Below are positions 1 to 64,000 of a DNA stretch of 64,000 nucleotides, one piece after another (the first letter of the stretch is position 1; the number at the start of each line of letters is the position of its first letter). The DNA is from Eubacteriales bacterium (lineage in GTDB: Bacteria; Bacillota; Clostridia; Oscillospirales; CAG-272). Under the pieces are notes generated by a model. The model was not told the DNA's origin and did no database searches. It saw only the letters and a list, made by a program, of their open reading frames with translations. A program made the translations under genes and the position numbers. Location of the stretch: positions 36,638-100,637 of the forward strand of contig JAZQGR010000041.1 in NCBI GenBank assembly GCA_045540115.1, written 5' to 3'.

Positions 1-1608
1 TGCCTTTTCAAACTTAGCGTATATTTTTTCCTTATCGACGTTTTTCATCAGATAATGTCCGCAGTCGGGAATCTCGACCTGTCCGTCAAGGATATCTTCA
101 AGCTCCGTAAAGATCTCAGATACTGTTTCCCCACCCTTTCCGTAAAGGCGACAAAGTGATGAAATACTGTCCCCAAGCGACATTTCGGTGTCATAGCCTG
201 TGCGCGCGAAGGTATAGAAATTAAGGAGATGATTCCAAATATTGAAGCATTCAATCTGCGTGCCTGAGCCGGAAATATCTGTTTTTACAAAGTTTTTCCA
301 GATAGCCTGAAGCTCATCAGCCATCGGAATCCATCTTTGACGGAGAGAATAGATGCCCATATAGTAGTCATAATAAACAACCTCAGCTCCTGCACGATGC
401 CATTTAAGAAGGTTTTGTTCAAAGTGAGTACCATTTAAGCAGCTTCCGTCGGGCTTACCTGTTCGCCGCAAACCGTCTGTTGCCCACGTTGATTCGTCTA
501 TCATGATCGACGGCTCAAGCTTGATACCGTCGGGGCATTCCCAAAGATCAACGTATATCAGCAGATCAAACTTTACATCAGGGTGTCTTTCCTTCACCAT
601 CTTTGCAATTTCGTTCACGAAATATGTGTAATTTTCGATCTTGCTGTACTTACTGCACTCTGAACAGGTACACTGATCGTAGATGCCGTCATTAGGCCAC
701 ATTGCAAGAATGTCGACAGCGGGATTAAGATCAAGCCAATGGTCAATGTTTTTTGCGACTTCCTTTATTGCATCGGAATTGCGGCTGCAATAAACCCACT
801 GCCCCCAAGGACCATCATTCAGAAAGTGTGTTCCGTCCTTTTGAAGCTTGAAAAACTCCGGATGCGTTTCATAATACTTATCTGGAAAATATTTGTTTCC
901 GTAAGCGGGAAGGAAGAGACGCGACGATTCGTGATGACCGACGGTAAGACCAAGACCACGACGCTCAATCTCATACAGCAGCTCAGTATCCTTGAAGTGA
1001 TCGTAAATACTCGACCACGTAAGGATGCGATTGTATCTGTTTTTGACAAGCCAGTCGAAAAACGGGATATTGAGCTCCTTATCAGGATCACCTGCCGCGT
1101 CGGCGTATTGAATTATCGCGGTACGGTAGGGACGGTCGGCACAGCTCTTAACATAGTTAATACCGTCGAGATCAAGCTCTTCGCGTTCAGGCACTATTTC
1201 ACCTGCATCAACCTCGGGACTCGAAAACGCGGCAAGAGCACAACCACAGAAGCGCTCAAGGAACTCATATACGCCGTAAACGGTTCCGCGTTCCTTTTCA
1301 CCCGCATTTCCACTCGAGCCCGTAATCACCACAGTATCATCATCGAAGCTTCTTATCATCATTCCCTCGGGACCGGGCACCTCTTTCTTGAAATCCTCTG
1401 CGCTTATATATTCGGCGCAGACGTGATTTCTTTCGGGGCAGCCGATAATAAAGCGGGAAACGAATCCGTCGTTTTCGTCCGTGATCCTCACGCTTGCATA
1501 CAGCATAAGTTCAAGATACTTTTTCAGTTCAAGCGCGGCAAAGCTTTCGCGCGGCGTTGCAGGCTTCGGTATTATTATGTCAATCGGGGAATGTTTGACC
1601 AGCCTCAT
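1..1608 (-). CDS. Putative glycoside hydrolase-like protein (DUF4838/GH20-like), C-terminus runs off the window start
   Basis: Hand translation of the minus strand from the ATG at 1606-1608 (RBS AAAAGGAGCAATCT) gives MRLVKHSPIDIIIPKP... and stays open to position 1. It is not in the ORF track because it reaches the window edge. It sits next to nagB/nagA. The plus-strand 597-aa ORF at 739..2532 is antisense to it. Confidence 0.45.
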   Translation of the reverse strand, partial: MRLVKHSPIDIIIPKPATPRESFAALELKKYLELMLYASVRITDENDGFVSRFIIGCPERNHVCAEYISAEDFKKEVPGPEGMMIRSFDDDTVVITGSSGNAGEKERGTVYGVYEFLERFCGCALAAFSSPEVDAGEIVPEREELDLDGINYVKSCADRPYRTAIIQYADAAGDPDKELNIPFFDWLVKNRYNRILTWSSIYDHFKDTELLYEIERRGLGLTVGHHESSRLFLPAYGNKYFPDKYYETHPEFFKLQKDGTHFLNDGPWGQWVYCSRNSDAIKEVAKNIDHWLDLNPAVDILAMWPNDGIYDQCTCSECSKYSKIENYTYFVNEIAKMVKERHPDVKFDLLIYVDLWECPDGIKLEPSIMIDESTWATDGLRRTGKPDGSCLNGTHFEQNLLKWHRAGAEVVYYDYYMGIYSLRQRWIPMADELQAIWKNFVKTDISGSGTQIECFNIWNHLLNFYTFARTGYDTEMSLGDSISSLCRLYGKGGETVSEIFTELEDILDGQVEIPDCGHYLMKNVDKEKIYAKFEKA

Positions 1609-1623
1609 AGATTGCTCCTTTTA

Positions 1624-2373
1624 TCAAAGGAATTTGTTCTTGATCTCCTCGCTCAGAAGTGCAGCAGAGTCGAGATCGCAATAAAGCGTGCAGTTACTAT
1701 GCTCCTTAAGAAGCGTAGCGGGAACCTCAGGGGTAAGCTCACGCGTAAGCGTATTATAGACCGCCTCAGCCTTTACGCTATAAGGAACGACGGAGATTAT
1801 CGTCTTGCACTTCATGATCTGCGGGCAGGTCATACTGATCGCCTGCTTGTAGGTTTCTTCAACGCTCTTGAACCAACCTTCGCCTACCTGCTGATTAAGG
1901 CAACGCTCGTCAAGGGTAACTACCTTATACGCACGCGTATCATTGAAAACCGCAGGAGGATCGTTGAAGGCGATATGTCCGTTCTCACCAATGCCTATCA
2001 TACCGAGATCGATCGGCTTCTCGTTTACAAGTGCAGTAAGCTCCGAGATCGTCTCCTCGGGAGCTCTTTTGCCTTCTATAAGATGAACCTTACCCGGCTT
2101 TACAACGTTTACGAATCTGTCGAGAAGATATTTCTTAAAGGATGCGGGGTGATCCTCGCTGATTCCAACGTATTCATCAAGATGGAACATTTCAACCTTG
2201 CTCCAATCGATATCCGCCATCACAAATTCGTTAAAGAACGGGAACTGCGACGAGCCGGTCGAAAGGAGTATGCGTGCATATCCCTGCTTCTCGATCGCAT
2301 CATTTACAACTGCGGCTGCCTGCTTTGCGGCAAGCGCACCCATTTCTGCGGTTTCTTTGATTATAAGCTTCAT
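1624..2373 (-). CDS. nagB: Glucosamine-6-phosphate deaminase
   Basis: The 249-aa product has the NagB signature (LSTGSS, MFHLDEYVG, IGIGENGHIAFNDP). Its start overlaps the nagA stop in an ATGA, suggesting translational coupling. Confidence 0.9.
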   Translation of the reverse strand: MKLIIKETAEMGALAAKQAAAVVNDAIEKQGYARILLSTGSSQFPFFNEFVMADIDWSKVEMFHLDEYVGISEDHPASFKKYLLDRFVNVVKPGKVHLIEGKRAPEETISELTALVNEKPIDLGMIGIGENGHIAFNDPPAVFNDTRAYKVVTLDERCLNQQVGEGWFKSVEETYKQAISMTCPQIMKCKTIISVVPYSVKAEAVYNTLTRELTPEVPATLLKEHSNCTLYCDLDSAALLSEEIKNKFL

Positions 2374-3530
2374 ATTTCGTTTCCTCCGAAAATTATTTTA
2401 TTAACGTTAAGATCACGGTCAAGGATCAACATATCTGCCCGCTTCCCTTCCGCAATCTCTCCTCTGTCTGTAAAGCCCATTGCTCTCGACGGAGTCAGTG
2501 AAGCCATTTTGGAGAGCGCTACAAGATCGTAGCCGATTGCCTCCGCCATGGTTCTATACAATCGGTCAGCAGTTGCCGTGCTTCCCGCAAACGCCTTTCT
2601 GTCGGGCATTTTTGCGACGCCGTCCTCGATTATTATTGGATCCTTATCGGCGCGGCTGATACCCGTTGTTATCGAGCCGTCAGGCATTCCCGCGCCACGA
2701 GATGCGTCGGTGACAAGGCAGACCTTGTCAGCTCCCTTACATTTATATATCAGCTTCAGAAGTTCGAGCGGCAGGTGTCTGCCGTCGGCAATCACCTCGG
2801 CATAAAGCTCGTCGAAATAAAGTCCTGCTTCAACAGCTCCCGCAACTCGGAAGGCGTTAACACGCTCTGTGAGCTTCATTCCCGAGTAGAGATGCGTCAT
2901 AACGGTATAGCCGTTTTTGACAGCATCCTCGATCTCGGTAAATGTCGCATCGGTATGCGCGACTGACGCTATTACGCCAAGCTCCTTACAGGCTCTGCCG
3001 AACTCCATTCCGCCGTCAAGCTCAGGTGCGACACCAACGCGCAAGATCTGAGGGTATTTCGCCTTCAGCGCGCGTATTTCATCGGCACACGGATTCTTCA
3101 TACAAGACACCGCCTGCGCCCCGCTCTGCTCGGGGCTGAGCCACGGTCCCTCCATAAACACGCCGACAATCGTCGGGTTTTCCACGGTTTTCATATACTC
3201 GCCGCAGGTCTTTATCATCGTGATAGTTTCCTCGTCATCAGAGGTACAAGTCGTTGCGACAAGCGTTGTCGTTCCATGTGAGAGGTGAAAATTCGCAATC
3301 GCCTTGAAGTCGTTAACGTCACCGCCCATAAAGGACTTGCCTATTGCACAATGACAATGAATATCGACGAATCCGGGGATCAGATAACCGCCTTTTGCGT
3401 CGATAACCTTATCGGCATCAGCTGTGCATTCTCCAACGGCTGAAATAACTCCGTCCTCAAAAACACAGGTGCCGTTTTTTATAATTCGGTCACAAAGAAC
3501 TATATTTGCATTGATAATCGCTGTTTTCAT
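2370..3530 (-). CDS. nagA: N-acetylglucosamine-6-phosphate deacetylase
   Basis: The 386-aa product has amidohydrolase/NagA motifs (GFVDIHCHCAIG, metal-binding His/Asp) and lies in an operon with nagB. Confidence 0.88.
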   Translation of the reverse strand: MKTAIINANIVLCDRIIKNGTCVFEDGVISAVGECTADADKVIDAKGGYLIPGFVDIHCHCAIGKSFMGGDVNDFKAIANFHLSHGTTTLVATTCTSDDEETITMIKTCGEYMKTVENPTIVGVFMEGPWLSPEQSGAQAVSCMKNPCADEIRALKAKYPQILRVGVAPELDGGMEFGRACKELGVIASVAHTDATFTEIEDAVKNGYTVMTHLYSGMKLTERVNAFRVAGAVEAGLYFDELYAEVIADGRHLPLELLKLIYKCKGADKVCLVTDASRGAGMPDGSITTGISRADKDPIIIEDGVAKMPDRKAFAGSTATADRLYRTMAEAIGYDLVALSKMASLTPSRAMGFTDRGEIAEGKRADMLILDRDLNVNKIIFGGNEI

Positions 3531-3636
3531 AGCACTACTCCTATTTTGCTAATTCAATTTTATCAAATAGAACTGTACGATTCAATATAAAATTGTCCTT
3601 TTTTCAAAAACATTACATAAATCGTACCGCAATCAA

Positions 3637-3665
3637 TTGACACAGTAATGCATAGCTGTTATAAT
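3637..3665 (+). promoter_or_regulatory. Sigma-70-like promoter (TTGACA-17-TATAAT) upstream of the AraC-family gene
   Basis: TTGACA at 3637-3642, a 17-nt spacer, TATAAT at 3660-3665; about 28 nt upstream of the GGAGG RBS of the 3693 start. Confidence 0.45.
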
Positions 3666-3692
3666 AAAAGCAGTAACGTTTTCGGAGGAAAT

Positions 3693-4481
3693 ATGAGCTT
3701 TGCGGAAATTGATCTACGGCAGCGTGATTACGAATGGTCGATGTCTGAGCTTCAGAGCCACAAGCATTTCGAGATCTACTGTCTGACGAGTGGAGAGAGA
3801 AAATACTTTTACGAGGATAGAATTTATAACATAGCAGCGCCGACCGTATGCATCATACCGCCCTTTGCCCTTCACAAGACGGAGGGCGGAGCTTTCAGGC
3901 GCTTTACCCTGAACGTTTCAGCCGACGTGCTGAACGACAGCGAGCTGTCGTATTTATACGAGCTTGGGAAACGCGGTGTATACATGCTCGACAGTCAAGA
4001 GGCTGCGTTGTTCCTTGCCTTACTTGACGAATCAGCCGATCTTTCCCGCGACACACCGAGCGGCGAGCGTCTGGCTCCGCATTTCATACACGTTCTCCTT
4101 TCGCTTCTCTCGCGCCTCGAGCTTATTCCGTACGATACGATCGACGAGCAAACGGGAGTCAACGATGAGACGCCTGCCATGAGGGCGGTCAGCTATATAA
4201 ACCGTCATTTCAATGAGAATTTCACGCTGAATGAGCTTTGCGAGAGCATCTTTACGTCAAAGAACTCATTATGCGCAGATTTTCGTGCGCTTATGAACTG
4301 CTCCGTTATGGAATACAGAACCTTCATACGGATTAGCAAAGCTAAGGAGCTGTTGTCATCAACGAGTATGCGTCTGACCGAAATTGCGTCGGAATGCGGT
4401 TTTTCATCTGCGAATTATTTCGGTCTGATATTCAAAAAAGAGGTCGGAATATCCCCGTCAAACTACCGAAAGGTAAAATAA
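3693..4481 (+). CDS. AraC-family transcriptional regulator (N-terminal cupin sensor, C-terminal HTH)
   Basis: An ATG at 3693 preceded by GGAGGAAAT. The C-terminus carries the AraC HTH (ASECGFSSANYFGLIFKKEVGISPSNYR). The track's earlier start at 3648 has no RBS and overlaps the promoter. Confidence 0.8.
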   Translation: MSFAEIDLRQRDYEWSMSELQSHKHFEIYCLTSGERKYFYEDRIYNIAAPTVCIIPPFALHKTEGGAFRRFTLNVSADVLNDSELSYLYELGKRGVYMLDSQEAALFLALLDESADLSRDTPSGERLAPHFIHVLLSLLSRLELIPYDTIDEQTGVNDETPAMRAVSYINRHFNENFTLNELCESIFTSKNSLCADFRALMNCSVMEYRTFIRISKAKELLSSTSMRLTEIASECGFSSANYFGLIFKKEVGISPSNYRKVK

Positions 4482-4510
4482 AAAGCACGCTTCGTATGAA
4501 GCGTGCTTTT
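4482..4510. terminator. Bidirectional intrinsic terminator hairpin
   Basis: AAAGCACGCTTCGTATGAAGCGTGCTTT is a perfect stem flanked by A/T runs, between convergent genes. Confidence 0.6.
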
Positions 4511-4524
4511 ACATTTACTTTTTG

Positions 4525-4638
4525 TTATTCTCCTACGCCGGGAAGATCTACAAGATCGCCACCAAGAGAGATCGTAATTACATCCTCGTTATCAAAGATG
4601 ATCGTCTCGCACTCAGGAGTAGTGAATTTCTCGTTCAT
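4525..4638 (-). CDS. Small acidic 37-aa peptide (MNEKFTTPECETIIFDNEDVITISLGGDLVDLPGVGE), last gene of the secreted-protein operon
   Basis: Hand-translated. ATG at 4636-4638 (revcomp), 18 nt downstream of the lipoprotein stop, with an AAAGGA RBS; stop at 4525-4527. Below the ORF-track length cutoff. Confidence 0.3.
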   Translation of the reverse strand: MNEKFTTPECETIIFDNEDVITISLGGDLVDLPGVGE

Positions 4639-4656
4639 ATTCTTCGTCCTTTCGTA

Positions 4657-5049
4657 TTAGAAGGTTATACCGGGCAGATTAACGCTGCCGTCCTCGTTCG
4701 TTTCAAAGCCGCCTTCCGTTGTCGTTTCGGGAACGGTGGTTTCGGCTTCGGTCGTCGTTTCCGAGGTCGTTGTTTCAACCGTAGTTTGAGCTTCGGTCGT
4801 CGTCTCGATCTTGGTCTCCGACGTCGTATATGTTACCGTCGTATCGGTCGGTCTCGGTGCTTCCGTTGTCGATCCATCCGTCGTGTCCGATGAGGGAGGC
4901 TCGGTTGAATTTCCATCGGTAGTATCGGGAACCGTTGTGTCCGATATCGTGGTAGTTTCCGTCGTTACTTCCTTTTTGCCGTCGTCGTTACACGCGATAA
5001 CGGTCGTCATAAGAAGCGCCGACAAAAGAAATAGAGCAATTATTCTCAC
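4657..5049 (-). CDS. Thr-rich low-complexity lipoprotein
   Basis: Signal peptide plus lipobox (LLMTTVIAC) followed by T/E/D-rich repeats. The GTG start overlaps the upstream gene's stop (GTGA). Confidence 0.65.
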   Translation of the reverse strand: MRIIALFLLSALLMTTVIACNDDGKKEVTTETTTISDTTVPDTTDGNSTEPPSSDTTDGSTTEAPRPTDTTVTYTTSETKIETTTEAQTTVETTTSETTTEAETTVPETTTEGGFETNEDGSVNLPGITF

Positions 5050-7307
5050 TGCTGAGCTACGGTTGCGGCGACGTATGCTTCAACAGCTACACCGTAGTTG
5101 TAGGTCGCAGCAGCCATGTTCTGATATTCGTTGCCGATATCGTAAAGAGCCTTGAGGTATTCGTTGAAGGTGAATGTCGCGGTTGCGGTATTGCCTTCAG
5201 CGTTGGTAACGGTAAGAACGATCTCATCGTTGAAGTTTGCGGGACGGAGGTTCTCGATAACGAGCTTGCCGTCGGTTACGATAGCCGCGAGATCATCGCC
5301 CTTTGAAGCGTACTTGCCTGCGAGGGAGATCGTGTAAGAAAGGTTCTCGGTAGCGTTTACTGCAATACCGATGTTTGCATAGTCGTTAAGAACTGCATCG
5401 AGGGTAAGATTGCCGCCGAAAAGGTTGATGTCGTCATCGTAGGTAGGAGCATCAACGCCGCTGAAATCGGGAGCGGATACAATTTCGCCGTTTGCAGCCT
5501 GTCCGTATGCGGTAATTGCATCGAGAAGAAGCATAAGAGCTTCGTCGTCAGCGTACTGTTCTCTTGCCTTAGCAATGTAGTTTTCAACTCTTACGTCCTC
5601 GTTGATGTCGCAGTAAGAAACCTTGATGTTTCTGTCGATATCACCGGGGGTAAGAGTAATGGAGTAATAATTTGTTCCTGCGATAGGATCGAGCTGAGTG
5701 CCGAGAGCGTCGGTAAAGATTACCTTTGCGTCGGGGTTATTTGCGATCCATTCGGCATTGATAGTGAGCTTAACTCTGATGGTTATGCCCTTGTTAAGGG
5801 TAAGACCGAAGCCTTCGAACTTAGGAAGAATGGTAACCCAGCCGTTCTTGATCTGTGCTTTTCCGCCGTACTGACCGACGTTACCGTAAACCTGAACTCT
5901 GTCGCCAACCTTGAACTGATTTGCCATCTCATCGAAACGGTTTTCGCCTGTAGCATCATAAGTACCGTAAACGGTAAATTCGTTGCCGTCCTTGTCAACC
6001 AAGGTAACGTTGCCATAAGTAGTATTGGTAATTTCCTTAACAAAGCCGATAAAGTAGTATTTACCTTCGGTGTAGCTATCGTGTCCCTGAGCAATACCGA
6101 GCTTGGTTATAGTAAGGTAATCAAGAATTGAATCTGCCGCAGGAATAGTTACGTCGCGTTCCTCGCCACAGATGTCGCAGGATGCATCGAACTCGTTAGC
6201 ATAGGTGTGCTCGCAGTCCGCAGCTTCAACGTAGATCCAAGAATCTTTCATTTGAGCTTTAACGCCATCATACGTACCGATAACGCCGTATAGAGTAATT
6301 GTATCGCCAACTACGGGCTTGTCAGCAAGAGCATCATAACGGTTAGCCTTATCCCAGCTATAAACACCGTATACATAGAACTCTGTTCCGTTTTCATCTT
6401 TGATATAGATATTACCGTACGTGTCATTATCGACCTTAGTAATCTCACCGGTCACATAATATTTATCGGTAGTATAAGTGTTATTATCATGAGCCAAACC
6501 GAGCTTGTTCGCAACCTCAATGGTAATTGTACTATCTGCTTCAGGAAGAGTTACAGCACGAACAGCAGAACAGCTGTTGCAGCTTGCATCAAACTCGTTG
6601 GTGTACTCATGCTCAAGTGCATCACGAGTACCCGTGGTACAGTTGTTACACTCTGTATCTTCGCAATTGTCATATATATGTCCGGGAGCGGTACGTTCCT
6701 CATTGCAGAGGTTACAGGTTGTATCTTCGCAGCTATCGTAAGTATGTTCACACGCGCCTGCCGCCTCGAAATATACTGTGATGCTCTGGACAAATGCTCT
6801 ATCATTAGTGGTGATAGTTACAGTCTTAGTAGCGGCAAACTCAAAGGTCTTTGTTCCCCAAGTGCCACTGTTAGGAGCGACTACTGCAGAGCATTCGTTA
6901 ACCTTGATTGTATCAGTCTTGCCATCGCCCCAAGCGTAGCAAACAATGTCAACTTTGACAACGTTGGTGTCGAACGTGAGCGCGAGAACGCCGTCTCCTC
7001 CGCTCTTACCGAACTTAAGAAATCCTGCAGTACTAGACCATTTTCCTCCAGAGCCGTTACCGTCGTAAATGTTGGTAGCGGTAGCTGCAGTAACATGGCT
7101 AGTGCCAGTAGGTCCGCACTTGTTAAGTGTAGATACTAAAGTTGAGCCACTATTTAGCTTAGAACCCTTGCCTGTTAAGGAAGTAAAGCTGTAGGTAACA
7201 GATGTCTCAGCCGCCTTTGTGCTGATTGCGATGGCAGGAATCATGGAAAGCACCATGATCGTGCCGAGGAGAAGTGCTGTCAATTTCTTGAAAAAACTGT
7301 TTTTCAT
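5046..7307 (-). CDS. Large secreted protein with Cys/His-rich repeats and two tandem OB-fold-like domains (candidate extracellular nucleic-acid-binding protein)
   Basis: N-terminal signal peptide (MKNSFFKKLTALLLGTIMVLSMIPAIA). Duplicated ~75-aa module (YYVTGEITKVDNDTYGNIYIKDENGTEFYVYGVYS...DTITLYGVIGTYDGVKAQMKDSWIY and KYYFIGFVKEITNTTYGNVTLVDKDGNEFTVYGTY...GQYGGKAQIKNGWV) resembling the OB folds of extracellular nucleases. CEHTY...C..C repeats. Start chosen at MKNSFF with a GGAG RBS. Confidence 0.7.
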   Translation of the reverse strand: MKNSFFKKLTALLLGTIMVLSMIPAIAISTKAAETSVTYSFTSLTGKGSKLNSGSTLVSTLNKCGPTGTSHVTAATATNIYDGNGSGGKWSSTAGFLKFGKSGGDGVLALTFDTNVVKVDIVCYAWGDGKTDTIKVNECSAVVAPNSGTWGTKTFEFAATKTVTITTNDRAFVQSITVYFEAAGACEHTYDSCEDTTCNLCNEERTAPGHIYDNCEDTECNNCTTGTRDALEHEYTNEFDASCNSCSAVRAVTLPEADSTITIEVANKLGLAHDNNTYTTDKYYVTGEITKVDNDTYGNIYIKDENGTEFYVYGVYSWDKANRYDALADKPVVGDTITLYGVIGTYDGVKAQMKDSWIYVEAADCEHTYANEFDASCDICGEERDVTIPAADSILDYLTITKLGIAQGHDSYTEGKYYFIGFVKEITNTTYGNVTLVDKDGNEFTVYGTYDATGENRFDEMANQFKVGDRVQVYGNVGQYGGKAQIKNGWVTILPKFEGFGLTLNKGITIRVKLTINAEWIANNPDAKVIFTDALGTQLDPIAGTNYYSITLTPGDIDRNIKVSYCDINEDVRVENYIAKAREQYADDEALMLLLDAITAYGQAANGEIVSAPDFSGVDAPTYDDDINLFGGNLTLDAVLNDYANIGIAVNATENLSYTISLAGKYASKGDDLAAIVTDGKLVIENLRPANFNDEIVLTVTNAEGNTATATFTFNEYLKALYDIGNEYQNMAAATYNYGVAVEAYVAATVAQQ

Positions 7308-7442
7308 TGCCAATACTCCACTTTCTTTTTTCTTTGATTTTCGTCGATTATCGACGTATATAAATAGTTATCCTAATTGTATCACTTCTGTCGCTTTTTG
7401 TCAACATATTTATATAATAATATAATATTTATTTGCCTTATT

Positions 7443-7471
7443 CTTGACAAGCCTCGAAAAGTGTGTTATAT
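7443..7471 (+). promoter_or_regulatory. Sigma-70-like promoter (TTGACA-17-TATATT)
   Basis: TTGACAAGCCTCGAAAAGTGTGTTATATT lies about 35 nt upstream of the AAGGAGA RBS of the 7506 gene. Confidence 0.5.
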
Positions 7472-7505
7472 TCGTCTTAAATCAAGGCAAAAGGAGACCA
7501 TAATT

Positions 7506-8159
7506 ATGCCTATTAAAGTCGGTTTACAGTATATTGATATCTGGAAGGAATCGATGGAGGAAGCTATCTGCGAGTACGAAAAGGAGCCCATCAAAAAGGG
7601 ACAGATCGTATTCTACGGTCCGTCGTACTATACCCGCTGGTCGACAAAGTGGGGCAATAAGCCCTTATGTGAATCGGTTCTCGGAAAAAGCGGTGCGCAA
7701 TGCTGCATCAACCGCGGATTCGGCTCGAGCTGCCCTGAGCATCAGCTTTACTACTACCCTCGCATGATCCGTCCCCTTGAGCCGAAGGCTCTCGTTTACG
7801 GAAGCTTCGGAAATTCCGAGTCGTTCGGATACACGCTTGAGGAGGCTTGGGAGCTTGCTCAGAGAGTTATCGTTTACACCCTTACAGACTTTCCCGAGGC
7901 TGAGGTCTATATAGTCAGCGCCAAGAGAAGCCGCGATATTACCGAGAAGCGTATAGAACAATGCCGCGAGTACAATTCTTGGCTTAAGGAATTTGCAGAA
8001 AAAACGCCGAGATGCCATTATCTCGACGTGTTCGACTATGAGCCTATGACCGGAAACGATATCTATATCGAGGACGGTATTCACTTTAACGAAAAGGGCT
8101 ACAAGGCGTTCGAAGCTTTCTTCAACGAAGCCCTCAAGGAAGAGCTCGCAAAATACTGA
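7506..8159 (+). CDS. SGNH/GDSL-like hydrolase (putative esterase)
   Basis: ATG at 7506 with an AAGGAGACC RBS. C-terminal block V motif DGIHFNEKGY; candidate nucleophile in FYGPSYY. The track's 7377 start lies in the promoter region. Confidence 0.5.
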   Translation: MPIKVGLQYIDIWKESMEEAICEYEKEPIKKGQIVFYGPSYYTRWSTKWGNKPLCESVLGKSGAQCCINRGFGSSCPEHQLYYYPRMIRPLEPKALVYGSFGNSESFGYTLEEAWELAQRVIVYTLTDFPEAEVYIVSAKRSRDITEKRIEQCREYNSWLKEFAEKTPRCHYLDVFDYEPMTGNDIYIEDGIHFNEKGYKAFEAFFNEALKEELAKY

Positions 8160-8167
8160 TATTGAGA

Positions 8168-8203
8168 CAAAAATTCCTCCGCAGATGCGGAGGAATTTTT
8201 TTA
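8168..8203. terminator. Bidirectional intrinsic terminator
   Basis: AAAAATTCCTCCGCAGATGCGGAGGAATTTTTTT is a perfect 10-bp stem with A and T runs on both sides. Confidence 0.7.
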
Positions 8204-8204
8204 G

Positions 8205-9352
8205 TTATTCAAGTGTGATAAAGCAGGGATCTGCGCCGTTAAGCGTTACGGTGTATTCACCGTTATCCGAAGCAAGCTCGGTGGTGTTATCTGCTGTGTA
8301 AAGCGTTACCTTGCCGTTTGCCTTGATCTTAAGGGTGTATTCCGATGTGGAATCATATTCGTAGGGAGAAACGAAAATAGCTTCCTTTTCGCCGTTAACA
8401 AACTTACCGATAAGTGCTTCCTTCGAAACGTTTACACTCTCGAATGCGCCGTGAGCGGCTTCGGTAGCCTTTACGGTATCTGCCCAGCTGTACTTGATGT
8501 ATTCCTTCGAGAGAGCGATCATCTTGTGATTGATCTTCTTCATCTTTTCGTACTGCTCGGTCTTGTTTCCGTCGGCATCAAGCACGTTATGGTTCCACCA
8601 GCCCTTGGAATAGCAAGCCCACGATACTGCGCCCGCACCATGTGCCATTGCGCTGAACGCCTGGAAAGCAAGCTCGTCCTCGGTAACGTAATGCTCGGGA
8701 TCGAGGGAGTTTACCTGTCCGATATAGAAAAGCTTCTTGCCGTTGTCGCGGCAGTAGATCGCAGCAGTTCTGATGTCGGAGATAAGACGCTCGGGGCTTG
8801 AGGTAAGGTAGTAGTGGTCGAAGCTGAGGTACGGAAGGTCGATATTCTTTGCATAAGCATCAACATATTCCTGATAGGTCGGAACGCCGAGCTCCTTTAC
8901 GGTCTGCTCGGGACTGTTTGATGCGAGCATAGCGTAAGAAGGATAAATATTGAGATAGGGGAACTTGCTCGGAGCGAGCTCCTTCATGAGGTTAAGCATC
9001 TGTCCGTAATAGGGGAAATCAAGGCTCGACGGCTCGTCGCCTGCATCAAAACCAACTACTGCGGGATGATCGACGAACGCATTTATGCCGTTTATATACG
9101 CTTCTCTCTTATTCTTTTCGCACATGGTTCCGGCATTATCACCGTGACCGCCGAACCAGCCGGGTACGATGCCCGATACAACTGCGGACACGCCGTATTT
9201 ATGGAAAAGATCGAGCATCTCTCTGTCGTTATCGATGCAGAACACTACGTCGATTCCGCTTTCGCTGAGATCCTTTACGCCCTCTTCGGTTCTTGCGTTT
9301 TTCTGAAAATAGTAGGTTCCGATGTGGAATTTCTCAAAAAAGCTTTTCATAA
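8205..9352 (-). CDS. Putative glycoside-hydrolase-like TIM-barrel protein (family not assigned)
   Basis: Start at MKSFFEKF with an AAGGAGAA RBS; the track's longer start has no RBS. No signal peptide. Call is weak and by family resemblance only. Confidence 0.4.
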
Positions 9353-9467
9353 TATTCTCCTTTATTCGCGCGCTGCGCTGTTCTGCCGTTATTATAACAT
9401 CTAAAAACGGTTTAGGCAAGGATTTAATGAAAAAAAGTGCCGAAAAAAAATATCGGCACCTTTTTAT

Positions 9468-10430
9468 TTATTTGATTTTGATTTTTATATCGCCCGTATC
9501 AGTCGTGATCTCGCATTTACCGCCCTTTGTCGTTTTCGGCACATCGATATCGCCCGTGTCGGTCCTTGCGATGAATATCTTTTCGGAAAGGAGAGTGCCT
9601 TTGACGTCTCCCGTATCGGTCTTTATGTATATTTCTTCCGCATCGCAGGAGTCAAGCCTGACATCTCCCGTGTCGGTCTTGATGCTGTATTTCTCCGACG
9701 CAATTACGCTTTTCAGCACTACGTCGCCCGTATCGCCGTTTATTGTCAGATTCTTACAGTTAACGCTTGTAAAGACCGCATCGCCCGTTGACATCTTTGC
9801 CTTGAGATCTCCAATGCACAATACCTTAGAAAGCTTGATGTTTCCCGTCGAGGTCGTTATATTGATACTGCCCGCAGTTATATCATCCAAGCGAACGTTG
9901 CCCGTCGTCGCCTTGATCTTAAGTTCTCCGTTTGCAGAGGCGTAGCATTTTACGTCACCCGTCGAGACCTTGACCAAAACGTCTTTAAAGGTAATACCGC
10001 TTGATATCTTCACGTCGCTCGTGTCTGACTCAATATTAAGTGACGCATACGCTTCTTCGGGAAGATAAACGGTAATCCTTGGCTGCTTGAAGTTGATCCC
10101 CATAAACGCCATCCATCGGAAGCCGCCCTTACGCTTGATCGTAAGAGTACCGTCAACGATCTCAACCGTATGATTGTCATCCTCGATCAGATATGTCTCC
10201 ACCTTGATCTTTCCGTCGGAGGATTTCGATATGACTATATCTGCGGTATTCGATATGACCGATACATTTTCGACGCTTTCGTCAAAAACGTAGCTGTTGC
10301 TTTCGTATTTTACAGTTGTCAGCTTCGTGAAGTCCCATCCGTGAGCCGCCATTGCGGAGGTAAAGATAATGCCTCCGAGCAGAATGAGTGCCGTCGCAAC
10401 TATCAAAGAAAGCTTCATTTTCTTATTCAT
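9468..10430 (-). CDS. DUF4097-family putative adhesin / beta-helical cell-envelope protein
   Basis: N-terminal TM segment, then many T(D/S)TGD(V/I) repeats (TDTGDVRLD, TDTGDVKG, TDTGDIDV...) typical of DUF4097. Third gene of the PadR triad. Confidence 0.8.
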   Translation of the reverse strand: MNKKMKLSLIVATALILLGGIIFTSAMAAHGWDFTKLTTVKYESNSYVFDESVENVSVISNTADIVISKSSDGKIKVETYLIEDDNHTVEIVDGTLTIKRKGGFRWMAFMGINFKQPRITVYLPEEAYASLNIESDTSDVKISSGITFKDVLVKVSTGDVKCYASANGELKIKATTGNVRLDDITAGSINITTSTGNIKLSKVLCIGDLKAKMSTGDAVFTSVNCKNLTINGDTGDVVLKSVIASEKYSIKTDTGDVRLDSCDAEEIYIKTDTGDVKGTLLSEKIFIARTDTGDIDVPKTTKGGKCEITTDTGDIKIKIK

Positions 10431-11038
10431 TACGCCACCTCCATTTTAGAGAAAAGACCAATAAAACGCTTAAAGATCCACACGGTAAGCCTTATCATAA
10501 GCTTTGACAGCTTAAGACATCCGTAGAATGCAAATACGGTAAGTCCCGCACAAACAAGCGAAAAGCCGCTGATCGCGATTCCTGTTATTACCTGAGCGGA
10601 GAACATCTGAACCATCCCAAGCACAAGCAAATAAGGAGAAGTAACGGCAAGCGCGACGAAACACGCCCAGAGCGATATCATTATCGCCCACGCAGATATG
10701 TAAAGAGAAAGTCCGACGACAAATGCCGCACAAACAAGCGGAACCCAAACGGGTATGCCCAGTATCAGGAGCGCTATTTCCCAACCCGCGAGCTTTCTTT
10801 TCTGCTTCAGCTCGGGCTTATGCTCCGTTTCCGCCTTCATCTGCGCCGATTCCGACATTATTCCCTTCGCAATCTCATCGATATCGCCTATCGCCGCGAC
10901 CGCTTCCTCCTCGGTCAGTCCCTCCTCCATTCGGTCGTCAATCATTTCACTGTAAAAAACCAATCGCTCCTCGATCTCGCTTTCGGGAAGCCCGGAAAGC
11001 TTTTTATCGAGCGCAAGCATAAACTGTATCTTTGTCAT
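10430..11038 (-). CDS. DUF1700-family membrane protein
   Basis: Soluble N-terminus (LSGLPESEIEERLVFYSEMIDD) followed by several TM helices, in the canonical position between PadR and DUF4097. Confidence 0.7.
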   Translation of the reverse strand: MTKIQFMLALDKKLSGLPESEIEERLVFYSEMIDDRMEEGLTEEEAVAAIGDIDEIAKGIMSESAQMKAETEHKPELKQKRKLAGWEIALLILGIPVWVPLVCAAFVVGLSLYISAWAIMISLWACFVALAVTSPYLLVLGMVQMFSAQVITGIAISGFSLVCAGLTVFAFYGCLKLSKLMIRLTVWIFKRFIGLFSKMEVA

Positions 11039-11042
11039 CGCG

Positions 11043-11351
11043 TCATTCCTCCTTCGCTACGAAATTATAAATCGAAACCATTTCTTTCCATTCGGTTTTA
11101 AATTCTTCAATTCTCTTTCGCCCGTTATCAGTTATCCTGTAATACTTTCGCAGACGCCCTCCGTGCTCTGCCGACCATACCGTCAGCATATTCGCACCCT
11201 CAAGGCGCTTCAGGATCGTATAAAGAGTAGATTCCGAAAGCTCGATATAAGGCTTCATATCCTTTATTATCTTGTATCCGTATGAATCCTCGTTCTTTAT
11301 AGCCGCAAGCACGCATACGTCAAGCAATCCTCTTTTTAACTGAATATCCAT
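11043..11351 (-). CDS. PadR-family transcriptional regulator
   Basis: The 102-aa product has a winged-helix PadR signature (GYKIIKDM...STLYTILKRLE...RKYYRITDNGR). Confidence 0.85.
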   Translation of the reverse strand: MDIQLKRGLLDVCVLAAIKNEDSYGYKIIKDMKPYIELSESTLYTILKRLEGANMLTVWSAEHGGRLRKYYRITDNGRKRIEEFKTEWKEMVSIYNFVAKEE

Positions 11352-11424
11352 ATCATACCTCCCATTACATAATACATCATATCACGAGGTATCGTGCTTG
11401 TCAAGAGTTTTTCGAAAAAAATTA

Positions 11425-11453
11425 TTGCAGGATCGCGATTTTTGTATTATAAT
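11425..11453 (+). promoter_or_regulatory. Putative promoter (TTGCAG-17-TATAAT) for the methyltransferase gene
   Basis: Sequence match only; 30 nt upstream of the start. Confidence 0.35.
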
Positions 11454-11482
11454 GGTGAAGAAATCTTTTCAGGAGAACGAAC

Positions 11483-12928
11483 ATGAATCTGCCCGAAGCC
11501 TTCTGCGCGCGAATGAAAATGATGCTTGGCGATGAATACGATGCTTTTCTGTCATCCTATGACCGACCGAGCACTCCGTCTCTGCGCCTGAATCCTTTGA
11601 AAAAGAATAATATTTCACCGCGCGAGCTTTCGGAGATGCCCTGCATCGGCGACCGTGTTCCGTGGGCGGAGAACGGCTATTATTACGATACCGAGAGCGA
11701 AGCGCGCCCCGGTAAGCATCCGTATCACGAAAGCGGCGCTTACTATATTCAAGAGGCAAGCGCAATGCTCCCCGCTTCCCTTTTCCCGCCGTCCGAAAAC
11801 GACAAGGTTCTCGATCTCTGCGCCGCACCGGGAGGAAAAAGCACTCAGCTTGCGGCGGCATTGAACGGCAAAGGCTTGCTTGTATCAAACGAAATACATC
11901 CGCAAAGGGCGGCGATACTTTCTCAGAACGTTGAGAGAATTGGGATCGCAAATGCCGTAGTTACAAATCACGCACCAAGGGAGCTTGTACCGCATTTTCC
12001 ATGCTTTTTCGACAAGATCGTAGTTGATGCTCCCTGCTCGGGCGAGGGAATGTTCCGCAAGGAGGAGCAGGCGATTTCGATGTGGAGCCAAGAGAATATC
12101 GACCTCTGCGCCGAGCGGCAGAAGGAGATCCTTGAAGCCGCCGCAGAAATGCTGAAGCCCGACGGATATCTCACCTATTCGACCTGCACCTTCGCGCCCG
12201 ACGAAAACGAGGGCGTCATACTTCATTTTCTCCGCAAGCATCCCGAATTTGAGGTCGTTCTGCCGAAAAATCAAGCTGTGCTTGATTGCATAACAAATGG
12301 ACTTATCGACCGCGGCGATCCTTCTTGGGCAGACAGTGGCGAGAAATATGCCAATCAGATAAGAAACACTCTCCGCATCTTCCCGCATCATGCCGATGGT
12401 GAAGGACATTTTGCGGCGCTGCTTCACAAGTCGGAGAGCGCACCGACCTTTAGCGCAAAGGAGCGCAAAAACGATAAGAAAAAGCAAAAAGATAAGGGCG
12501 GACGCCCTCAAACGACTCCCGAGAGCGCATATAAGCTTTTTATTGATTTCATAAAGAAAATTACCGACGAGGAGCTGAGCGGTGTTCCCTGCCTTTTCGG
12601 TGAACAGCTCTATCTTTGCCCCGACGATCTGCCGTCACCGCGCGAAGGGCTTCGTACACTTCGCCACGGCTTGCATCTCGGAACGGTCATAAACGGCAAC
12701 CGCTTTGAGCCGTCGCACGCATTGGCGCTCGCGCTTGATCCGTCAAAGACAAAAAAGACCTTTTCGATCAGTCTCGACTCGGCTTTTTCTTATCTTCGCG
12801 GCGAGGTGCTTCCCTGCGAAGGCGAAAAGGGCTGGCATATTGTTACTCACGATTCCTTCCCTCTCGGCTGGGGAAAGGCAAGCGACGGAATGATGAAAAA
12901 CCATTACCCGAAGGGGTTAAGAAAGTAA
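11483..12928 (+). CDS. 16S rRNA m5C methyltransferase, RsmF/RsmB (NOL1/NOP2/Sun) family
   Basis: SAM-binding and catalytic motifs DLCAAPGGKS, VVDAPCSGEGMFRK, TYSTCT. Confidence 0.8.
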   Translation: MNLPEAFCARMKMMLGDEYDAFLSSYDRPSTPSLRLNPLKKNNISPRELSEMPCIGDRVPWAENGYYYDTESEARPGKHPYHESGAYYIQEASAMLPASLFPPSENDKVLDLCAAPGGKSTQLAAALNGKGLLVSNEIHPQRAAILSQNVERIGIANAVVTNHAPRELVPHFPCFFDKIVVDAPCSGEGMFRKEEQAISMWSQENIDLCAERQKEILEAAAEMLKPDGYLTYSTCTFAPDENEGVILHFLRKHPEFEVVLPKNQAVLDCITNGLIDRGDPSWADSGEKYANQIRNTLRIFPHHADGEGHFAALLHKSESAPTFSAKERKNDKKKQKDKGGRPQTTPESAYKLFIDFIKKITDEELSGVPCLFGEQLYLCPDDLPSPREGLRTLRHGLHLGTVINGNRFEPSHALALALDPSKTKKTFSISLDSAFSYLRGEVLPCEGEKGWHIVTHDSFPLGWGKASDGMMKNHYPKGLRK

Positions 12929-12960
12929 AAAAAGAACGCGGAAGATTCCGCGTTCTTTTC
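12929..12960 (+). terminator. Intrinsic terminator
   Basis: GAACGCGGAAGATTCCGCGTTC stem followed by TTTT, directly after the stop codon. Confidence 0.65.
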
Positions 12961-13019
12961 ATTTGTCAGATCCCAAACGATGCTATACATCGTTTGATCC
13001 TCGCTATGCTCGGATTTCG

Positions 13020-13135
13020 ACTGCGCCCCGCCGTGTCATTCTGAGCGAAACAAAGTGAAGCCGAACGGCATAGCCGCGCCGAGCGTAGCGAGGCGGAATC
13101 TCGGCGGGGCTTCGCTCAGGATGACGAGCGAAAGT
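13020..13135. repeat. GC-rich structured intergenic element (nested inverted repeats)
   Basis: GCCCCGCCG/CGGCGGGGC and TCATTCTGAGCGAA/TTCGCTCAGGATGA arms. Shares short motifs (GCATAGCCGCGC-like, CGATGCT) with the GC-rich elements at 29.7 and 32.9 kb. Confidence 0.4.
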
Positions 13136-13144
13136 TCTTGTTAA

Positions 13145-15826
13145 TTACTTATTTTTCTTAATGATGATCACAGTGATAACTGCGCCTATTGCCGCTACAG
13201 CGACTACGCCAATGATTATCGGGAGAACAATGTTATTATTCTTATCGTTATCCTTTTTCTCCGCGCCGTCGGTCGTATCGACAGGACCAGTCGCGTCGGG
13301 AACGGTCGTCTGGGTACCGTCGGTCGTTCCGTCCGGATCGGTCGTACCGTCAGGAGTCGTAGAGGTACCGGGAGTAGTTACAGGAGGCGTTGTGCCGTTG
13401 TCTGCGCCGCATCTCGTACACTTACCGTTGTCACCGAAATCGTGACCGAGCGAGCTTCCTTCGGTTGCCTGACACTTAGTGCAAGTCTTAGGAGTATCGC
13501 AGTCAGCAGGCGTCCAGTTGTGTCCGGTTGCCTTTATCGTCTGTCCCTTGTTTATGATCTCGTTACAAGAAGTACACTTAACGTTTCCCGTGTGTCCGTC
13601 AACGGTACAGGTAGGAGCCTTTGCGCCCTCGATCTTGGTGCTCGTATGACTGCAGGTCGGAGTGGAAGAACCCGAACCCGAGCCGTCTCCAGTGTAGACC
13701 GTGATGCTATATGCGCGGCACTGTTTAATTACGTTTGAATATGTAACAGAATCAACAGGAGAAGTAAATACAACGGTTATAATTCCGTTATTGTCAGTTG
13801 CAGTTGCACCCGCCGGAGGATTCAGCCATCCGGTCAAATATTTACTGTCTGTAATTCCTTCACAGTTTATCTCGAGCTTGGTTATGCCGGGATATTCAAT
13901 AATGACGTCAGAGCCTTGATAGAAGCGCGCGGGATTGCTGTAATCCTTGACGTCGCTTTGCGAGCTTGCTTTATTGTTTGTAACGGTTATACCGCTCTGC
14001 TTCCAAACCTGCTTTGACGTACTGTACTCAATAAGATTCGCCTTGTCAGTAAAGCTGATAATAACGGTCGTACCGCCCGAGTTTGTCGGTTCATCAGCGC
14101 CGCAGACGGTACACTTGTTATTGCTGTAATTATGCCCCAGCGCGCTTGTCTTATCACCCGTATAGGTGTCTCCGCATAGCGAGCAGGTATAGGTCGTGAA
14201 GCCGCCGCTTATGCAGTTAGGCTTGATCACAACGGAGGTGTACTTATGAGTACATGCAGGCGGAGGAGTAACGTCAGTGCTTCCACCCCCCGAGCTTCCC
14301 GTTCCGTCTGTTGTATAAAGACGTGCAATATAGTCGGTATCCTTAAGCTTAGTAGAGGTAAGAACGCTCATCGTAAAGTATGAGCCGTAAGTACCGATAT
14401 AGCTCGGCTCGCCGGAGATGTTGGTCGTAAGAGCGTTTTTCGCGCTGTCCCAAGTGTATACCGAGGACGCGGTAGTGCCAAACGTGAAGTTATAATGCTG
14501 CTTGCCGTCCGTACCTGTAGCAAGAACAAGGTTTATATACTGCTTCTTATTACTGCTATCCTTGAAATAGAGGTAATAGCCGCCCGTTGCGGTCTCGACA
14601 AACACGTCAACGCCCTTCGTCTGATCGCTGTCGGTTGCACCGTAGTAACCCGACATAGCACCCGTGAAGTAGTATTCCATCGCCGCCGCATCGGAATAGA
14701 AACCGAGCTTGTACGCCTTGCCGGTAGCAACCGAGGTAGCGTATGTCGGCTTTACTGCTTCCTTTGCTCCGCAGAGAGAGCAGGTGCCGGAAACGTAGTT
14801 ATGATTCTTTGCTTCTACGTAGTTTGTCTTGTAGCTGTAGGTACAGCCGGAGGTCTTACACTTGAAGAGCGTGTAGCCCTTCGTCGTGCAGGTTGCAGGT
14901 ACTGTAGTTCCTGCGTCAAAGTTATTATGGCTGCATTTTTTACTGCTTGCGCCCGAGGGAGTCGTCATATTTGAGGGAATCTCTTCGCCAAAGAGAAGGA
15001 ATCCAAGCTCAGGATAGTCAACGAAGACGTTACGGGTTCCCGTAATTGACTCAACCGAGTCGTTACGTCCAAGCTCCCAGGTATCAACAGGGTCAGCTTC
15101 CATCCACTCGAGCATAACGTCGAGACTTTCCATTACGCCGCTCTTGCCCCAAGCATAGTTACGGTTGCCCCAACGAACGTAAACGTAGAGGAAGATACGC
15201 GCAACGTCGCCGCGAAGGTCGTACTTATTGTTCGATTCGTTGTTAGGATTATAGTATCCGGCACTCTTTCCGTAAGCGGTGTTACCGCGCGAGCTGTTTT
15301 CACTCGTCGAGGTCGGGCGAAGCATCATAAGGTCGTTTTCATCGTTTCCGCCGAGGCCCTTACTGTTAGGCCAGGTGTGCTCGCGGTTCCAACCGCCGTT
15401 CCACGTAGGACCGATCTGATTTCCCGAATAGAAGGACGAGATCTTTCCGCCGCTTCCCTGACAGTCGGTATACTGGAAAAGACTCTTTGTTGCGTCGTAG
15501 CTCGTAATGTAGCTGTGCGCGCTCTTCATCATATCCTGCAGTGCCTTAAAGAGAGCACTGTTAGGCGCGTCGGAGGTACCCGTTCCGCCTGCGTACGTTG
15601 AAAGCACGTCGTAAGACGTGTACTTATCGTAGAACTTTTCGGCGTTCGGGGACATGAACGTCGCAACGGTCCCGCGCGTACCCCAGTTGTATATGTATTT
15701 ACCATTATCGGCATACTTGTAGGTTACTTCTGCGGCTTCTGCCTGCATACTGATAAAGGGAAGCGTCGATATACAGCAAACCAGTACCAGAATGACCGCT
15801 AATCCGCGTTTCAAGATATTGTTCAT
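13145..15826 (-). CDS. Membrane-anchored extracellular nuclease, Endonuclease I (EndA/NucM) family, with C-terminal Cys/His-rich repeats
   Basis: Signal peptide. Endonuclease I motifs (NREHTWPNS, NDLMMLRP, SRGNTAYG). Three CxH...C...C..CG...GH.[YW]...C..CGA repeats. C-terminal TM anchor (IVLPIIIGVVAVAAIGAVITVIIIKKNK). Start at MNNILK with a GAGGAG RBS. Confidence 0.75.
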   Translation of the reverse strand: MNNILKRGLAVILVLVCCISTLPFISMQAEAAEVTYKYADNGKYIYNWGTRGTVATFMSPNAEKFYDKYTSYDVLSTYAGGTGTSDAPNSALFKALQDMMKSAHSYITSYDATKSLFQYTDCQGSGGKISSFYSGNQIGPTWNGGWNREHTWPNSKGLGGNDENDLMMLRPTSTSENSSRGNTAYGKSAGYYNPNNESNNKYDLRGDVARIFLYVYVRWGNRNYAWGKSGVMESLDVMLEWMEADPVDTWELGRNDSVESITGTRNVFVDYPELGFLLFGEEIPSNMTTPSGASSKKCSHNNFDAGTTVPATCTTKGYTLFKCKTSGCTYSYKTNYVEAKNHNYVSGTCSLCGAKEAVKPTYATSVATGKAYKLGFYSDAAAMEYYFTGAMSGYYGATDSDQTKGVDVFVETATGGYYLYFKDSSNKKQYINLVLATGTDGKQHYNFTFGTTASSVYTWDSAKNALTTNISGEPSYIGTYGSYFTMSVLTSTKLKDTDYIARLYTTDGTGSSGGGSTDVTPPPACTHKYTSVVIKPNCISGGFTTYTCSLCGDTYTGDKTSALGHNYSNNKCTVCGADEPTNSGGTTVIISFTDKANLIEYSTSKQVWKQSGITVTNNKASSQSDVKDYSNPARFYQGSDVIIEYPGITKLEINCEGITDSKYLTGWLNPPAGATATDNNGIITVVFTSPVDSVTYSNVIKQCRAYSITVYTGDGSGSGSSTPTCSHTSTKIEGAKAPTCTVDGHTGNVKCTSCNEIINKGQTIKATGHNWTPADCDTPKTCTKCQATEGSSLGHDFGDNGKCTRCGADNGTTPPVTTPGTSTTPDGTTDPDGTTDGTQTTVPDATGPVDTTDGAEKKDNDKNNNIVLPIIIGVVAVAAIGAVITVIIIKKNK

Positions 15827-15945
15827 CTGAATTCTCCTCAATAGATATTTATCTTATATAGTTTACCCTATAACGCAGATAAAATCAAGAGCTTTTCAAA
15901 AACTTTGTCGTTTTGTCTGTTTTTTAGTATTTTTGTAAAATATAC

Positions 15946-15974
15946 TTGACATTTTATTTCGGGCATGCTATAAT
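15946..15974 (+). promoter_or_regulatory. Sigma-70-like promoter (TTGACA-17-TATAAT)
   Basis: Perfect consensus hexamers about 38 nt upstream of the XRE gene. Confidence 0.55.
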
Positions 15975-16012
15975 CAAAATGTAAAGCGCACTTTACTTTT
16001 GGAGGAATAATT

Positions 16013-16210
16013 TTGGATAACAGAATCAGAGAATTACGCAAAGACGGTAAGATCACGCAGGATGATCTCGCTAACGGAGTCGGTGTTACGCGCCAAACGA
16101 TAATATCGCTTGAAAACGGTAAATACAACGCGTCGCTTCAACTCGCGCATAAGATCTCTGCATATTTCGGACTTACCATCGAAGAAGTTTTTATTTTTGG
16201 GGAGGAATGA
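16013..16210 (+). CDS. XRE-family HTH transcriptional regulator
   Basis: The 65-aa product has the classic HTH_3 motif (ITQDDLANGVGVTRQTIISLENGKYNASLQLAHKIS). GGAGG RBS. Confidence 0.85.
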   Translation: MDNRIRELRKDGKITQDDLANGVGVTRQTIISLENGKYNASLQLAHKISAYFGLTIEEVFIFGEE

Positions 16211-16213
16211 TCA

Positions 16214-16630
16214 ATGGAATTCAAAAAGAAGCTAAAAATCAGACTTTGGGTCGCGATTTCTTATATTGTGCTTGGAATCGCAATGGTGACGGTTACAATC
16301 GTGAGTAAGACGGAAAATCAGTTTATATCTTCGTTCGGTCTTGCTCTTGCCGTTATGGGAATTGCACGCATAAGAAACTATTTTCTTATAACGAAAAACG
16401 AGGACACCTTAAGAAAACGGGAGATAGCAGAAACGGACGAAAGAAATGTATCTATTGTCAACAAGGCGAGAAGCGCCGCGTTTACGGTATATATTTTACT
16501 CGCAGGTATTTTCGTGATCGTTATGGGGCTTCTTGACAAGATCGAGCTCGCCTTATGGGTATCGTATTCGGTGTCTCTGCTTGTTCTGATCTATTGGGTA
16601 TGCTATATCGTATATCAAAAAAAGTCATAA
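16214..16630 (+). CDS. Small membrane protein co-transcribed with the XRE regulator
   Basis: 3-4 predicted TM helices, GGGAGG RBS, 3-nt gap after the XRE stop. Confidence 0.6.
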   Translation: MEFKKKLKIRLWVAISYIVLGIAMVTVTIVSKTENQFISSFGLALAVMGIARIRNYFLITKNEDTLRKREIAETDERNVSIVNKARSAAFTVYILLAGIFVIVMGLLDKIELALWVSYSVSLLVLIYWVCYIVYQKKS

Positions 16631-16633
16631 CAG

Positions 16634-16662
16634 AAAAACCGAGCCTCGGCTCGGTTTTTTGT
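16634..16662. terminator. Bidirectional intrinsic terminator
   Basis: AAAAACCGAGCCTCGGCTCGGTTTTTT. Confidence 0.7.
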
Positions 16663-16696
16663 TTGCAGAATATTCCATTTAACTTTGCAAAATAGT

Positions 16697-17539
16697 TTAT
16701 TCCTTTTCGCCTTGATTAAGTGTATAATTACGGTAATCGGAGGGGGACATTCCGATTCGCGAGCGGAAAAACTTGCTGAAATACAGACTGTCCTCAAAGC
16801 CAACCCTGCGCGATACGTCGGCGACCGACTCGTCGGTATTTTCAAGCAGAAAAAGCGCTGCGGAAAGCCGCTGTTGAAGAATATATTCTCTCGGCGAAAC
16901 GCCGATCTCCATTTTGAACTGATGTGCAAAACCCGAAACGCTCATTCCGCATTCCTCTGCGAGCTGTTCGTTCGTCACCTGCTCGGCGTAATCTACGGTA
17001 AGCTTTGCCCGTATCTTCTCTATTCGCGCATCGGTATTCTTCTTCGAGTTGCGGCGAAGCTGTATTAGTAGCGAGATAAGCAAGGCGCGGCAGGACATAC
17101 GAAATCCCTCACCCTGAAGCTGTAATTCCTTTATAAGCTCGGCGGATAACCTAGCAACGTCGCCTTCGGCGTTCAACGATATTATCGGTGAAGTGTCAAG
17201 GCACAGCTCGTTCAATATCTTCTCGGCATCGGTACCGCCGAAATGAACCCAGTATACCTCCGTTCGATCCTCTCTGCGGTAGATATATTCCTGAAGCTCG
17301 TGCGGTTTATATAAAACCGCGTTTCCCGATCTCACCGCATATTCATTGCCATCAAAAACAAAGCCGCCGACACCTCGCCTGATATATATCAGCTGATAGT
17401 CGGGAAGCCCCTGCGGACGGACGGTATGAGTCATATCACCGACGCTTTCGTCCATTATAAGATGACCTGCGGAAACGACCTCAAAATTTGTTCTTATAAC
17501 GTGCCTGTCGTCGTTTCCGATAAATGCAGAATTGTACAT
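16697..17539 (-). CDS. AraC-family transcriptional regulator (cupin + HTH)
   Basis: C-terminal AraC HTH (AEECGMSVSGFAHQFKMEIGVSPREY). Start at MYNS, which has a GAGGTGA RBS, preferred over the GTG-initiated track start. Confidence 0.75.
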   Translation of the reverse strand: MYNSAFIGNDDRHVIRTNFEVVSAGHLIMDESVGDMTHTVRPQGLPDYQLIYIRRGVGGFVFDGNEYAVRSGNAVLYKPHELQEYIYRREDRTEVYWVHFGGTDAEKILNELCLDTSPIISLNAEGDVARLSAELIKELQLQGEGFRMSCRALLISLLIQLRRNSKKNTDARIEKIRAKLTVDYAEQVTNEQLAEECGMSVSGFAHQFKMEIGVSPREYILQQRLSAALFLLENTDESVADVSRRVGFEDSLYFSKFFRSRIGMSPSDYRNYTLNQGEKE

Positions 17540-17587
17540 AGCTTTCACCTCAATGAAAGAATAACATATTTTTTAAGGAGAGTCAAT

Positions 17588-19294
17588 ATGAGATTTTTAG
17601 CAGGAGACGTTCATTATTTCCGAATCTACCCCGGCGGGCTCCGACGCCGCCTCGAATATATGAAGGCATTCGGCATAACGGTCCTTCAGACCTACGTTCC
17701 GTGGAACCTCCACGAGCCGCAGAAGGGTAAGTTTTGCTTCGACGGACTCGCTGACGTTGAGGGCTTTCTGAAGCTCGCTCAGGAAATGGGCTTCAAGGTG
17801 CTTTTCCGCCCATCCCCCTATATTTGCAGTGAGTGGGACTGCGGTGGTCTACCGTCGTGGCTCCTCAATGAAAAAATGAGTCTGCGCTCGAGCGATCCGC
17901 GCTTTATGAAGCACGTTGCCGATTATTACAAGGTTCTCTGCCCCATTTTCGTTCCGTATCTGTCAAGCAACGGCGGCCCCATAATCGCGACCGCGATCGA
18001 AAACGAATACGGCTCCTACGGAAGCGATGCCGAATATATGGATCAAATTATGCATCTCCTTATTGAAAACGGAGTTGACGGTCCCTTCTATACGACCGAC
18101 GGATATGGTGCAGAGCACATGCAGTACGGTCATATGCCTGACATCTGGGCGGGAGCAAACTATCGGGTTGAAAGTAAAACTGCAATTGAAGCTTTAAGAA
18201 AAGTACAGCCCGACAAGCCCGCGCTTATCGGCGAATATTGGTCGGGGCGCGCGATTCACAAGGGAGAGCCCTATTGCACACGCAATATTGATGACGTTGT
18301 ACACGGCTTTGTTGAAGCGCTTGAAAACGACGGTTATCTTACCTTCTATATGTTCGCGGGCGGCACGAACTTCGGCTTTATGAACGGCGCGAATATCGGT
18401 CGCACCTTCGGTGTTACCGACAGACCGATCAGATACATTCCTCATACAACGACTTATGAGGAGGACGCTCTTCTTAACGAGCAGGGGCTTCCGACTCCAA
18501 AATATTTTGCCTGCCGAAAGGCACTCTTTGATTTCCTCGGCGAGCCCGAGCCTCCAATGCCCGAGGTGCCGTACGAAACTCAGACACCGAATATTGAGCT
18601 TACCGAATGCGCTTCCTTTTGGGAACAGGTTGATTACGTCAAGGCAGCAAAAAGCACCGAACCTCTCACCATGGAGGAGCTCGGACAGGACTACGGCTAT
18701 ATTCTTTACCGAACGACGGTAACGGGAAGCGGAAAGAAAATGAAGCTTTGGATCCCCGGGCTCCGCGACCGCGCAGACGTCTTTCTTGATCGCAAATATC
18801 TCGGAACACTCATGCGCGAGCGTCCCGATGAGGTATATATCGAGCTGCCCGCAGGAGAAAAGGCGACGCTTGAGCTACTCGTCGAGAATATGGGACGAGT
18901 CAATTTCGGCGACGGCATAAGCGAGAAAAAGGGTATCGACGGAAGCGTGCTGCTCAGCTGGGGAATTCACCTTTACCACTGGGAAAATCTCCCTCTCAAT
19001 ATTGACCTCGAAAGAGCAAACGGCTTCACGCCTTCGGACGGTCCCGTTATTCTCAAGGGCTCCTTCAAGGCAGAGCCGGGCAAGGATACCTTCCTCGATA
19101 TGAGCGGAATGAACAAGGGATACGTTACCGTTAACGGCTTCAATCTCGGCAGATATTGGAACGTTGGTCCTCAGTACACCCTTTATATCCCCGGCGAGCT
19201 TCTTAAAGAGGAAAACGAGATCCGCATTTTCGAGCAATACGGCGCCGAAGTTTCCTTCACGCTCCCGACCGTTACCGATTCGATACTTAAATAA
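17588..19294 (+). CDS. GH35-family beta-galactosidase
   Basis: N-terminal GH35 signature (YFRIYPG...VPWNLHEPQKGKFCFDG...PSPYICSEWDCGGLPSWLL). ATG at 17588 with an AAGGAGAG RBS; the track's longer start is antisense to the AraC gene. Confidence 0.85.
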   Translation: MRFLAGDVHYFRIYPGGLRRRLEYMKAFGITVLQTYVPWNLHEPQKGKFCFDGLADVEGFLKLAQEMGFKVLFRPSPYICSEWDCGGLPSWLLNEKMSLRSSDPRFMKHVADYYKVLCPIFVPYLSSNGGPIIATAIENEYGSYGSDAEYMDQIMHLLIENGVDGPFYTTDGYGAEHMQYGHMPDIWAGANYRVESKTAIEALRKVQPDKPALIGEYWSGRAIHKGEPYCTRNIDDVVHGFVEALENDGYLTFYMFAGGTNFGFMNGANIGRTFGVTDRPIRYIPHTTTYEEDALLNEQGLPTPKYFACRKALFDFLGEPEPPMPEVPYETQTPNIELTECASFWEQVDYVKAAKSTEPLTMEELGQDYGYILYRTTVTGSGKKMKLWIPGLRDRADVFLDRKYLGTLMRERPDEVYIELPAGEKATLELLVENMGRVNFGDGISEKKGIDGSVLLSWGIHLYHWENLPLNIDLERANGFTPSDGPVILKGSFKAEPGKDTFLDMSGMNKGYVTVNGFNLGRYWNVGPQYTLYIPGELLKEENEIRIFEQYGAEVSFTLPTVTDSILK

Positions 19295-19348
19295 AACTCC
19301 TTTCACAATAAACAAAATATCCCCGACGGGCTTCCGTCGGGGATATTT

Positions 19349-20560
19349 TCAGTTTGTCAAAATGAAATTTTTCACTCTCGGGTGGAAGCAAAGGTAGATC
19401 ATCGGCAATAGCGATATTGTGCTTCCGATCGCGAAGACGATATACAGCGGGAAAAGGTCTCCAAGCACGCCGTAAAGGACGGTTGAAAGTGCCGAGCCGC
19501 CAACGCAGGCAGACTGAACGAAGCCGAGAATTGCTCCGCGGTTATCCTCGGGAAGCGCAAGCATAAGTGACGCGTTGAACACCGCGTTTCCCGCGCAGTT
19601 CATAAACGCTCCGAGGAAGCCGAATATGCACATAATAACGAAGCTTTCGGTCAAGAATGCCAGCACCATAAAGACAACCGAGGAGGTAAAGCTGATCGCC
19701 ATTACCCAGAATCTTGCCTTCGGCTTCAGCTTTATCGCTCCGAGAAGAACAACGCAGATAAGCGACGCTACCGTCGTTATCGACATAAGGTAGCCGTACA
19801 TATCGACCGAAAAACCCTTCTGCATACAAAACGGGAGCATAAGAGAATACGATCCCGCGGAAAGGAAATTGAGTATGATCGCGCAAGGAATGAATATCTT
19901 AAGACACGGCTCGGAAAAAATCGTCTTTACAGCCGATCCCATATCGTGCAAAACGCCCTTTGCCGTTACCGATTCACCTTGACGGAGCGTTTTCGGAACG
20001 CGTATAAAAAGCTCGCTGATCGCGGAATAGAGATTACTTAAGCCATTGATTATTACGATAAGCGGCACGCCGAAAAATGCTACCATTACACCGCTGAACG
20101 CCGTACCGACGGTATTTACAAGCGAGCTTGACGCGGAAAATACCGACTGACCGCGAACCATATCGTCACGCGGAATAATGTCGATAAGAAGCGTGTTCGC
20201 AGCAGGCGAATAAAAGACGCTTCCGAATGATGCGAGGAACGCAGCTGTAAGAACGCCCGCGATGCTCAGCTTATTCGTATAGGCAAAAATACCAACCGTT
20301 AACATAACCGCGCTCTGCATAAGGTCGAGCGAAACCATTACCCATTTGCGGTTCAGCTTGTCTACGATGCTTCCGCAGAACGGCGAGAGGAACATCGTAA
20401 CGAACATCGAGATCGCCGACATAACGCCCATAAGCGCGCTCGAGCCGGTCTTTTCATATACCCAATATCCGATAGCGACGCTATACATAAGGTCGCCGAG
20501 GGTACTGACCGTGCTACCCTGCAGAAGCAGTACGAAATCCTTGTTCCAAAGCTTTTTCAT
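19349..20560 (-). CDS. MFS transporter
   Basis: The 403-aa product has 12 predicted TM segments and MFS-like loops. Confidence 0.75.
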   Translation of the reverse strand: MKKLWNKDFVLLLQGSTVSTLGDLMYSVAIGYWVYEKTGSSALMGVMSAISMFVTMFLSPFCGSIVDKLNRKWVMVSLDLMQSAVMLTVGIFAYTNKLSIAGVLTAAFLASFGSVFYSPAANTLLIDIIPRDDMVRGQSVFSASSSLVNTVGTAFSGVMVAFFGVPLIVIINGLSNLYSAISELFIRVPKTLRQGESVTAKGVLHDMGSAVKTIFSEPCLKIFIPCAIILNFLSAGSYSLMLPFCMQKGFSVDMYGYLMSITTVASLICVVLLGAIKLKPKARFWVMAISFTSSVVFMVLAFLTESFVIMCIFGFLGAFMNCAGNAVFNASLMLALPEDNRGAILGFVQSACVGGSALSTVLYGVLGDLFPLYIVFAIGSTISLLPMIYLCFHPRVKNFILTN

Positions 20561-20666
20561 TAAAGAATCCGTCCCATGTTTTTCATTAACGCCATTATAA
20601 CATAAAGATCAAGCATCTTGTAGACCTTTTTATGACCTCTTGATGCTTGATCTTTACCTGTTAGAT

Positions 20667-21212
20667 TCAGAGTAAGCTTTCGTCGTAAATTGCGCGGATT
20701 CCGCCGATGAACTTCGGGCGGGTACGCGCGGCAACTACAAGCGCCTCTCCGATGTGATCGTTAGTCAGGCGCATAGGAACAGCAACCTTTTTTAGGTGCA
20801 TTCCGATAAGCGTAAGTCCTATATCAAGCCCCGCGTCTGCCTTAATTTCTTCGACAACTACGGGATCGGTAAATGACTTATACGCTTGAGTTGCCATTGA
20901 TCCGCCTGCCTTCGGCTGAGGAATGACGTTCACCGCTTCAAGGTTCGGCACCGCTTCCCTCTCGATTACAACAGCACGGTTAAGATGCTCACAGCACTGA
21001 AACGCAAGATATATTCCCTTTTCCTTTGCAGATTCGTAAAGCGCGGAAAAGACCTCCGCCGCCGCTTCGGGCGCGGAATTGGTTCCGATCCTCGAGCCGA
21101 GTATCTCGCTCGTCGAGCAACCGATTATCAGTATATTTCCCTTTTTTAGCGCCGCCTTCTCGATGATCTCATTCACCGTCAGACGCGCCTCATCGTATAG
21201 TGTTTTGCTCAC
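20667..21212 (-). CDS. DUF436 (TIGR01440) family protein
   Basis: The 181-aa product has conserved IGCSTSE and FQCCEHLNRA motifs. Confidence 0.6.
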   Translation of the reverse strand: MSKTLYDEARLTVNEIIEKAALKKGNILIIGCSTSEILGSRIGTNSAPEAAAEVFSALYESAKEKGIYLAFQCCEHLNRAVVIEREAVPNLEAVNVIPQPKAGGSMATQAYKSFTDPVVVEEIKADAGLDIGLTLIGMHLKKVAVPMRLTNDHIGEALVVAARTRPKFIGGIRAIYDESLL

Positions 21213-21214
21213 TG

Positions 21215-21628
21215 TTATATCTTCCCTCCAAGTGTTTTGAAGCGTGATTCCGACATCACGTTCACGAAGCTCTCGTCAAACTTATTCGCCGAGCGGAATA
21301 TGCCGTCGTCAAGACCTGTTATCACAGTCGGTTTACCCATAATTACGACGATCCTTACGTATTCCTTCGATGGCTTTACGTTTAATATATGTTCCTTTTT
21401 TATACCGTGAACTGCTCCACCTAAACCCATAGCAAGCATAGGAAGCTGTTCCCATTCTATGTAATTGTCAATGCAATTTATAATAGTGCGTTTGTTCGCG
21501 CGCTTTGCCGTAAAATAGACCTCGTAATTCTTGTCGCCGTCACTGAATCTTACAAGATTCATTTTATCAAACGGCGTTGGTACCGACTCGTTTTTTGCAT
21601 TTTTGAAAAGATCGTAGATTTTTGACAT
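21215..21628 (-). CDS. Hypothetical protein
   Basis: ORF with a weak RBS, 3-nt gap to the downstream DUF436 gene; no recognisable family. Confidence 0.4.
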   Translation of the reverse strand: MSKIYDLFKNAKNESVPTPFDKMNLVRFSDGDKNYEVYFTAKRANKRTIINCIDNYIEWEQLPMLAMGLGGAVHGIKKEHILNVKPSKEYVRIVVIMGKPTVITGLDDGIFRSANKFDESFVNVMSESRFKTLGGKI

Positions 21629-21811
21629 AATTGATTCTCTCTTTCGTTTTTCATACAATTAACTCAAGATTCCACAGATTCGCACAAATCCGTCTTTCAC
21701 AATAATTATAACATAACGCCGAACACTTTTCAATATATTTTCCCTCTTGATTTTTTAGTTATTGTTGCTATAATAATTAGTAGCGTTAGTCATCAATAAA
21801 GGAAAGAAAAC

Positions 21812-22324
21812 ATGGAATTTTACATAGCACAGGGAATCAGCGTACTCACATGTATCGTTGCGGTTATAAAGATGCAGTTCAAGGATATGAAAAAGATCCT
21901 TATCGGGCAGATCCTCACGAATCTGCTAACGGCGTTGACTTATCTCCTTCTCGGTGGTCTGTCCGGGGCAGGGATATGCATTATAGCGATCATTCAGACC
22001 TCCGTGATGTATCTTTATAACGTGAAAAGCGTTCCTCCTCACAAGTCCGTTATATTCGGCTTTATTGCCCTGTATATCGCTTGCTCCGCCTTCTATTTCA
22101 CCTCTTTTATCGATGTTATATCGGCAGTTGCCGCAATTTGCTATGCGTTCAGCGTCGCCCAGACAAAGCCTTCACTTTCGCGTCTTTGGTATCTTTTCAA
22201 TCCCCTTTGCTGGCTGATATACGATATCTTTACAAAGGCATACGGAAACTTCATTATGCACATTGTCATCTTTTTATCGACACTATTTGCGATCATTCGT
22301 AACGACATTAAGCGCAAAGCATAA
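21812..22324 (+). CDS. YgjV-like inner-membrane protein
   Basis: The 170-aa product has 5-6 TM helices. AAAGGAAAG RBS. Confidence 0.55.
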   Translation: MEFYIAQGISVLTCIVAVIKMQFKDMKKILIGQILTNLLTALTYLLLGGLSGAGICIIAIIQTSVMYLYNVKSVPPHKSVIFGFIALYIACSAFYFTSFIDVISAVAAICYAFSVAQTKPSLSRLWYLFNPLCWLIYDIFTKAYGNFIMHIVIFLSTLFAIIRNDIKRKA

Positions 22325-22325
22325 G

Positions 22326-22352
22326 AAAAGACACCCTCTCGGGTGTCTTTTT
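22326..22352. terminator. Intrinsic terminator (copy 1 of an identical 27-nt hairpin)
   Basis: AAAAGACACCCTCTCGGGTGTCTTTTT, identical to the hairpin at 25256. Confidence 0.7.
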
Positions 22353-22353
22353 A

Positions 22354-23718
22354 TTACCTTGCAACATCTCTTGCCACGTGAACGCCGCTTGCCGACGCAT
22401 GAGAAAGAGAATGTGTTATGCCGCTTCCGTCACCGATAATATAGAGTCCCGGATAGCAGGATTCGAGCTTGTCGTTAACCTCGACCTCCATGTTGTAGAA
22501 CTTGACCTCGACGCCGTAAAGAAGCGTATCGTCATTTGCCGTACCCGGCGCGACCTTGTCAAGCGCGTATATCATCTCTATGATGCCGTCAAGCAGACGC
22601 TTCGGCAGAACGAGGCTCAGGTCGCCCGGAGTCGCCTGAAGAGTCGGCGCAAAGAAGGAATCGCCCATTCGGTTCGGAGTTGAGCGCTGACCGCGGATAA
22701 GATCCCCGAAGCGCTGAACGATGACTCCGCCGCCGAGCATATTGCTTAAACGCGCGATAGATTCGCCGTAGCCGTTTGAATCCTTGAAGGGCTCGGAAAA
22801 GTGCTTGGCAACAAGTAGCGCAAAATTGGTGTTTTCGGTCTGAAGCGCGGGATCCTCGTAGCTATGACCGTTTACGGTAATTATTCCGTTTGTATTCTCG
22901 TTAACGACAGCGCCGCGGGGATTCATACAGAACGTGCGGACCTTGTCTCCGTACTGCTTCGTGCGGTAAACGATCTTGCTCTCGTACAGCTCGTCGGTCA
23001 GATGCGCAAACACCGCCGCAGGAAGCTCTACTCGGACACCGATATCGACGCGGTTTGATTTCGTCGGTATTTTCAGGTCGTTACATACATTTTCCATCCA
23101 CTTGCTTCCGATTCTGCCGACAGATACGATGCATTTTTCACATTCGCAAGCTGTGCCGTTATACTTTACAGCATAGCCGCCGTCGATGACCTCAATTGAA
23201 TCGACGGGTGTGTCGAAGAAGAAGTCGACCTTTTTTTCAAGATACGCGTAGAGATTTTCAAGAACAACGTAATTCTTATCGGTACCGAGGTGACGAACAG
23301 AGGCGTCAAGCAGATGCAGACCGTTCTGAATGCAAAGAGTCTTGAAGCGAGTGCCGGCGGTTGAGTACAGCTTTGTTCCCTCTCCGCCGTATTTCAGGTT
23401 GATCTCGTCAACGTAGTGCATAAGATCAAGCGCCTGCTTCTTGCCGATATACTCGTATAGCGTGCCGCCAAAATCGTTTGTTATATTGTATTTTCCGTCC
23501 GAGAAAGCTCCCGCACCGCCGAAGCCGCTCATTATTGAACAGCTCTTACATCCGATACAGGTCTTGATCTTCTCGCCGTCGATAGGACAATGGCGTTTAT
23601 TTAGCGCGTGTCCCGCTTCAAAAACGGCGACCTTTAATTCAGGTTTGAGCTGCATAAGCTCATACGCCGCAAAAATTCCGCCGGGGCCTGCGCCGATGAT
23701 TATAACGTCATATTTCAT
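22354..23718 (-). CDS. FAD-dependent oxidoreductase-like protein (COG2509-type)
   Basis: Start at MKYDVIIIGAGPGG (Rossmann GxGxxG) with a GGAGGAATTAAT RBS. The track's longer start adds a hydrophobic leader with no RBS. Confidence 0.7.
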   Translation of the reverse strand: MKYDVIIIGAGPGGIFAAYELMQLKPELKVAVFEAGHALNKRHCPIDGEKIKTCIGCKSCSIMSGFGGAGAFSDGKYNITNDFGGTLYEYIGKKQALDLMHYVDEINLKYGGEGTKLYSTAGTRFKTLCIQNGLHLLDASVRHLGTDKNYVVLENLYAYLEKKVDFFFDTPVDSIEVIDGGYAVKYNGTACECEKCIVSVGRIGSKWMENVCNDLKIPTKSNRVDIGVRVELPAAVFAHLTDELYESKIVYRTKQYGDKVRTFCMNPRGAVVNENTNGIITVNGHSYEDPALQTENTNFALLVAKHFSEPFKDSNGYGESIARLSNMLGGGVIVQRFGDLIRGQRSTPNRMGDSFFAPTLQATPGDLSLVLPKRLLDGIIEMIYALDKVAPGTANDDTLLYGVEVKFYNMEVEVNDKLESCYPGLYIIGDGSGITHSLSHASASGVHVARDVAR

Positions 23719-23881
23719 ATTAATTCCTCCATAAATCGCACTTATTGAATGCGCAACCGATATATTATACCATATTTTTTTTGAAAAGTAAAGAAAAGCG
23801 CAAAATATAATTATTATAAGTATTGAAATAAGATGGAAAATGGAGTAAAATAAGAGCAGATAACTAAGTGAGGTTTCCAAT

Positions 23882-25249
23882 ATGCTTTCATGTGACACTA
23901 TGCTTGTGAGCAGTGCTTGCTCGCGCTACGGCAAAAATATTCTCGCAAAAAACAGCGACCGCCCGACAGGCGAGCCTCAGCCTCTTTGCTTTTATCCCGG
24001 CAAGGAATATCCGGAGGGCGCAACTGTAAAGACGACCTACGTAACGCTTCCGCAGGTTCGCAAGACCTACTCGGTCGTTGGCTCAAGACCATATTGGATC
24101 TGGGGCTTCGAGATGGGATATAACGAGAATGGCGTTATCATCGGCAACGAGGCGGAGGACTCAAGAATGGAGCCCGAGGCTTCCGACGGTATGCTCGGCA
24201 TGGATCTTTTGCGTCTTGCCCTTGAACGCTCAGTAAATGCTCGCGAGGCGATAGAGGTCATAACCTCCCTGCTAAAAATCTACGGTCAAAAGGCAAATGC
24301 GAGCGCCCTCACACAGCGCACCTACGAAAACACCTTCAATATAGTCGACAAAGACGAGTGCTGGGTTCTCGAGACCGCAGGCCGCGAATGGGTCGCAAAG
24401 CAGATAAAGACAATGCGTGGAGTATCAAACTGCTACTCGATCGGGACAGATTTCGATATGCTTTCTGAAAACGCCGAAAGGATCGCAAGAGAAAAACGTT
24501 TCCTTTCTCCCGACGAGCCATTTGACTTCGCAAAGGCATATTCCGGCAGATCGATAAGACAGCCTCTCGGAGTGCCGAGATTCCGCCGTCTCAACAAGCT
24601 GCTTTCAGAAAACGAGATGCACGACTATTCCTCCCTTTCAGCCATTCTGCGCGACCATTTCGAGGGCGAGCTCATCGAACCGCGCTTCGGCGCGACCGCG
24701 GGCACGTTTTTGAGCATCTGTATGCACATGCGCGATTGGGGTGAAATCGAGACCTCCGCTTCCCTTCTGGCAAGATATGACGACACCGTCGGAATTATCG
24801 CGCGTTATGCGCCCGCTCAGCCCTGCCTTTCGGCTTATATTCCCGTGTATATGGTTGGCAAGCTTCCGGAAAGAATGCAGGCGGCAGAACGAAAATTTGA
24901 TGGTAGTTCCCTTTGGTGGCAGGTCAAGCTACTCAGCTTGCTCGTCGCCGTTGACGAAGATAGATTTGCTTCCGAGATAAGAGAGAAGCTAAGCGCTCTC
25001 GAAGCACAATTTGCCGATATGGCAGAAAAAGCCGAGCAGCAAGCTGCCGAGCTTATATTGAACGGCAAACGCGCGGAAGCAAACGAGCTTCTTTCCGCCG
25101 TGACAAACGAATGCACGGAGCTTCTTTACAGCCTCGCAAAAGCCGAAAACAAGCGACTTTCCGGCACGATCAAGGAAAAAGGCGGTCTCTACGGCAGACA
25201 AAAAGAGGTTATTGAGAAATACTTCGAATATGCGGATATTCAATTATAA
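23882..25249 (+). CDS. Ntn-hydrolase, peptidase C69 (dipeptidase)-like
   Basis: N-terminal MLSCDTMLVSS...AKNSDRP resembles the C69 nucleophile region (CTTILVG...ARNEDS). The length of 455 aa fits the family. Confidence 0.55.
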   Translation: MLSCDTMLVSSACSRYGKNILAKNSDRPTGEPQPLCFYPGKEYPEGATVKTTYVTLPQVRKTYSVVGSRPYWIWGFEMGYNENGVIIGNEAEDSRMEPEASDGMLGMDLLRLALERSVNAREAIEVITSLLKIYGQKANASALTQRTYENTFNIVDKDECWVLETAGREWVAKQIKTMRGVSNCYSIGTDFDMLSENAERIAREKRFLSPDEPFDFAKAYSGRSIRQPLGVPRFRRLNKLLSENEMHDYSSLSAILRDHFEGELIEPRFGATAGTFLSICMHMRDWGEIETSASLLARYDDTVGIIARYAPAQPCLSAYIPVYMVGKLPERMQAAERKFDGSSLWWQVKLLSLLVAVDEDRFASEIREKLSALEAQFADMAEKAEQQAAELILNGKRAEANELLSAVTNECTELLYSLAKAENKRLSGTIKEKGGLYGRQKEVIEKYFEYADIQL

Positions 25250-25255
25250 ATTGCA

Positions 25256-25286
25256 AAAAGACACCCTCTCGGGTGTCTTTTTTGGT
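25256..25286. terminator. Intrinsic terminator (copy 2 of the identical 27-nt hairpin)
   Basis: AAAAAGACACCCTCTCGGGTGTCTTTTTTGG. Confidence 0.7.
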
Positions 25287-25298
25287 GTTCAATAATCA

Positions 25299-26870
25299 TT
25301 ATCTCTTCCAGCAGTATCCCAAATTTGATGAGATAAGCCGTTTCGCGTTTTCGCTCGGATCGGTAACGTCAAGCTCGGTTCCGACCTTATCAGATATGAG
25401 TGAATAGTATCGCCAGCCCGCCGTGTTTTCAAATTCCACACTTGACAAAGCCATACTGTACATGAATGCATCAGTATCAATATAATTCACTTTTGCTGGG
25501 ATAACAACACTCTTTAGCGCTATACATTTACTGAATGCGTACGATCCTATGCTTGTAATATCACTCGGAAGAGCTATACTTTCAAGCGCAGAACAACCGC
25601 TAAACAGCCCATCCGAAATCACCTTAATGTTTTCGGGTATTTTCACAGATCTGAGTTTTGAGCAATTTTTGAATACATCATTACCCAATTCGGAAAGAGT
25701 GCTTGGAAGGGTTACATTTTCTAAGCTTGTGCAATGCATGAACACGCCCTCCTCAATGCTTACAACCTTCTCGGGAAGTCTAACGGACGTCAGCGCCTTG
25801 CATCCGAAGAATGCCATCTGTCCGATTCTTGTTACACCGTCGGGAATGTCAATGCTTTCAAGCTTTTCACAGAAAAAGAACATATTGCTTTCGATAACCG
25901 TCAAATCTTTCGGCAACTTTACGCTTTTAAGCTCAGAACAGCTTTGGAACAGGCTACCACCAATGCTTTTAACACTGTCCGGAATTACCATGCTCGTGAG
26001 CGACTTACATTCGGAAAAGGCGTGATTCTTGATAAAGACAGTGTTTTCGTTGATATCATAAGTTGTCTTCGATACGTCTTTCGGTCCCATAAGAAGAAGG
26101 TACGGATTGTCGGCGCTGCCTAAATAATATATACCCTTATACTCATTACAGCTGTCTTTGATAGCATCACACATGATAAACGCACCGTTTCCGAGCTCTG
26201 AAAGTCCGCTTGGAAGCGTTATGCTTTGGAGATTCAGGCAATAATAGAATGCTCGGTCTTTAATGGAAACGACGGTATCGGGGATCCTGATGCTGAAAAG
26301 ACCAATCGTGGAATAAAAAGCCTCTTCACCGATAGCCGTAACGATGTCTCCTTCAGGCGATGTCTCGGGAATAACTATATTTTCACTTGTGCAGCTTCCG
26401 ATTCCCGAAACGTAGCAGGTTCCGTCGCCGTTCGAGGTGAAGCTCAAGCCGACGCTCGCTACGGGCGCGCCGCAGATTACACACACATTATTTTTGTATT
26501 GATGACTTTTTGCCGGCAGCTTCGCGTTTGTGCGACTGATCTCTTCTCCGCAAAGCGAGCAGTAAACGACTTTTTCACAGCTGCCGCTTGTACTGCAGGT
26601 TGGCTCCGTTTTGTTTTCCTCGACCGCATCCGACGGAACGTGAATCCCGGATATCGGAATGACCTTCTGAGCGACGAGCACCTCTCCGCATTTGGCACAA
26701 TGACTACCTCTGGTAAGTCCGGTGCTTGTGCAGGTCGCCATCACGCGTTCGTCAGTTACGACCTTGTGCTTACATTCACTGTTTCTGCCTTTGCCGCAGG
26801 ACGAAAGTGTCAATAACGCCATCGCGACCGCAAGACATACAGCCACCGAAAACTTTTTGATATTCATTTT
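25299..26870 (-). CDS. Secreted lipoprotein with Cys/His-rich repeats and BspA-type leucine-rich repeats
   Basis: Lipobox (LTLSSC). Two to three C..H...C...C..CG repeats, then LRR_5-like repeats (IPDTVVSIKDRAFYYCLNLQSITLP...). Start at MNIKKF with an AAGGAGTT RBS. Confidence 0.75.
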   Translation of the reverse strand, partial: KMNIKKFSVAVCLAVAMALLTLSSCGKGRNSECKHKVVTDERVMATCTSTGLTRGSHCAKCGEVLVAQKVIPISGIHVPSDAVEENKTEPTCSTSGSCEKVVYCSLCGEEISRTNAKLPAKSHQYKNNVCVICGAPVASVGLSFTSNGDGTCYVSGIGSCTSENIVIPETSPEGDIVTAIGEEAFYSTIGLFSIRIPDTVVSIKDRAFYYCLNLQSITLPSGLSELGNGAFIMCDAIKDSCNEYKGIYYLGSADNPYLLLMGPKDVSKTTYDINENTVFIKNHAFSECKSLTSMVIPDSVKSIGGSLFQSCSELKSVKLPKDLTVIESNMFFFCEKLESIDIPDGVTRIGQMAFFGCKALTSVRLPEKVVSIEEGVFMHCTSLENVTLPSTLSELGNDVFKNCSKLRSVKIPENIKVISDGLFSGCSALESIALPSDITSIGSYAFSKCIALKSVVIPAKVNYIDTDAFMYSMALSSVEFENTAGWRYYSLISDKVGTELDVTDPSENAKRLISSNLGYCWKR

Positions 26871-26939
26871 AAACTCCTTCATATAAACAAGCTTCAAAAT
26901 TGCGTCCATATTTATGTTATATCATAAAACAAAGATAAT

Positions 26940-27764
26940 TCAGTATCGCTCTTCGCCCGTATTATTGCCGAGCTGATAGAAAGCAACGGCTGAAGCTGCG
27001 GCGACGTTCAGCGAATCAACTCCGTGATACATCGGTATTTTTACCGTATAATCACAGTCGGATATGGTCTTGTCGGAAAGCCCGTCGCCCTCATTTCCCA
27101 TAATGATGGCAAGCTTTTCTTCTGCCATCAACTCAGGATCGTTTATCGAAACAGAATCATCCTTCAGCGCCATAGCGACGGTCTTGAAGCCCAGCTCCTT
27201 GATCTCATCAAGTGTCTCATTCTCCAAAAATGTCCATTCGATCTGAAAGACTGTTCCCATGCTGACTCTTGCCGCGCGCCTGTATAAAGGGTCAGAGCAA
27301 CCCGGAGTAAGCAGCACCGCGTCCATTCCGAGTGCCGCCGCAGAACGGATTATTGCGCCGACATTCGTCGGATTCATGACCTTGTCGAGAACCACTATCC
27401 TGCTTTTGTTTTCGCAGATCTCCTTCACCTTAGGGAGCGGCTTTCTTCTCATTGCACACAGCATTCCTCTTGTGAGCTTAAAGCCCGTGAGCTGAGTCAG
27501 AACGTCAAATTCGGCGCAAAAAACGGGAACGCCGTTTATTCTTTCGAGAACGTTCTTTCCCTCGCCATCTATGTGTCTTTTTTCCATAACGCACGAGATA
27601 GGCTCGTACCCTGCGTCAAGTGCACGCTCGATGACCTTCGGGCTTTCCGCAATAAACATCCCCTTTTCGGGGAACTCTCTGTTGAGCAACTGAACCTCAC
27701 TCAAACGCGCATATACGTCAAGCTCGGGGGCAAGGAAATCTTTAATTTCTTTAACGTTGTTCAT
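26940..27764 (-). CDS. SpoU/TrmH-family RNA 2'-O-methyltransferase
   Basis: SPOUT motifs (VVLDKVMNPTNVGAIIRSAAALG, IIMGNEGDGLS, SLNVAAASAV). Confidence 0.8.
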   Translation of the reverse strand: MNNVKEIKDFLAPELDVYARLSEVQLLNREFPEKGMFIAESPKVIERALDAGYEPISCVMEKRHIDGEGKNVLERINGVPVFCAEFDVLTQLTGFKLTRGMLCAMRRKPLPKVKEICENKSRIVVLDKVMNPTNVGAIIRSAAALGMDAVLLTPGCSDPLYRRAARVSMGTVFQIEWTFLENETLDEIKELGFKTVAMALKDDSVSINDPELMAEEKLAIIMGNEGDGLSDKTISDCDYTVKIPMYHGVDSLNVAAASAVAFYQLGNNTGEERY

Positions 27765-27795
27765 ATATGTTAAGTTTTTTCACCGTCTTTAATGA

Positions 27796-28587
27796 TTATT
27801 TCGTTTTGAGCAGCTCCGCCTTCTTATATTCAACCTCGTCTGCCAGACGCCTTGCCGCAATCGAAGCGCGGCGGTAGAACTCGTCGGCGCCCATATCAAT
27901 ATAGGCTTGATTGCGTCGTGCCATCGTTTCAAGCATAAGCGATTTGCCGTAATTTGCCTTTGCAATTTCGGTCGTGACTCTGTCAAAATCAATGGTTCCG
28001 TCGTAGGGGATCATATGCTCATCCTCGTCGTGAACGCAGTGGTTATCGTGAACGTGAAGCGCCGCGAGTCTATCCGCAAAGAGTGGCATATACTGCCTAC
28101 CGTGGGTATACGCCTTTTCGTGTCCGACGTCCCAGCAAAAGCCCGCTTCCTTGTATCTCTCGAAAATGCAGGCAAGATTTCCGAGCATTGACAGGTTTTC
28201 GTAAGCTATCGTGACACCGCTTTCCTTTGCCGCCGCCATAAGCTCGGCAAATCGGGAAAATCCGAGATCTGTAACCTGCTTTTGCGCCATCGACATATGT
28301 ACGATAAGGGTATCAACCGCGTGTCTTTTACAAGCGTCAACCGCCAGAAGAAGCTCGTTCAGCATCTCTTCACCTTGAGGAGTATTGTCCCAGATATCGT
28401 TAATATGCGAAAAGGGCGCGTGATAATTTTCGACCTCAATACCGTATTGCTTGCTCAATTCCATCATTTCGTCAAGTTGCGGCGAATGCGCGGCGCAGAA
28501 GGTAGCATCGAAGCCGTGCTTCTTCAAAAGCTTGAATTGCTCCTCGATCGGACATTGGAAAGCGTTCATTTGAATTCCTATCTTCAT
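27796..28587 (-). CDS. Sugar phosphate isomerase/epimerase (xylose-isomerase-like TIM barrel)
   Basis: The 263-aa product matches the AP endonuclease 2 / xylose isomerase-like fold with conserved His/Glu/Asp positions. Confidence 0.65.
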   Translation of the reverse strand: MKIGIQMNAFQCPIEEQFKLLKKHGFDATFCAAHSPQLDEMMELSKQYGIEVENYHAPFSHINDIWDNTPQGEEMLNELLLAVDACKRHAVDTLIVHMSMAQKQVTDLGFSRFAELMAAAKESGVTIAYENLSMLGNLACIFERYKEAGFCWDVGHEKAYTHGRQYMPLFADRLAALHVHDNHCVHDEDEHMIPYDGTIDFDRVTTEIAKANYGKSLMLETMARRNQAYIDMGADEFYRRASIAARRLADEVEYKKAELLKTK

Positions 28588-28647
28588 CTTTTTTCCTCTT
28601 TCTCTTACAATAATTTTGTTAATTCATTATAGCGCTTTGCAGCAGTC

Positions 28648-29586
28648 TCAGACATGATCCCTCTTCATCTCGGCGCTGATTACTCCGTCATTTACGTTAA
28701 GCCTGCATACTCTTGCTGTGCGGGTGTCTTCATTCTCGCCCGTTGGCTCTGCACCGATATCGCGTCCGTGATAATAAGCGTAATACTTGCCGTCATGCTT
28801 TATGACGCTGTGGTGCCCCGTTCCCTCTTCAAAGGAATTATGGAAAATTACAGGATTGAAGCCGCCGTTCTTTTTGACCTTTGCAAATTCCACCTTGGCA
28901 AGATCCTGTTCTTTGCTTTTCGATACTGCATATCCGACGTGATAGCTTTGATCCTGATAGCAACCGCCACTATACATAAGATACTGGTATTCACCGTCCG
29001 CAAACCAAAACGGTCCCTCGATCGTATGCCACTTCAAGCCTTCCGTACAGTCGGGAGGAAACGTTTCCTCGTCAAGATCGGGAATCACCTTTTCGACAGG
29101 AGCATATGCAGGAGTATATGGATCTATCAGCCGATCAACGAAAATGCGTGTTCCGAGCCGTTCGCCATAATAATCAGGCACGTATTTGTTTTTGGCGTAG
29201 AAAAGAAACAGTCCTGCCTCGGTTTCAACAGCATGCGAATCGATAGAAAACTCCGAATAGAGCATTTTTTCGTTTTCAAACGGTCCAAGCGGAGAATCGG
29301 CTTCCGCCACGTGCATAAACTGACGGCACTCTCCGCGTTCAAAGGAAAGATACATGTAGTATTTGCCGCGATATTTTATTACCGACGGCGCCCAATAGTC
29401 CTTTGCACCGTCAAACCTCGCAGCGATTCCCGCGTAATGCCACTGTCCGAAAGGATCGTTGGCAGTATAAACAGGAACGCCCTCGACTCCGAAAGCATTT
29501 GAAGCGTATAAATAATACGTATCTCCGTCCTTGAACACAAAAGGATCGGCATGACTCTTATGCTCCGTATCAAATATGAGCTTCAT
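28648..29586 (-). CDS. GH43-like glycoside hydrolase (5-bladed beta-propeller)
   Basis: N-terminal ADPFVFKDGDTYYLYAS is typical of the GH43 catalytic-base region. Confidence 0.6.
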   Translation of the reverse strand: MKLIFDTEHKSHADPFVFKDGDTYYLYASNAFGVEGVPVYTANDPFGQWHYAGIAARFDGAKDYWAPSVIKYRGKYYMYLSFERGECRQFMHVAEADSPLGPFENEKMLYSEFSIDSHAVETEAGLFLFYAKNKYVPDYYGERLGTRIFVDRLIDPYTPAYAPVEKVIPDLDEETFPPDCTEGLKWHTIEGPFWFADGEYQYLMYSGGCYQDQSYHVGYAVSKSKEQDLAKVEFAKVKKNGGFNPVIFHNSFEEGTGHHSVIKHDGKYYAYYHGRDIGAEPTGENEDTRTARVCRLNVNDGVISAEMKRDHV

Positions 29587-29689
29587 ATTTGTTTCCCCCT
29601 TGAATAATTATTCGCGCATTATCATTGCTATTATAACACATAACGACAATACTTTCAACATAAACTTTGTATTAAATAATTCGCTACGT

Positions 29690-29900
29690 GACAACACGGA
29701 TTTACTTGACTACCGTGTTATCGCTTCGCGCCCCAACACTCGCATGCTCGCCCGATGCTCCGCCAAAGTCGGAACCGAAAAGGATGCATTTTCTCCAATA
29801 ATGTATCGGCTAATCGCCGATATGATGTTTTTATCCTACGCTCAAAATGATGTTGCTCGCTGCGCACTTTTCCGTGCTCGGCAAAAAACACATCAGCAAA
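29690..29900. repeat. GC-rich intergenic element sharing CTCGCCCGATGCTCCGCCAAAG with the element at 32.98 kb
   Basis: An exact 22-nt match (29746-29767 versus about 32987-33008), plus local inverted repeats, in a non-coding stretch. Confidence 0.4.
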
Positions 29901-29989
29901 AACAATAACTCGCTATTTGTCATTTTTCACAAAAACAAACCTTCTAAAACGGTAATCATGCCGAAAACGCAAAGATTACAAGATTGTTC

Positions 29990-30018
29990 TTGACAATCAC
30001 GTGACCGTGTGATATAAT
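29990..30018 (+). promoter_or_regulatory. Sigma-70-like promoter (TTGACA-17-TATAAT) with an embedded ATCAC...GTGAT inverted repeat (candidate operator)
   Basis: TTGACAATCACGTGACCGTGTGATATAAT lies about 33 nt upstream of the DUF1836 gene. Confidence 0.5.
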
Positions 30019-30051
30019 CAAATTACAGCAAAGAAACACGGGGGGGACTAA

Positions 30052-30606
30052 ATGCTGATAACATTTCCTGGAACCACCATCGAAGCACTTCATATCCAAA
30101 AGGGAGCTTCAAGAGTACTGTTTGACGGAATATTCGCAACAGGCGGAATAACACTTTCGCAAGTTTCGGTCATGACCGGGCTCGAGCCGTATATGATACA
30201 AAACTGGGTAAAGCGCGGCTTTGTCAGCTCTCCAAAAAACAGAATCTATTCGAAAGAACAGTTTGCGCGTATCGCGATTATTAACATGCTTCGTGAAGCG
30301 ATACAGATTGATCGTATATGCTCTCTTATTGAGGCTATCGTTGACGTTATCGACGATACGTGTGACAAGCTTAAGGGTGACGATGACCTATATCATCTTT
30401 ATGTGGATATGATAACCGACGGCAATATAAACATAAATAACGATAACTCGATAACCAAGGCGGCTGTACGAGCAACCGAGGAAATTACCGAGAAAGAGGC
30501 CAACGCCAAGCAACAGCTAATTAAGATACTCAAAATAATGACGTACGCCCACACAGCCTCACAGCTTAAGGCGTTAGGAAACGAAATATTTTCGACACTC
30601 AGCTAA
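30052..30606 (+). CDS. MerR-like HTH protein (DUF1836-like), first gene of the flotillin operon
   Basis: MerR-type HTH segment (ITLSQVSVMTGLEPYMIQNWVKRGFVSSP). Followed closely by the NfeD and flotillin genes. Confidence 0.5.
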   Translation: MLITFPGTTIEALHIQKGASRVLFDGIFATGGITLSQVSVMTGLEPYMIQNWVKRGFVSSPKNRIYSKEQFARIAIINMLREAIQIDRICSLIEAIVDVIDDTCDKLKGDDDLYHLYVDMITDGNININNDNSITKAAVRATEEITEKEANAKQQLIKILKIMTYAHTASQLKALGNEIFSTLS

Positions 30607-30637
30607 GACTTAGTTTTATATGAAAGGATAGATCGAT

Positions 30638-31279
30638 ATGTTTATTGAATGGTGGAACGGCCTCGGCATTATTTCGCAAATATTTTACTGTATCGCAATT
30701 CCATCAACGCTTGTACTGCTAATACAAACGATAATGATGCTTATAGGAGTCGGTGACGATGGCGACGGTATAGACAGTAGCGCAGATAGTGTAGGCGACG
30801 TGCCCGACGATACGCTTGACGGCGTGTTTGGCGAGGACGGCACAAGCGGAGAGATGGACTCATCCGGGCTCGAAGGATTGAGAATATTCACCTTACGTGG
30901 AATAATCGCGTTTTTGGTAGTGTTCGGTTGGGTAGGCGTTATTATGCAGGATGCGGAAATACATCTCGCTATCACGCTTTCAGTAGCGTTGATAAGCGGT
31001 TTTGCAATGATGGCAATTCTCGCTTTTCTTTTCAGATCGATACTGAAGCTGAGAAACAATGGAAACGTCGATAATCGAAACGCTATAGGAGTGTCCGGCA
31101 AGGTATACCTAACTATCCCTCCGTCAAGAAGTAGCGCCGGCAAGGTAGAAGTAATGCTCCAAGGAACATTCGTCGAAAGAAATGCAGTTACCGACGAAAC
31201 AGAGGCAATACCCACCGGCACGGAAATAGTTGTAATCGGAGTAAGCGGTCAGGCTGACCTTGTAGTTAAGAGAAAGTAA
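30638..31279 (+). CDS. NfeD-like (YuaF-type) membrane protein
   Basis: N-terminal TM helices, an acidic linker, and a C-terminal OB-fold beta domain; the usual partner of flotillin. Confidence 0.7.
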   Translation: MFIEWWNGLGIISQIFYCIAIPSTLVLLIQTIMMLIGVGDDGDGIDSSADSVGDVPDDTLDGVFGEDGTSGEMDSSGLEGLRIFTLRGIIAFLVVFGWVGVIMQDAEIHLAITLSVALISGFAMMAILAFLFRSILKLRNNGNVDNRNAIGVSGKVYLTIPPSRSSAGKVEVMLQGTFVERNAVTDETEAIPTGTEIVVIGVSGQADLVVKRK

Positions 31280-31306
31280 AAAATATATATATTAAGGAGA
31301 AGAAAT

Positions 31307-32695
31307 ATGATTATTTTTCTTGTGTGTGCTATCGTTTTGGTAGTTGTTTCCTTTATAGCATGGATATGCTCGAGGTACAAAAAGTGTCCTTCCGACAAAA
31401 TAATGGTAGTGTATGGTTCGATAGGCAAAAACAAGGACGGCACAAACCGCAGTGCAAAATGTATTCACGGTGGTGCTGAGTTTGTAATTCCTGTATTTCA
31501 GTCATACGCTTATCTGGACCTGACACCCATTTCCATTCAGGTCGATCTCAAAAACGCGCTCTCAAGGCAGAACATTCGTATCGACGTTCCCTCGAGATTT
31601 ACCGTAGGCATCTCCACGGAGCCCGGTGTTATGCAAAACGCTGCTGAGCGTCTCCTCGGGCTTCAGCTCTCCGAGATACAGGAGCTTTCCAAGGATATCA
31701 TTTTCGGTCAGCTTCGTCTTATCATTGCTACGATGGATATTGAGGAAATCAATACAGACCGTGACAAATTCCTTGCGGCAGTAAGCTCGAACGTTGAAAC
31801 CGAGCTTAAGAAGATAGGTCTGCGACTTATCAATGTAAACGTCACAGATATCAGTGATGAGTCGGGATATATCGCTGCGCTTGGTAAGGAAGCAGCGGCA
31901 AAAGCGATCAATGATGCTAAGAAGAGCGTAGCTGAGCAGGATAGAGAGGGTTCTATCGGTGAGGCGAACGCCAAGATGGAGCAAAGAATTAAGGTATCCG
32001 AAGCAGATGCCGTAGCTATTCAAGGTGAAAACGAGGCAAAGATGAGAGTAGCTATGTCCGAGGCAGCTCTTAAGGAAAAAGAGGCAGAAGCATTCAAAAT
32101 AGCTACCACCGCAGAAAAGATCCAGGCTGCGAAGGCACTAGAGGAATCCTATGCAGCAGAGGAAGCAGCAGAACAGGCAAGACGCTCCAAGGAGCAAGCA
32201 ACGCTTGAAGCGGACATAATCGTTCGCGCAGAGGCTAGAAAGAAAGAGCTTGAGCTTGCTGCTGAAGCAGAAGCTGAGCAGACACGCAGACGTGCTAAGG
32301 GCGAAGCAGACGCTATATATGCAAAGATGGAAGCTCAGGCACGAGGCGTTGAGGAGATACTAAAGAAACAAGCTGCGGGTTTTGCTGAGATAGTTAAGAG
32401 TGCGGGCGGAGATGCGGACGCAGCCCTTAAACTACTTATTGCTGACAAGCTCGAGGATCTTATGAAGGTACAAGTTGACGCTATCAAGAACATCAAGATC
32501 GACAAGGTTACAGTATGGGATGGCGGACAGAACGCCGACGGCAAGACCTCAACAGCAAACTTTATTTCAGGTATGATGAAATCCGTTCCCCCTCTTGACG
32601 AAGTGTTCACAATGGCAGGGATGCAGCTTCCTACGCTTCTCGGCAAAAAGATCGACGCGGACGAGAACACAATCACGGATGCAACTGAAGATTAA
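31307..32695 (+). CDS. Flotillin (SPFH/band-7 domain, FloT-like)
   Basis: N-terminal membrane hairpin, SPFH domain, and a long Ala/Glu-rich coiled-coil (EA repeats) typical of bacterial flotillins. Confidence 0.85.
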   Translation: MIIFLVCAIVLVVVSFIAWICSRYKKCPSDKIMVVYGSIGKNKDGTNRSAKCIHGGAEFVIPVFQSYAYLDLTPISIQVDLKNALSRQNIRIDVPSRFTVGISTEPGVMQNAAERLLGLQLSEIQELSKDIIFGQLRLIIATMDIEEINTDRDKFLAAVSSNVETELKKIGLRLINVNVTDISDESGYIAALGKEAAAKAINDAKKSVAEQDREGSIGEANAKMEQRIKVSEADAVAIQGENEAKMRVAMSEAALKEKEAEAFKIATTAEKIQAAKALEESYAAEEAAEQARRSKEQATLEADIIVRAEARKKELELAAEAEAEQTRRRAKGEADAIYAKMEAQARGVEEILKKQAAGFAEIVKSAGGDADAALKLLIADKLEDLMKVQVDAIKNIKIDKVTVWDGGQNADGKTSTANFISGMMKSVPPLDEVFTMAGMQLPTLLGKKIDADENTITDATED

Positions 32696-32704
32696 ATAAA
32701 TAAA

Positions 32705-32750
32705 TAAGGCGCCCGTCTCGAAATGAGACGAGCGCCTTTGCCTGTTTTTT
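32705..32750 (+). terminator. Intrinsic terminator of the flotillin operon
   Basis: AAGGCGCCCGTCTCGAAATGAGACGAGCGCCTT stem followed by a T-run. Confidence 0.65.
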
Positions 32751-33095
32751 CCGCTTTTTTCCGCTTCGCCCATGACTCCGGGTAGCTCTGAGTCAAATGA
32801 AGTTCAAGTCCTGCCCCACCGAAGGTGGAACCCAAAGACCCCCGATTGGGTTGTTTGACTCCTGACCTTACTCGGCAGTCGCATAGTCGCCGCGCGTCGC
32901 TCGCCTACTCGCTCCTTCGGCTCCTTGCTTTGTGCCGTCAACCGTTGCGAAAACGATTATCAATCGTTTTCGCTTAGATCGCAAGTTACTCGCCCGATGC
33001 TCCGCCAAAGGCGGAGGTCAGGAGGTTCAATCCCCTACCCTACGCCGAGGGCGCAACCAAAAGAGAAAAAACCACCCGACTGGGTGGTTTTTTCT
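32751..33095 (+). ncRNA. Candidate structured non-coding element (several nested hairpins) ending in an intrinsic terminator
   Basis: No credible ORF. Hairpins GAGTCAAA...TTTGACTC, CCACCGAAGGTGG, CCCAA...TTGGG, CTCCGCCAAAGGCGGAG. Terminator AAAAAACCACCCGACTGGGTGGTTTTTT at 33066-33095. Strand and function are unknown. Confidence 0.3.
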
Positions 33096-33169
33096 CTTTT
33101 GAGTAGAGGTGCCGAAAAAGATGCAGGACTTAAGTCCATTATCTTTCAAAACTAAAATATAAAAAACAT

Positions 33170-33345
33170 TTTCCCGAGGCAAAAGCTATCGAAATTATTC
33201 ATTATTCATTATTCATCCTTCATTCGAAAATCCGTTCCTTGCTTAATGAAGAATGAAAAATGAATGATGAATAGTGAAGAATACAAACGAAAATCCGTCC
33301 ACTTGCGTGAACGGATTTTCGTTTGGGATGCGGGCCCCAAAAAGA
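33170..33345. repeat. Heptamer (ATTCATT) tandem repeats forming a long imperfect hairpin, plus a perfect 14-bp-stem hairpin
   Basis: ATTCATTATTCATTATTCATCCTTCATT...AATGAAGAATGAAAAATGAATGATGAATAGTGAAG and AAACGAAAATCCGT...ACGGATTTTCGTTT, at the transition into the AT-rich island. Confidence 0.5.
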
Positions 33346-33515
33346 TACAACTGCAAATCAAATGTAAAACGACTAATCGTAAGCAAATACAAGGATTTTA
33401 GTCATCAAGGAATGCTTTTTTATTTTTCTCAGTATTGTTATACTATCTTTTCTGTCCGTTTCGCCGGTGCCAAAAAAGATATATTAGCTCTCTTTATATG
33501 GAGTTCGTAATTTTT

Positions 33516-33845
33516 CTGTATAATGTCTGTATCGTTCAGTTCAAGACTGCAAAAAACATATTGCTGAATACATGAAATTTTATAACGAAAAGCGACCTCA
33601 CCGCGCTAACAATTATAAAACGCCCAATCAAGCCAGAGGAGCTTTTCTGCCAAAGAAAAATGAACCACAGTGTATAAATCACACGGTTCAAAAGTCATTA
33701 CTGTTTTTGGGTTTGCAACCCATTTTTTGATTTTTTGTAAAAAGAATCTTCAATATACAAAAACGCAAAAATCCTGTATTTATCGATAAAAATTGGAGTC
33801 AGTCTCTCGCAGTCCAACAAAACCGTTCAGAACTTGACTCCTATT
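33516..33845 (+). mobile_element. IS3-family (rve/DDE) transposase C-terminal fragment plus right-end repeat (remnant A)
   Basis: Translation gives ...IAEYMKFYNEKRPHRANNYKTPNQ (the YNxxRxH...TPxQ motif of integrase-core transposases). Followed by an ~200-nt region homologous to 42540-42760 and 41320-41602, ending GAACTTGACTCCTATTCAA. Confidence 0.6.
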
Positions 33846-33929
33846 CAACGCAAAATATAGAATTTAACGAATAATAATCATTTGTTTTATATTTAAAGAA
33901 TATTTTATAATAAAACACACAAAAATAAA

Positions 33930-34175
33930 ATGGAATCGCAATTGAATGCGATTCCAAAAGGAGATATTGATTTGTATAAAAAAGGATACACAGCAGAACA
34001 GGAGTATATTGCATGCATAAATTATATATACGATAGTGAACCTGTTACATTCGAACAATTGTGGAGATTTATATCTTTATTTGAACTGACAAAATCTCAA
34101 AAAATAAATCTCATTAACGAAATATTAGATTCTACACTTGTCCTATGTAAAAACTGGACATTTTTTATGCGATAG
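33930..34175 (+). CDS. Hypothetical 81-aa protein (uncertain)
   Basis: ORF in an AT-rich region with a weak RBS; its 3' end overlaps the convergent 69-aa ORF. Confidence 0.25.
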   Translation: MESQLNAIPKGDIDLYKKGYTAEQEYIACINYIYDSEPVTFEQLWRFISLFELTKSQKINLINEILDSTLVLCKNWTFFMR

Positions 34176-34374
34176 CAAATGCTGACTGATAATAAACAGA
34201 CAAATCATCATTAACATCTGAGTACTCCACCAAACCCATGTTAAGAAGTTCGTCAAGAACATTTAAAATTGCTTCTTTATCTGTTATACCTTCTAATGCC
34301 AATTTATTAAATAAATCTGACATCAAAAACGGTTTTTCCATTTCTAAAATGGTTTTTTGAATTATCAAATCCAT
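34165..34374 (-). CDS. Hypothetical 69-aa protein downstream of the HD-domain gene
   Basis: Good GGAGGAATTAAAGT RBS; same strand as, and 77 nt downstream of, the HD gene. Confidence 0.45.
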   Translation of the reverse strand: MDLIIQKTILEMEKPFLMSDLFNKLALEGITDKEAILNVLDELLNMGLVEYSDVNDDLSVYYQSAFAIA

Positions 34375-34450
34375 ACTTTAATTCCTCCGTTAATTTTTGA
34401 TTATAACCGAGCCTCAACATTGTACCACATTATTTCACAAATGTCAATAA

Positions 34451-36451
34451 TTATTGATTAATTTTTTGCTCAATCTTAATCTTCTTTAGTTCTTCAATAA
34501 ATATCCTAAGAACTATGTTTTCAAGTTCTTCAAATTTTGGCTTTTGCGTTAAATCTTTTGAATTCAATGGCAAAAAATAAAGATGGAATGGAACATATGA
34601 TGCTTTTTGCTGATTCAACAATTCGTCACAAATCGACACCATTTCTACACTACGAGCCTTTTCGTCTTTATCCCAAAGATAAAGTGGAGAACCTATATTA
34701 TAGCATCCCAAAGAGAACTCACATGGTCTTATGATGCAATGTAATATATTGAGTTTTTTTCCTTCTTCAGTAGCTAAATAGTCATTTATTTGTTGTTCAA
34801 CACTTTGATAGAAAAAGCTTCTTTTATTTTTGCCGACACTGATAAAGGAGTTCGTCACTGTGTTAAACACGTACCCTGCATTGTAGCGTTTTTGATCTTT
34901 GATTTTTGCGGAAATGCGATCATACATACTTTTCATAGTGCTATTTTTAAAACACGCACTCTCATTCAACCACATTGTTTTAAAAGAACTATCAAAATTA
35001 ATAAAGTCAACATTTCGTTTGAAATAGGAATAATAGTGTTTTTTGGTCGAAATCAGTTCATCAAACATGTTCCACATATGATCACTAGAATTGTTGTTTT
35101 TATCTCTATAATGCTCTTGATATTTTTCAAAAAACGACACTTTTAAAAGAGTATCCATCCAGCTATCGTCAAGTTGAATAATTAAATAATCTATTAATCG
35201 ATTGTTCTTAGAAAGATAATCCACCAAGCACCAAATACTGTAAAGCTTCAGGGGTAATGGTTGTCCATTTTTTATGGTTGGAATATCCTCGTCATCCTTA
35301 ACTGATTTTAGTTCCTCAAAACCTATAAATGATAAAACCTCGGAAAATAAAATTTCATGCTTGTGAACTCGGTGATGAAAATTAATTTGGCTAAATATTT
35401 TCCATCTGCGTTCCAGAAGATCTTCAACGTCGGTTACATTTTTCAAGGCGGGGCAAAATAAAATTCTCTCCCTTATAGGTGATTGCTCCGGATTGTTTTG
35501 AATATCTGCAGGCAATTTTTGCGATATGATTTTAAAATTATTAAATAGCCTTTGATAGGAAATGATATCCTTTCGCGTCCCTGCGCAAAACGCATCTCTT
35601 GAACAATAGTCTAACCTATCAGAATCAAGTATGCCAGATACAATTCGATGCAGATCACTAAATAAATTGTTTTCCGAGGGAGTCGAAGTTAATATTTTGC
35701 CCACAAAGAAAAGCGTTGCAAGAACAAAAATGTTGTCTTGGGTTATGTTATTTGATAATTCTTCCGACAACTCAAGCTTAATTTGTTTCAACAATGCATT
35801 GCCTATTTCTTCATGCAACTCATTTTGACCTTCACAGTAAGGCTTCAATATTTTAATAAAATGCTTTTGAGCCTTGTTGGGATTCGGAATATCATTAACC
35901 TTGGAATATAATGATTTTGTAGCATGTTCAAATACATGACTATAAGGTAAATGCCCTGCATCATGTAACAAACCAGCAATTCTAATAGATTGAAATAAAA
36001 CGAAGTATGCAAAACTTTGTTCAGCCTTAATGTTTTGTGGAAAATGCGTACGATAAATTGCGCAATCCGGGACTTTAACACTTAAAACATTGTCATCGAA
36101 TTTATCCACAATATCATTACTTAGCATTTTTTCAGAAGAAACATCTATGTTTTTAAACCAGTTTTGGAGTTCTGCTTCTGCTTCTGATAATAAACGTGTA
36201 ATATTATATAAATTTGTTGTGTTGACCACGCTATTATAAAAAATTTCTCCTGATAAATACATAGTTCCAATACTATGTTCAAATCTTTTAACTTTATTTG
36301 AAGAGTATGTTAAATAAACCAATGAACTTTGTAAAATACGGTGCAAACGATTGAAGATAGGGGTGCTTATTATTGCACCTTCCAATCCACTATATGATAT
36401 TGTGTTGTGAATAATATCACTAATTTGTTGGGTTCTTTCCAATTGTATCAT
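34451..36451 (-). CDS. HD-domain phosphohydrolase (dNTP triphosphohydrolase/SAMHD1-like N-terminus) with a long C-terminal extension
   Basis: HD motifs RFEHSIGTMYLS and GLLHDAGHLPYSHVFEH. 666 aa, very AT-rich codon usage. Confidence 0.65.
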   Translation of the reverse strand: MIQLERTQQISDIIHNTISYSGLEGAIISTPIFNRLHRILQSSLVYLTYSSNKVKRFEHSIGTMYLSGEIFYNSVVNTTNLYNITRLLSEAEAELQNWFKNIDVSSEKMLSNDIVDKFDDNVLSVKVPDCAIYRTHFPQNIKAEQSFAYFVLFQSIRIAGLLHDAGHLPYSHVFEHATKSLYSKVNDIPNPNKAQKHFIKILKPYCEGQNELHEEIGNALLKQIKLELSEELSNNITQDNIFVLATLFFVGKILTSTPSENNLFSDLHRIVSGILDSDRLDYCSRDAFCAGTRKDIISYQRLFNNFKIISQKLPADIQNNPEQSPIRERILFCPALKNVTDVEDLLERRWKIFSQINFHHRVHKHEILFSEVLSFIGFEELKSVKDDEDIPTIKNGQPLPLKLYSIWCLVDYLSKNNRLIDYLIIQLDDSWMDTLLKVSFFEKYQEHYRDKNNNSSDHMWNMFDELISTKKHYYSYFKRNVDFINFDSSFKTMWLNESACFKNSTMKSMYDRISAKIKDQKRYNAGYVFNTVTNSFISVGKNKRSFFYQSVEQQINDYLATEEGKKLNILHCIIRPCEFSLGCYNIGSPLYLWDKDEKARSVEMVSICDELLNQQKASYVPFHLYFLPLNSKDLTQKPKFEELENIVLRIFIEELKKIKIEQKINQ

Positions 36452-36502
36452 GTTATAATGCCCCCTATCAGTAGTAAGAATATTATGCCATATGTTTGAA
36501 GT

Positions 36503-37005
36503 TTGTCAAGTTTTGTAAATTATTAATATCAACTGTATATAAGACACTGCGTGGCCGTTTTCATAATATAATTTTCAAAAGGAGGATTATATCATGAAAT
36601 CTAAATTCACTTATGAAGAAAAACGAGCGATCTTGGCTCTTTACATATCAAATTTCGAGTCTTGCACAAGCATTATTTGGGATGTTAGCATTTCTCAAAG
36701 CACCTTTTACACTTGGCGTTCTGCTTATCGTAAAGAACATGAAGAAGTCAACGTAAGGTGTTAAGCTTACGCAATTCAGATTTGCTTGAAGCAAAGGCGA
36801 GGCGTTTGGAAAGTATTATTGAAATCATCAGAAAAGCCAACGCAATCCCCCAGTGCTCCTCTAAAGCAAAAGCTCTATGTAGCCGAAAAGTTACCGGTTA
36901 ATATAGCGTTCATATGATTATGCTATTGCCTTGAACATTGCTCGTAGAACGTATCAGAATCATTTTCTGCGAAACGAACGATATAATGCGGGACTTGACT
37001 CCTAT
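36503..37005 (+). pseudogene. Degenerate IS3-family element left part (IRL-like end, frameshifted orfA, start of orfB), truncated
   Basis: Hand translation gives MKSKFTYEEKRAILALY...ISQSTFYTWRSAYRKEHEE (orfA HTH), then stop; LLEAKARRLESIIEIIRKA (leucine-zipper region), then stop; then NIARRTYQNHF (orfB N-terminal motif). Ends at the ACTTGACTCCTATT 15-mer. Confidence 0.55.
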
Positions 37006-37009
37006 TTAA

Positions 37010-37807
37010 TTATATATTGTTTACCAAAAAGTCAAAGCAATTATATTCTATCATTTTATGAAAGTTTTGTTGTATTTTTGTTATAAATTCAAACGCTTTT
37101 AAGTCAATATTATACGGATAAAGGGCACTCTTATATAACACAGTATTACGATCATTGGTGTCTAAATATGTTATACGATTAACGGGCGAAAACTTAGTGT
37201 AAAAAAACTCTACGCAGTTGATTTTTTCATAATTGCTTGAAAAAAATGGATAAAAAACATATCGATCGAAGCAGAAATAAGAACAATGTAGTACACGATT
37301 ATTTTTTAGTACATCTTTGATTACATTATAACCATTGGGGCGCAAATGAATATTGTTATTAATTCTCTGAATTTGTAAATCTGATTTATTGATGGCAACG
37401 ACATCATCGGAAATAAATGTGAAGGAATTATTAACTAAATAACAAGTTAATGTTGATTTCCCCCTAGATGTCGGAGACAAAAAAACATATGCCTTATCCT
37501 TTTTTTGAACAGCAGAAGCATGAAACAAAAAATAATCAGGTATCATTATTGAACTTTCATATATGTATTTATTCAAATAATCGACCGGGTCCCTGACAGT
37601 TAGCTCCAAACCATCAACACACACTTTTGATTGAAAACCGTTCAGAACATCAATATGGATATTGTGTGTTGCCTGCGCAACATTTGTTGCATACTCTCCA
37701 TAGGCAATTTCTAACCATTCGTACAAGTGTCTGCTGTTTGTTGTAATACTATATGATGTTGTATGAAATGGTTTTTGGATGGTTAATTTCATTATAATCA
37801 CTTCCAT
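37010..37807 (-). CDS. HPr-kinase-like P-loop protein (HprK C-terminal-domain family), RiPP cluster 1
   Basis: Walker A SPTSRGKSTLT. Comparable in size and motif to the HprK-like kinases at 47096 and 61671. Confidence 0.65.
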   Translation of the reverse strand: MEVIIMKLTIQKPFHTTSYSITTNSRHLYEWLEIAYGEYATNVAQATHNIHIDVLNGFQSKVCVDGLELTVRDPVDYLNKYIYESSIMIPDYFLFHASAVQKKDKAYVFLSPTSRGKSTLTCYLVNNSFTFISDDVVAINKSDLQIQRINNNIHLRPNGYNVIKDVLKNNRVLHCSYFCFDRYVFYPFFSSNYEKINCVEFFYTKFSPVNRITYLDTNDRNTVLYKSALYPYNIDLKAFEFITKIQQNFHKMIEYNCFDFLVNNI

Positions 37808-39348
37808 ACAGATTTGATTTGATCATAGGTAAGGCCGTAACGCTTGGCAATATCTTGAGCATAGCTCTTACCGTCGCTCTTTTCGCGATACACCTTATAG
37901 GTTCGCCTATCGTGATAAATTCCAACTTTCAGATAATCAATAACAGAACGCGAATTTGCTTGCGCATTATACCTTTCCGTTACTTCAACCACCTCGTGAA
38001 GATGAGTTGAAAAGATGCCACGGCATCCTATATCCGTTACACCGCGAATGAAATCGCAAGCTATATATGTTGCTTCATAGGCATTCGTTGATGAAAGCGT
38101 TTCATCCAAAAGTAACATACTATGGGGAGAAAGCTTTTCTACGATTGCCGACAATCTATGACATTCTTCTTCGAGACGACCCATACCATTTCCGCTTTCG
38201 CCGACACTTTTCGGAAAATGGGTATATAAGCCGAGAACCGGACTTATTGAAGCGCTCTCGGCAGGAACCAACCATCCTAATTGAGCAAACACTTGTATGA
38301 TACCAACGCATCGTAAGAAAACAGATTTACCCCCTTGATTAGGTCCGGTCAAAATATAGAATTGTCCTTTTTCATCAAAAGAAAAGTCGTTCTTTACGAT
38401 TTTAGCAGCACCAACCTGCAGTGCAGTGACCGGATTGTAAGCATTTTTTACCGAAAAAACTTTTTCACCCGTTGGGTGAATTATCGGCTTACAAAGAGGC
38501 AGTCGAAGCTCTGTCAAGAAGCGGTGAATTTTTACGCTTTCTGTAAGGAAAATCAAAACGGGTAATGCTTCCAGCAGTTCTTTACACGAATTAGAAAGAA
38601 ATGCGTCAACCGTTGGCTGCCACTGTGATAGGTTCTTTTTAAACCATTTATTAAGTGCCGTATAGATTGTATCATTCATTAAAGATGACTCATGACGATT
38701 CAAAACTTTCGGTGTCGTAAGAGGAGCCATAGAATGAAGGGCGTTAGCATCTTGAACCGATAACAAGCGCTCAATAAGCGTTTTGCTGACGATCGGCGTT
38801 GTGTTGATGGACAGAATCCCGCCGTCTTTGAGTGACAGGTCTTCATTGAAGTTGAACCCAAGAGAAATACTTCTAATTGAGCCGATCTTTTTCAGAAGCT
38901 CTTTAGTTCCCTCTCTGAGCTTCCGATACTCATCTGATTCAGCCATCTGCACAACTTCAGAATAAAAAGCTCTGATAGAATCCGAGGTTGCATTATTAAA
39001 GTGTTCGCTGTTCTGCGTGATCGTGTCAATGCAATGAAAATATATTTCTAGCTGTTTTACAGAATACAGATGTGTCTCTGCAGCATAATGCGCTTCCCGT
39101 ATATTGACCATGTTTTTAATATACCGCAAATCATCAATAACCGAAAGAAGGACAGCATGTAGCTCAGGAATCGATACAAGGTCATTAATGACATGATTGC
39201 GTTCGCGAATTACTACCTCATCTGTAGAAATATACTCAACCAGGTTTAAATCCTTGGAGTACAAGAGATTATTTAATCCCAGATCTGATATCAGTTCGCC
39301 GGCATGATCGAAAGATTCGTCACATTTTTTGATAATAGAATCAAACAT
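37798..39348 (-). CDS. MutS-family ATPase (MutS2-like: core/clamp plus domain V, no mismatch-binding domain)
   Basis: ILTGPNQGGKSVFLRCVG (Walker A), LLLDETLSSTNAYEA (Walker B), STHLHE (MutS ABC signature). Confidence 0.7.
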   Translation of the reverse strand: MFDSIIKKCDESFDHAGELISDLGLNNLLYSKDLNLVEYISTDEVVIRERNHVINDLVSIPELHAVLLSVIDDLRYIKNMVNIREAHYAAETHLYSVKQLEIYFHCIDTITQNSEHFNNATSDSIRAFYSEVVQMAESDEYRKLREGTKELLKKIGSIRSISLGFNFNEDLSLKDGGILSINTTPIVSKTLIERLLSVQDANALHSMAPLTTPKVLNRHESSLMNDTIYTALNKWFKKNLSQWQPTVDAFLSNSCKELLEALPVLIFLTESVKIHRFLTELRLPLCKPIIHPTGEKVFSVKNAYNPVTALQVGAAKIVKNDFSFDEKGQFYILTGPNQGGKSVFLRCVGIIQVFAQLGWLVPAESASISPVLGLYTHFPKSVGESGNGMGRLEEECHRLSAIVEKLSPHSMLLLDETLSSTNAYEATYIACDFIRGVTDIGCRGIFSTHLHEVVEVTERYNAQANSRSVIDYLKVGIYHDRRTYKVYREKSDGKSYAQDIAKRYGLTYDQIKSVWK

Positions 39349-39379
39349 AAATCTACTTTCTTACATTAACGACAACATT

Positions 39380-39670
39380 TTATTGCCGTGAAATCAAGAT
39401 GTTATTATCAACCATCTCATTAATACACATTTTCATGTCTTGACAGATTTCCTCCAATTCATCGGGGTTCTCTGTATCAAATTCAAAGTAATTTCTCATA
39501 AAGGAGAGCAATTCAATGTCATAAGAGCACTCTTTAAAATAATCGAAAATCCTTGATGATGTTTTGTTTAGAATAATGACTTTTTCATGCTTTTCCAAAA
39601 AAACGATATACTCATCTTCCACATTTTCAATTGAGAGTTCATTATTAACCATCAAATGCTTATATTTCAT
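39380..39670 (-). CDS. PqqD-like RiPP recognition element (RRE) protein
   Basis: MKYKHLMVNNELSIENVEDEYIVFLEKHEKVIILNKTSSRIFDYF...LEEICQDMKMCINEMVDNNIL has a PqqD-like pattern. Start taken at MKYKH, 28 nt after the rSAM stop. Confidence 0.55.
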   Translation of the reverse strand: MKYKHLMVNNELSIENVEDEYIVFLEKHEKVIILNKTSSRIFDYFKECSYDIELLSFMRNYFEFDTENPDELEEICQDMKMCINEMVDNNILISRQ

Positions 39671-39698
39671 ATGTATTCCTTTCATTGATTCTTTTTTC

Positions 39699-41003
39699 CT
39701 ATTGTTCTGCAATTTCATAAACAAGGTATTCTGGGCTCTCTTTAACAAGCTTTAAGTATTTGTTATTATATTTTGTGTCGTTAATCAATTTTTCATAGTA
39801 CTGCTTCCAATACAGTCGCTTACATTCACATTGTTGGGCAAACATTTGCGGTGCTTCTTTGGCTCTTAACGGGCATCCACCTCCGCAGTGAATAAATGCA
39901 ATGCAGTTTTTGCATATCTGGTAATAGTCAGAATAATGTTGAGACGAAATGTTATCACATACATCGAAAAACTCTAACTGCTCGTTCTGTATATTACCCA
40001 AGACAATATTAGAATTATGATCATCTAAACAGTTCAATATTCGACCGCTTGCATCAAGCCAGGGGTTATTGCCATACGCCGCCCCACAATTATCACAACT
40101 TATGAACTGCTTAAAATATGACGATCTAAAATTTATAGGCAACTTGTGTAAATAAACATGTTCTTCCAATCTTACATATTCTTTTACAAAGTTATTATAC
40201 GAACTAGCATGCTTTTTCGCCCTTCCCTCGGGCATTACTGGCTCGATATCCCAAGAGCGAAGATTGGGGAACTCCGTGCTTATATAGTTTGCCATTTTTG
40301 TGAGCAATCCATAATCATCCGGCCAAATTGTTGTTCTAATTGAAAAGTTGAATTTTATTGAGTCCAAATATTTGAGTGTTTTATATACAAATTCATGGGT
40401 ATCATAACAACTTGAACTGCAACGATTTTTATTTTGTGTTTCGGGATTTCCATCATATGATACCATTATGGAATCAAAGTTCGATTCTAAAAATACGACT
40501 TGATTTGTATTCAAAACCCCGTTAGTGGTTATTCCTAAAAAAACAGGAATTCCATGTCGAGCAAAAACTTCTCGAATATATTCTACCGATTCAGTAAGTA
40601 ACGCCCAATTATAGGTCGGCTCTCCCCCTCCCGCAAAATATATTTTGGGAGTATTATAGAGTAAATGCATCTTTTTTCTGATTATTGCATTTTTCACGAA
40701 CCAGTTAACAAATGTTTTCACTTGGGAGAAAGACAATTCGTCTCCTTGCGTTTTGGAGTCAAATGAACAATAATTACAGGAAAGATTGCACCTATTTGTT
40801 AGGCTGATTCCAACTGATAAAGGCATTTTCAGTTTAATGTTATAGGGATCATTATTGTAGGTAATATGGCCAAAGTGAGCTGAGCAATTCTTTGGATCAC
40901 ATTCAACTTTTATTGGGATTAGAGAGGTGACATCAGTTTTTTTTACATATACTCTGTTGTTCAAACCATCAATCAAAACTTTGGCATCGGAATAAGGCAA
41001 CAT
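39699..41003 (-). CDS. Radical SAM / SPASM-domain peptide maturase
   Basis: CxxxCxxC (LTNRCNLSCNYCSF), glycine-rich FAGGGEPT, C-terminal SPASM Cys cluster (CDNCGAAYG...CKNCIAFIHCGGGCPLRA). GGAGG RBS. Confidence 0.8.
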   Translation of the reverse strand: MLPYSDAKVLIDGLNNRVYVKKTDVTSLIPIKVECDPKNCSAHFGHITYNNDPYNIKLKMPLSVGISLTNRCNLSCNYCSFDSKTQGDELSFSQVKTFVNWFVKNAIIRKKMHLLYNTPKIYFAGGGEPTYNWALLTESVEYIREVFARHGIPVFLGITTNGVLNTNQVVFLESNFDSIMVSYDGNPETQNKNRCSSSCYDTHEFVYKTLKYLDSIKFNFSIRTTIWPDDYGLLTKMANYISTEFPNLRSWDIEPVMPEGRAKKHASSYNNFVKEYVRLEEHVYLHKLPINFRSSYFKQFISCDNCGAAYGNNPWLDASGRILNCLDDHNSNIVLGNIQNEQLEFFDVCDNISSQHYSDYYQICKNCIAFIHCGGGCPLRAKEAPQMFAQQCECKRLYWKQYYEKLINDTKYNNKYLKLVKESPEYLVYEIAEQ

Positions 41004-41048
41004 ATAATCCTCCTTTTTACTATTACAGTTAGCATGCGCTAATATAAA

Positions 41049-41231
41049 TTAGATGTTTTGAGCTACATTAGCAACGCAACCGGCCGCCGGTCCGCTCATA
41101 CATACTCCTCCCGAGGTGCATCCCGGGAATTCGAGTGAGCGACAGTCGCCAGATCGCGCTAGTGCCTTGATATCGTTAAGCGCCTTTGAATCAATAACGG
41201 TTATTTGATGCTTTTCATATTTTGTTTTCAT
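41049..41231 (-). CDS. Cys-rich RiPP precursor peptide 1 (60 aa)
   Basis: MKTKYEKHQITVIDSKALNDIKALARSGDCRSLEFPGCTSGGVCMSGPAAGCVANVAQNI. GGAGGAATATT RBS. Four Cys in the C-terminal core; directly upstream of the rSAM gene. Confidence 0.65.
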   Translation of the reverse strand: MKTKYEKHQITVIDSKALNDIKALARSGDCRSLEFPGCTSGGVCMSGPAAGCVANVAQNI

Positions 41232-41319
41232 AATATTCCTCCATTTTGCGCACGCTAACTGTATTTAGCACAAACACTGTCTATTCACTTTGATAATACC
41301 ACTTAATTGAATAAATGTC

Positions 41320-41602
41320 AATATTAACTTGTAAAATCCCCGAAATTATTTTGTTTTTCGATTTATTTCGAATTAAGTTTATTGAATTTGATGAAATATG
41401 CGAAAGAACGATTTCCTAAAACGGTTATTAAAAATCAAAATCTCCAATGGAAGATCCGCGTCTATCATTGGAGACTATTATGTAGTAGCGATAATCCAAT
41501 CCGAAAACTAAAGAATGCCGACGTTTCAGTGAATGGGGACCAACGAAATAGTCAATATTTACAAAAAAATAAGTCAAGCCTCAAAGTCTGTTTAGAACTT
41601 GA
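41320..41602 (+). repeat. Third copy of the IS3-family right-end region (no transposase body), ending TAGAACTTGACTCCTATTCAA
   Basis: Homology to 33620-33845 and 42540-42760 (for example GTTTTTCGATTTATTTCGAATT versus GGTTTTTCGTTTGGAACTCGATTTTTGAATT). The terminal 22 nt are nearly identical to remnant A. Confidence 0.45.
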
Positions 41603-42760
41603 CTCCTATTCAAAAGATGAAGAAATAAATTACAAAAAGCGATATGAAATACTAAAAAATACCAAGCCTTCCTCAAGGCACAACGAGAGAAAAAGTAATA
41701 TTTATCAATATGCACATCGAAGAATACTCACTCGACAATATGTGTGAGGTGTTAGATATTTCGAAGAGAACGTATTACAAGTATCGTGCAGCAGAAGATA
41801 AAGACTACTACGACTACCTTTTGATCAAAGAAATGTTTGATGAATCAAAAGGCACGTACGGTTATAGTAGGATTTGTGATGGCTTATTGGTTAAATATGG
41901 TGTAATATTTAACCACAAAAAGACAGCAAGAATCATGAAAAAGTATGGTTTAAAGCCGGAGTATATTAAACGCATCAGACCAAACTACTCAGCTAAAAGG
42001 CAAGAAGAAAACGTTAAACCGAATTTGCTCAAAAAGAACTTTAATGTTAGTGAACCCAATCGGGTGTGGGTTACAGATATTACGTATCTGATCTTTGGCA
42101 ACAAACGAGCTTATCTATCTACTATTCTTGACCTTTATGATAGAAAAATCGTTGCGTATCAGATCTCGAAACGCAACGACATTAAATTAGTTATTGATAC
42201 ATTGAATCAAGCTATTGCTAAAACGAAGGATGCATCAAGCCTTATCATTCACAGTGATCAAGGCTTTCAATATACATCCTTCGAGTACAAAGCCGTATGC
42301 GAATCTAATGGGATACAAATTTCCATGAGTCGAAAAGGCACTCCGATCGACGATTCCCCCATTGAGAGTTTCCATAGCATACTGAAAAAAGAAACTTTGT
42401 ATAACAATTATATCACATCTTTCGATGAATATCTACTGCTTGTTGAGGATTGTTTGAATTTCATAATACTTCAAAAGCAAAAAACAGGAAGAGATGAGTT
42501 CTCTTCCTGCCTTTGTCGTGGTTTTCTATTCTTGTGAACTAAATAGGGTTCACTTCACTTTTCTACCAAAGAAAAAAACCGTAGTGTCTAAATCGCGCGG
42601 CTCAAAAGTCGTTACTGGTTTTTCGTTTGGAACTCGATTTTTGAATTTTTACAAAAACGATTTTAAATGGGCGAAAATATAAAAAGCCTGAATGTATCGA
42701 TAAGAAATAGCAGTCATTTTCTCACAGTCCAATAAAGCTGTTGAGAGCTTTGCCCATATT
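41603..42760 (+). mobile_element. IS3-family element right part: orfA C-terminal fragment, orfB (integrase core, 41710..42537, C-terminus degenerate) and IRR
   Basis: orfB has the DDE/rve core (VWVTDITYL...HSDQGFQYTS...). The region upstream is in a different frame with stops, so it is frameshifted and probably a pseudogene. The 3' region is homologous to remnant A. Confidence 0.65.
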
Positions 42761-43062
42761 CGATATCCGTGATATCACGATACAAAAAATATAATTTTTT
42801 TCGTATAAATTTGATGAATTTTCAAATAATATCATTTTATATATTGAAAAAATGCAAAATGTGTGATATAATAAAATAAAAAAGTGAAAAAACACAAAAA
42901 TTATGAAGATATTTAACGGAAGATTATTGCGACGAAGCGTTAGATTGTACAATTTTTAAGCAATCGAATTGGTAGTTAGAAATATAATTATTGAATTTGT
43001 ATTAATTTTGAATCATTTGTCAAGCTGTTATTTAGTGAAAATACGTTTATGGGAGAATTATT

Positions 43063-44856
43063 ATGAAATCAGTAATAAAAGCCAATAAAGAAAATTTAAA
43101 ATACCTTTTTCGACATTTCTGGCCGCTTATTATTGTAGAATTGTTGTTTGCAATTACAAGTGGAGTTTCAGGAGCGATATCTTCATTCATGTCAAAAACA
43201 TTTATAAATAGTATAATTAATGACAAAAGCTTAAAAGTTGCAATGAATGTTGTTGTTGCGGTTGCGATTTTTGTGCTATTTAAAAATATAATTCAAAGTA
43301 TTGTTAAAGTTTATTCAAACTATGTGTTTTCTAAAGTAAGAGTGTTTTCAAAAACTATTTTTTTAGGATATACGAAACAACTAAATTTATCTTTTTTTGA
43401 TATACCAGAAAACAATAATTGTTTGTCACGTGCAGACCAATATTCCAATGTTGGCACAGAACAATTTATTTCATATGTTTTTTCAGTATTCGCCAATATA
43501 ATCGGGTGTATAAGTATATTGTTGATAATGTCCGATTTTGAGTGGTGGATTGTGTTTTTTTTACTGGTGTTGATGTCTTATAAATTAATAATTGAAAATT
43601 TTCTTTCAAAAAGAAATTTTAAATTTAAAAAGGAACGAGTTATACGCGAGCGACGGATCGGTTATTTTTCAAATTCATTCAAGAGTGCTTCGATATTAAC
43701 AGATTTGCATATATACGATGGCATTGATTTTTTTAAGCATCTATTTGAAAAACATTCGGAGGAAAATATCAATTTACAGACCAAACACAATTTTAAAACT
43801 GAATTGTTGTTTGCTTCAACCTACTTAACTGTTTTTATACAGAATATTGTTTTGTACTTGTATGTAGGTACTGCATTGCTGAATGGGTCCATAAATATTG
43901 GAGAATTTACGATGTTTTTTTCTGCTATCGGCTATTTAAATGCGTTACTGCTTAATTTTAAAAATTCCATATCAACACTATATCCAATTATCTTGGAATC
44001 TCAAAATTATTTAGATCTGATCAACATCGATTCAAAATATAAATATAATATACAAAAGTCGGGTCGAGTAAAGGTTGATAACATTAAGACAATCGAATTT
44101 AAACATATCTATTTTAGGTATCCGAAAAGGACTAACTTTGTTCTGAGCGACGTATCGTTTACTATAAATATGGGGGAGACAATATCTCTTGTAGGGATAA
44201 ATGGATGCGGCAAAACAACAATAATTAAATTATTGCTTAGGTTATATGAACCTACGGACGGACAAATCCTAATTAATGGTATCTCAATAGAAGAAATTGA
44301 TATCGAGAATTATTGGAAATTATGTAGCACTGTTTTTCAAGATTATTGTATTTATCCGATATCTGCATTTGAAAATATATCTTTGAATTGTGTTACCAAA
44401 AGCAACGCTGAATATGTCGCGGATTTAATGAAAAAAGTAGATATTGCGTATAGGTTTGATAAAGAACAAATGGGCATTTTCACTCCTCTTTCAAGAGATT
44501 TTGATGAAAATGGTACGGTTCTTTCAGGCGGCGAAAAACAAAAAATTGCTTTTGCAAGAGCAAGTTATAAGCCTCATTCTATACTGATATTAGACGAGCC
44601 GTCCAGTGCTTTGGATGCGCGAGCAGAGCAGGCATTATTTGATTATGTTGATTGTACTAAAAGCCACAATAAAATTGTAATTTTTGTTTCACACAGACTA
44701 TCAACATCAACCACTGCAGATAAAATTATATATATTGAGAATGGATGTGTATCCTGTTGTGGTTCCCATGACTACATGATGAACAATTGTAGTTCATATA
44801 AAGAGCTGTTTGAAATTCAATCTTCTAAATACGAGCAAACAAGTGTAAATAAATGA
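43063..44856 (+). CDS. ABC exporter, fused permease and ATPase (no C39 peptidase domain), RiPP cluster 2
   Basis: Six TM helices, then Walker A GINGCGKTT, signature LSGGEKQKIAFARA, Walker B ILILDEPSSALD. Confidence 0.8.
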   Translation: MKSVIKANKENLKYLFRHFWPLIIVELLFAITSGVSGAISSFMSKTFINSIINDKSLKVAMNVVVAVAIFVLFKNIIQSIVKVYSNYVFSKVRVFSKTIFLGYTKQLNLSFFDIPENNNCLSRADQYSNVGTEQFISYVFSVFANIIGCISILLIMSDFEWWIVFFLLVLMSYKLIIENFLSKRNFKFKKERVIRERRIGYFSNSFKSASILTDLHIYDGIDFFKHLFEKHSEENINLQTKHNFKTELLFASTYLTVFIQNIVLYLYVGTALLNGSINIGEFTMFFSAIGYLNALLLNFKNSISTLYPIILESQNYLDLINIDSKYKYNIQKSGRVKVDNIKTIEFKHIYFRYPKRTNFVLSDVSFTINMGETISLVGINGCGKTTIIKLLLRLYEPTDGQILINGISIEEIDIENYWKLCSTVFQDYCIYPISAFENISLNCVTKSNAEYVADLMKKVDIAYRFDKEQMGIFTPLSRDFDENGTVLSGGEKQKIAFARASYKPHSILILDEPSSALDARAEQALFDYVDCTKSHNKIVIFVSHRLSTSTTADKIIYIENGCVSCCGSHDYMMNNCSSYKELFEIQSSKYEQTSVNK

Positions 44857-45947
44857 TCTATGATACTATGAGGTGTAACATGTACGAAACAATTACTGCA
44901 AAGACTGTGTTAATAGAAATAACTAATACGTGCAATATGAGATGTACACATTGCTATAATAGATTCGATAGAGAATTACATCCCAAGCCATGCTATATGA
45001 CTTTGGAAAATGTAAAGCATATTATCGAAAAATGTATTTTATATAAATTAAATAAATTGTATATTTCTGGGGGTGAACCATTGTGTCATCCGGATATAAC
45101 TAGAATTATTGATTTGTGTGGTAATTATCCAGATATATATTTTACAATTACTACCAATGGGCTATTGCTTACCGAAGAAATCATCAATCAAATAGAACAA
45201 CATACCAATATATGTGTTCAAATCAGTGTCGATGGATTGTCTAAAGAAGTATATGAAGCGCAAAGGGGAATAGGTACATTTGAAAAATTTATATCTGTAT
45301 TGGATCTACTAATTTCCTCTAAAATCAAATATTTAACCGCACGAACTTGTGTAACAAAGCTAAATTACCGGGAAGTAAAATACATATATGAATTTTTGCT
45401 GAATCATAATATTATGCCTTCTTTTTTATTCGTAAATCAAATGGGAAATGCAGCCGAAAACTGGGATATATTATCCCTAAGTATGGCAAATCAGTTAAAA
45501 GTTCTTAATGATATCAATGTATTAAACAAAAAATATTCACAAACTATTACTCCGCCGGAACCAGTATCAACTTGCAATTTTACTGAAAATGTTGAAGTTA
45601 AATCTATGTTGATTAAATATGACGGAAATGTAGCCCCGTGTCAATATTTTTATTCAGAAAACATAGGTAATATTTTTGAAAAGGATGTTTCTGAAATACT
45701 TAATTATGAAAATTTAAAAAGCTATTATGAGTTAGCAAGATACAGAAAAGAGGTTCTTGAGTCAAGCAACACGTGTTCTAATTGTAGAATAAAAAGGATT
45801 TGTTCATATGGTTGCATAGGGCTTGCAAAAATTTGTGGGGATACTTTGGGAATGGATGGTCAGTGTTCTTATCGAACACACGTTGTGTCAATGTATTCGA
45901 ACGGAATAATTCCTATGCCGGGCAAAGATGTGGAGGATTTATTGTAA
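44853..45947 (+). CDS. Radical SAM / SPASM-domain peptide maturase
   Basis: ITNTCNMRCTHCYN (CxxxCxxC), ISGGEPL, C-terminal CSNCRIKRICSYGCIGLAKICGDTLGMDGQC. ATGA overlap with the ABC gene stop. Confidence 0.8.
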   Translation: MIYDTMRCNMYETITAKTVLIEITNTCNMRCTHCYNRFDRELHPKPCYMTLENVKHIIEKCILYKLNKLYISGGEPLCHPDITRIIDLCGNYPDIYFTITTNGLLLTEEIINQIEQHTNICVQISVDGLSKEVYEAQRGIGTFEKFISVLDLLISSKIKYLTARTCVTKLNYREVKYIYEFLLNHNIMPSFLFVNQMGNAAENWDILSLSMANQLKVLNDINVLNKKYSQTITPPEPVSTCNFTENVEVKSMLIKYDGNVAPCQYFYSENIGNIFEKDVSEILNYENLKSYYELARYRKEVLESSNTCSNCRIKRICSYGCIGLAKICGDTLGMDGQCSYRTHVVSMYSNGIIPMPGKDVEDLL

Positions 45948-46504
45948 TGAAAAAAATTTTTGCAAAATTCAAACAAGTAACGATCGCATGTGCAATATCT
46001 ATGATTATATATGTGTTAACTTATTGGATAACATCCGCTTTTATGAATGCGACATCCAAGCCGATGTATTTGCTTGCGTTAGGAATTTATTCGCTTATGT
46101 TCATGTGTGTATTAAATTTGATTTTGATTTATCGTGAATATATCAAAAACTCTGCTGGCGAAGAAAATGCAATACAAGATTTCAAAAATGGATATTGGGG
46201 ATTCAAAACAGATATAATCTTTTTATTTAGACGTGAATTATCCACTCTTATTACATTTGCATTAATAAATAGCACAAGTTGGATAATGATATCGATAGAT
46301 AAACTGATTTTTTCGAAAAGAACTATAACTGCGATTCTTTTGTTATATGCGCCGTTAAATATTGTAGGTATCACTTTGCCTACATGGGCTAATAGTATAT
46401 TGGGATATTTATTGGGAACCATTTTGTGTTTTGCGATATATCTTTTGGAGCTTGTGATCTTTCGCAAAAAATGGTATATACATTGGAATGAGACAAGGAG
46501 GTAA
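45948..46504 (+). CDS. Polytopic membrane protein (candidate immunity or export accessory)
   Basis: Start at MKKIFAKF; 4-5 TM helices; immediately precedes the precursor gene. Confidence 0.5.
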
Positions 46505-46506
46505 AA

Positions 46507-46767
46507 ATGTTTTATAAACCAAAATTGATAGAAATCTCTATTGAAGAACTTATCAACCATATTCGTATTAAAGCTGATTCTTATACTGGTCCGTCTTGTA
46601 CATGGTCATATGTTGAGGAATACGCATGTGGCGTTTGGGCCGATGGTAGTGATGGTGCCGGGGGCGGAGATTGGGGAAATATGTGTATTGAAATCGGTCC
46701 TTTATTTGGTTGCAATGAACATGAGGATTGGTATTGTAGCACACAAATAACGCCTATCGTTAGATAA
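46507..46767 (+). CDS. Cys-containing RiPP precursor peptide 2 (86 aa)
   Basis: Perfect AGGAGG RBS. Leader-like N-terminus (MFYKPKLIEISIEELINHIRIKADSY), then a core with five Cys and a Gly-rich stretch (GSDGAGGGDWGN). Confidence 0.55.
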   Translation: MFYKPKLIEISIEELINHIRIKADSYTGPSCTWSYVEEYACGVWADGSDGAGGGDWGNMCIEIGPLFGCNEHEDWYCSTQITPIVR

Positions 46768-46839
46768 AAAATTATTACAAGCTCCCTCGAATTAGATTTT
46801 AAAATTATAAGTTGGGTTACTTTAAGCAAGGAGAAATTC

Positions 46840-47103
46840 ATGAAATATATAATAAATCAAGACTTCGATAAGATAGATGATGAGAATAAGACTATTTTGT
46901 TCACAGGTACTGTTGAAAATGTGTACATACTAAACGAAATAGAGACACAGATTTGGAAATTGTTTGATCGCCCCTGCTTTATCACTGAAGCACATGAAAA
47001 GTTTGATACAGTTACTAGTCAAGTAAAGGTTAAGAAAGAAGATTTTTTTGATTTTGTTGAGCAATTAATTATTATGAGGATCTTAATTTTATCTAATGAT
47101 TAG
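46840..47103 (+). CDS. PqqD-like RRE protein
   Basis: ILNEIETQIWKLFDRPCFITEAHEKFD...EDFFDFVEQLI. AAGGAGAAATTC RBS. Confidence 0.55.
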   Translation: MKYIINQDFDKIDDENKTILFTGTVENVYILNEIETQIWKLFDRPCFITEAHEKFDTVTSQVKVKKEDFFDFVEQLIIMRILILSND

Positions 47104-47893
47104 GATATCTTTCCAATTCTCTAATTGTTCCTTTATTGTGGATTCTCCAGCTATTATTGAATCACATATATTTGAAAAGTTTCTTTTGTTTGCTGAATTT
47201 ATAAAAGCAATTGACCATGAAAGTCAAAGTATAGTGATTTGCGTAAACGAAAATGATATAAACATTTATAACAATAAAACAAGAAGAAATCACATCATTA
47301 GATGTGATTCTCATTACGATGTATTTAAAAAGATTATTAATTTGATACGCGAGAATACGATAGTCAACGGTGATGTTTGTGTATTACATGCGTCTTTTAT
47401 AAAAATGTTTAATAACGGTATTCTATTATTAGGGGAGAGTGGTGCTGGCAAGTCGACTTTATCAGCATATCTTCATCTGATGACAGGATGTGAATGTTAT
47501 ACAGATGATATAGCATTTATGAATTATAATACGAAGGTAACTCAAGGCGTGTCGCAATATATTAATTTGAGGTCGTCTTCACTGGATTTGTTACCCGCAA
47601 ACCATAATGCGGTTTATGATGATTTTATTGAACGATATAAAATCATCATAAACAATCGTTCTAAAGAAAAGGTGGATTATATCGTTATGTTGAATCGGCA
47701 AAACGATTCAGAGGTTGGAATAAAACCAATTGAAAACCCTATAAAAGTGTTGACACAAAATATGTATTTACCATATTCATTAAAGAATAATATTATTGCT
47801 GCCAATAAATTAGCAGCTCAAAGCAACGTATATGAAATGTGTTATTCAGATTTGTTTTCTGCATATAATCTTTTGAGCGAATTAGAAGGTTGA
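47096..47893 (+). CDS. HPr-kinase-like P-loop protein
   Basis: LLLGESGAGKSTLSAYL Walker A; overlaps the PqqD gene stop. Confidence 0.65.
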   Translation: MIRISFQFSNCSFIVDSPAIIESHIFEKFLLFAEFIKAIDHESQSIVICVNENDINIYNNKTRRNHIIRCDSHYDVFKKIINLIRENTIVNGDVCVLHASFIKMFNNGILLLGESGAGKSTLSAYLHLMTGCECYTDDIAFMNYNTKVTQGVSQYINLRSSSLDLLPANHNAVYDDFIERYKIIINNRSKEKVDYIVMLNRQNDSEVGIKPIENPIKVLTQNMYLPYSLKNNIIAANKLAAQSNVYEMCYSDLFSAYNLLSELEG

Positions 47894-48390
47894 TGCACAT
47901 GTTATTTTTATGGATGCTCTTGTTGATTATTATTGTATTTTAAAAATACCTTTATTTGATTATTAAGAGATTTCATCTTCTAAGAAAAATAGGTAAACTA
48001 ATCTTGAATTCTGCGCCAAAATCAATCAGCAAAGCAGATGACGCAACACTTACAGCGCTCTATAACAACGACGATTTAATTCCCGTTGTCAAAGTGTGTG
48101 GATTAAAATGGTTTGTTGAAAATGTTTTTGAGCAAGAGGAGAGATAAGATTGGTAATGAAATACATAAGGTAAATGTTAAATGCCCACAAGCAGAAAATT
48201 ATTTGCAAAATCTTCTTTTCTTTGTGCAGATCAAGGAATATAAGCTATTGATCAAATAAATGTTTTTATGACAAAAGAAAAAAAGAGTTATTGCGGTGTT
48301 GTGAATAACAACTCTTTTTACGCAACAAAACAATGTTTACAAATTGAATTAAAGTGGTAACTACGCTCTTTGTAATTCCACATATTTCCT

Positions 48391-48644
48391 CCTTAACCAT
48401 TGCGGAAAGGAGGTAATATTATGATAAAAACGCAACATTTTGGTTGAATGGTGCTGGAACACACAGCGAGGCTTTGGACTTAAGAATCGAAAAATCTGCT
48501 GAGCTTTGTGGAATGAGTTACAAAGGACTGGAAAAGATCAAGCTTTGCGATTCAAATCTAAAGTTGTCGAGTGTTTTGAATATTTCGGATGCTCTTGGTG
48601 TCAATCTTGAAGAACTCAATGCTTGTATTCCTGTTTTTAAGTAA
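48391..48644 (+). CDS. XRE-family HTH regulator, apparently frameshifted or TTG-initiated, with an RBS-sequestering hairpin
   Basis: LRIEKSAELCGMSYKGLEKIKLCDSNLKLSSVLNISDALGVNLEEL is a full HTH_3 domain. The AAGGAGG RBS (48411-17) serves the ATG at 48421, which opens an 8-codon frame (MIKTQHFG*) that is +1 relative to the HTH frame. CCTCCTT at 48391-97 can pair with the RBS. Confidence 0.4.
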
Positions 48645-48898
48645 ACGACTGTGGAACGGAGTCCTTAAGAAAGGGGGAGCTTCAAATAGAACACAAGTAC
48701 ATAGTTGTTTCGAGTGCGTACAAGAACTGAGATATCACAATAATTGGTTTCGAAATCATCGCTGTAGAAGAATATGACGGAGTTCCCACTTTTTAAATTC
48801 ATATCAAATCGTTCTTCGAACATCTAACTGTTTGAACGCTTATTTAAGTGATTTGATGATCGTTTAATACAAGACGTTTTTTCTTCTTCACAGATGGT

Positions 48899-50545
48899 CT
48901 ACACGTAATTGTTGTTCAGATTTTCATTGACTTTATATCCACCTCCGAATATTATATCAATCTTCCCGTCTTTGTAAACTTTGATGCACTCAACCATCTG
49001 TCTTACAATCGTGTCATCGTATACATCTCTATTCATCTCCCTTTGGCCGATCGTGTTTTGAATACTCTTTAAGCGCTCCGCATAGGATTCGTCTTTCGCT
49101 TCGCTTTCGCGGATTGTTTCAATTCTTCGTTTGAGCTGTTCTGTTTCATCTGAGATAGCCTTGAACTCATCCTCATGACTTTCGATGTCTTCTCCGTTCT
49201 GAACGCTCTCATTGACAAGGTAGATCATTCGTTTATTCAGTGCATCGATTCTTCGTTCTAGCAAGTCGATCTCGTCGGAGCCACCGTTAAGCCCTATCGC
49301 ATCGCCGATAGTCGCCTTCATAAGTGTGAGGTATGTTGCTCGGTCATCATCGTTGAATCGGTTTAACGCTCTGACGATTGCTTGTTTCAAAACACCTTCT
49401 TCTACAGTTGGTGAGTCGGTACAATACTTTGTGCCATAGTCAAGTCGACTGATGCATCGCCATACGATTTTCTTTTGACCATTTCTAGACCACGTCACTC
49501 GTTTGTATCGACTTCCGCATTCTCCGCATATCATCACATCAGTTAATGCGTATTTGGAATACTTTCCCGTGGCAGTTAAAGCATTCTTTGTAGATTTTGG
49601 TGCAAGCGCATTTCGTCTGCTCAGTTCTTCTTGGGTTCTATTGAACTTTTCTCGGCTGATGATAGCGGGGTGATTATTTTCTACGAGGTACATCGGAGCT
49701 TCACCCTCATTGATTTTGCGTTCTTTTGTAATACAGCTTACCGTGACGGTCTTCTGCAGAATACAGTCACCGCAGTATTTTTCATTTCGCAGAATGTTTT
49801 GTACCATTCTCTTGGTGAATTTAAACTCCTTGTTCGGGAAGGTTATATTTTCAGATTGCAATATTGAGGAGATGTCTCGCATTGGCATACCGGCAAGAAA
49901 CATATCAAAGATCCGCTCTACCACGGCTGCTTCCTCGGGAACTATTTCGGGTTCTCCGTCGGCTCCTTTTTTATATCCGAGCAGTTGGCTGTACCTGAAT
50001 GACACTTTTCCTTCTTCGAAGTTTTTTCGGAAGCTCCATGTTATGTTTTTACTCATACTTTCAGATTCCGACTGTGCGAAACCTGCGTATATGACAAGGT
50101 AGAGTTCACTATCGCTCTTGAGCGTATCGATGTTTTGTTCTTCGAAGTAAATTCCAATTCCTCTTGCTTTCAGCATTCTAACATATTCAAGGCATTCTAC
50201 GGTGTTTCGAGCGAAGCGTGATACCGACTTCGTGATGATGATGTCGATCTTACCCGCGAGGCAGTCTTTTATCATCTGCTTGAATTGAGGACGCTTATCT
50301 GCTCGTGTGCCTGAAATACCTTCATCGGCGTACAGACCTGCAAATTCCCATTCGGGATTTTTGGCAATCATTTCTGTGTACACTTTTTTCTGTGTTGTAT
50401 AAGAAGTGAGCTGCTCATCGCTGTCAGTGGACACTCGGCAGTAAGCTGCGACTCGTTTTTGATGGTGCTTTTCCTTGTCTACGATCAAGCTTTTCTTTGG
50501 TTCTATGATCGTTATTGTTTTCTTTGGGATTTTCCTAACATTCAA
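48899..50545 (-). CDS. Large serine recombinase (third of the tandem set)
   Basis: Resolvase catalytic N-domain (AAYCRVSTDSDEQLTSYTTQ...SVSRFARN), recombinase domain, zinc-ribbon (CGECGSRY...C) and coiled-coil. Confidence 0.85.
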   Translation of the reverse strand: MNVRKIPKKTITIIEPKKSLIVDKEKHHQKRVAAYCRVSTDSDEQLTSYTTQKKVYTEMIAKNPEWEFAGLYADEGISGTRADKRPQFKQMIKDCLAGKIDIIITKSVSRFARNTVECLEYVRMLKARGIGIYFEEQNIDTLKSDSELYLVIYAGFAQSESESMSKNITWSFRKNFEEGKVSFRYSQLLGYKKGADGEPEIVPEEAAVVERIFDMFLAGMPMRDISSILQSENITFPNKEFKFTKRMVQNILRNEKYCGDCILQKTVTVSCITKERKINEGEAPMYLVENNHPAIISREKFNRTQEELSRRNALAPKSTKNALTATGKYSKYALTDVMICGECGSRYKRVTWSRNGQKKIVWRCISRLDYGTKYCTDSPTVEEGVLKQAIVRALNRFNDDDRATYLTLMKATIGDAIGLNGGSDEIDLLERRIDALNKRMIYLVNESVQNGEDIESHEDEFKAISDETEQLKRRIETIRESEAKDESYAERLKSIQNTIGQREMNRDVYDDTIVRQMVECIKVYKDGKIDIIFGGGYKVNENLNNNYV

Positions 50546-51413
50546 GGCCGTATTCTCCTTCCTCTACATCGGTTTCTGTCTTAGTATGTAGCGTAACTTT
50601 TCCTGAACTGTCAAGGCTTACGTAGGCAATGAGATCCGAGAAGTATTCGCTGTTAAACGTGCTTTGAGGTTCCATTAGCATCGCTCTTTTCCTTGCGATT
50701 TGAGCGACAATCATTTGCTTGGCTTGAGTTTCCTTATAGAGCTGTGTTGCAATGTCTCCTGTGCGGGCAACTACATATTCCTCGCTCGGTCGCTCTCTGC
50801 TCAGTTCAGTAAGGATATCCGCTTGATACTTTTCTACTGTTGGGGAGTCTTGAAATTTGAGCTTAGGCTTGGGTAGCATAAATTCTGAATTTGCTATGAT
50901 CCGATTCATAATGATCGTTATCTTTTGAATCAGATCCGTGTCGCTGATTCGAGTTCTTCTTCCACATTCGTCGTTGGTGCAAATCCAGCTTTCTTTGATT
51001 CGATTCTTCGAGCATATGCGTCTGACCATCTGCGAACCGCAGGTTGCGCATTTTACTCGATTACGGAGAAGATTGAGTGCTTCGCATTCACGCTCTACAA
51101 CTCCGCGTTGTCTTGCAATCTTTGCGTTTACCGCTTCTTCATATGTCTCTTCATCGATTATCGGATCGTAATCATCAAATCCTGTGTATTTGGCATTGTC
51201 GATGATTCTTGCTATTCTCGCTTTATCCCACACAGATTTTTTCTCCGTATATGGTATACACCTTGCTGTCAGATCTTCAGCAATCTCTTTGAGCGAAGAT
51301 CCGTTGATGTAGTCATTAAAAATCTGTCTTATTACATCAGCTTCTGTGTGTTCGATTACAGTCCGTCCGTCTCGAATGGTGTATCCATATGGAATAAAGC
51401 GAGTCTTTTTCAT
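50535..51413 (-). CDS. Recombinase-domain protein lacking the resolvase catalytic domain (zinc-ribbon plus recombinase domain only)
   Basis: The 292-aa product has no S-nucleophile resolvase N-domain but has a recombinase-domain-like region and a Cys4 ribbon (CATCGSQMVRRIC...CTNDECG). Confidence 0.6.
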   Translation of the reverse strand: MKKTRFIPYGYTIRDGRTVIEHTEADVIRQIFNDYINGSSLKEIAEDLTARCIPYTEKKSVWDKARIARIIDNAKYTGFDDYDPIIDEETYEEAVNAKIARQRGVVERECEALNLLRNRVKCATCGSQMVRRICSKNRIKESWICTNDECGRRTRISDTDLIQKITIIMNRIIANSEFMLPKPKLKFQDSPTVEKYQADILTELSRERPSEEYVVARTGDIATQLYKETQAKQMIVAQIARKRAMLMEPQSTFNSEYFSDLIAYVSLDSSGKVTLHTKTETDVEEGEYGLEC

Positions 51414-51422
51414 TTTCTTCTC

Positions 51423-52967
51423 CTAAATCAGCTCTGTGAATTTCAGCCCACCGATGAGGGTTATAGTCATCTCATCTTTTTTATTGATTGTCATATCCAC
51501 CACAGTATCAAAGAACAGTTTTTCGTCGAACTCTTCAAGGGGTTCTTCGATTTCATCAAGCAAGGCTTGTAGTTTTTTTACTTCCGTCAACATATCGGTT
51601 ATTCTATTCTCGAAGCTGTCTTGGCGGTCAACCTTCAGCACGGACAGTTGATTTCGTAGTTCTCTTGCTTGTGCTTGATAAACATCTGATGTAAGGTATC
51701 CCTTCGAATGCAGTTGATCGAGCATCATGAGTTTCGAGTTTATCTCAGCTATACCTTGGCTGATTTCTCGTGCAGTCTGATTGTTCTTCTTATGTATCAA
51801 GCTTGCCATTTCGAGCTTGGATATTACTTGGCTGAGTATTCTTTCTTCGCCGAATCTAAGCTTGTTAATCATCGTAAGGAAGCCATCGTAGATTCGTTCT
51901 TCGCTGTAATAGAAGGAGTCGCAAGCAGTTCTGTCCTCGTTGTGTCTACTACAAAGCCATTTAATTTGTCCTGAGCGGACTTTTCTTCGGAAGAACGCTC
52001 CGCATTCAGCACACCGTATTTTGCTTGTGAGGGGGTAAACATTCAAGCCAACAGGCGCTTTGCTGTACTGGCTCTTTCGTTTATCAAGTAGGGCTTGGGC
52101 TTTCTCGAAGGTTTCTCGATCAATGAAGGCATCGTGAGTTCCGGATGCGTAATACATATCCTCGTCACCACGATTCTTCATTTGCTTGAATGGAACCGTT
52201 GTAGATCGGAAGGTCTTTTGATATTTACAATCCCCAACATATCGCTCATTTGAGAGCATATATGCAATCTTTGTCGATCTCCATTTTTCCTTTCCGTTTT
52301 TGGTAGGGATTTTTTTCTCGGTAAGTTCGCGTGCTATCTCGCTTGTAGAGCATCCCGACAGATACATCTGAAAAATCATTCGGACAATTTCTGCTTCGGG
52401 TTCGTATACTGAGAGTCTTTTATCTATCAGTCTAAAACCGTAGGGAGCGTTGCTATCGACGTAGTCACCGCTTTCCATACGCTTAGTTATCGACATTCTT
52501 ATGTGTTGCGAAATCGCTTGAGACTCTTCCTGGGCTATTGCCGAGAAAGTATTAAGAAGCATTTCGTCGCCGATTGATAAGGTGTTGATGCCCTCTTTTT
52601 CAAATATGACGCCGACACCTAAACTTTTCAGCTTTCTTACATATTCAAGCGATTCCTTAACATTTCGAGCGAATCTTGACATTGATTTCACTATTATCAG
52701 ATCAATCTCTCTTCGCTCGCACATTCTCATCATTCTTTGAAACTCGGGGCGGGTTTGGGATTGTGTTCCACTGATACCCTCATCAGCGAATATGTCGACA
52801 AGTTCCCACTCGGGTTTCTGTTTTATCATCTTCTGATATACGCGTATCTGCGTAGCATAGGATGATTTTTGGTCTGCATAGTTTGTGGAGACACGGCAAT
52901 AGGCTGCCACTCTCTTCTTTTGAATGCCTTGTTTGGTGATCGGTGAGATCAGCTTAACCTGTGCCAT
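51423..52967 (-). CDS. Large serine recombinase (first of the tandem set)
   Basis: AAYCRVSTNYADQKSSYATQ catalytic region, KSMSRFARN, zinc-ribbon, coiled-coil. Start at MAQVK with an AAAGGAG RBS. Confidence 0.85.
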   Translation of the reverse strand: MAQVKLISPITKQGIQKKRVAAYCRVSTNYADQKSSYATQIRVYQKMIKQKPEWELVDIFADEGISGTQSQTRPEFQRMMRMCERREIDLIIVKSMSRFARNVKESLEYVRKLKSLGVGVIFEKEGINTLSIGDEMLLNTFSAIAQEESQAISQHIRMSITKRMESGDYVDSNAPYGFRLIDKRLSVYEPEAEIVRMIFQMYLSGCSTSEIARELTEKKIPTKNGKEKWRSTKIAYMLSNERYVGDCKYQKTFRSTTVPFKQMKNRGDEDMYYASGTHDAFIDRETFEKAQALLDKRKSQYSKAPVGLNVYPLTSKIRCAECGAFFRRKVRSGQIKWLCSRHNEDRTACDSFYYSEERIYDGFLTMINKLRFGEERILSQVISKLEMASLIHKKNNQTAREISQGIAEINSKLMMLDQLHSKGYLTSDVYQAQARELRNQLSVLKVDRQDSFENRITDMLTEVKKLQALLDEIEEPLEEFDEKLFFDTVVDMTINKKDEMTITLIGGLKFTELI

Positions 52968-53125
52968 GAGTACTCCTTTCGTTAGCATAGTGATCGGTCA
53001 ATACAAATACTCTTTGATTTGACCTTATTCCAACACAATTATATTGAAGAAGCGTTGGAAGTCCAGCGAGAATCGCCATCAATTTCGATGTTTTTGAAAA
53101 ATTTCAAATACAGACATAACTTGCT

Positions 53126-53284
53126 TTATTCCACGACAACAATGTCTGCTCCGGTAAGGTTTTGATAGTACTTTTTAGCTCTTGCATATTCTTTCTGTGT
53201 TATTATGCCATCTGCAAGTAAGCTCCGCAGTACAGATACGATTCGAAGGAAATTGGCGGATTTAGTTTGTTTTTCTGCTATCAT
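53126..53284 (-). CDS. Small 52-aa protein upstream of the recombinases
   Basis: Hand-translated MIAEKQTKSANFLRIVSVLRSLLADGIITQKEYARAKKYYQNLTGADIVVVE, with a perfect GGAGGAAC RBS. Below the ORF-track cutoff. Confidence 0.4.
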   Translation of the reverse strand: MIAEKQTKSANFLRIVSVLRSLLADGIITQKEYARAKKYYQNLTGADIVVVE

Positions 53285-53331
53285 AGTTCCTCCTTTGGCG
53301 GGACTCTCTTACGAGAGCCCCGCACTCGTTT

Positions 53332-55572
53332 TTATTCAAAATAACTCTTGTCTTTAATTGCCTTGACGAATCTCTCCACTTCGTCAATGCTTTCGATCAC
53401 GGGATATTTGCGAAGTGTGTGCTTTACATTACCTGCATAGCTGCCATAGGTTGCTCTGCAATCCAAAATTGCAAGAATGCCTGTGTCCGTTTCACAACGC
53501 ACCAAACGTCCGACGCCTTGGCGAAGCTTTATCAGCATCTCGGGAACTGCATATTTATGGATGAATTCTTCCACGCTTGCACTATTTGCTTTTTTCTCGT
53601 TCATCGTTGCTGTGCGTAAGGGAAAAGGCAAACGAACAATAATCACGGAAGATAGGCAGTCGCCAACACAATCTACGCCCTCCCACATACTTCCTGATGC
53701 GAACAGAACTCCGTTCTTGCTCTTCTTGAACTCTGAAATAGCTGTTCTATCACTTTTTGTCATACGGATCACGTTGTATTTGCTAAGACGCTTTCTGGTC
53801 AGTTCATAAACCTTAGAGAGGAGCTTATATGAAGTAAAAAGGATTGCGGTGTGTCCGTTTGTAGCATTCACAAGGTCGACAATTCTGTCTGCTACAGCCT
53901 TGACATAGAAATCGTTATCATTGTCAGGAGCCGGAAGATCGCCGGGAAGATATAACCTCGTGTGATTTTTATAGTCAAAAGGGGATGGATTGGAGTATTC
54001 AATCATTTCATCATTGGCAATGCGATCCAATCCGTTTTCTTGCTTAAAAAAATCGAAGTTCACTCCATCGCTCATCGTTCCTGATGTGAATACGTGGCTG
54101 CGCTTCAGGCGCCATACATTCTTTCTCAAGGAATTACCGATATTTTTTGAGCAACAGCACAATGTAATCTCTCCGTTGTCTTCAGTTTCAAGCCATACGT
54201 TCAGATCGCTGTCCTCAATAAAACAGCGTAGGCAGTTGCGGATTCTGTTTCCGTTAACTTCGCTCATTCCTTTGATGTCCTTCTTGATCTCTTCAAGATC
54301 TGTAATGGCATCAAGTAACGCATCAATGAAGCTCTTGCACTCAATATCAAGGGTAATGATGTTATTCTCACCTGAGTCATCCTCGACGGGAATCATCGAG
54401 CGGAGTCTGAAAAACAGTTCTTTATTCAGTCTTTTTATTTCCGTTCTTATCTGACGGTACAACGGCAGCATTTCCGTGCTGATACAGTGCGTGCTTGTCC
54501 AGTTGAGATATTTTTTAATTGTTCCTTCGCTGAATCTTTCTCCGAACACCGACTGAGCAGCTTCCTTCAGTTTGTGGGCTTCATCGACAATGACAAAGGA
54601 GCTTTCGCGAAGTAACCCGCCTTGTCTTGCGGATGTTAAATAGAGGTTGTGGTTAGTAACCTGAAAATCAAGGGGGACGGATGCAGACATCGCATTTCTT
54701 GTAAATAACTTATACCTGCAGTTTGCTGAATGATTACATTCAGTGCAATGACCTTTGACACAGATCTTACTTTTGATGCGCCCCTGAATTGCGATCTTAT
54801 CGAGATCAAAGGCACGGTCTTCGAAGTGCGATTCATCAAAATAATAGAGGAGTTCGCCGTGTTTTTGAGGATTCGCTCTGAGTTTATTCACATAGTCATC
54901 AAATCGAAAAGGACAAAAGTAATGTTCTTTACCTTTTCGAAGCACCGCCGTTATCGGTCTTTTCGCAATATGGCTCTCCAGGAGTATTCGGGAAAGACGA
55001 GGAATCTCTTTATCAATTAATGCATTTTGCAACTCAATGCTTGATGTTGAGACAGTTACAGGCTCATTAGAACCTGTTTGCATTTTTGCGCAAAAACCGG
55101 CAACGAGATAAGCCAGACTTTTTCCGGTTCCAACCTCTGCTTCGCAGATAGCTGCTTTCTTATGAAGAAGTCCGTTATACATTTTCTTGCAGAGTTGAAT
55201 CTGCTCTTCTCTTACGGCAAAACCATGTTGGGGAAGCACTTCGCGGAATATCTTTTCAATAAGATCAACGGGCGGCTTTTGATATCCGTAAACAAAACGC
55301 TTATCGCCGTTGTACTTGATTGAATACAGAATCTGAGGAATCATTTCTTCGTATTCATAGGATGGAATTTCACCGTGTTTTGTAGAACAAATTTCAGAAG
55401 ATAATCCGGTTTTAATGTCCAATGCTATGTAAACGATTTCATTTCTCATCGGTGCATGATAAATAAGGTATCTGTTCTCAAAAGTAAAATCGTAAACGGC
55501 ATTGGGGTATGCCATTCGTTCGCTCATATAATAGTCTAGAGCGTCTTCGTTGTTTCTTGTAATTTCGTACAT
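53332..55572 (-). CDS. DinG/Rad3-like superfamily-2 helicase (DEAH box, Fe-S Cys cluster)
   Basis: Walker A AEVGTGKSLAYL, DEAH box VIVDEAHKL, Cys cluster CPF...C..C...C between the motifs. Start at MYEIT (GGAAAGGAAACC RBS) rather than the track's longer start. Confidence 0.75.
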   Translation of the reverse strand: MYEITRNNEDALDYYMSERMAYPNAVYDFTFENRYLIYHAPMRNEIVYIALDIKTGLSSEICSTKHGEIPSYEYEEMIPQILYSIKYNGDKRFVYGYQKPPVDLIEKIFREVLPQHGFAVREEQIQLCKKMYNGLLHKKAAICEAEVGTGKSLAYLVAGFCAKMQTGSNEPVTVSTSSIELQNALIDKEIPRLSRILLESHIAKRPITAVLRKGKEHYFCPFRFDDYVNKLRANPQKHGELLYYFDESHFEDRAFDLDKIAIQGRIKSKICVKGHCTECNHSANCRYKLFTRNAMSASVPLDFQVTNHNLYLTSARQGGLLRESSFVIVDEAHKLKEAAQSVFGERFSEGTIKKYLNWTSTHCISTEMLPLYRQIRTEIKRLNKELFFRLRSMIPVEDDSGENNIITLDIECKSFIDALLDAITDLEEIKKDIKGMSEVNGNRIRNCLRCFIEDSDLNVWLETEDNGEITLCCCSKNIGNSLRKNVWRLKRSHVFTSGTMSDGVNFDFFKQENGLDRIANDEMIEYSNPSPFDYKNHTRLYLPGDLPAPDNDNDFYVKAVADRIVDLVNATNGHTAILFTSYKLLSKVYELTRKRLSKYNVIRMTKSDRTAISEFKKSKNGVLFASGSMWEGVDCVGDCLSSVIIVRLPFPLRTATMNEKKANSASVEEFIHKYAVPEMLIKLRQGVGRLVRCETDTGILAILDCRATYGSYAGNVKHTLRKYPVIESIDEVERFVKAIKDKSYFE

Positions 55573-56133
55573 TTTGGTTTCCTTTCCGTTTGGCAGAAGA
55601 ATGGTATGCAGAAGAAGCAGTAACTTCTTCTGCACAGTAGTTCCGCTGCCAAACATAAAAAATCATGTTCAGAATTGGAGGATCATCGTATTTATTACAG
55701 CCCCCGACGATCCGCAAGGTGCTAAGAGGCTGTCAATTTTTCCTCTGCACAATTTGTAGGGGAGGTTCGGAGTACCTTGCAGCATGCATGTCATGACTTC
55801 TTTCATGACAACAAGGATCATATATGGCGTAGAGGCATTTTCAGCACGAGACGACCATATCACGCCCACCGGCGAGCCGCTGTTAACGGAAGTCTCATTA
55901 TTCACCACTCGGGGTTATGGCCTACGAAGCAATGCTGTTTACTGCTCCGCCCTCCCAAAGTTTATCGCTCGCTCCCGTAAGAGGTCCTGGCGCCTTTGTT
56001 TGGCGGCTTTCCTTTCGGCCCGAATGGGTTCTTCCTCGGAATCCCATCTATTCAATTGTCAAACGAGGCCACAATTTCTTTTTTGCCCCTCACTCTGTAT
56101 TCCACAATTATTTTCGATTTAACAACCAAAAGA

Positions 56134-56688
56134 TCAAAAAAATTTTTTAAGCTCATTCAGAATAGTACGTTTGCGTTTGTGTACCGCCTGTTGTGTTATC
56201 TTTAGCTGTGCTGCGTATTCGCTCTCCGTTAAAGGCTTGTCCTGCAAAAACAAAGCGCATATTAATGCGTATTCGTCCTCCGTAAGTGAGTTAAGTGCTC
56301 TGCGGAGTATTTCCAAATCAATCTGATGGAACACCTCTTCTTCAACATTAACATCCTCATCCGCAAGTGATTCTCCGGGGTATTCTTCATCTTCGCATTC
56401 CGCGCTACTCATAGATATTACGGCGTACGGATTTGCTTTGCTATTATCTGCTATGTACTGTTCACGGCGTTCATAGGTGCGAAACGCTTTCATATTATCG
56501 GTATGAACTTCTATGTTGATTTCATCCTCTTCGCCTTCGGCGTTAACAAGCTTCATGAAGCGGCGATCCCTACCTTGAGGCGACATCAAAAATTTGTATG
56601 CTGCTCTGCCTTCTAACTTTGCATATCTGCGGGATCCGTCCGCAGATGTATGTTTTCCGTTTTTATCTTCAATGTAATAAGTTTTCAT
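56134..56688 (-). CDS. Sigma-70 region-4 domain protein (typical of Clostridial integrative elements)
   Basis: C-terminal region-4 HTH (LTEDEYALICALFLQDKPLTESEYAAQLKITQQAVHKRKRTILNELKK). AAAGGAG RBS. Confidence 0.7.
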   Translation of the reverse strand: MKTYYIEDKNGKHTSADGSRRYAKLEGRAAYKFLMSPQGRDRRFMKLVNAEGEEDEINIEVHTDNMKAFRTYERREQYIADNSKANPYAVISMSSAECEDEEYPGESLADEDVNVEEEVFHQIDLEILRRALNSLTEDEYALICALFLQDKPLTESEYAAQLKITQQAVHKRKRTILNELKKFF

Positions 56689-56785
56689 TATTGTGATCTC
56701 CTTTCGATTTTTTGAATATGATTGGTTCTAATTCAAAAATCGGAGATCACGGATACTTAGCTACGTAGCAAAGCCAACTCATAAA

Positions 56786-56876
56786 CATAAAAAATCCTTT
56801 CTGCTTTTTAGACAGAAAGGATATAGCAAAAAAGGCATGACAACACAGCTTAAAAGCTGTTTGTCATGCCCTGCCG
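56786..56876 (-). terminator. Two tandem intrinsic terminators ending the cluster-3 operon
   Basis: On the minus strand: GGCATGACAAACAGCTTTTAAGCTGTGTTGTCATGCC followed by TTTTTTGC, and ATCCTTTCTGTCTAAAAAGCAGAAAGGAT followed by TTTTTTATG. Confidence 0.6.
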
Positions 56877-57069
56877 AACCAGAAACCATTCTCGACTTAC
56901 ACTGCGGTTCAAAGCTACCATCTAGTGGACAGATAATATGTGCGAATACGAGTAATAATATATAAAAGTTACTCGATTGTAGCTACTTATGCTTCGAAAA
57001 AATAAAATATTTTATAATATTATTCTAGATTTACAATATTCTCCACAAACTCAACAGTAATATTATTAA

Positions 57070-57366
57070 TTATTGTTGCCAAATAATTGGCTCCTTATTT
57101 TTCCCATTCATTGTTTGTGTAGTTGCTTCGATATCTTTCAAAACTTGTAAAATTTTGTTTGTCGTATTCATTTCACCAATCAACAGCTTAGAGTCTGGAA
57201 TTTCACATTCGAATTCATCCTCGACACCAACAATGATTTTAATGAAGGTAATAGAATCCATGCCAAGTTCAGATAGATCATCATCAAGCTTATCCTCGGT
57301 TACTTCTGCATTCTCGATGTTTGCGTTTAATATTTCTATGACTTTTCCAACAGTTATTTCTTTCAT
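57070..57366 (-). CDS. Acyl/peptidyl carrier protein-like (phosphopantetheine-attachment motif)
   Basis: LGMDSITFIKII matches the PP-binding DSL/GxDS motif. 98 aa, acidic. Confidence 0.6.
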   Translation of the reverse strand: MKEITVGKVIEILNANIENAEVTEDKLDDDLSELGMDSITFIKIIVGVEDEFECEIPDSKLLIGEMNTTNKILQVLKDIEATTQTMNGKNKEPIIWQQ

Positions 57367-58259
57367 TCAGATACTCCCATAAAAATACGCTTATTGATTG
57401 CAATTTTCTCATGATCTTTTTCGGTTAAATCGTCTTTTATCAAATCATAAAGATTACTTACTTCCAAGCGAGTATTGAAATCACATTTCCATTCTTTTCG
57501 TTCTTTAGCGCACAAACCGTAACAATTAAGTAAAGCTTCACCCTCTGGAGTTCTGAAAGCTTCTATGTATTGCTTAAGAATCTCATCATCAAACACCTGA
57601 CCGGTGTAATATAGAATATAGAACATGTAAGGAATGATCTCATATTCAGCACTCATTGCGTAAAGCTTGTCTAATGGAATTGTATCAAGATTGTTCTTTA
57701 GCAAATAATATACATCTTTGAACATATCATATTTGATACTCTTTCGAGTGGCAAGAAGGAAAATAGAGTTCATATCTTTGTAGTGGTGTAAAATGAGCTG
57801 AACCATTGCTTTTATCGGTGGCAATGTTTTAACCTTTACGCCGTAGATCGCCATTTCTATTGTGTCAGAAAGAAATTCTTCTATGTCAATTCGCTTGCCT
57901 TCGTATTCGCCCCAGAACAAGTCGAAATTTATATCGATAGTGATTTTTCCAAAATGTTCCGTTAATTTGCTCCAAGCAGAAGATTGATGTGACAGAATTA
58001 GTGTTAAGATTTGATTATACCGCCCCGTGGTTTCTTTGGCAAACCCGGAATGAATTAAATCGTTCTCGATATCTCTCATTTTTTTGCGAGCGATTAAAAA
58101 ATCTATATCAGAAGAACGACGTAGTCCTTCTTTACCATATATTAATTTAGTGAGCGGTTCACCCTTAATAATAGTATAACAAAGTAGATTCGTATTCAAT
58201 GTTTGATAAAAATACCTTGAAGCTATTTTGTATAATATAGAGTCTATTCCTGTACTCAT
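57363..58259 (-). CDS. Nucleotidyltransferase-fold protein (NTP_transf_5-like)
   Basis: GLRRSSDIDFLI fits the minimal nucleotidyltransferase hG[GS]...DhD motif. ATGA overlap with the ACP gene. Confidence 0.5.
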   Translation of the reverse strand: MSTGIDSILYKIASRYFYQTLNTNLLCYTIIKGEPLTKLIYGKEGLRRSSDIDFLIARKKMRDIENDLIHSGFAKETTGRYNQILTLILSHQSSAWSKLTEHFGKITIDINFDLFWGEYEGKRIDIEEFLSDTIEMAIYGVKVKTLPPIKAMVQLILHHYKDMNSIFLLATRKSIKYDMFKDVYYLLKNNLDTIPLDKLYAMSAEYEIIPYMFYILYYTGQVFDDEILKQYIEAFRTPEGEALLNCYGLCAKERKEWKCDFNTRLEVSNLYDLIKDDLTEKDHEKIAINKRIFMGVSE

Positions 58260-58272
58260 TTCAACCTACTTT

Positions 58273-60018
58273 TCACAAATCAACTTCCAACTGTTCAATT
58301 TGTGTATTATAAAGTTTCGCATATGCACCATTCATATGCATTAATTCCTTATGGGTTCCTTCCTCCACTATTTTTCCATTTTCCATATACAGAATCCTAT
58401 CAGCTTTGATGGCAGTAGAAAGTCTATGTGTAATAAAAATAGTAGTTTTGTTTCCAGAAACTTCGCATATTAGATCGTTTAACTCTTTTTCCGCTATAGG
58501 ATCAAGAGATGCATTGGCTTCATCAAAAATTAAAATATCACCTGTTTGGTAAAGCAGTCTTGCTATTCCTATCCGCTGCGTTTCGCCACCCGAAAAAACA
58601 AGACCTTCGTCATCATAATCTCTGTTAACTTGAGATTTTATACTGCATGAGTACTTATCCATATTAACCATTTGTAAAACGGAATTAATGTCTTTATCCA
58701 AATAGTTGTTGCTCATTGCAATGTTTTCGCCTAAAGGAATGGAATACAAGGATAAATTTTGAAAACAACACGCAAAACAGGCTCTTATCGAAGATACATT
58801 CATTACTTCATAAGGTACATCATCCATTAGTATTTCACCAGCAGTTGGCTCATAAAATCTTAGAAGCAACTTGAGTAAGGTGCTTTTTCCAGCACCATTG
58901 CGCCCTACGATAGCAACCTTTTCTCCTCTCTTTAGCTTGAAATTGATTTTTTTCAAAGTAAGATCTTTGTTTTGTGGATAAGAAAAATTTACATTTCTGA
59001 ATTCACAGATGTGGTTAAAATGTGCATGAATTCCGATGTGATAATTTTCCATTAAATCATTATCTAAAAAACTATAGATTTTATCAGCATACAATTTATG
59101 GGCTTTAAAATCTGTAATTGTTGAAACAACACTTTTTATACTATTTCTAAAGCTATTGCAAGCATTGAACATTGAAGCAAAAGATGCTATTGTATAGTAG
59201 CCAAATATTATCCTAATTCCTAAATAAAGCCACGTAACTAAAGTAAATAAAACAACGATTATTGATTGAATATTTTCTGCAAGCATGTTTTTTGAAGAAT
59301 ACTTTTTTATAAGAGCAATATTTCTATCTGTACAAGTACGCAATTGGTTCTTTAAGACATCACCGATCCCACTACATTTGGCATCATATATAAATGACTT
59401 GTCATACATAATTCTGCCGATATAACTTTCCTGACGATCCAAGGAAGCCTTCTGATTTCTATACTCATAATCATTTTTTACTTTTATTAATTGTGGAATC
59501 AAACCTATTACTGCACTAAAAACTGCAAAAACAATCAAATATGGGTCTGTGGTTACTATAAGTGCTATAACTGTTCCAATTGAAGCAAATAGACTCATGA
59601 TATTAACGCATGATTTCCAAATAGCAATACACCTAATATCAATATCTTGAGATGCTAACACAAAATGGTCGTAGAAATCAGGGTTGTCAAAGTTTCTTAC
59701 TTCGGATCGTTTTACAGCCTCAATAATATCTAGTTTAAATATCATTGATATTCTTTTTTCTCGTGTAGGCATGTATATGTGCGATGCATATCCATCCCAG
59801 ATTAGATTCACCAAATTAAGGATAAACATTGCCAACAAAATAAGTAGCGCCTTAATAACACTTTTATCATCAGCGATGCTTTCCAAAAATAATTGTAGAA
59901 AAAATATATCAATAAGTGGATTGATAATTCCAACAGGAATCGCAATTAAAGACACAAACATATACTGTTTGTCAATTTTCAATAATTGCTTGATCATCCT
60001 CAGAATAGAATTTTTCAT
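58273..60018 (-). CDS. ABC exporter, fused permease and ATPase, RiPP cluster 3
   Basis: TM domain, then Walker A GRNGAGKSTLL, signature FSGGETQRIGIARLL, Walker B ILIFDEANASLD. Confidence 0.8.
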   Translation of the reverse strand: MKNSILRMIKQLLKIDKQYMFVSLIAIPVGIINPLIDIFFLQLFLESIADDKSVIKALLILLAMFILNLVNLIWDGYASHIYMPTREKRISMIFKLDIIEAVKRSEVRNFDNPDFYDHFVLASQDIDIRCIAIWKSCVNIMSLFASIGTVIALIVTTDPYLIVFAVFSAVIGLIPQLIKVKNDYEYRNQKASLDRQESYIGRIMYDKSFIYDAKCSGIGDVLKNQLRTCTDRNIALIKKYSSKNMLAENIQSIIVVLFTLVTWLYLGIRIIFGYYTIASFASMFNACNSFRNSIKSVVSTITDFKAHKLYADKIYSFLDNDLMENYHIGIHAHFNHICEFRNVNFSYPQNKDLTLKKINFKLKRGEKVAIVGRNGAGKSTLLKLLLRFYEPTAGEILMDDVPYEVMNVSSIRACFACCFQNLSLYSIPLGENIAMSNNYLDKDINSVLQMVNMDKYSCSIKSQVNRDYDDEGLVFSGGETQRIGIARLLYQTGDILIFDEANASLDPIAEKELNDLICEVSGNKTTIFITHRLSTAIKADRILYMENGKIVEEGTHKELMHMNGAYAKLYNTQIEQLEVDL

Positions 60019-60019
60019 G

Positions 60020-60325
60020 CTATATCAATACCTTTGCAAGTATGTTTTCCTTTAAAAAGGGCGGATCTGGTAGTACTACATTGTCACCTTTTGTTATAAC
60101 CATATCAGTGTCCATTTCTATGATGCGGTGTGCAATAATCTTGTTGTCATCTTTATATAGCACAATGTCGCCCACACAATACTCATTACTACTGAGCTTT
60201 ATAGCAGACAAAATAGAGGCCTCGTTCAAAGCAGGTTGCATGCTATTACCATATAATTTAAAGGTGAATATCTTTCCGCTCGGCATCGACTTGATTATAT
60301 TATAAAACAAATCGGCTATTTTCAT
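60020..60325 (-). CDS. S24/S26-family serine peptidase (signal-peptidase-I/LexA-like), candidate leader peptidase
   Basis: YGNSMQPAL (Ser nucleophile box, compare GDSMxPTL) and GDIVLY; 101 aa; 2 nt from the ABC gene start. Confidence 0.55.
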   Translation of the reverse strand: MKIADLFYNIIKSMPSGKIFTFKLYGNSMQPALNEASILSAIKLSSNEYCVGDIVLYKDDNKIIAHRIIEMDTDMVITKGDNVVLPDPPFLKENILAKVLI

Positions 60326-61368
60326 TTGTTAACAACCATATCATCAAACATTTTTTTTATTGATTTAGCTTTTAAACAACATTGTTTTTGATCATATTCC
60401 TTTCGTGCTGGACAGTATTCACACAATAATTTTAAATTACAGGAATAGCATTCGGTATTCTCGTCAATTTTCTTTGAAATTCTATCTGCTATTTTTCCAC
60501 ACCAATCAATAGGCAGATCTTGGACATTCATCAATGTAATATCAGAAATGCAAGTTTTAATATTTCCCATCGGATCGCACGCTATGCCAACTTTTCCGGC
60601 TCTACATTGAAACTCATTATGTTTATACAAGGAGAGATTATTGTCCTCAACGATCTTGTACAACTTTTCTATATGATTAAAAAGGCCGTTTTTCATTTTA
60701 ATGAATTCAAGTAATTCATTCTCATCAAGTATTAATGAAGAATTATGCCCATTAAACTCCACATCATATCCATATCTGTAATCACAAGCCAACTCTTTTT
60801 TTACAAATTGTTCAATCATATCAATTTCCCGAAAATTGGTTTTCATTACTGGAGTTTTTAATGTGATAGGAATCCCTAACGCCTTTAATTTAATCACATT
60901 TTCTATCAGCAAATTGAAGGATCCTTTCAATTGCGTTATATACTCATGGGATTTCGAGTGGCTTCCATATATTGATGTTTCAATGCGATTAGGAGGGTGC
61001 TTTTTAAATTCATTCAAGTGCTTTTCGTTGAGAAGTAAGAGGTTAGAAAAGATTATGATTTTTGCTCCTTTATTCCAAAGATATGAATAAAGTTCGAGAA
61101 AATATGGAACCACCAACGGTTCTCCTCCCGATATGACAAAAAGAAATATGCCATTGGAAATAAAAATATCACAAGCACGCTTCCACTGCTCTAGACCTAG
61201 TTCATTTTCAACACATTCTTGATTAATATAACAATGTGTACATTTCAAATTGCATTTATAGGTTAATTCCAAATGGATGCTTAACGGTCGGTGTACCATA
61301 TTGAATATATCGTCATAGTTACCCCGAGCAAATTTTTCTACAACATGTATATTGTCTTCATTTCTCAT
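60322..61368 (-). CDS. Radical SAM / SPASM-domain peptide maturase
   Basis: LTYKCNLKCTHCYIN (CxxxCxxC), ISGGEPL, C-terminal Cys cluster (CYSCNLKLLCEYCPARKEYDQKQCC). Confidence 0.8.
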   Translation of the reverse strand: MRNEDNIHVVEKFARGNYDDIFNMVHRPLSIHLELTYKCNLKCTHCYINQECVENELGLEQWKRACDIFISNGIFLFVISGGEPLVVPYFLELYSYLWNKGAKIIIFSNLLLLNEKHLNEFKKHPPNRIETSIYGSHSKSHEYITQLKGSFNLLIENVIKLKALGIPITLKTPVMKTNFREIDMIEQFVKKELACDYRYGYDVEFNGHNSSLILDENELLEFIKMKNGLFNHIEKLYKIVEDNNLSLYKHNEFQCRAGKVGIACDPMGNIKTCISDITLMNVQDLPIDWCGKIADRISKKIDENTECYSCNLKLLCEYCPARKEYDQKQCCLKAKSIKKMFDDMVVNK

Positions 61369-61655
61369 TTCTGTTTTTCGATAACCTCATTTTCACGCAA
61401 AGATGATATTACATCATCGATATCATTTTTTATTTGCTCAAATGGAATTTGGAAATACTTTCTTTGAAATGATTCTTGAATATCCTCAATAGTAAAGCCT
61501 TGACGAATAAGTTGATATATTTCTATAGCTGAAGTGTTTAATACCAGTACGTTATTGTCATTTCTATTATTTGAAACAAGTGCGAGGTTAGTGTCATCCC
61601 CGTATTCAATTATACCAGATTTGATTTTGTATTTTGTCTTATCATTAGCACTCAT
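61365..61655 (-). CDS. PqqD-like RRE protein
   Basis: The 96-aa product is small and acidic (LVLNTSAIEIYQLIRQGFTIEDIQESFQRKY...DIDDVISSLRENEVI). It sits between the kinase and the rSAM gene, as in clusters 1 and 2. Confidence 0.5.
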   Translation of the reverse strand: MSANDKTKYKIKSGIIEYGDDTNLALVSNNRNDNNVLVLNTSAIEIYQLIRQGFTIEDIQESFQRKYFQIPFEQIKNDIDDVISSLRENEVIEKQK

Positions 61656-61670
61656 AATGCTTCCCCCTTT

Positions 61671-62510
61671 TTAATTAACTTCTTTATTAAGGTAATCAAC
61701 AATAGAACTGTCAGGTTTAAATTCTAGAATATAGCTTTGTACTTGACTAGAAAATTTTTGAGCGTTAAGTATAGTTTTTAACATTAATTTTTTATCCCAT
61801 ACAGGGTAATATATTTGTTTGGATAGCAAGGAAAACATTTCTTCAGATGAAATGCGATTAATATGGTTTAATTGATCTTTGCTATGACGCAAATAAATAA
61901 CGTTTTTTGCTGTAGAGGTTAAATTATTAATTGTGTTATTACTGCTTAGCCAATATCCAGCATTAATACTAGAATTTAAAGAGACAATTATTCTTTCATC
62001 ACTTAATATTAAAAAACCATTTTTTTGTAATATTGAACTTAATGTGCTTTTACCAGCTCCGCTTTGCCCAAAATATAGAAATGTTTTATTGAGATTAGAT
62101 GCGGCACCACCGTGCAAGACCAATTTGTTTTTTCTGGATAATATATCTGTCCATAGAAAGTCTTCCAAAGGAAGTGGCAGTTCAATCGGAATATGCGTAT
62201 CTTTATAATAAATTTGACATGTTTTTTTGGAAGGAATGTAATTTGCAATTATTCTGCTGTCAACTCCCAGTGTGATATAATACTCATTTTTGTGTTGATT
62301 CTTATAAACAAAAATATTATCATTAGAATACACTAAATTTGACCGTTCAACTTGTTCCCAACAAAAAAAAACATTTTCAGCGAGACTGATTCTCAAATCT
62401 ACGCATTGAGTATCGCAGGTAAATTCCTCCAGTAATGTTTCATGACCCAAAGTAATCGGATATACATATTGACATTTGACCGTTGAAATTTTAACGATTG
62501 TTGATTTCAA
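61671..62510 (-). CDS. HPr-kinase-like P-loop protein
   Basis: LYFGQSGAGKSTLSSIL Walker A. Confidence 0.65.
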   Translation of the reverse strand: MKSTIVKISTVKCQYVYPITLGHETLLEEFTCDTQCVDLRISLAENVFFCWEQVERSNLVYSNDNIFVYKNQHKNEYYITLGVDSRIIANYIPSKKTCQIYYKDTHIPIELPLPLEDFLWTDILSRKNKLVLHGGAASNLNKTFLYFGQSGAGKSTLSSILQKNGFLILSDERIIVSLNSSINAGYWLSSNNTINNLTSTAKNVIYLRHSKDQLNHINRISSEEMFSLLSKQIYYPVWDKKLMLKTILNAQKFSSQVQSYILEFKPDSSIVDYLNKEVN

Positions 62511-62594
62511 AAATATTTCATTCCTTTCTCAAAGTCAGTATAAAAAACGTGTGATCACTCTAACCGTAAAATAATAATCGAAAATTCAGGTTAT

Positions 62595-62647
62595 AGAGAC
62601 TGTATTGTATTTATAACCATATTATTTTAAAACACAATACAGTCTCT
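62595..62647 (-). terminator. Strong hairpin (14-bp perfect stem) between the precursor and biosynthetic genes; candidate attenuator or partial terminator
   Basis: AGAGACTGTATTGT...ACAATACAGTCTCT begins 8 nt downstream of the precursor stop on the minus strand and is followed by an A/T-rich tract. Confidence 0.45.
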
Positions 62648-62654
62648 CCCTCAT

Positions 62655-62792
62655 TTAGCTTTTACAAGGTTTTTGCGTAGTTTCGAGCTGATTGCTAGAA
62701 CAACCTTGCACGGATTGATTATTTCTACATGCTCCAATAGCACATAGTAAATCTTCCAGATTCATGATTGTAACTGTCGGTCGAATATACAT
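62655..62792 (-). CDS. Cys-rich RiPP precursor peptide 3 (45 aa; not in the ORF track)
   Basis: Hand-translated MYIRPTVTIMNLEDLLCAIGACRNNQSVQGCSSNQLETTQKPCKS, with a strong GGAAGGAGGTTAGAAC RBS and four Cys; directly upstream of the kinase/PqqD/rSAM operon. Confidence 0.6.
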   Translation of the reverse strand: MYIRPTVTIMNLEDLLCAIGACRNNQSVQGCSSNQLETTQKPCKS

Positions 62793-63662
62793 GTTCTAAC
62801 CTCCTTCCGTAATAGTAATTGATGGACATTTCTAGCGTCCATTTAAAATCATTCCAAAACTTCAAATTGCAAAGGAACTTGGCTTGAGTTTCGATAAAAA
62901 GCATAATTGCTTATACAAATAATATTACAATACAGTTAATATGAAACCCACTATAAATAAAAGCATAGGCTGCACCAAGACTGGCAATAAAAAGTTTCAA
63001 AAAAATCATTGACTTTTATATTTCCAAACATATCCGAGCATGAATAAATTGTTTTTCAGTACAGTCATTTTTCTCCCTTTTATTCAAATGAGTTTAATAA
63101 AAATTATCAATGTAAGCTGTTTCGTATTTATTATAACATGCGCTTCTGTATTTTGCAATATTTAAAATGATGGATATTGAAATTTCGTTAAATTTAGACA
63201 TATAAGTCTCGATTTTTTATAGTTTTCACATCATATTCTTTGTTAATTTGACGAAAATGCACTCTCCGGGCGTTTCATTTTGGGGCATAACTCTAATACT
63301 TAAGGATACGAACATATGCGCTTTAGATTTGCCTGTAGCCATACATCTGTTACTTGTTCCCCGTATACTAGTTTTGATATATGCCTTTGTCTGGGAGTGA
63401 GATAGCATGGGCACAGCAAATAACGAAACGAGGTCATAATATGAATAATCTCGTGGCGTTGCCACTCTCACTCAAAGCGATTCCCTATATGTTTCTCATC
63501 GAGCGTTCCTGGCCACGCGGCTCCTTCAGTCTGCTTCACAGACAGCTTCATCACGGAAAAAACCTTTGTCACAAAACGTTCTGCACTGGCTCTTATTTGC
63601 TTTCTTCTCGCCAGTAAACCTCTTTCCAACCGCACGAATATCGCGTGATTTTCGTTGCACAA

Positions 63663-63708
63663 TAAAAACAGATCGTAGCCGATCACCTCAGCTACGATCT
63701 GTTTTTAC
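63663..63708. terminator. Bidirectional intrinsic terminator
   Basis: AAAAACAGATCGTAGCCGATCACCTCAGCTACGATCTGTTTTT. Confidence 0.55.
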
Positions 63709-63842
63709 TTATAAAATTCCATTAACGCAGTACAAACAAGCTACATATACCGCCTTCCGACCAAGCAGCCGCTTTAATATACGAAGATATTTGCTCGGCC
63801 CTCAAGGTAGTACAACTAGGTCGTTTCCAACTTTTTTTCATA

Positions 63843-64000
63843 TTAAGCTCCTTTCTTATTTATAATTTTATTAAGTAAATTTATAATGTTTGCAATGTAT
63901 GTTCTATTCAAGCTATATAAAATAGTTTTGCCCTCATTGCGTGTTTTAACCAACCCCGCTTTTGTCATAATATTAATATGGTGATATGCTGTAGATCCGG
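63843..64000 (-). CDS. ArsR/SmtB-family transcriptional regulator, C-terminal part (N-terminus beyond the window end)
   Basis: Minus-strand translation gives ...AYHHINIMTKAGLVKTRNEGKTILYSLNRTYIANIINLLNKIINKKGA*, matching the ArsR recognition-helix/wing motif (VSHHLKxLxxAGLVxxRxEGRxxxYSL). Confidence 0.55.
   Translation of the reverse strand, partial: GSTAYHHINIMTKAGLVKTRNEGKTILYSLNRTYIANIINLLNKIINKKGA

Follow-up and report, generated by a model that had tools for sequence, protein, structure and literature searches.

An AT-rich, probably acquired mosaic region in a gut Clostridia genome with three candidate clusters of a widespread radical SAM-dependent RiPP family

The window analyzed here, the whole stretch of 64,000 nucleotides, comes from an uncultured gut member of Eubacteriales (Clostridia), related genomes of which are labeled Oscillospiraceae or Acutalibacteraceae. 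From 32.7 kb onward it holds a hairpin-rich non-coding stretch, IS3-family remnants, three loci (A, 37.0–41.2 kb; B, 43.1–48.1 kb; C, 57.1–64.0+ kb) that each pair a radical SAM (rSAM)/SPASM enzyme with an HPr-kinase-like P-loop protein of ~265 aa, and a recombinase/helicase/sigma block (48.9–56.7 kb) between loci B and C (Table 1).

Table 1. Features between 32.7 kb and the end of the window, with the evidence for each assignment.
Position	Strand	Feature	Evidence
32740..33110	.	GC-rich, hairpin-rich non-coding stretch	3' end is a terminator-like hairpin, 33057-33105
33190..33325	.	Heptamer (CATTATT-type) inverted repeat 33190-33285, then second hairpin	Direct sequence reading
33530..33848	+	IS3-family right-end remnant	Transposase C-terminal tail 33572-33730; rve_3 tail E 0.0018
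34451..36451	-	SAMHD1/dGTPase-like HD phosphohydrolase, 666 aa	PDB phmmer: HD phosphohydrolases and SAMHD1, 1e-10 to 1e-7
36594..36764	+	IS3-type OrfA (HTH_Tnp_1) fragment	Pfam HTH_Tnp_1, 26 bits vs cut-off 24.1
37010..37807	-	A: HprK-like P-loop protein	HprK_rel_A E 8e-11
37798..39348	-	A: MutS-domain-V/KamC-like ATPase	Pfam MutS_V E 7e-24
39380..39748	-	A: small protein, candidate PqqD-like recognition element (RRE)	Family-built PqqD profile
39699..41003	-	A: rSAM/SPASM enzyme, closest to PapB ranthipeptide maturase	rSAM_PapB E 1.7e-29
41049..41231	-	A: candidate precursor A60, 60 aa, 4 Cys, core starts RSGDCRSLE	ORF
41382..42761	+	Degenerate IS3-family element: decayed orfA, orfB with rve	rve E 2.8e-27; HTH_21
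43063..44856	+	B: ABC exporter, permease/ATPase fusion	ABC_tran E 1.6e-29; MsbA/NHLP-type matches
44853..45947	+	B: rSAM/SPASM enzyme	Radical_SAM and SPASM domains
45947..46504	+	B: hydrophobic protein, 185 aa	Conserved as 189-aa gene in L084-L089
46507..46767	+	B: candidate precursor B86, 86 aa, 5 Cys	Conserved ORF
46840..47103	+	B: PqqD-like protein, 87 aa	Sole match weak: ScmD E 0.0014
47096..47893	+	B: HprK-like P-loop protein	HprK_rel_A E 1.2e-10
47896..48123	+	B: remnant of the 186-aa gene downstream of HprK in relatives	blastn to L084
48444..48644	+	Possible XRE/Cro-type HTH fragment	HTH_26 E 0.034, sub-threshold
48899..52988	-	Three tandem recombinase genes, SR1 (548 aa), SR2 (292 aa), SR3 (521 aa)	Pfam domains
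53332..55656	-	DinG/YoaA-family helicase	YoaA E 1e-94
56134..56688	-	Sigma-70 region-4 protein, 184 aa	Sigma70_r4 E 7e-5; sigma70-ECF superfamily E 3e-8
57070-57366	-	C: acyl-carrier-like protein (ACP)	PP-binding E 3.7e-10
57363-58259	-	C: NTP_transf_5 nucleotidyltransferase-like protein	NTP_transf_5 E 3.4e-15
58273..60018	-	C: ABC exporter	ABC_tran E 2.4e-27
60020..60325	-	C: ER/archaeal-type signal peptidase I-like protein, 101 aa (GNSMQP ... AHRII)	TIGR02228
60322..61368	-	C: rSAM/SPASM enzyme	Radical_SAM E 1.6e-17
61365..61655	-	C: PqqD-family protein (RRE)	Pfam PqqD, 37.6 bits vs cut-off 23.4
61671..62510	-	C: HprK-like P-loop protein	HprK_rel_A E 1.5e-7
62655..62792	-	C: candidate precursor, 45 aa, 4 Cys, C-terminal Ser	ORF
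63722..63841	-	C: precursor gene of conserved ~36-aa family (MKKSWKRPSCTTLRAEQISSYIKAAAWSEGGICSLFVLR)	phmmer relatives
63843..64000	-	C: 3' end of ArsR/HTH_20-type regulator gene, runs off the window	HTH_metalloreg E 5.6e-5; HTH_20

GC content falls from ~47% to ~33% at 33.1–33.2 kb. The 1-kb profile runs at 0.42–0.53 over 1–33 kb, 0.28–0.42 over 33–49 kb, 0.40–0.44 over 49–57 kb and 0.30–0.36 over 57–64 kb, and 200-nt steps place the fall between 33.0 and 33.4 kb (0.56, 0.44, 0.35, 0.33). A block of ~43% GC (48.9–56.7 kb) is flanked by AT-rich loci, and low GC reaches the window end. GC3 follows the same classes: 0.47–0.58 in core genes, 0.41–0.46 in the recombinase block and 0.23–0.34 in most RiPP-locus genes, the MutS-like ATPase of locus A (0.38) being the exception. 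The earlier note's sharp change near 33.1 kb and its intermediate composition of the 48.9–56.7 kb block are both borne out by sliding GC and GC3; the hairpin and heptamer repeat that it had taken as the boundary lie where it placed them, and its IS3-family remnants are confirmed at 33572–33730, 36594–36764 and 41382–42537.

The hairpin-rich stretch has an RNA fold z-score of -5.6, and a search of Rfam returned no family at threshold. Among contigs from this organism or a close relative, L003 aligns as far as 33092 and L002 as far as 32940, and 33012–33125 is found again in L002 and L090; judged from these alignments, 32740..33110 is the last sequence that the window shares with them and the left edge of the composition shift. 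Such contigs break or diverge at 32704, 32940, 33092 and 36865 (L001, L002 and L003 at 32.7–33.1 kb). L090 is 95.6% identical to the window over 36865–38028 and different thereafter, its divergence at 36865 lying just beyond the OrfA fragment. The heptamer-repeat segment is 79% conserved with L016 2381–2515, in another species and at another position. The first IS3 remnant shows 77% identity to L090 3272–3586 and is related to the right end of the degenerate element between loci A and B (42568–42761), whose rve match at 41382–42537 scores 95 bits. The HD phosphohydrolase, for which the Pfam HD match is weak and PADLOC gave no match, probably lies outside locus A; an IS remnant sits between the two.

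Locus A encodes an HprK-like protein with a deviant Walker A (SPTSRGKST) and the family-invariant residues H96, GK, T119 and D135. The adjacent ATPase matches NCBIfam KamC (85–457 versus 78–434 of 508 positions), its PDB matches are MSH2/MutS2, and similar genes recur in L091, L094 and L123. The small protein between the ATPase and the rSAM gene, without a match in Pfam or NCBIfam, is matched at residues 37–118 by a profile derived from the PqqD domains of the family itself (E 5.6e-5, single target) and is probably a PqqD-like RRE. The rSAM enzyme carries CX3CX2C at residue 72 and CX2CX5CX3C at 364–377, and its best family match, rSAM_PapB, scores 103 bits against a cut-off of 340. The leader of A60 has the pattern ...IKALARSGDC in common with a precursor family from metagenomes.

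Locus B (43062–47998) is 87% identical at the DNA level to human-gut contigs L084–L089, which have unrelated flanks; in L085 the B-type cluster lies beside RepA_N/ParB/ArdC genes. The best NCBIfam match of its rSAM enzyme is ScmE (99 bits, cut-off 400). The 185-aa protein, without any family match, is taken as a membrane or immunity protein from its hydrophobic segments. B86 is kept with all five Cys in L084–L089 and L109, and its leader, MFYKPKLIEISIEEL...IRIKA, can be aligned to the precursor family; the PqqD-like gene is also conserved in L084–L089. In the HprK-like protein H98, GKST and D137 are invariant, an AF2 model (pLDDT 87) gave ATP-PEPCK and HprK/P as top Foldseek folds, and a B-type orthologue has a faint precomputed Pfam ScmC match on record. 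The terminal remnant has an internal deletion of ~324 nt (L084 10804–10906 and 11231–11349 align), and blastn of the window against L084 found no further alignment past 48123 and 11349, respectively. By this alignment, cluster B is a cluster that has lost its distal genes.

In locus C, the ACP and NTP_transf_5 pair shows 73% DNA identity to the equivalent pair of L084. The signal peptidase-like protein exceeds the TIGR02228 cut-off (56.6 versus 51.85 bits), with a weak Pfam Peptidase_S24 match; the rSAM enzyme matches AlbA and NirJ2 below their cut-offs; and the HprK-like protein has the P-loop GQSGAGKST. The leader of the 45-aa candidate precursor, RPTVTIMNLEDLL, aligns with the metagenome precursor family. 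The ArsR-type gene belongs to cluster C, and tblastx found the regulator–precursor pair in >20 loci.

All three rSAM enzymes carry CX3CX2C and a C-terminal CX2CX5CX2-3C SPASM-type motif, and PqqD-like proteins occur in all three loci; ABC exporters occur in B and C, and the ER-type signal peptidase, NTP_transf_5 enzyme and ACP, within the window, only in C. The HprK-like proteins share 25–36% identity over 56–83 residues, in the P-loop only, and the rSAM enzymes 23–27%. The three loci read as paralogous by the earlier note are thus present, but their paralogy holds only at superfamily level: protein comparison marks them as ancient relatives, neither recent paralogues nor duplicates. The four candidate Cys-containing precursor genes have one leader pattern in common, which in the family consensus reads [KR]P-x5-L-x3-EL-x3-I-x-A-A-A-R-S; after it comes a core whose first Cys is invariant. 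For the ~36-aa precursor phmmer found >20 relatives beside HprK-like cassettes (E 5e-8 to 1e-3), and an orthologue search with the 45-aa and 60-aa peptides detected none.

The enzyme combination, described earlier as unusual, proved to be common, the outcome that the earlier note had itself named as speaking against its reading. HMMER (E ≤ 1e-3) recovered 476 representative clusters of relatives of the HprK-like protein. The motif H-x14-20-G-x-S-G-x-GKST-x15-16-D is conserved in HprK-like proteins, apart from the deviant Walker A in locus A. Of the metagenome loci, 37 had 3 kb or more of flanking sequence; among these, an rSAM gene lies within 10 kb of the HprK-like gene in 30, an S24-like gene in 26, an ACP in 19, NTP_transf_5 in 18 and an ABC gene in 14; rSAM and HprK-like genes usually form a fixed cassette beside the conserved ~36-aa precursor. 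In L091, the only relative scanned for fusion, S24 peptidase and PqqD form one fused protein. Cassettes of HprK-like, PqqD and rSAM-SPASM proteins already have NCBIfam names (ScmC/D/E, HprK_rel_A/B, GeoRSP), and ScmC is matched by 12 of 41 relatives. Every host examined shows AT-rich cassettes, which in L085 and L099 lie inside 53–61% GC flanks.

In the block between loci B and C, SR1 (48899–50545) and SR3 (51423–52988) are complete large serine recombinases, whereas SR2 (50535–51413) has Recombinase and Zn-ribbon domains and lacks the catalytic resolvase domain, so that two of the three tandem serine recombinases claimed earlier stand in full. Gene order and the short SR2 are kept in L170–L172. 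The DinG-like helicase and the sigma-70 region-4 protein are both present as proposed; the helicase is 71% and 49% identical to counterparts that IMG/VR contigs carry upstream of the same three recombinases, and both sigma-family scores fall under their cut-offs. The XRE gene of the earlier note is reduced to a possible HTH fragment with a sub-threshold match and none in NCBIfam, and its ArsR fragment is no mobility hallmark but the regulator of a RiPP cluster, cut by the window edge. Comparison with L170–L172 identifies the DinG and three-recombinase block as a conserved module of other integrative elements.

Taken together, we consider it likely that the sequence from ~33.15 kb to at least the window end is a horizontally acquired, mosaic accessory region carrying three clusters of one widespread, apparently uncharacterized rSAM-dependent RiPP family, later rearranged by IS3 copies and the DinG/three-recombinase integration module. 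Composition, contig break points, the differing flanks of locus B and the conserved recombinase module all agree with the foreign, mosaic origin already suggested. In the proposed pathway, the leader would be bound by the PqqD element, and the rSAM/SPASM enzyme would then make one or more Cys thioether cross-links. PapB links the Cys of CX3D/E motifs to their Asp or Glu (PMC9413430), and a ranthipeptide-like cross-link is proposed because many family cores carry C-x3-D/E; the motif occurs in only about half of the short precursors and, among the window peptides, is clear only in A60 (CRSLE) and B86 (CNEHE). In lasso peptides, the precursor's C-terminal Ser is phosphorylated by HPr kinase homologues, and this phosphate receives a hexose from a nucleotidyltransferase (PMC8498205; PMC9266682). 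By analogy, the HprK-like protein may use ATP to phosphorylate a peptide Ser or Thr, a role against which the deviant Walker A of locus A speaks, and NTP_transf_5 may extend the phosphate as PsmN does, with the ACP possibly providing an acyl group. The signal-peptidase-like enzyme would cleave after A-x-A at the leader end, and the very short cyclic peptide would leave via the ABC pump.

Other histories of the region were weighed against this. That all of 33.1–64 kb is a single integrative conjugative element with the RiPP loci as cargo, close to the earlier note's reading, appears improbable. Recombinases, helicase and a sigma-like gene are present, the B-type cluster of L085 adjoins RepA_N/ParB/ArdC, and L172 has pilin, sortase and MazF genes upstream of the module; however, the ORFs of 33–64 kb include no relaxase, coupling protein, VirB4, T4SS or other transfer gene, and no att or flanking direct repeats and no tRNA target were found in the window. 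One element is also hard to reconcile with the three classes of composition, the three remnants of IS3 and the truncation of cluster B, or with contigs from this organism or a close relative that diverge within the region (36865) as well as at its edge. Signs of mobility are genuine but fall short of such an element: conjugation genes and an att site are missing, and the right end of the AT-rich region lies beyond the window. Somewhat more weight, though still little, goes to a DinG–recombinase element with its left end at ~48.9 kb, running rightward with locus C as cargo and inserted into a once-complete B-type cluster; the missing B genes (S24, NTP_transf_5, ACP and the three small genes after them in L084) would then lie beyond its far end, outside the window. 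Locus B homology to the complete cluster indeed ends abruptly at 48123, within the 186-aa gene, and homology of the module to L170–L172, where the order DinG–SR3–SR2–SR1 terminates at a variable junction, stops at the SR1 stop codon (48916–48935), where GC also shifts. Yet ~0.8 kb of unrelated sequence with the HTH fragment separates the two break points, the 324-nt deletion is decay independent of any insertion, GC3 is 0.23–0.32 in locus C against 0.41–0.46 in the module, and the far end falls outside the window.

AT-richness alone could be a property of such clusters instead of a sign of recent transfer: it accompanies the cassettes in every host examined, and no empty site was recovered. 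A region ancestral to the lineage, its low GC owed to selection on the clusters or to their expression properties, is nevertheless very unlikely. Related species have only the three-gene module at 29970–32660 in common with the window and nothing downstream, junctions differ in contigs from this organism or a close relative, hosts whose flanking DNA has 55–61% GC carry the same cluster at 87% identity, and the clusters alternate with IS and recombinase genes. Least probable of all are defense or cofactor-maturation systems in which an rSAM enzyme together with kinase-like and MutS-like ATPases would act on nucleotides or proteins. The rSAM enzyme of locus A has weak PADLOC matches to prokaryotic viperins (E 2e-11), the SAMHD1-like protein adjoins the locus, and the MutS-like ATPase resembles KamC, the reactivase of a radical enzyme. 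The viperin matches reflect the generic radical SAM core, however; the best NCBIfam matches are all peptide maturases, PADLOC gave no match for the kinase-like, MutS-like and HD proteins, and the loci contain PqqD recognition domains, ABC exporters and a signal-peptidase-like enzyme, with the short Cys-containing precursor family adjacent in >20 loci.

The favored reading, an acquired mosaic carrying a ranthipeptide-like, widespread and apparently uncharacterized RiPP family, can be set against known systems. With PapB-type ranthipeptides (freyrasin) and SPASM thioether RiPPs (sactipeptides, SCIFF) the loci share the rSAM/SPASM maturase with CX3CX2C and auxiliary-cluster Cys motifs, an RRE/PqqD, Cys-containing precursors with an N-terminal leader and ABC export, and with PapB in particular the best family match of the locus A enzyme and the C-x3-D/E motif of many cores. 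They differ in scores far under the curated cut-offs (no window protein reaches those of PapB, ScmC/D/E or HprK_rel_A/B) and in cores that are mostly very short with a single Cys; a literature search found no HprK-like kinase, NTP_transf_5, ACP, S24 peptidase or MutS-like ATPase described for these classes. SynChlorMet (ScmC/ScmD/ScmE/ScmF), GeoRSP and HPr-rel-A systems (NCBIfam/TIGRFAMs) follow the same HprK-like, PqqD-like and rSAM/SPASM logic: the locus B rSAM and PqqD-like proteins match ScmE and ScmD best, and all three kinase-like proteins match HprK_rel_A/B. With every match well under its family cut-off, the proteins of the window count as distant relatives, not members. To our knowledge, genome context alone defines these cassettes, and they are not known to have a product; a literature search found no mention of SynChlorMet. 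Firmicutes integrative elements with tandem large serine recombinases resemble the window in its two complete recombinases and third recombinase-domain gene, in the DinG–SR3–SR2–SR1 order kept in IMG/VR contigs and in the typical accessory cargo of L172; the window differs in that its middle gene is without a catalytic domain, neither transfer nor phage structural genes are present and the borders are undefined. Lasso-peptide systems differ in their lasso cyclase and B2 protease, absent from the window, where the macrocyclizing enzyme would be the rSAM enzyme. Their tailoring pair, an HPr kinase homologue (PadeK/PsmK) and a nucleotidyltransferase (PsmN), nonetheless has its counterpart in a RiPP cluster that combines a PqqD/RRE with an NTP_transf_5-type enzyme and a P-loop enzyme of the HPr kinase fold. 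Because most family precursors terminate in [FYW]R and not in Ser, the target of the lasso kinases, this likeness extends to the substrate only for the 45-aa peptide of locus C, which ends in Ser.

The three radical SAM (rSAM)/HprK-like RiPP clusters of the window, loci A (37.0-41.2 kb), B (43.1-48.1 kb) and C (57.1-64.0+ kb), exemplify a widespread and apparently uncharacterised gene cassette, which is defined here together with its precursor family. Word-based searches returned few close relatives (14, 1 and 3). With the locus A protein as query, exhaustive HMMER searching retrieved 476 representative clusters at E<=1e-3, of which 134 reach E<=1e-10; most are 260-280 aa long and aligned over their full length; all of the best 41 relatives scanned matched HprK_rel_A weakly, and 12/41 matched ScmC, also weakly. 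A metagenome scan with a 12-sequence alignment yielded 79 loci, whose ORFs were annotated by phmmer using the window proteins as queries. Among the 37 loci flanked by 3 kb or more, neighbours within 10 kb included an rSAM enzyme in 30/37, an S24-like protein in 26/37, an ACP-like protein in 19/37, NTP_transf_5 in 18/37, an ABC protein in 14/37 and a MutS-like ATPase in 3/37. The usual gene order is HprK-like, S24-like (~240-250 aa), rSAM (~340 aa), ACP-domain protein (~400 aa) and NTP_transf_5. The HprK-like/rSAM combination is a recurrent, conserved cassette, and the description of this pairing as unusual in the earlier note therefore fails by that note's own standard, the pairing being common by both the cluster and the neighbour counts.

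Side-by-side arrangement of two or more such cassettes, often divergently transcribed, was also observed in other genomes (L109 2596-14817; L091/L123 on contig OCQB01001027; L084 1-5148), and clustering of several loci is recurrent rather than special to the window. L109 carries a B-type locus alongside the common HprK-S24-rSAM-ACP-NTP cassette. The second operon of OCQB01001027 mirrors locus A in layout, comprising an HTH regulator, a precursor, a 197-aa gene, two MutS-like genes, a 91-aa gene, rSAM, two ABC genes and HprK-like. In the complete cassette of L091, NTP_transf_5 is followed by an 800-aa protein (14901-17303) with weak alpha/beta-hydrolase (Peptidase_S9 / esterase) matches, which may be an extra tailoring or processing enzyme missing from the window.

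Alignment of the three HprK-like proteins with their relatives disclosed the HprK/P core pattern of an invariant His, a GKST P-loop and an Asp 16 residues on (H98, GKST118-121 and D137 in locus B); in the subfamily to which the locus A protein belongs, Walker A deviates in a conserved way, reading x-x-T-x-x-GK[TS]T, and in locus A the deviation affects the first Walker position. A direct PDB sequence search with the locus B protein was uninformative. Its AlphaFold model was confident (pLDDT 87, pTM 0.83), and Foldseek matched it to ATP-dependent PEP carboxykinases (E 1e-7) and HprK/P (E 2.5e-5, TM 0.52 on target). Because the model is confident and its best solved-structure matches are PEPCK and HprK/P, the predicted HPr kinase/PEPCK fold is a sound assignment, with catalysis only predicted. 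The window proteins score 41.5, 41.0 and 30.8 bits against HprK-related kinase A (TIGR04352) and 27.7, 20.5 and 23.4 bits against HprK-related kinase B (TIGR04355), below the 200-bit cut-off of each.

Pfam and NCBIfam scans of the window ORFs gave the gene map below. The feature list in the earlier note was essentially right, except that the middle "recombinase" lacks a catalytic domain, the XRE match is weak and the ArsR gene is not a fragment.

Features at the border and in the 33-64 kb region (window positions)
Feature	Position	Strand	Remark
Flotillin-like gene	31307-32695		Immediately left of border
IS3 tail	33572-33730
SAMHD1/dGTPase-like HD protein, 666 aa	34451-36451	-
IS3 OrfA fragment	36594-36764
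Locus A HprK-like protein	37010-37807	-
Locus A MutS-domain-V ATPase	37798-39348	-	Best full-length match KamC
Locus A 122-aa protein		-	Matches custom PqqD profile
Locus A rSAM/SPASM enzyme	39699-41003	-	Best family match PapB, 103 bits, under cut-off
Locus A candidate precursor, 60 aa (A60)	41049-41231	-
Decayed IS3 element	41382-42761
Locus B, in order: ABC exporter, rSAM/SPASM enzyme, hydrophobic 185-aa protein, 86-aa Cys-containing peptide (B86), PqqD-like 87-aa protein, HprK-like protein		+
Locus B HprK-like protein	47096-47893	+
Recombinase block: HTH fragment, three tandem recombinase genes (SR1-SR3), DinG/YoaA helicase, sigma-70 region-4 protein			HTH fragment sub-threshold
SR2, middle recombinase gene	50535-51413	-	No catalytic resolvase domain
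Locus C ABC exporter, NTP_transf_5 enzyme, ACP		-
Locus C 101-aa ER/archaeal-type signal peptidase		-	Over TIGR02228 cut-off
Locus C HprK-like protein, PqqD protein, rSAM/SPASM enzyme		-	PqqD over Pfam threshold
Locus C 45-aa Cys-containing peptide (C45)	62655-62792	-
Locus C precursor, 39 aa (W39)	63722-63841	-
Locus C ArsR-type gene		-	Cut by window end

All three rSAM enzymes contain CX3CX2C and a C-terminal SPASM-type Cys motif (CX2CX5CX3C in A and B, CX2CX5CX2C in C); each matches Pfam Radical_SAM, and the locus B enzyme also matches Pfam SPASM. Scores against the PapB family NF047865 were 103 (A), 70 (B) and 36 bits (C), under its cut-off of 340. A short adjacent precursor gene, with a leader and a core that contains Cys, is expected of rSAM/SPASM RiPP clusters in general; the window offers four candidates, whose translation is predicted. 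Support for a PqqD-like element beyond that in locus C is graded, with a weak match in B (ScmD, E 0.0014) and a custom-profile match only in A; in L091, the single relative scanned with Pfam, the S24-like gene encodes a 250-aa S24 peptidase fused to PqqD, above threshold. Identity among the three loci is 23-27% for the rSAM enzymes, 28% for the ABC exporters and 25-36% for the kinase-like proteins, the last over 56-83 residues around the P-loop. The loci had been called paralogous, which holds as distant kinship but not in the sense of copies; at these identities they are three old lineages of one cassette type brought together rather than duplications.

Searching the window peptides against all small ORFs of the fetched loci uncovered a ~36-aa peptide family, e.g. 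MKDWKKPVVVELSAEQLAKHIKAAARSGICHFGDFR, with precursors in >20 loci, usually just downstream of an ArsR/HTH_20-type gene. W39 belongs to this family, and in the alignment A60, B86 and C45 fit the same leader pattern with its single invariant Cys. Orthologues of two of the four window candidates, B86 and W39, lie beside the same enzymes elsewhere, B86 with all five Cys kept in L084-L089 and L109. None of the NCBIfam precursor families matches any of five peptides. The two locus C candidates are separated by ~0.9 kb (62800-63720) whose ORFs all lack a family match and which has no similarity to any fetched locus; GC is locally raised to 0.42-0.47 at 63.4-63.8 kb.

About half of the short family cores contain C-x3-D/E-[FY]-R. 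Of the window peptides, A60 (CRSLE) and B86 (CNEHE) contain C-x3-D/E; W39 and C45 lack it. PapB links Cys to Asp/Glu in CX3D/E motifs (PMC9413430). Given such cores and PapB as the best match of the locus A enzyme, a ranthipeptide-like thioether would, by analogy, most likely be the core modification. The leaders end in A-A-A, or A-L-A in locus A, and the A-x-A pattern is cut by type I signal peptidases. This leader end, the signal-peptidase kind of the cassette enzyme and its fusion to the leader-binding PqqD domain in L091 point to that enzyme as the probable leader peptidase, which would release mature peptides of ~9-12 residues.

Further tailoring is suggested by comparison with lasso peptide clusters, in which HPr kinase homologues phosphorylate precursors at the C-terminal Ser and, for pseudomycoidin, a nucleotidyltransferase then places a hexose on that phosphate (PMC8498205; PMC9266682; PMC4289311). 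Most precursors of the present family have a nearly invariant Ser/Thr just after A-A-A-R. The HprK-like protein may act on a peptide residue, with the C-terminal Ser of C45 and the Ser/Thr after A-A-A-R as candidates. The ACP weakly matches the "peptide maturation system acyl carrier-related protein" model, a hint that the peptide might be acylated. MutS-domain-V ATPases without mismatch-binding and Smr domains also occur within rSAM/HprK-like operons at L091 4467-7366 and L094 5423-6850, as in locus A; over their full length these ATPases best match KamC, an ATPase that reactivates a radical B12 enzyme. That they might by analogy help the rSAM enzyme is pure speculation.

The sharp composition change at ~33.1 kb described in the earlier note was borne out by GC in 1-kb windows, by 200-nt steps and by GC3 classes. 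GC is 0.42-0.53 across 1-33 kb, 0.35 at 33-34 kb, then 0.28-0.36 up to 49 kb with a single window at 0.42, 0.40-0.44 over 49-57 kb and again 0.30-0.36 until the window end; the 200-nt steps place the shift between 33.0 and 33.4 kb. GC3 falls into three classes, namely core genes (0.47-0.58), the recombinase block (0.41-0.46) and most RiPP-locus genes (0.23-0.34), the exception among the last being the locus A MutS-like gene at up to 0.38. The left 33 kb holds ordinary chromosomal genes (nagA, an RsmF-type rRNA methyltransferase, a glycosidase, an MFS transporter). The flotillin-like protein has an identical counterpart on a 3.3-kb contig whose MAG bears the label Eubacteriales bacterium (DNA ~99.4% over 3.2 kb). 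Relatives of this protein carry the labels Oscillospiraceae, Acutalibacteraceae or Clostridia and come from the guts of animals and humans.

At 32704, 32940 and 33092, contigs from this organism or a near relative end or diverge from the window. A GC-rich hairpin cluster follows the flotillin terminator (32740-33110), and 33012-33125 recurs at 85-88% identity in other contigs of this organism or a close relative (L002 37-145; L090 5546-5582, 5794-5894). Exactly at this hairpin junction, the sibling strain L001 carries instead a Y1-type (IS200/RAYT-like) transposase gene at 32704 (L001 3359-3838); hairpins and transposase together look like a REP/RAYT-type repeat system. A heptamer-based inverted repeat with a second hairpin (33190-33325) shows 79% of alignment columns conserved in a related species (L016 2381-2515), where it is placed differently with respect to the flotillin gene, and has no Rfam family; it may represent either the end of a mobile element or a structured small RNA. 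ARAGORN found no tRNA or tmRNA at the border, nor did Rfam find a known RNA there at gathering score, and its matches at the E-value threshold were no better than chance; a tRNA or tmRNA 3' end at 33030-33060 was rejected on these two results. Related species share only a three-gene module (29970-32660), and no empty site or att core is definable. The HD gene has IS3 remnants on either side, is accompanied by small ORFs at 33930-34374, and is possibly a nucleotide-depletion defence gene unrelated to the RiPP loci. In PADLOC, the HD, MutS-like, kinase-like and NTP_transf_5 proteins had no match, and one rSAM had generic viperin matches.

Comparison of junctions indicates a mosaic. L090, whose source is this organism or a near relative, is 95.6% identical to 36865-38028 and has different genes after that. 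Locus B recurs at 87% identity over 4.9 kb in contigs from the human gut and elsewhere, in which it forms part of a longer cluster continuing from HprK-like into a 186-aa gene, S24, NTP_transf_5, ACP and three small genes; since the window copy of the 186-aa gene has a ~324-nt internal deletion and homology ends at 48123, locus B is truncated. In L085 this longer cluster adjoins RepA_N, ParB and ArdC genes of 55-61% GC, and in L099 a cassette of 26-37% GC adjoins DNA of 53-59% GC. In the recombinase block, DinG-SR3-SR2-SR1 is kept as a unit in three IMG/VR contigs (DNA identity 71% and 66%), with the short SR2 full-length; homology ends at the SR1 stop codon, where window GC also changes, and upstream of the module L172 has pilin, sortase and MazF genes. 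SR2 is conserved over its full length in L170 4047-4922 (76%) and L172 12278-13138 (60%), and its relatives likewise lie between two complete serine recombinases in other elements. From this full-length conservation, SR2 is predicted to be a functional accessory subunit rather than a pseudogene. Phage and plasmid collections matched 48.85-56.75 kb in the recombinase catalytic core alone.

A single intact ICE could account for the two complete large serine recombinases, the kind of integrase such an element would carry. Against it, Pfam and NCBIfam scans of the 33-64 kb ORFs revealed no relaxase, coupling protein or T4SS, no long direct repeats surround the island or the recombinase block, the border offers no tRNA target, and three IS3 remnants interrupt the region. 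The right end of the region lies past the window. An attractive possibility is that a recombinase element inserted into cluster B and extends to the right with locus C as cargo, its far end too lying past 64 kb. The earlier mobile-island reading thus stands insofar as GC classes, variable junctions and foreign contexts mark the DNA as acquired and mosaic, but its ICE component is undemonstrated in the window. That reading is partly supported, and the part that holds is an acquired mosaic accessory region carrying RiPP clusters.

The proposed class cassette combines an HprK-like kinase, an S24/signal-peptidase with PqqD element, rSAM/SPASM, an ACP-domain protein, NTP_transf_5, an ArsR-type regulator and a ~36-aa precursor of consensus W-KKP...EL...IKAAARS-x2-C-x4-[FY]R. 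Tentatively, and with somewhat more doubt than confidence, we read it as an uncharacterised, widespread RiPP class of gut Clostridia, whose ~9-12-residue thioether-cyclised peptides would be freed by an A-x-A-specific leader peptidase, possibly phosphorylated and decorated, and might be signals rather than antibiotics. If true, two roles would be new to biochemistry: that of an HPr-kinase-fold enzyme in the maturation of radical SAM peptides, and that of a MutS/KamC-like ATPase helping a radical SAM enzyme. New peptide chemistry, narrow-spectrum antimicrobials and signalling molecules come from the radical SAM RiPPs of gut anaerobes. Here one genome provides three divergent examples of one cassette, metagenome comparison contributes a family of precursors, a probable site of cleavage and a constant set of tailoring enzymes, and the mobile-DNA setting shows how such clusters pass among gut Firmicutes of very different GC content.

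The literature searched, itself incomplete, yielded no paper that places an HprK-like enzyme within a radical SAM RiPP cluster and none on the W-KKP precursor family; it held none on SynChlorMet, and the HprK-related query returned only unrelated "SCMC" papers. An rSAM-RiPP compendium (PMC10288494) leaves kinase, nucleotidyltransferase and ACP unmentioned. In the literature searched, HPr kinase homologues in RiPP clusters are documented for lasso peptides only, and the cassette therefore offers concrete testable targets: the residue modified by the kinase-like enzyme, and the contributions of the ACP, NTP_transf_5 and MutS-like proteins. Loci A-C resemble the context-defined, NCBIfam-named SynChlorMet, GeoRSP and HPr-rel-A cassettes; SynChlorMet scores stay under the cut-offs (ScmE 99 vs 400 bits, ScmD 18.8 vs 100), and no window kinase-like protein matches ScmC at E<=0.01. 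Since no window protein reaches the curated cut-offs of these families, the loci are not filed as members. In operation they are like SPASM thioether RiPP clusters of the ranthipeptide/sactipeptide type. The kinase and nucleotidyltransferase pair of lasso clusters is also present in locus C and in complete B-type clusters; C45 ends in Ser, the lasso kinase target, whereas most family precursors end in [FYW]R.

Follow-up and report, generated by a model that had tools for sequence, protein, structure and literature searches.

The window analysed in this work, a 64,000-nucleotide stretch of DNA from an Eubacteriales bacterium, contains a RiPP peptide cluster with IS3-family debris on both sides, and one short motif recurs at the edges of this debris. 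The question raised by the locus is whether the IS debris captured or rearranged the cluster, as a sequence-only reading of the same DNA had proposed by invoking recombination between IS ends.

The motif, ACTTGACTCCTATT, is present in three exact copies in the window, every one on the + strand (33832-33845, 36993-37006 and 41597-41610). By chance 0.02 copies are expected, and three matches were reached in none of 100 shuffles. The sequence-only reading had correctly counted three exact copies, but its motif of 15 letters is in fact 14 letters long, and the starts which it placed at 33828, 36991 and 41586 are at 33832, 36993 and 41597. It had also located each occurrence at the edge of IS-derived sequence and described two of them as direct repeats flanking the cluster; both observations hold, the copies at 36993 and 41597 being 4604 bp apart. 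The similarity between the first and third copies extends beyond the 14-mer, with a 24-nt match interrupted by one mismatch (33825-33848 and 41590-41613) and an exact stretch of 20 nt (33829-33848 and 41594-41613). For the copy at 36993, only the 14 nt and the final A match (GGGACTTGACTCCTATTTA versus AGAACTTGACTCCTATTCA).

The IS3-family element owning the 14-mer, called X-type below, was characterized through intact relatives fetched from other genomes via the transposase. These relatives carry a single transposase ORF of 390 aa in an element of about 1470 nt. Those found via the transposase (P0142, P0145, P0146 and P0155) and the one found via the motif (L008) end in ...CTGTTCAGAACTTGACTCCTATTCA or AGAAGTTGACTCCCATTCA, the second terminus being that of the P0155 lineage, which is 63% identical. 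The right end ...TATTCA is common to five intact loci and to two pieces of the window, remnant A and piece C (Table 1). The 14-mer makes up the outer portion of the X-type right inverted repeat (IRR), and the true terminus, as defined on intact relatives, does contain it; the refuting condition set by the earlier reading thereby fails to refute its observation. Since the 14-mer lies within the element and ends intact copies in unrelated genomes, it is not a target-site duplication, in agreement with the earlier reading. The 14-mer is the tip of the right inverted repeat recognized by the X-type transposase, which would bind the IRR and cut after ...TATTCA-3'. As the tip of the IRR, the 14-mer would be put at a junction by any X-type insertion. 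Its interpretation as a recombination or breakpoint signature is unsupported.

The X-type transposase, judged on the L008 relative, has the N-terminal HTH and rve core of an IS3-family DDE transposase and scores 301 bits on NCBIfam NF033516 (IS3 family transposase; cut-off 160). Relatives of the X-type and of a second lineage, the B-type, possess one ORF of 380-390 aa, not an orfA and an orfB joined by programmed -1 frameshifting. This layout is a variant, and the transposase still passes the IS3 family model. The X-type left ends share the string AAGAATATTATAC / AATTATAAC and a subterminal TGA(T/A)TTTGTCAA, both loosely resembling the IRR; the left tip is not fixed to the base. When the flanks of L008, L036 and L040 were judged with this provisional left tip, no clear target duplication was seen.

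In addition, the intact X-type and B-type relatives were observed 2 nt from tRNA gene 3' ends, their position and orientation being constant relative to these ends. A small IS3 clade of Oscillospiraceae-type genomes seems to sit exactly at tRNA ends and to possess a structured right terminus. Literature searches gave no description of such a placement.

Table 1. Mobile-element remnants and peptide-cluster genes, in window coordinates.
Feature	Position	Strand	Basis or remark
Remnant A, last 318 nt of X-type	33530..33847	+	75.5% nt identity to L008 1152-1469
B-type left part, ~515 nt	36476..36992	+	Pfam HTH_Tnp_1; 72-75% nt identity to L027, L030, L031 over 36560-36990
X-type IRR stub, 16 nt (14-mer + TA)	36993..37008	+	exact 14-mer
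RiPP cluster 1	37010..41231	-	Pfam/NCBIfam; outside any IS
HprK-related kinase-like protein	37010-37807	-	match below family cut-off
MutS-domain ATPase	37798-39348	-	MutS_V above cut-off
122-aa protein	39380-39748	-	
Radical SAM/SPASM-type maturase	39699-41003	-	Radical_SAM above cut-off
60-aa Cys-rich candidate precursor	41049-41231	-	
Piece C, 50-nt solo X-type terminal hairpin module	41563..41612	+	BLAST to L008 1407-1469
IS-D, orfA/orfB layout	41613..42557	+	89-91% nt identity to intact L022-L026
X-type tail, last 205 nt of older copy	42558..42762	+	76% nt identity to 33642-33846

Remnant A comprises the last ~35 transposase codons (33530-33634) and, beyond them, the 3' untranslated segment and the terminal hairpin; its IRR tip, ...AGAACTTGACTCCTATTCA, is intact. 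Its encoded C-terminus shows 74% aa identity to that of the L008 transposase (tblastn), and is 65-74% identical to X-type transposases and 46-48% to B-type ones. Upstream of remnant A, neither local alignment (z about 0) nor an nhmmer profile of intact left ends gave an X-type left end. The possibility that remnant A is an internally deleted copy with a left end near 33393-33455 was rejected, the similarities being by eye only.

In the 16-nt stub, the terminal CA is changed to TA; its final base is 1 nt away from where the last gene of the cluster has its stop codon (37010-37012). On its left, the stub is joined to B-type interior, and its tip is foreign to that sequence, because the B-type relatives end in a different IRR, ...CAATGGTGT(A/T/G)TTCA. 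In piece C, the inner arm of the hairpin is decayed and 11 nt of the loop are deleted, the 24-nt IRR being intact; its CA tip abuts the interior of a third element, IS-D. The body-less right-end copy previously placed at 41320..41602 is detectably IS-derived over 41563-41612 only; 41232-41562 is without any IS match at the DNA or protein level. The interpretation of 41300-41562 as a diverged left part of IS-D, under which piece C would have been a simple insertion, was likewise discarded: no DNA alignment was obtained and the protein scores equalled those of shuffles.

The fourth X-type piece, the tail, begins directly past the right tip of IS-D, where the X-type sequence resumes at the equivalent of 33642, and is 75% identical to L008 1262-1467. 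It finishes with a fourth, degenerate copy of the X-type terminus, which ends at 42762 (GAGAGCTTTGCCCATATTCG): the IRR (GTTGAGAGCTTTGCCCATATTCG) ends in CG, and the hairpin is lost, no stable fold being found. All four X-type right ends (33847, 37008, 41612 and 42762) have the same orientation, and no X-type left end was detected anywhere in the window. Remnant A and the tail are 76% identical to one another and 74-78% identical to copies in other genomes; being no closer to each other than to these copies, they are not recent duplicates.

The B-type piece comprises the left terminal region, the promoter and about 133 N-terminal transposase codons with at least three frameshifts; its left tip is placed only to within a few nt. 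After reconstruction, the protein shares 63-66% identity with P0121-P0129 and 30-38% with X-type transposases, and the B-type body is 65% identical to L027, L030 and L031 and 35% to the X-type. Homology to L027 ends at 36992. The left-terminal string AAGAATATTAT(G/A)C is common to the B-type piece and to L008/L039. The segment 36476-37008 was also considered as a single element with cognate ends and an internal deletion, and this was rejected on the IRR of the relatives L027, L030 and L031, which is another one.

IS-D retains the sequence from about position 270 to its own intact right end, with its IRR TGTGAACTAAATAGGGTTCACTTCA at 42533-42557, but has lost the initial ~270 nt. The window copy has A6 at the frameshift site instead of A7, and the C-terminus of its OrfB is altered. 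This OrfB is 95% identical to P0001 and reaches 256 bits on NF033516 (cut-off 160). In the relatives, orfB lies in the -1 frame past an A7 run, and in L025/L026, whose ends are intact, the IRL is TGAAGTGAACCCC... and the IRR ...GGGGTTCACTTCA. IS-D possesses the transposase, the TG...CA inverted repeats and the orfA/orfB pair with a slippery A-run of IS3 elements. The orfB-containing part formerly delimited as 41603..42760 does include orfB, but consists of two things, IS-D (41613-42557) followed by X-type sequence (42558-42762). More generally, the four fragments that had been ascribed to a single IS3 element are all IS3-family sequence, but belong to three lineages: remnant A and the tail are only 76% identical, and 36476-36992 and the orfB part are in different lineages.

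These pieces lie in a low-GC island, with a GC content of 0.28-0.35 over 33.1-48.9 kb versus 0.42-0.53 upstream and 0.42-0.44 just downstream, and serine recombinase genes are present at its far end. No Rfam or tRNA match exceeded the threshold, either in the GC-rich stretch 32780-33060 or over the window as a whole, and promoter-like sites were not enriched in the region (47 versus 44.9 in shuffles).

Judged from its sequence, the region is probably an eroded nest of three IS3-family ISs in the low-GC island, the 14-mer being an outer stretch of the X-type IRR and the cluster merely lying between remnants. It is ordinary mobile-element debris. IS-D is inserted in an X copy, 205 nt from the X right tip, and another X tip is joined precisely to the interior of IS-D. 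X-type elements would have inserted repeatedly, also into other ISs, and their left parts would later have been lost through ordinary deletions. One deletion would extend from B-type position ~515 to a point 16 nt short of an X tip. Another, starting in the region upstream of the precursor gene, would have removed the left part of the old X, positions 1-270 of IS-D and all but 50 nt of the newer X; a third would have truncated remnant A. The junctions at tips would be made by transposase and those within element interiors would be scars of illegitimate recombination. We infer the order and number of these events.

The structure of the X-type terminus was also considered. The X-type element ends in a conserved hairpin; its 3' arm is the IRR, and its inner arm is an inverted copy of the IRR. 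Among X-like hairpins, 91% of cells are paired with one compensatory pair, a variation too low to prove the structure. The B-type terminus forms an equally stable hairpin of different sequence, which gives better structural evidence than the X-like covariation. Predicted stabilities are -6.4 and -5.5 kcal/mol for two window copies, with no hairpin for the other, versus -13 to -14 kcal/mol in intact copies; this weakening would reflect decay. The X-type module was not flagged by a simple terminator scan.

However, several observations run counter to a simple nest. Each of the four X-type pieces still has its right tip, and in none is a left end preserved. With 16 and 50 nt remaining out of ~1470, two of them are shorter than what randomly placed deletions would usually leave. 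Three other genomes (L003, L007 and L020) carry solo modules of ~62 nt that share this left boundary (IS position ~1407), a recurrence that random deletion does not predict. Finally, the intact relatives adjoin tRNA genes, but the copies of the window do not. Some bias may therefore have acted on the X remnants, through repeated erosion against selected neighbours, deletion end points at the hairpin base or a real mechanism.

A broader proposal was also considered. The X-type would be an undescribed single-ORF IS3 clade that inserts convergently 2 nt past tRNA genes, where its hairpin and a T-run on the other strand could replace the tRNA terminator; the solo modules (41563-41612, L003, L007 and L020) would persist via mobilization or as terminators or insulators, and not as random debris. 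We regard this as rather unlikely.

Still less probable is that the terminal module of ~50-76 nt is a mobile miniature element, made of an IRL-like inner arm and the IRR and moved in trans by the X-type transposase, with piece C as a direct insertion into IS-D and not what is left of a full copy. The recurrent left boundary of L003, L007 and L020 agrees with such an element, as does the closer resemblance of piece C to the solo modules L020 (90%) and L007 (88%) than to IS-linked copies (76-84%); moreover, the inner arm inverts the IRR, and a more internal string, TGAATTTATCGAT, is similar to the left-end string TGATTTTGTCAAT. However, target duplications are absent around all solo modules, the inner arm begins with AAAATAGG and not with TG, and left of piece C there is no continuation of IS-D. 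The intermediate of IS3-family transposition is a double-stranded circle, which is physically unfavourable below 100 bp. The terminus scan returned 19 matches in 185,579 genomes, of which 4 are real, 2 in metagenomes (1 real) and 4 in a viral collection, all due to chance; the solo copies found in the genomes and the metagenome set number four, far below what a proliferating element would give. The segment 41563-41612 shares with MITEs the inverted-repeat architecture and a recurrent boundary, but not the duplications, a left TG or a high copy number.

The proposed capture of the cassette fares poorly. The two flanking pieces are both right ends and point the same way; that on the left, a 16-nt stub, is fused to another IS, and there is no cognate left end facing outward. 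A composite transposon has two IS copies, or at least one cognate left end and one right end, facing outward around its cargo, and here the left neighbour is B-type interior. There is no evidence that the IS debris captured the cluster. It is accordingly very improbable that the cluster is the cargo of an IS-bounded unit, either X-cluster-X with direct copies or an IS with adjacent DNA up to a second IRR, whose flanks have eroded to 16 and 50 nt. The X right tips do stand close to the genes in direct orientation, at 1 nt from the last stop codon and about 330 nt upstream of the precursor gene; the cluster is within the low-GC island, and the X-type element of L036-L038 is also ~1.1 kb from a radical SAM gene. 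But the window holds no X-type left end, the stub adjoins on its left the interior of another IS whose relatives have a different IRR, a flanking duplication is not definable, and the right tip joins IS-D interior, the matching left half of IS-D not being found left of 36476.

The cluster itself has no close relative elsewhere, and so offers no second insertion site for comparison, a further point against cargo. Its Pfam/NCBIfam matches are below the family cut-offs except for Radical_SAM and MutS_V. The maturase is identical solely to P0139, which is from the source contig, and after it come relatives with 35-40% identity. Nothing was retrieved when the maturase, the precursor and OrfB were looked up by exact match, and a search for close cluster relatives in plasmid and viral collections returned distant radical SAM proteins only. 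A false joining of contigs via the shared IS terminus, with collapsed IS bodies, is hardly credible: misjoins typically arise at repeated IS ends and the source is apparently a draft contig of 118.5 kb, but the exact shared stretches (14 and 20 nt) are presumably below usual assembly k-mers, and the sequences on the inner side differ and are individually decayed, as in old separate copies and not in one collapsed repeat.

With the eroded nest as the preferred reading, the annotation of the window is corrected: three degenerate IS3 lineages are mapped to the base and the 14-mer is an IS terminus. The peptide cluster is unsupported as transposon cargo, and the stretch is placed in a low-GC island beside serine recombinase genes. 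The region resembles known 'IS graveyards' in its IS-in-IS insertions, truncated copies, frameshifted transposase genes and low-GC acquired setting; it differs from them in nothing essential, the oddity being the right end kept by every X remnant. With composite transposons such as Tn9, which has direct IS1 copies, and Tn10, it shares a potential cargo between termini of the same IS in direct orientation. Unlike them, it lacks a complete IS on either side and an outward left end, a flanking duplication is not definable, a second occurrence of the unit was not found, and its left copy is fused to another IS.

The elements resemble IS911, IS2, IS3 and IS150 of the IS3 family in their DDE transposase with an N-terminal HTH and rve core and, for IS-D, in the orfA/orfB layout, whose slippery run is A7 and whose orfB is read in the -1 frame. 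The X-type IRR also carries an outward-facing TTGACT; in IS911 and IS2, an outward -35 in the IRR and a -10 in the IRL constitute the junction promoter of the circle. The family possesses imperfect terminal inverted repeats ending in 5'-CA-3' (PMC6211511). In contrast to these elements, the X-type and B-type transposases are encoded without a frameshift, the right terminus is a ~60-nt hairpin with the IRR as its 3' arm, intact copies stand at tRNA ends, and the window has no complete copy. IS-D is reminiscent of the IS1447-like group, a Firmicutes-enriched IS3 group with an A-run at the orfA/orfB junction, its own matches being named Clostridia and Bacilli. However, in IS1447 transcriptional slippage on an A9 run provides the +1 shift that is needed (PMC6211511), and the orfB of IS-D follows its A7 run in the -1 frame.

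Among IS3 members that target structures, IS1397 and ISKpn1 insert into REP palindromes (cf. PMC1525189). Intact X-type and B-type copies are similarly fixed relative to a structured sequence, the tRNA 3' end, but their target is a tRNA gene end and not a REP, and the copies of the window lie elsewhere. Targeting of tRNA genes is known from eukaryotic retrotransposons, beside which the tRNA-end clade, if confirmed by a survey, would place a bacterial DDE example.

A repeated string of 15 letters had been reported in the sequence-only reading. Its three exact occurrences, all on the plus strand, were found again, but the string counts 14 letters and starts at 33832, 36993 and 41597 (chance expectation in the window, 0.02). 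The 19-nt extension AGAACTTGACTCCTATTCA is perfect at 33829 and 41594 and carries three mismatches at 36990. Self-comparison of the 32.5-43.5 kb region revealed only three repeat families of importance.

When a collection containing one genome per species was scanned with AACTTGACTCCTATTCA, 4 of the 19 matches corresponded to related loci. One of these four, from a Candidatus Flemingiibacterium MAG (L008), contains a complete element of this IS3-family lineage (X-type), ~1.47 kb long; it has one 390-aa ORF and the terminus ...CTGTTCAGAACTTGACTCCTATTCA. Three more intact relatives (P0142, P0145, P0146; 73-85% amino acid identity, the query being the N-terminal 185 residues) were found via the transposase, independently of the motif, and their elements share the final 25 nt of the L008 element. 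In the P0155 lineage, which is 63% identical, the terminus is AGAAGTTGACTCCCATTCA. The X-type transposase passed the NCBIfam IS3 family model (301 bits, cut-off 160). Because the elements of intact relatives end in the 14-mer and their transposase belongs to this model, the 14-mer is the outer part of the X-type right inverted repeat (IRR). As an IS end, it is not a target duplication, in agreement with the earlier proposal, and the true terminus does include the repeat. IS3 family termini end with 5'-CA-3' (PMC6211511). From family knowledge and structure, the 14-mer would be the right tip recognised by the transposase.

The fragments had been attributed to a single element; instead, they map to three IS3-family lineages, X-type, B-type and IS-D, and the 64-kb window contains no further IS3-like coding sequence. 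The B-type remnant shares 72-75% DNA identity with its relatives L027, L030 and L031. At the protein level, the reconstruction has 63-66% identity with their products versus 30-38% with X-type. The right repeat of these relatives (...CAATGGTGT(A/T/G)TTCA) is unlike that of X-type, and the homology of the window to them ends at 36992, directly 5' of the 14-mer. Intact IS-D relatives are ~1245 bp long, with the left inverted repeat TGAAGTGAACCCCAAATAGTTCACA and the IRR TGTGAACTATTTGGGGTTCACTTCA; the window copy lacks the first ~270 nt and keeps its own right repeat (42533-42557). The stretch 41232-41562, previously taken as IS-derived, matched nothing.

Location of IS pieces, repeats, terminal hairpins, upstream motif and tRNA sites (window positions unless a locus is named)
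Feature	Location	Remarks
Remnant A, X-type right end	33530-33847	L008 element positions 1152-1469, 75.5% identity
Stub, X-type right end	36993-37008	16 nt
Piece C, X-type right end	41563-41612	L008 element positions 1407-1469, loop deletion of 11 nt
Tail, X-type right end	42558-42762	L008 element positions 1262-1467, tip degenerate
B-type remnant	36476-36992	left end and ~133 N-terminal codons, at least 3 frameshifts
IS-D	41613-42557	89-91% identity to L022-L026; OrfB 95% identical to P0001
~205-nt repeat	33642-33846 vs 42558-42761	76% identity, self-comparison
57-nt terminal stretch		repeat family, self-comparison 32.5-43.5 kb
24-nt tip		repeat family, self-comparison 32.5-43.5 kb
Terminal hairpin, decayed	33786-33847, 41563-41612	window copies
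Terminal hairpin, intact	L008 5863-5924; L030 3763-3824; L041 2763-2824	
~34-nt motif	33090-33124, 33316-33348, 33449-33482; L003 (reverse complement) near 344-377; L006 about 6195-6228	
tRNA-Met site	L008 5785-5863; L040 3823-3902	X-type
tRNA-Gln site	L036 3823-3899; L030 3823-3899	X-type; B-type
tRNA 3' half	L039, L041-L044 (L041 2823-2880)	beside intact relatives

The IS-D relatives L025 (353-652) and L026 (320-619) have an identical OrfB (P0001), and OrfA is only about two-thirds identical by eye; both appear to be mosaics, their exchange point lying around the A7 frameshift region and not far from the site at which the window IS-D is truncated (41613). In L031 (602-1192), an in-frame internal deletion joins the N-terminal 117 and C-terminal ~80 residues of a B-type transposase (196 aa); internally deleted derivatives of this group exist in other genomes.

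Since X-type sequence resumes immediately after the IS-D right tip (42557), at the equivalent of 33642, the target of IS-D was an X copy, and the insertion point lies 205 nt from the right end of that copy. The CA tip of piece C (41612) abuts the interior of IS-D, where AAAGATGAAG... aligns with AAAGACGAAG... of L026, and this joint is of the type that a transposase produces. The inner-side junctions of remnant A, piece C and the stub all lie within the X element and show no recognisable signal; we read them as deletion scars. In a minimal history, an older X copy would have received IS-D, X copies would have entered beside the last gene of RiPP cluster 1, into IS-D and at 33847, and three subsequent deletions would have taken the left parts plus neighbouring IS sequence. 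The retention of the right end in every X remnant is left unexplained by this scheme. Remnant A and the tail are not recent duplicates, since their mutual identity (76%) falls within the range found against copies of other genomes (74-78%). Nested insertions, truncations and frameshifts within an acquired island are an ordinary arrangement.

A composite transposon requires one left and one right end, both outward-facing. Both 14-mer copies flanking cluster 1 (37010..41231, minus strand, with a radical SAM/SPASM maturase and a candidate precursor) are right ends of identical orientation, of which the left one is a 16-nt stub fused to a different IS, and the 64-kb window contains no X-type left end; the present structure is thus not a composite transposon. 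With such flanks, the suggested capture of the cassette by recombination between IS ends is unsupported. An ancestral X-cluster-X unit may have existed. Acquisition within an integrative element is nevertheless the more economical route, given a low-GC island with serine recombinase genes at its end and a second cluster. GC content is 0.28-0.35 between ~33.1 and 48.9 kb; it is 0.42-0.53 upstream and 0.42-0.44 over the next ~8 kb downstream. This block (33100-48900), which looks like an integrated mobile element, includes every piece of IS debris together with two radical SAM peptide clusters, and terminates at large serine recombinase genes (48899-52988, two ORFs with the corresponding domains). 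The maturase was present only on the source contig, its next relatives being 35-40% identical, and plasmid and viral collections contained nothing close.

Besides an ABC transporter and a radical SAM/SPASM enzyme, the second cluster (43063-47893) encodes a 265-aa protein whose P-loop is HPr-kinase-like; the final gene of cluster 1 (37010-37807) codes for a protein of the same kind. In another genome (L036-L038, 2501-6117), a different radical SAM gene (434-457 aa) is preceded, at a distance of ~1.1 kb, by an intact X-type element, which may be coincidence. At the host/island boundary, a GC-rich stretch (32780-33060) contains the tRNA T-arm-like strings GTTCAAGTCCTGCCC and GGAGGTTCAATCCCCT; it gave no hit to a tRNA, a tmRNA or an Rfam family.

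The 14-mer also forms the 3' arm of a ~60-nt terminal hairpin, with its inverted copy AATAGGAGTCAA as the 5' arm. Energies of -13 to -14 kcal/mol (z -4.5 to -7.4) were obtained in three lineages of differing sequence: the B-type hairpin is equally stable despite an entirely different sequence, as is that of the P0155 lineage, where one pair is altered on both sides. The window copies have decayed (-6.4, -5.5 and none). An A-run lies 5' of the hairpin, so that the other strand has the hairpin followed by a T-run and resembles an inward-facing terminator. The 14-mer further includes a TTGACT that faces outward. A -35 of this kind forms, in IS911 and IS2, a junction promoter in the circle together with the -10 of the abutted left end; in the present elements, the TATTAT of the left-terminal string stands at a suitable distance and would serve the same role. 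With its flank, the TTGACT of remnant A forms a promoter-like site (33834-33863), but the region shows no enrichment of such sites. Another, near consensus (TTGACA, 16 nt, TG-CATAAT), faces outward from the B-type left end (36482-36509, minus strand). A 666-aa HD-domain gene (34451-36451) starts ~30 nt downstream of it, and the IS remnant may supply the promoter of that gene.

Solo terminal modules of ~62 nt were found in L003, L007 and L020, and piece C is closest to those of L020 and L007. They share a left boundary. They may be miniature elements, but they lack target duplications and their left tip has no TG. A conserved ~34-nt motif (...TTTGAGTAAGAGGTGCCGAAAAAGATAT, ending in GGTGCCGAAAAAGATAT) precedes truncated X right ends at a short distance in three genomes (window, L003 and L006; alignment z 5.5-6.7), usually directly after a terminator-like hairpin; two more window copies have no adjoining IS remnant.

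In intact X-type and B-type relatives, a convergent tRNA gene adjoins the right tip, its 3' end being exactly 2 nt away. More distant relatives (41-45% identity) do not show this location, and none of the four X-type right ends of the window is next to a tRNA. Literature searches revealed no report of IS3-family elements that target tRNA ends, which is absence of evidence only, and both lineages appear undescribed in the literature searched. They differ from textbook IS3 members by a single ORF with no frameshift, by a structured right terminus and by the exact 2-nt spacing of intact copies from a convergent tRNA 3' end.

Follow-up and report, generated by a model that had tools for sequence, protein, structure and literature searches.

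Cassette 1, five co-directional genes at 37010-41231 of the window (the whole 64,000-nucleotide stretch of DNA analysed here), is probably an operon that encodes and matures a RiPP (ribosomally synthesised and post-translationally modified peptide), with a MutS-like ATPase as a recurrent accessory; we put the probability of this reading at roughly 65%. As judged from sequence, the best prediction for the product is a thioether-linked, possibly phosphorylated peptide.

Layout of the cassette and of its relatives

The genes of cassette 1 lie on the minus strand in the order precursor, radical SAM (rSAM) enzyme, PqqD-like RiPP recognition element (RRE), MutS-like ATPase and HprK-like kinase, with IS3 remnants on either side (Table 1). 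The cluster is real, all five open reading frames being found where the preliminary description had placed them, and its figure of 4.6 kb for the cassette within IS debris is close to the measured values, 4.2 kb for the genes themselves and ~4.5 kb for the gap between the IS3 remnants. The 33-49 kb region forms an island of 30-35% GC in a background of 45-50% GC. On the left, the homology of a 96%-identical contig (L089) to the window stops at ~36865; on the right, the IS3-family element separates cassette 1 from the divergent cassette 2. Strong GGAGG ribosome-binding sites precede both the precursor and the rSAM genes, and a promoter-like site is located between the IS3 insertion and the precursor gene, ~60 nt before the start of the latter, although the total count of such sites across the region is not above shuffled expectation.

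Table 1. Positions in the window of the features of cassette 1, its boundaries and the sister cassettes
Feature	Position	Strand	Basis
IS3-family orfA-like fragments, left cassette boundary	36594..36917	+	weak IS3/IS66 TnpA matches
HprK/PEPCK-superfamily P-loop protein, 260 aa	37010..37792	-	TIGR04352 HprK_rel_A 8e-11
MutS-like ATPase, 516 aa	37798..39348	-	MutS_V 7.4e-24
Discrete PqqD-type RRE, 96-101 aa	39380..39685	-	alignment of same-position proteins
Radical SAM/SPASM peptide maturase, 434 aa	39699..41003	-	PF04055 5.7e-9
Precursor peptide, 60 aa	41049..41231	-	ORF; GGAGG 7 nt upstream
Promoter-like site TTGACA-17-TATTAT with extended -10 TG	41293..41321	-	consensus match only
IS3-family element	41382..42537	+	rve 2.8e-27, HTH_21, NF033516 5.8e-76
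MsbA-like ABC exporter, divergent cassette 2	43063..44856	+	ABC_tran 1.6e-29, MsbA models
Second MsbA-like pump, sister cassette	58273-60018		
Archaeal-type signal peptidase I, cassette 3	60020..60325	-	TIGR02228 56.6 bits (cut-off 51.85); SipW 6e-8

The cassette is more than a chance assembly, since unrelated contigs encode homologues of four of its five products in an identical order. Nor is it a stand-alone oddity, given that the window holds three paralogous cassettes of the rSAM/RRE/kinase kind: the cassette 2 proteins find their best NCBIfam matches in ScmE and ScmD, and cassette 3 possesses an exporter of the MsbA-like type together with signal peptidase I (SpI) and NTP_transf_5. The usual order in 19 distinct related loci is precursor, rSAM-SPASM, RRE, HprK-like kinase and MsbA-like exporter, with a signal-peptidase-I-like protease and an NTP transferase as optional extras. 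All these loci carry an rSAM-SPASM enzyme and Cys-rich cores; the RRE is adjacent in 17/19, and an HprK-like gene is present in 13/19, an ABC exporter in 14/19 (in most loci directly 3' of the HprK-like gene), an SpI/S24-like peptidase in 8/19, NTP_transf_5 in 3/19 and a MutS-like gene in 4/19. More distant loci from Deltaproteobacteria and methanogens contain pairs of rSAM genes alongside HprK-like and SpI-like ones.

Neither an exporter nor a leader peptidase is encoded within cassette 1, which we count against the biosynthetic reading, and, flanked as it is by IS elements, the cassette could be a partly disabled copy. Taken to its end, this idea makes cassette 1 the decaying, unproductive remnant of a duplicated RiPP operon whose exporter, peptidase and transferase fell to IS activity, in line with the IS3 remnants on both sides, the wealth of IS debris on the island, the absence of three components that recur in the related loci, and the loss of the conserved leader Pro. 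We consider this unlikely, because all five open reading frames are full length despite the AT-rich DNA and have good ribosome-binding sites, the near-consensus promoter-like site is on the downstream side of the IS, every catalytic motif of the rSAM, MutS-like and HprK-like proteins is intact, and the same island offers two exporters and one peptidase. Moreover, two related loci (L003 and L094) have the same exporter-less layout, which implies a stable architecture rather than an accident of the window locus.

Maturation proteins and precursor

The rSAM enzyme best matches, among the NCBIfam models, that of PapB (1.7e-29, residues 64-380), where it scores 103 bits and the cut-off is 340; its scores are far below every curated maturase cut-off, which weighs against the biosynthetic reading. 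In a 33-sequence alignment, the CX3CX2C motif (C72/C76/C79) and seven SPASM cysteines (C306, C325, C364, C367, C373, C377, C392) are invariant. The N-terminal extension of ~60 aa is too short for a fused RRE. Homologues of the enzyme number 97, at 25-40% identity.

Weak matches of the rSAM to prokaryotic viperin models (PADLOC, NCBIfam), the position of the locus on a mobile island with recombinases, and the nucleic-acid binding that the modelled MutS fold would suggest might all be taken to indicate a conflict or defence system rather than a peptide pathway, one in which, by viperin-like logic, nucleotides or nucleic acids are the substrates of the rSAM, the MutS-like ATPase and the P-loop kinase. 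We regard this as highly improbable: the viperin matches reflect the generic rSAM core and are far weaker than the peptide-maturase matches, PADLOC is blank for the MutS-like, HprK-like and RRE proteins, and the full SPASM domain, the PqqD-type RRE and the conserved Cys-rich small open reading frame, whose leader is of the YxxP type, are all characteristic of RiPP maturation.

Searched alone against Pfam and NCBIfam, the window RRE matched no family, a further point against the RiPP reading. Together with the same-position proteins of related loci, it forms a single alignment of 14 members, nine of which match PF05402 (best 1.2e-7), and the profile of this family aligns with the solved structures of LppB (9X8Z_B, 2.2e-4), TbiB1 (5V1U, 2.3e-3) and PbaB1 (9X90_B, 0.014), the identities of these PDB entries being taken from PMC13381572. 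The open reading frame is listed as 39748..39380; the true start is likely the ATG at 39685 or that at 39670, the latter preceded by AAAGGA.

The HprK-like open reading frame, listed as 37807..37010, likely starts at the ATG at 37792, 5 nt past the MutS stop, which is also the start called in L089. Two observations on this protein count against the biosynthetic reading, namely, a TIGR04352 score of 41 bits, below the cut-off of 200, and an AF2 model that, lacking alignment input, reached a pLDDT of 32. In a 60-sequence alignment, His91, G111-K112-x-T114, D130 and R151 are invariant, and D129 nearly so; HprK_rel_A is matched by all 60 relatives, ScmC by 15 and bona fide HprK (TIGR00679) by 10. 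The profile aligns to HprK/P (1KNX, 0.0087) across the H-G, P-loop and DD motifs and to PEPCK at 0.0024. From these sequence features, the protein is predicted to be a peptide Ser/Thr kinase.

The precursor is a 60-aa peptide with four core cysteines, as first described. Its leader (approximately residues 1-28) reads MKTKYEKHQITVIDSKALNDIKALARSG, and its core (approximately residues 29-60) contains Cys30, 38, 44 and 52 and one C-x3-E motif; the cores of L003, L094 and L102 have a C-x3-D motif. Profile searches against curated precursor families gave no match. In at least 14 distinct loci, a precursor whose leader aligns with that of the window is encoded 5' of a homologous rSAM gene, at no more than 40% identity (the L094 precursor), and the family shares a Yxx(P)x(L/I/V) leader in which Tyr5 is near-invariant. 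In favour of the biosynthetic reading, many family precursors end in Ser (…TTKSS, …KSTS, …GKTNS); against it, His replaces the usual Pro of YxxP in the window leader, and the C-terminal residue of the window core is not Ser.

Three points on which the preliminary description had allowed itself to be challenged thus came out in its favour: all seven SPASM cysteines are intact on alignment, the small open reading frame is conserved upstream of homologous rSAM genes in homologous loci, and the homology of the kinase extends beyond the P-loop, with His, P-loop, Asp-Asp and Arg arranged as in HPr kinase. The RiPP-type trio of precursor, rSAM-SPASM and discrete RRE is supported as well.

A MutS-like ATPase of patchy occurrence

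The fourth product, previously labelled a MutS2-like ATPase, is indeed a MutS-family ATPase, but the MutS2 label is imprecise: the protein comprises the lever (III), clamp (IV) and ABC-type ATPase (V) domains followed by a C-terminal HTH, and the profiles and the AF2 model (pLDDT 82, pTM 0.80) contain neither the mismatch-binding and connector domains (I/II) nor an Smr domain. Walker A (TGPNxGGKS), Walker B (DE) and a T-H-x-H motif are invariant in the family alignment, and Foldseek retrieves E. coli MutS and human MutSbeta (E ~1e-19, TMq ~0.6, 520-590 columns). The protein scores equally with the MutS1, MutS2 and KamC models, far under all cut-offs. It shares domains III-IV-V and the HTH with the MutS2 core and KamC, and differs from MutS2 in lacking the Smr nuclease domain. 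The KamC model aligns over residues 85-457 (6.4e-24), and total length is similar, but the 84.6 bits fall under the cut-off of 300. KamC is named lysine 5,6-aminomutase reactivase ATPase in NCBIfam, and drawings of lysine-fermentation clusters include MutS-family genes (PMC3149608). Many relatives come with a small 3-TM protein as a partner.

The MutS-like gene does not belong to the general equipment of these cassettes, being absent from 15 of the 19 related loci; the four that have it include the closest relatives of the window. It is a recurrent accessory of one cassette sub-lineage: the window, L003/L004 and L094 have it between the RRE and kinase genes, and in L102 its place is immediately upstream of the precursor gene. 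The rSAMs of these other MutS-bearing loci are only 31-36% identical to the window rSAM in the 33-sequence alignment. This recurrence beside divergent enzymes, the conserved junction described below and the invariant ATPase motifs speak for a selected component.

A possible, if in our view doubtful, alternative accepts the peptide pathway as described and takes the MutS-like gene, which belongs to a family common in Clostridia, for a recently captured or recombined chromosomal gene that plays no part in the production or export of the peptide or in resistance to it. The window protein is 82-87% identical to the products of stand-alone genes in four unrelated contexts (L001, L002, L090, L091), a 54-55% relative stands alone in a fifth (L093), and the other members of its clade with a known context are likewise stand-alone genes. 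DNA homology to L001 (83%) does not reach beyond the MutS-like gene and ~40 bp upstream, the GC content of the gene is 0.41 vs 0.30-0.35 in the rest of the cassette, clusters at >=90% identity contain six MutS-like members vs one rSAM, and an rSAM gene of this family occurs in only 1 of the 80 scanned loci holding MutS-like genes. The same slot in L003 and L094 is, however, occupied by MutS-like genes of a different clade, 35% identical to the window copy, and a member of that clade lies next to the cassette in L102. Capture by chance would need to have occurred repeatedly at this operon; the pattern fits replacement by a family member. The spacing is operonic (31 nt, 5 nt), the open reading frame is intact, and the MutS-HprK junction is conserved in a second sample at 96% nucleotide identity. 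As an accessory, the ATPase might, in our preferred guess, contribute to ATP-dependent self-protection of the producer; alternatively, it might be a KamC-like chaperone or 'reactivase'.

Relation to known peptide systems and proposed pathway

The closest parallels come from the linear polyphosphorylated peptides (LPPs; lppA-K-B-S-D-N), a family with an RRE, a kinase of the HprK-like type, an MsbA-like exporter, SpI, an NTP transferase and a YxxP leader (Popov et al., Nat Commun 2026, PMC13381572). In precursors that carry YxxP/WxxP leaders and are bound to an RRE, Ser is phosphorylated by LppK and the paeninodin kinases; LppS, which acts as leader peptidase for LPPs, is a signal peptidase I of the archaeal type; and radical SAM enzymes are not mentioned (PMC13381572). 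The earlier restriction of HprK-like RiPP kinases to lasso peptides is accordingly out of date, as the LPP family also uses one (PMC13381572, 2026). The loci described here resemble LPP and paeninodin loci in the discrete PqqD-type RRE, of which LppB is the best solved match, the HprK-like kinase in cassette 1 and family loci, the exporter, archaeal-type SpI and NTP_transf_5 in many family loci and cassette 3, the [Y/W]xxPx[L/V/I] leader, and the patchy distribution on mobile DNA. In contrast to those systems, the family loci add an rSAM-SPASM enzyme and Cys-rich cores; cassette 1, in addition, differs from LPP loci in the absence of SpI, exporter and transferase, the His in place of Pro, and the extra MutS-like ATPase. 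Because it encodes neither a macrolactam synthetase nor a B2 protease, it does not specify a lasso peptide.

With the ranthipeptide and sactipeptide maturases (PapB, the SCIFF maturase ScfB, CteB, AlbA), the window rSAM shares the core and the full seven-Cys SPASM, with a Cys-rich precursor encoded immediately upstream, and PapB provides its best-scoring curated model. The C-x3-E motif of the window core and the C-x3-D motif of its relatives are, we presume, those of PapB substrates. Unlike those systems, the window enzyme remains far under the cut-offs, its RRE is a separate protein rather than an N-terminal fusion, and it is accompanied by a conserved kinase partner and a lasso/LPP-type leader. 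The co-occurrence of rSAM-SPASM with relatives of PqqD and of HprK has already been modelled in NCBIfam/TIGRFAMs as the SynChlorMet cassette (TIGR04248-04251), which consists of PqqD-like ScmD, HprK-related ScmC and the rSAM-SPASM proteins ScmE/ScmF; the window proteins score far under the Scm cut-offs, and each cassette has one rSAM, not two. A literature search found no paper naming the SynChlorMet cassette, and we know of no product established by experiment.

We infer every chemical step of the proposed pathway from gene content, motifs, homology and synteny. The small PqqD-type RRE would bind the N-terminal Yxx(P)x(L/I/V)-type leader of the precursor, as solved for LppB and lasso B1 proteins, and present the Cys-rich core to the rSAM-SPASM enzyme, which most likely introduces thioether cross-links derived from Cys, four at most, of the sacti- or ranthipeptide type. 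The HprK-like kinase most likely phosphorylates Ser/Thr of the same RRE-bound precursor, a prediction made because homologous kinases act so in paeninodin-type lasso peptides and LPPs. Export and leader removal would probably be supplied by the sister cassettes, the exporter of cassette 2, the second pump and the signal peptidase of cassette 3 being candidates to act in trans. Under this reading, the cassette unites a predicted cross-linking rSAM enzyme with the pairing of RRE and kinase that recent work has reported in phosphorylated-peptide systems.

The cassette and its genomic setting

The five-gene cluster that the preliminary description placed within insertion-sequence (IS) debris is real: five consecutive ORFs (cassette 1) run along the minus strand from 41231 down to 37010, with the coordinates and strand confirmed. 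The IS flanks likewise stand, but the size originally given, 4.6 kb, has to be corrected, the genes covering 4.2 kb, with about 4.5 kb between the IS remnants. GGAGG ribosome-binding sites precede the precursor and radical SAM (rSAM) genes, and a near-consensus promoter-like site, recognized by its match to the consensus alone, is located 60 nt upstream of the precursor ORF. The intergenic spacing is tight, with 11-26 nt from the rSAM stop to the next ATG and 31 nt from the stop of the RRE ORF to the start of the MutS-like gene. The HprK-like gene most likely begins at 37792, 5 nt past the MutS-like stop, which is also the called start in L089, a 96%-identical contig from a second sample.

Features of the window in and around the three cassettes
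Feature	Coordinates	Strand	Description
Repeated segment	33530-33848; 42568-42761		two copies
HD-domain protein with following ORF	34165-36451	-	HD protein (34451-36451), 666 aa; winged-helix-like ORF, 69 aa
Promoter-like site of the HD gene	36509-36482		
IS3-family fragments	36594-36917		
P-loop (HprK-like) protein	cassette 1	-	260-265 aa
MutS_V protein	cassette 1	-	516 aa
Small RRE ORF, after rSAM gene	cassette 1	-	~100 aa
Radical SAM protein	cassette 1	-	434 aa
Precursor ORF	cassette 1	-	60 aa; Cys 30, 38, 44, 52
IS3 element	41382-42537		
Cassette 2	43063-47893	+	divergently oriented to cassette 1, with the IS3 element between them
Recombinase region	48899-56688		between cassettes 2 and 3
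Cassette 3	57070-62792	-	related unit; full LPP core set (57363-62792) plus radical SAM enzyme
Precursor with terminal Ser	62655-62792		

Cassette 1 belongs to an island (33-49 kb of the window) with a GC content of 30-35%, against a background of 45-50%. Scans of the island for tRNAs and Rfam families gave no matches, and E. coli genomes and plasmid collections contained no DNA match, near or distant, yielding only remote rSAM matches at the protein level. Two copies of a repeated segment, also present in L089 (77% identity), are probably the ends of IS elements and a sign of repeated IS activity in the island; the first copy overlaps an IS3-type transposase ORF at the end that encodes the C terminus. 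Downstream of cassette 1, beyond the IS3 debris, lies a gene for a large protein with only a weak HD-domain match, which recovered nothing in NCBIfam or PADLOC and shows no link to the cassette in L089. We rejected it as a member of the operon on three grounds: the homology with L089 breaks off near 36865, there is an IS fragment in between, and the gene carries a promoter-like site of its own. A defense-system reading was rejected as well, given that PADLOC returned generic viperin-core matches only.

The two sister units, cassettes 2 and 3, also combine rSAM, RRE and HprK-like genes. Cassette 2 encodes an MsbA-like exporter, an ScmE-like rSAM-SPASM protein, a 184-aa membrane protein without a family match, a Cys-rich ORF (86 aa, N-terminus MFYKPKL), an ScmD-like RRE and an HprK-like protein. 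Units of the cassette-2 and cassette-1 types stand back to back in two unrelated genomes (L017 and L021), and cassette 1, which lacks an exporter and a peptidase, may borrow both from the neighboring cassettes. The recombinase region contains three large serine recombinase genes, one of them truncated, along with genes for a DEAD/Helicase_C_2 protein and a sigma-70 region-4 protein. At L003, a related locus, the genes after the cassette comprise an ORF of comparable size (186 aa), a helicase like the one above and a resolvase, and in view of this likeness related integrative elements may carry the cassettes.

The predicted maturase, RRE, precursor and kinase

The rSAM protein scores above the cut-off of PF04055 (36.8 against 29.5 bits) and, in a 33-sequence alignment, the cysteines of the CX3CX2C motif (C72, C76, C79) are invariant. 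We took as the hallmark of SPASM a C-terminal domain in which seven Cys serve two auxiliary Fe-S clusters, and looked for a defect in this cluster by alignment; all seven (C306, C325, C364, C367, C373, C377, C392) are present and invariant in the same set, in agreement with the functional SPASM domain originally proposed. Pfam gave no separate SPASM match, and the PapB and SCIFF-maturase models align across the SPASM region. The best of 65 rSAM models was that of the PapB ranthipeptide maturase (NF047865; 103 bits, residues 64-380), with an equivalog cut-off of 340 that leaves the protein outside the PapB family by the curated rule. Its N-terminal extension, at 60 residues, is too short for a fused RRE, consistent with a separate one. 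Among 5.8 billion proteins searched, there were 97 relatives at 25-40% identity and a single identical sequence; an exact-sequence look-up for the rSAM and MutS-like proteins returned no record.

The putative RRE protein of the window, searched alone, matched neither PF05402 nor any other family at E≤0.1. Proteins in the same position at related loci align with it, and 9 of 14 match PF05402 PqqD, the best at 1.2e-7. When a profile of this alignment was compared with all PDB sequences, the top three matches were all RREs, namely, 9X8Z chain B (2.2e-4), TbiB1 (5V1U; 2.3e-3) and 9X90 chain B (0.014), of which 9X8Z is LppB and 9X90 is PbaB1, both leader-bound (PMC13381572). By extension from these structures, the RRE would bind a conserved Yxx(P)x(L/I/V) leader.

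Such a leader is apparent in the precursors. Listing the small ORFs 5' of each relative's rSAM gene and aligning them to the window precursor, we found one or two Cys-rich ORFs at nearly every locus, with alignable N-termini, so that a search for loci in which the precursor was missing next to the rSAM gene showed instead that it is kept. The leaders have the consensus MxxYxxPxxxVxDxxxLxxIxAxAxS, after which comes the first Cys, and Tyr5 is near-invariant; in the window precursor, the motif reads Y-E-K-H-Q-I, with Tyr retained and His in place of the usual Pro. The core carries four Cys and one C-x3-E motif, and the nearest relative, the precursor of L094, is 40% identical. None of the eight family precursors compared with curated precursor families gave a credible match. 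The window precursor ends in …AQNI, and many relatives terminate in Ser (…TTKSS, …KSTS, …GKTNS), a feature that recalls the C-terminal Ser phosphorylated by HprK-like kinases in paeninodin-type lasso peptides. One or two terminal Ser occur in the precursors of L010, L011, L012, L013, L016, L021 and L022 and in one of cassette 3; precursors of the MutS-bearing cassettes are without them.

The homology of the HprK-like protein to HPr kinase extends beyond the P-loop. In HPr kinase/phosphorylase (HprK/P), the catalytic His, Walker A motif, Asp-Asp pair and Arg follow one another in the order in which the invariant residues occur here: His91, Gly111-Lys112-x-Thr114, Asp130 and Arg151 in alignments of 14 and 60 sequences, with Asp129 invariant among the 14 and nearly so among the 60. 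A profile search of the PDB aligned HprK/P 1KNX across the His, P-loop and DD motifs (0.0087) and also recovered PEP carboxykinase (0.0024), which shares a common fold with HprK/P. The protein scores 41.5 bits (E 8e-11) with HprK-related kinase A (TIGR04352), short of the cut-off of 200. All 60 relatives match HprK_rel_A, every one below its cut-off (best 5.9e-20), along with 33 that match HprK_rel_B, 15 ScmC and 10 bona fide HprK. A word-based search produced one near-identical match only; an exhaustive search with a profile through 1.84 billion representatives produced 3193 relatives at E≤1e-3 and 178 at E≤1e-10, the best-scoring mostly of about 265 aa. The AF2 model, built on a three-sequence alignment only, has a pLDDT of 32.

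The core interpretation of cassette 1 as a RiPP operon stands. Judged from the sequence, its peptide is likely to be cross-linked and possibly phosphorylated.

A family that joins a radical SAM maturase to the LPP module

The cassette was initially thought to look uncharacterised. It is no isolated novelty, being one of at least 19 related loci and of three cassettes on a mobile island, whereas the MutS-like ATPase is indeed unusual. The family joins an rSAM-SPASM maturase to the leader-RRE-kinase module of paeninodin-type lasso peptides and linear polyphosphorylated peptides (LPP). In a synteny count over 19 distinct loci with an rSAM of the cassette-1 family, an adjacent RRE is found at 17, an MsbA-like ABC exporter at 14, an HprK-like gene at 13, a signal peptidase I (SpI)/S24-type peptidase at 8, a MutS-like gene at 4 and an NTP_transf_5 protein at 3, and the commonest gene order runs from precursor through rSAM, RRE, kinase and exporter to peptidase. 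With the rSAM set aside, these loci correspond to the LPP core set reported in May 2026 (PMC13381572). In that system, the kinase LppK polyphosphorylates Ser3 of a precursor bound by the RRE LppB via a YxxP leader, the leader is removed by an archaeal-type signal peptidase, and the cluster is rounded off by an NTP transferase together with an MsbA-like pump; paeninodin-type lasso peptides use the same module, and the report makes no mention of radical SAM enzymes or MutS (PMC13381572).

Defining the LPP core as an SpI-like peptidase, a separate RRE, a kinase similar to HprK, an NTP transferase and a transporter like MsbA, we find only the RRE and the kinase in cassette 1, which accordingly falls short of the set. 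The full set is present in cassette 3, L006 and L022, and at L017 all five types occur near the rSAM, divided between two adjacent cassettes. Literature searches found no paper on HprK combined with SPASM or radical SAM RiPPs, and no relevant one on SynChlorMet or on MutS in RiPP clusters. NCBIfam, however, already models the co-occurrence of an rSAM-SPASM protein with relatives of PqqD and HprK under the name of the SynChlorMet cassette (ScmC/D/E/F), whose models the window proteins match only weakly, at scores far below the cut-offs (13 bits with ScmC for the kinase of cassette 1; 99 with ScmE and 18.8 with ScmD for cassette 2).

At more distant loci, in Deltaproteobacteria and methanogens (L042, L068, L072, L073, L077, L081, L082, L088), an HprK-like gene stands beside one or two SPASM-type rSAM genes, in four cases (L042, L072, L073, L077) with an S24/SpI-like peptidase gene as well. 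The association of rSAM, kinase and peptidase is therefore phylogenetically broad, and these loci resemble the SynChlorMet cassette. A different arrangement is seen in a Chitinispirillales MAG (L008/L014, 7578-14076), where the genes after the family rSAM and its PqqD partner encode a VWA protein, a PP2C phosphatase and a Hanks-type Ser/Thr kinase instead of an HprK-like protein; the precursor there has 105 aa and a C-x-C-x-x-G motif repeated three times. One kinase may here have replaced another.

The MutS-like ATPase, component or passenger

The feature of the family that stands out as unusual is the recurrent MutS-like ATPase. The protein exceeds the PF00488 cut-off (85.2 against 30.2 bits), with the invariant Walker A and B motifs of an ABC-type ATPase. 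Foldseek superposed its AF2 model (pLDDT 82, pTM 0.80) both on MutS of E. coli and on human MutSbeta, with 520-590 aligned columns (E ~1e-19, TMq ~0.6); the protein therefore comprises the lever, clamp, ATPase and C-terminal HTH (domains III-V). The protein begins in the lever region, with no match to MutS_I or MutS_II (mismatch-binding and connector) or to Smr. Of the label MutS2-like ATPase used in the preliminary description, the MutS-family assignment holds and MutS2 is imprecise, since Smr is absent and the MutS2 model is not preferred: models of MutS1, MutS2 and KamC, the lysine 5,6-aminomutase reactivase ATPase, score it alike, all far under their cut-offs. Only the KamC alignment (NF052383; 84.6 bits, cut-off 300) reaches the N-terminal half, and no kam genes are nearby. 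The few named sources among the 492 matches from a family search are metagenome bins of Clostridia, Ruminococcaceae or Oscillospiraceae.

Whether this gene belongs to the pathway or is a passenger has to be weighed against its behavior elsewhere. That it may be a passenger in cassette 1 is suggested by MutS-like proteins 82-87% identical to it that stand alone in four unrelated contexts, with a 54-55% relative in a fifth, by DNA identity to one stand-alone copy (83%) that is confined to the gene and 40 bp upstream, and by a GC content of 0.41 within surroundings of 0.30-0.35; among 80 metagenome loci recovered with the MutS-like profile, the family rSAM occurs in one only and an HprK-like gene in none. 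Yet, of the four MutS-bearing loci, the window, L003/L004 and L094, whose rSAMs are that of the window itself and two of its closest relatives, have the gene between RRE and kinase, and L102 has it directly upstream of the precursor. The rSAMs of L003/L004, L094 and L102 are 31-36% identical to that of the window in the 33-sequence alignment (39% for L003 by tblastn). The MutS-HprK junction is, moreover, 96% conserved in the second sample (L089), and in a neighbor-joining tree, the copies of L003/L004, L094 and L102 cluster together, apart from the window copy. The simplest reading is that a sub-lineage keeps a MutS-like ATPase and that, in the lineage of the window, a relative from the stand-alone pool took the place of the original copy. 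An adjacent exporter and peptidase are absent from the MutS-bearing cassettes.

A stand-alone, 87%-identical gene at L001 (10001-11554) has a GC content of 0.47 in a locus of 0.60, a low-GC islet which suggests that this clade travels horizontally as a single gene. Immediately upstream of the ATPase in L003 (9699-9998), L094 (2644-2940) and L102 (5250-5573) is a gene for a small protein of about 100-130 aa with three transmembrane segments (3-TM). Its homologues lie ahead of stand-alone MutS-like genes in no fewer than seven other contigs (L096, L098, L104/L105, L111, L155, L157, L167) that have neither rSAM nor kinase, and point to a two-gene module of TM protein and MutS III-V ATPase independent of RiPP cassettes. 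The small TM proteins adjoining MutS-like genes match no Pfam family, and the window copy has no 3-TM partner.

ATPase resistance genes, such as those for UvrA-like and ABC-F proteins, occur in antibiotic clusters, and with this precedent and the membrane partner, a role of the MutS-like protein in self-protection of the producer would fit. So would a chaperone function toward the radical enzyme akin to that of KamC, considering the profile similarity. It seems to us possible but rather doubtful, with a probability of roughly 0.3, that selection has made a lever-clamp ATPase of the MutS family a genuine part of a RiPP pathway whose peptide is both thioether-cross-linked and phosphorylated. If true, it would be the first MutS-family ATPase in a RiPP pathway, with a product that is a hybrid of a ranthi- or sactipeptide and an LPP. 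The MutS-like ATPase offers a rare functional handle on a large family of MutS paralogues, which numbers more than 490 sequence clusters, the majority of them from Clostridia and from metagenomes of gut or rumen.

For the family as a whole, if the prediction holds, the peptides would carry both radical-SAM cross-links and HprK-type phosphorylation, a combination reported in no paper found. The leader-RRE-kinase module would then be a portable unit, joined here to a third kind of core chemistry, and the three divergent copies side by side in the window provide a natural test case for the question of "pathway discrimination" in LPP biosynthesis.
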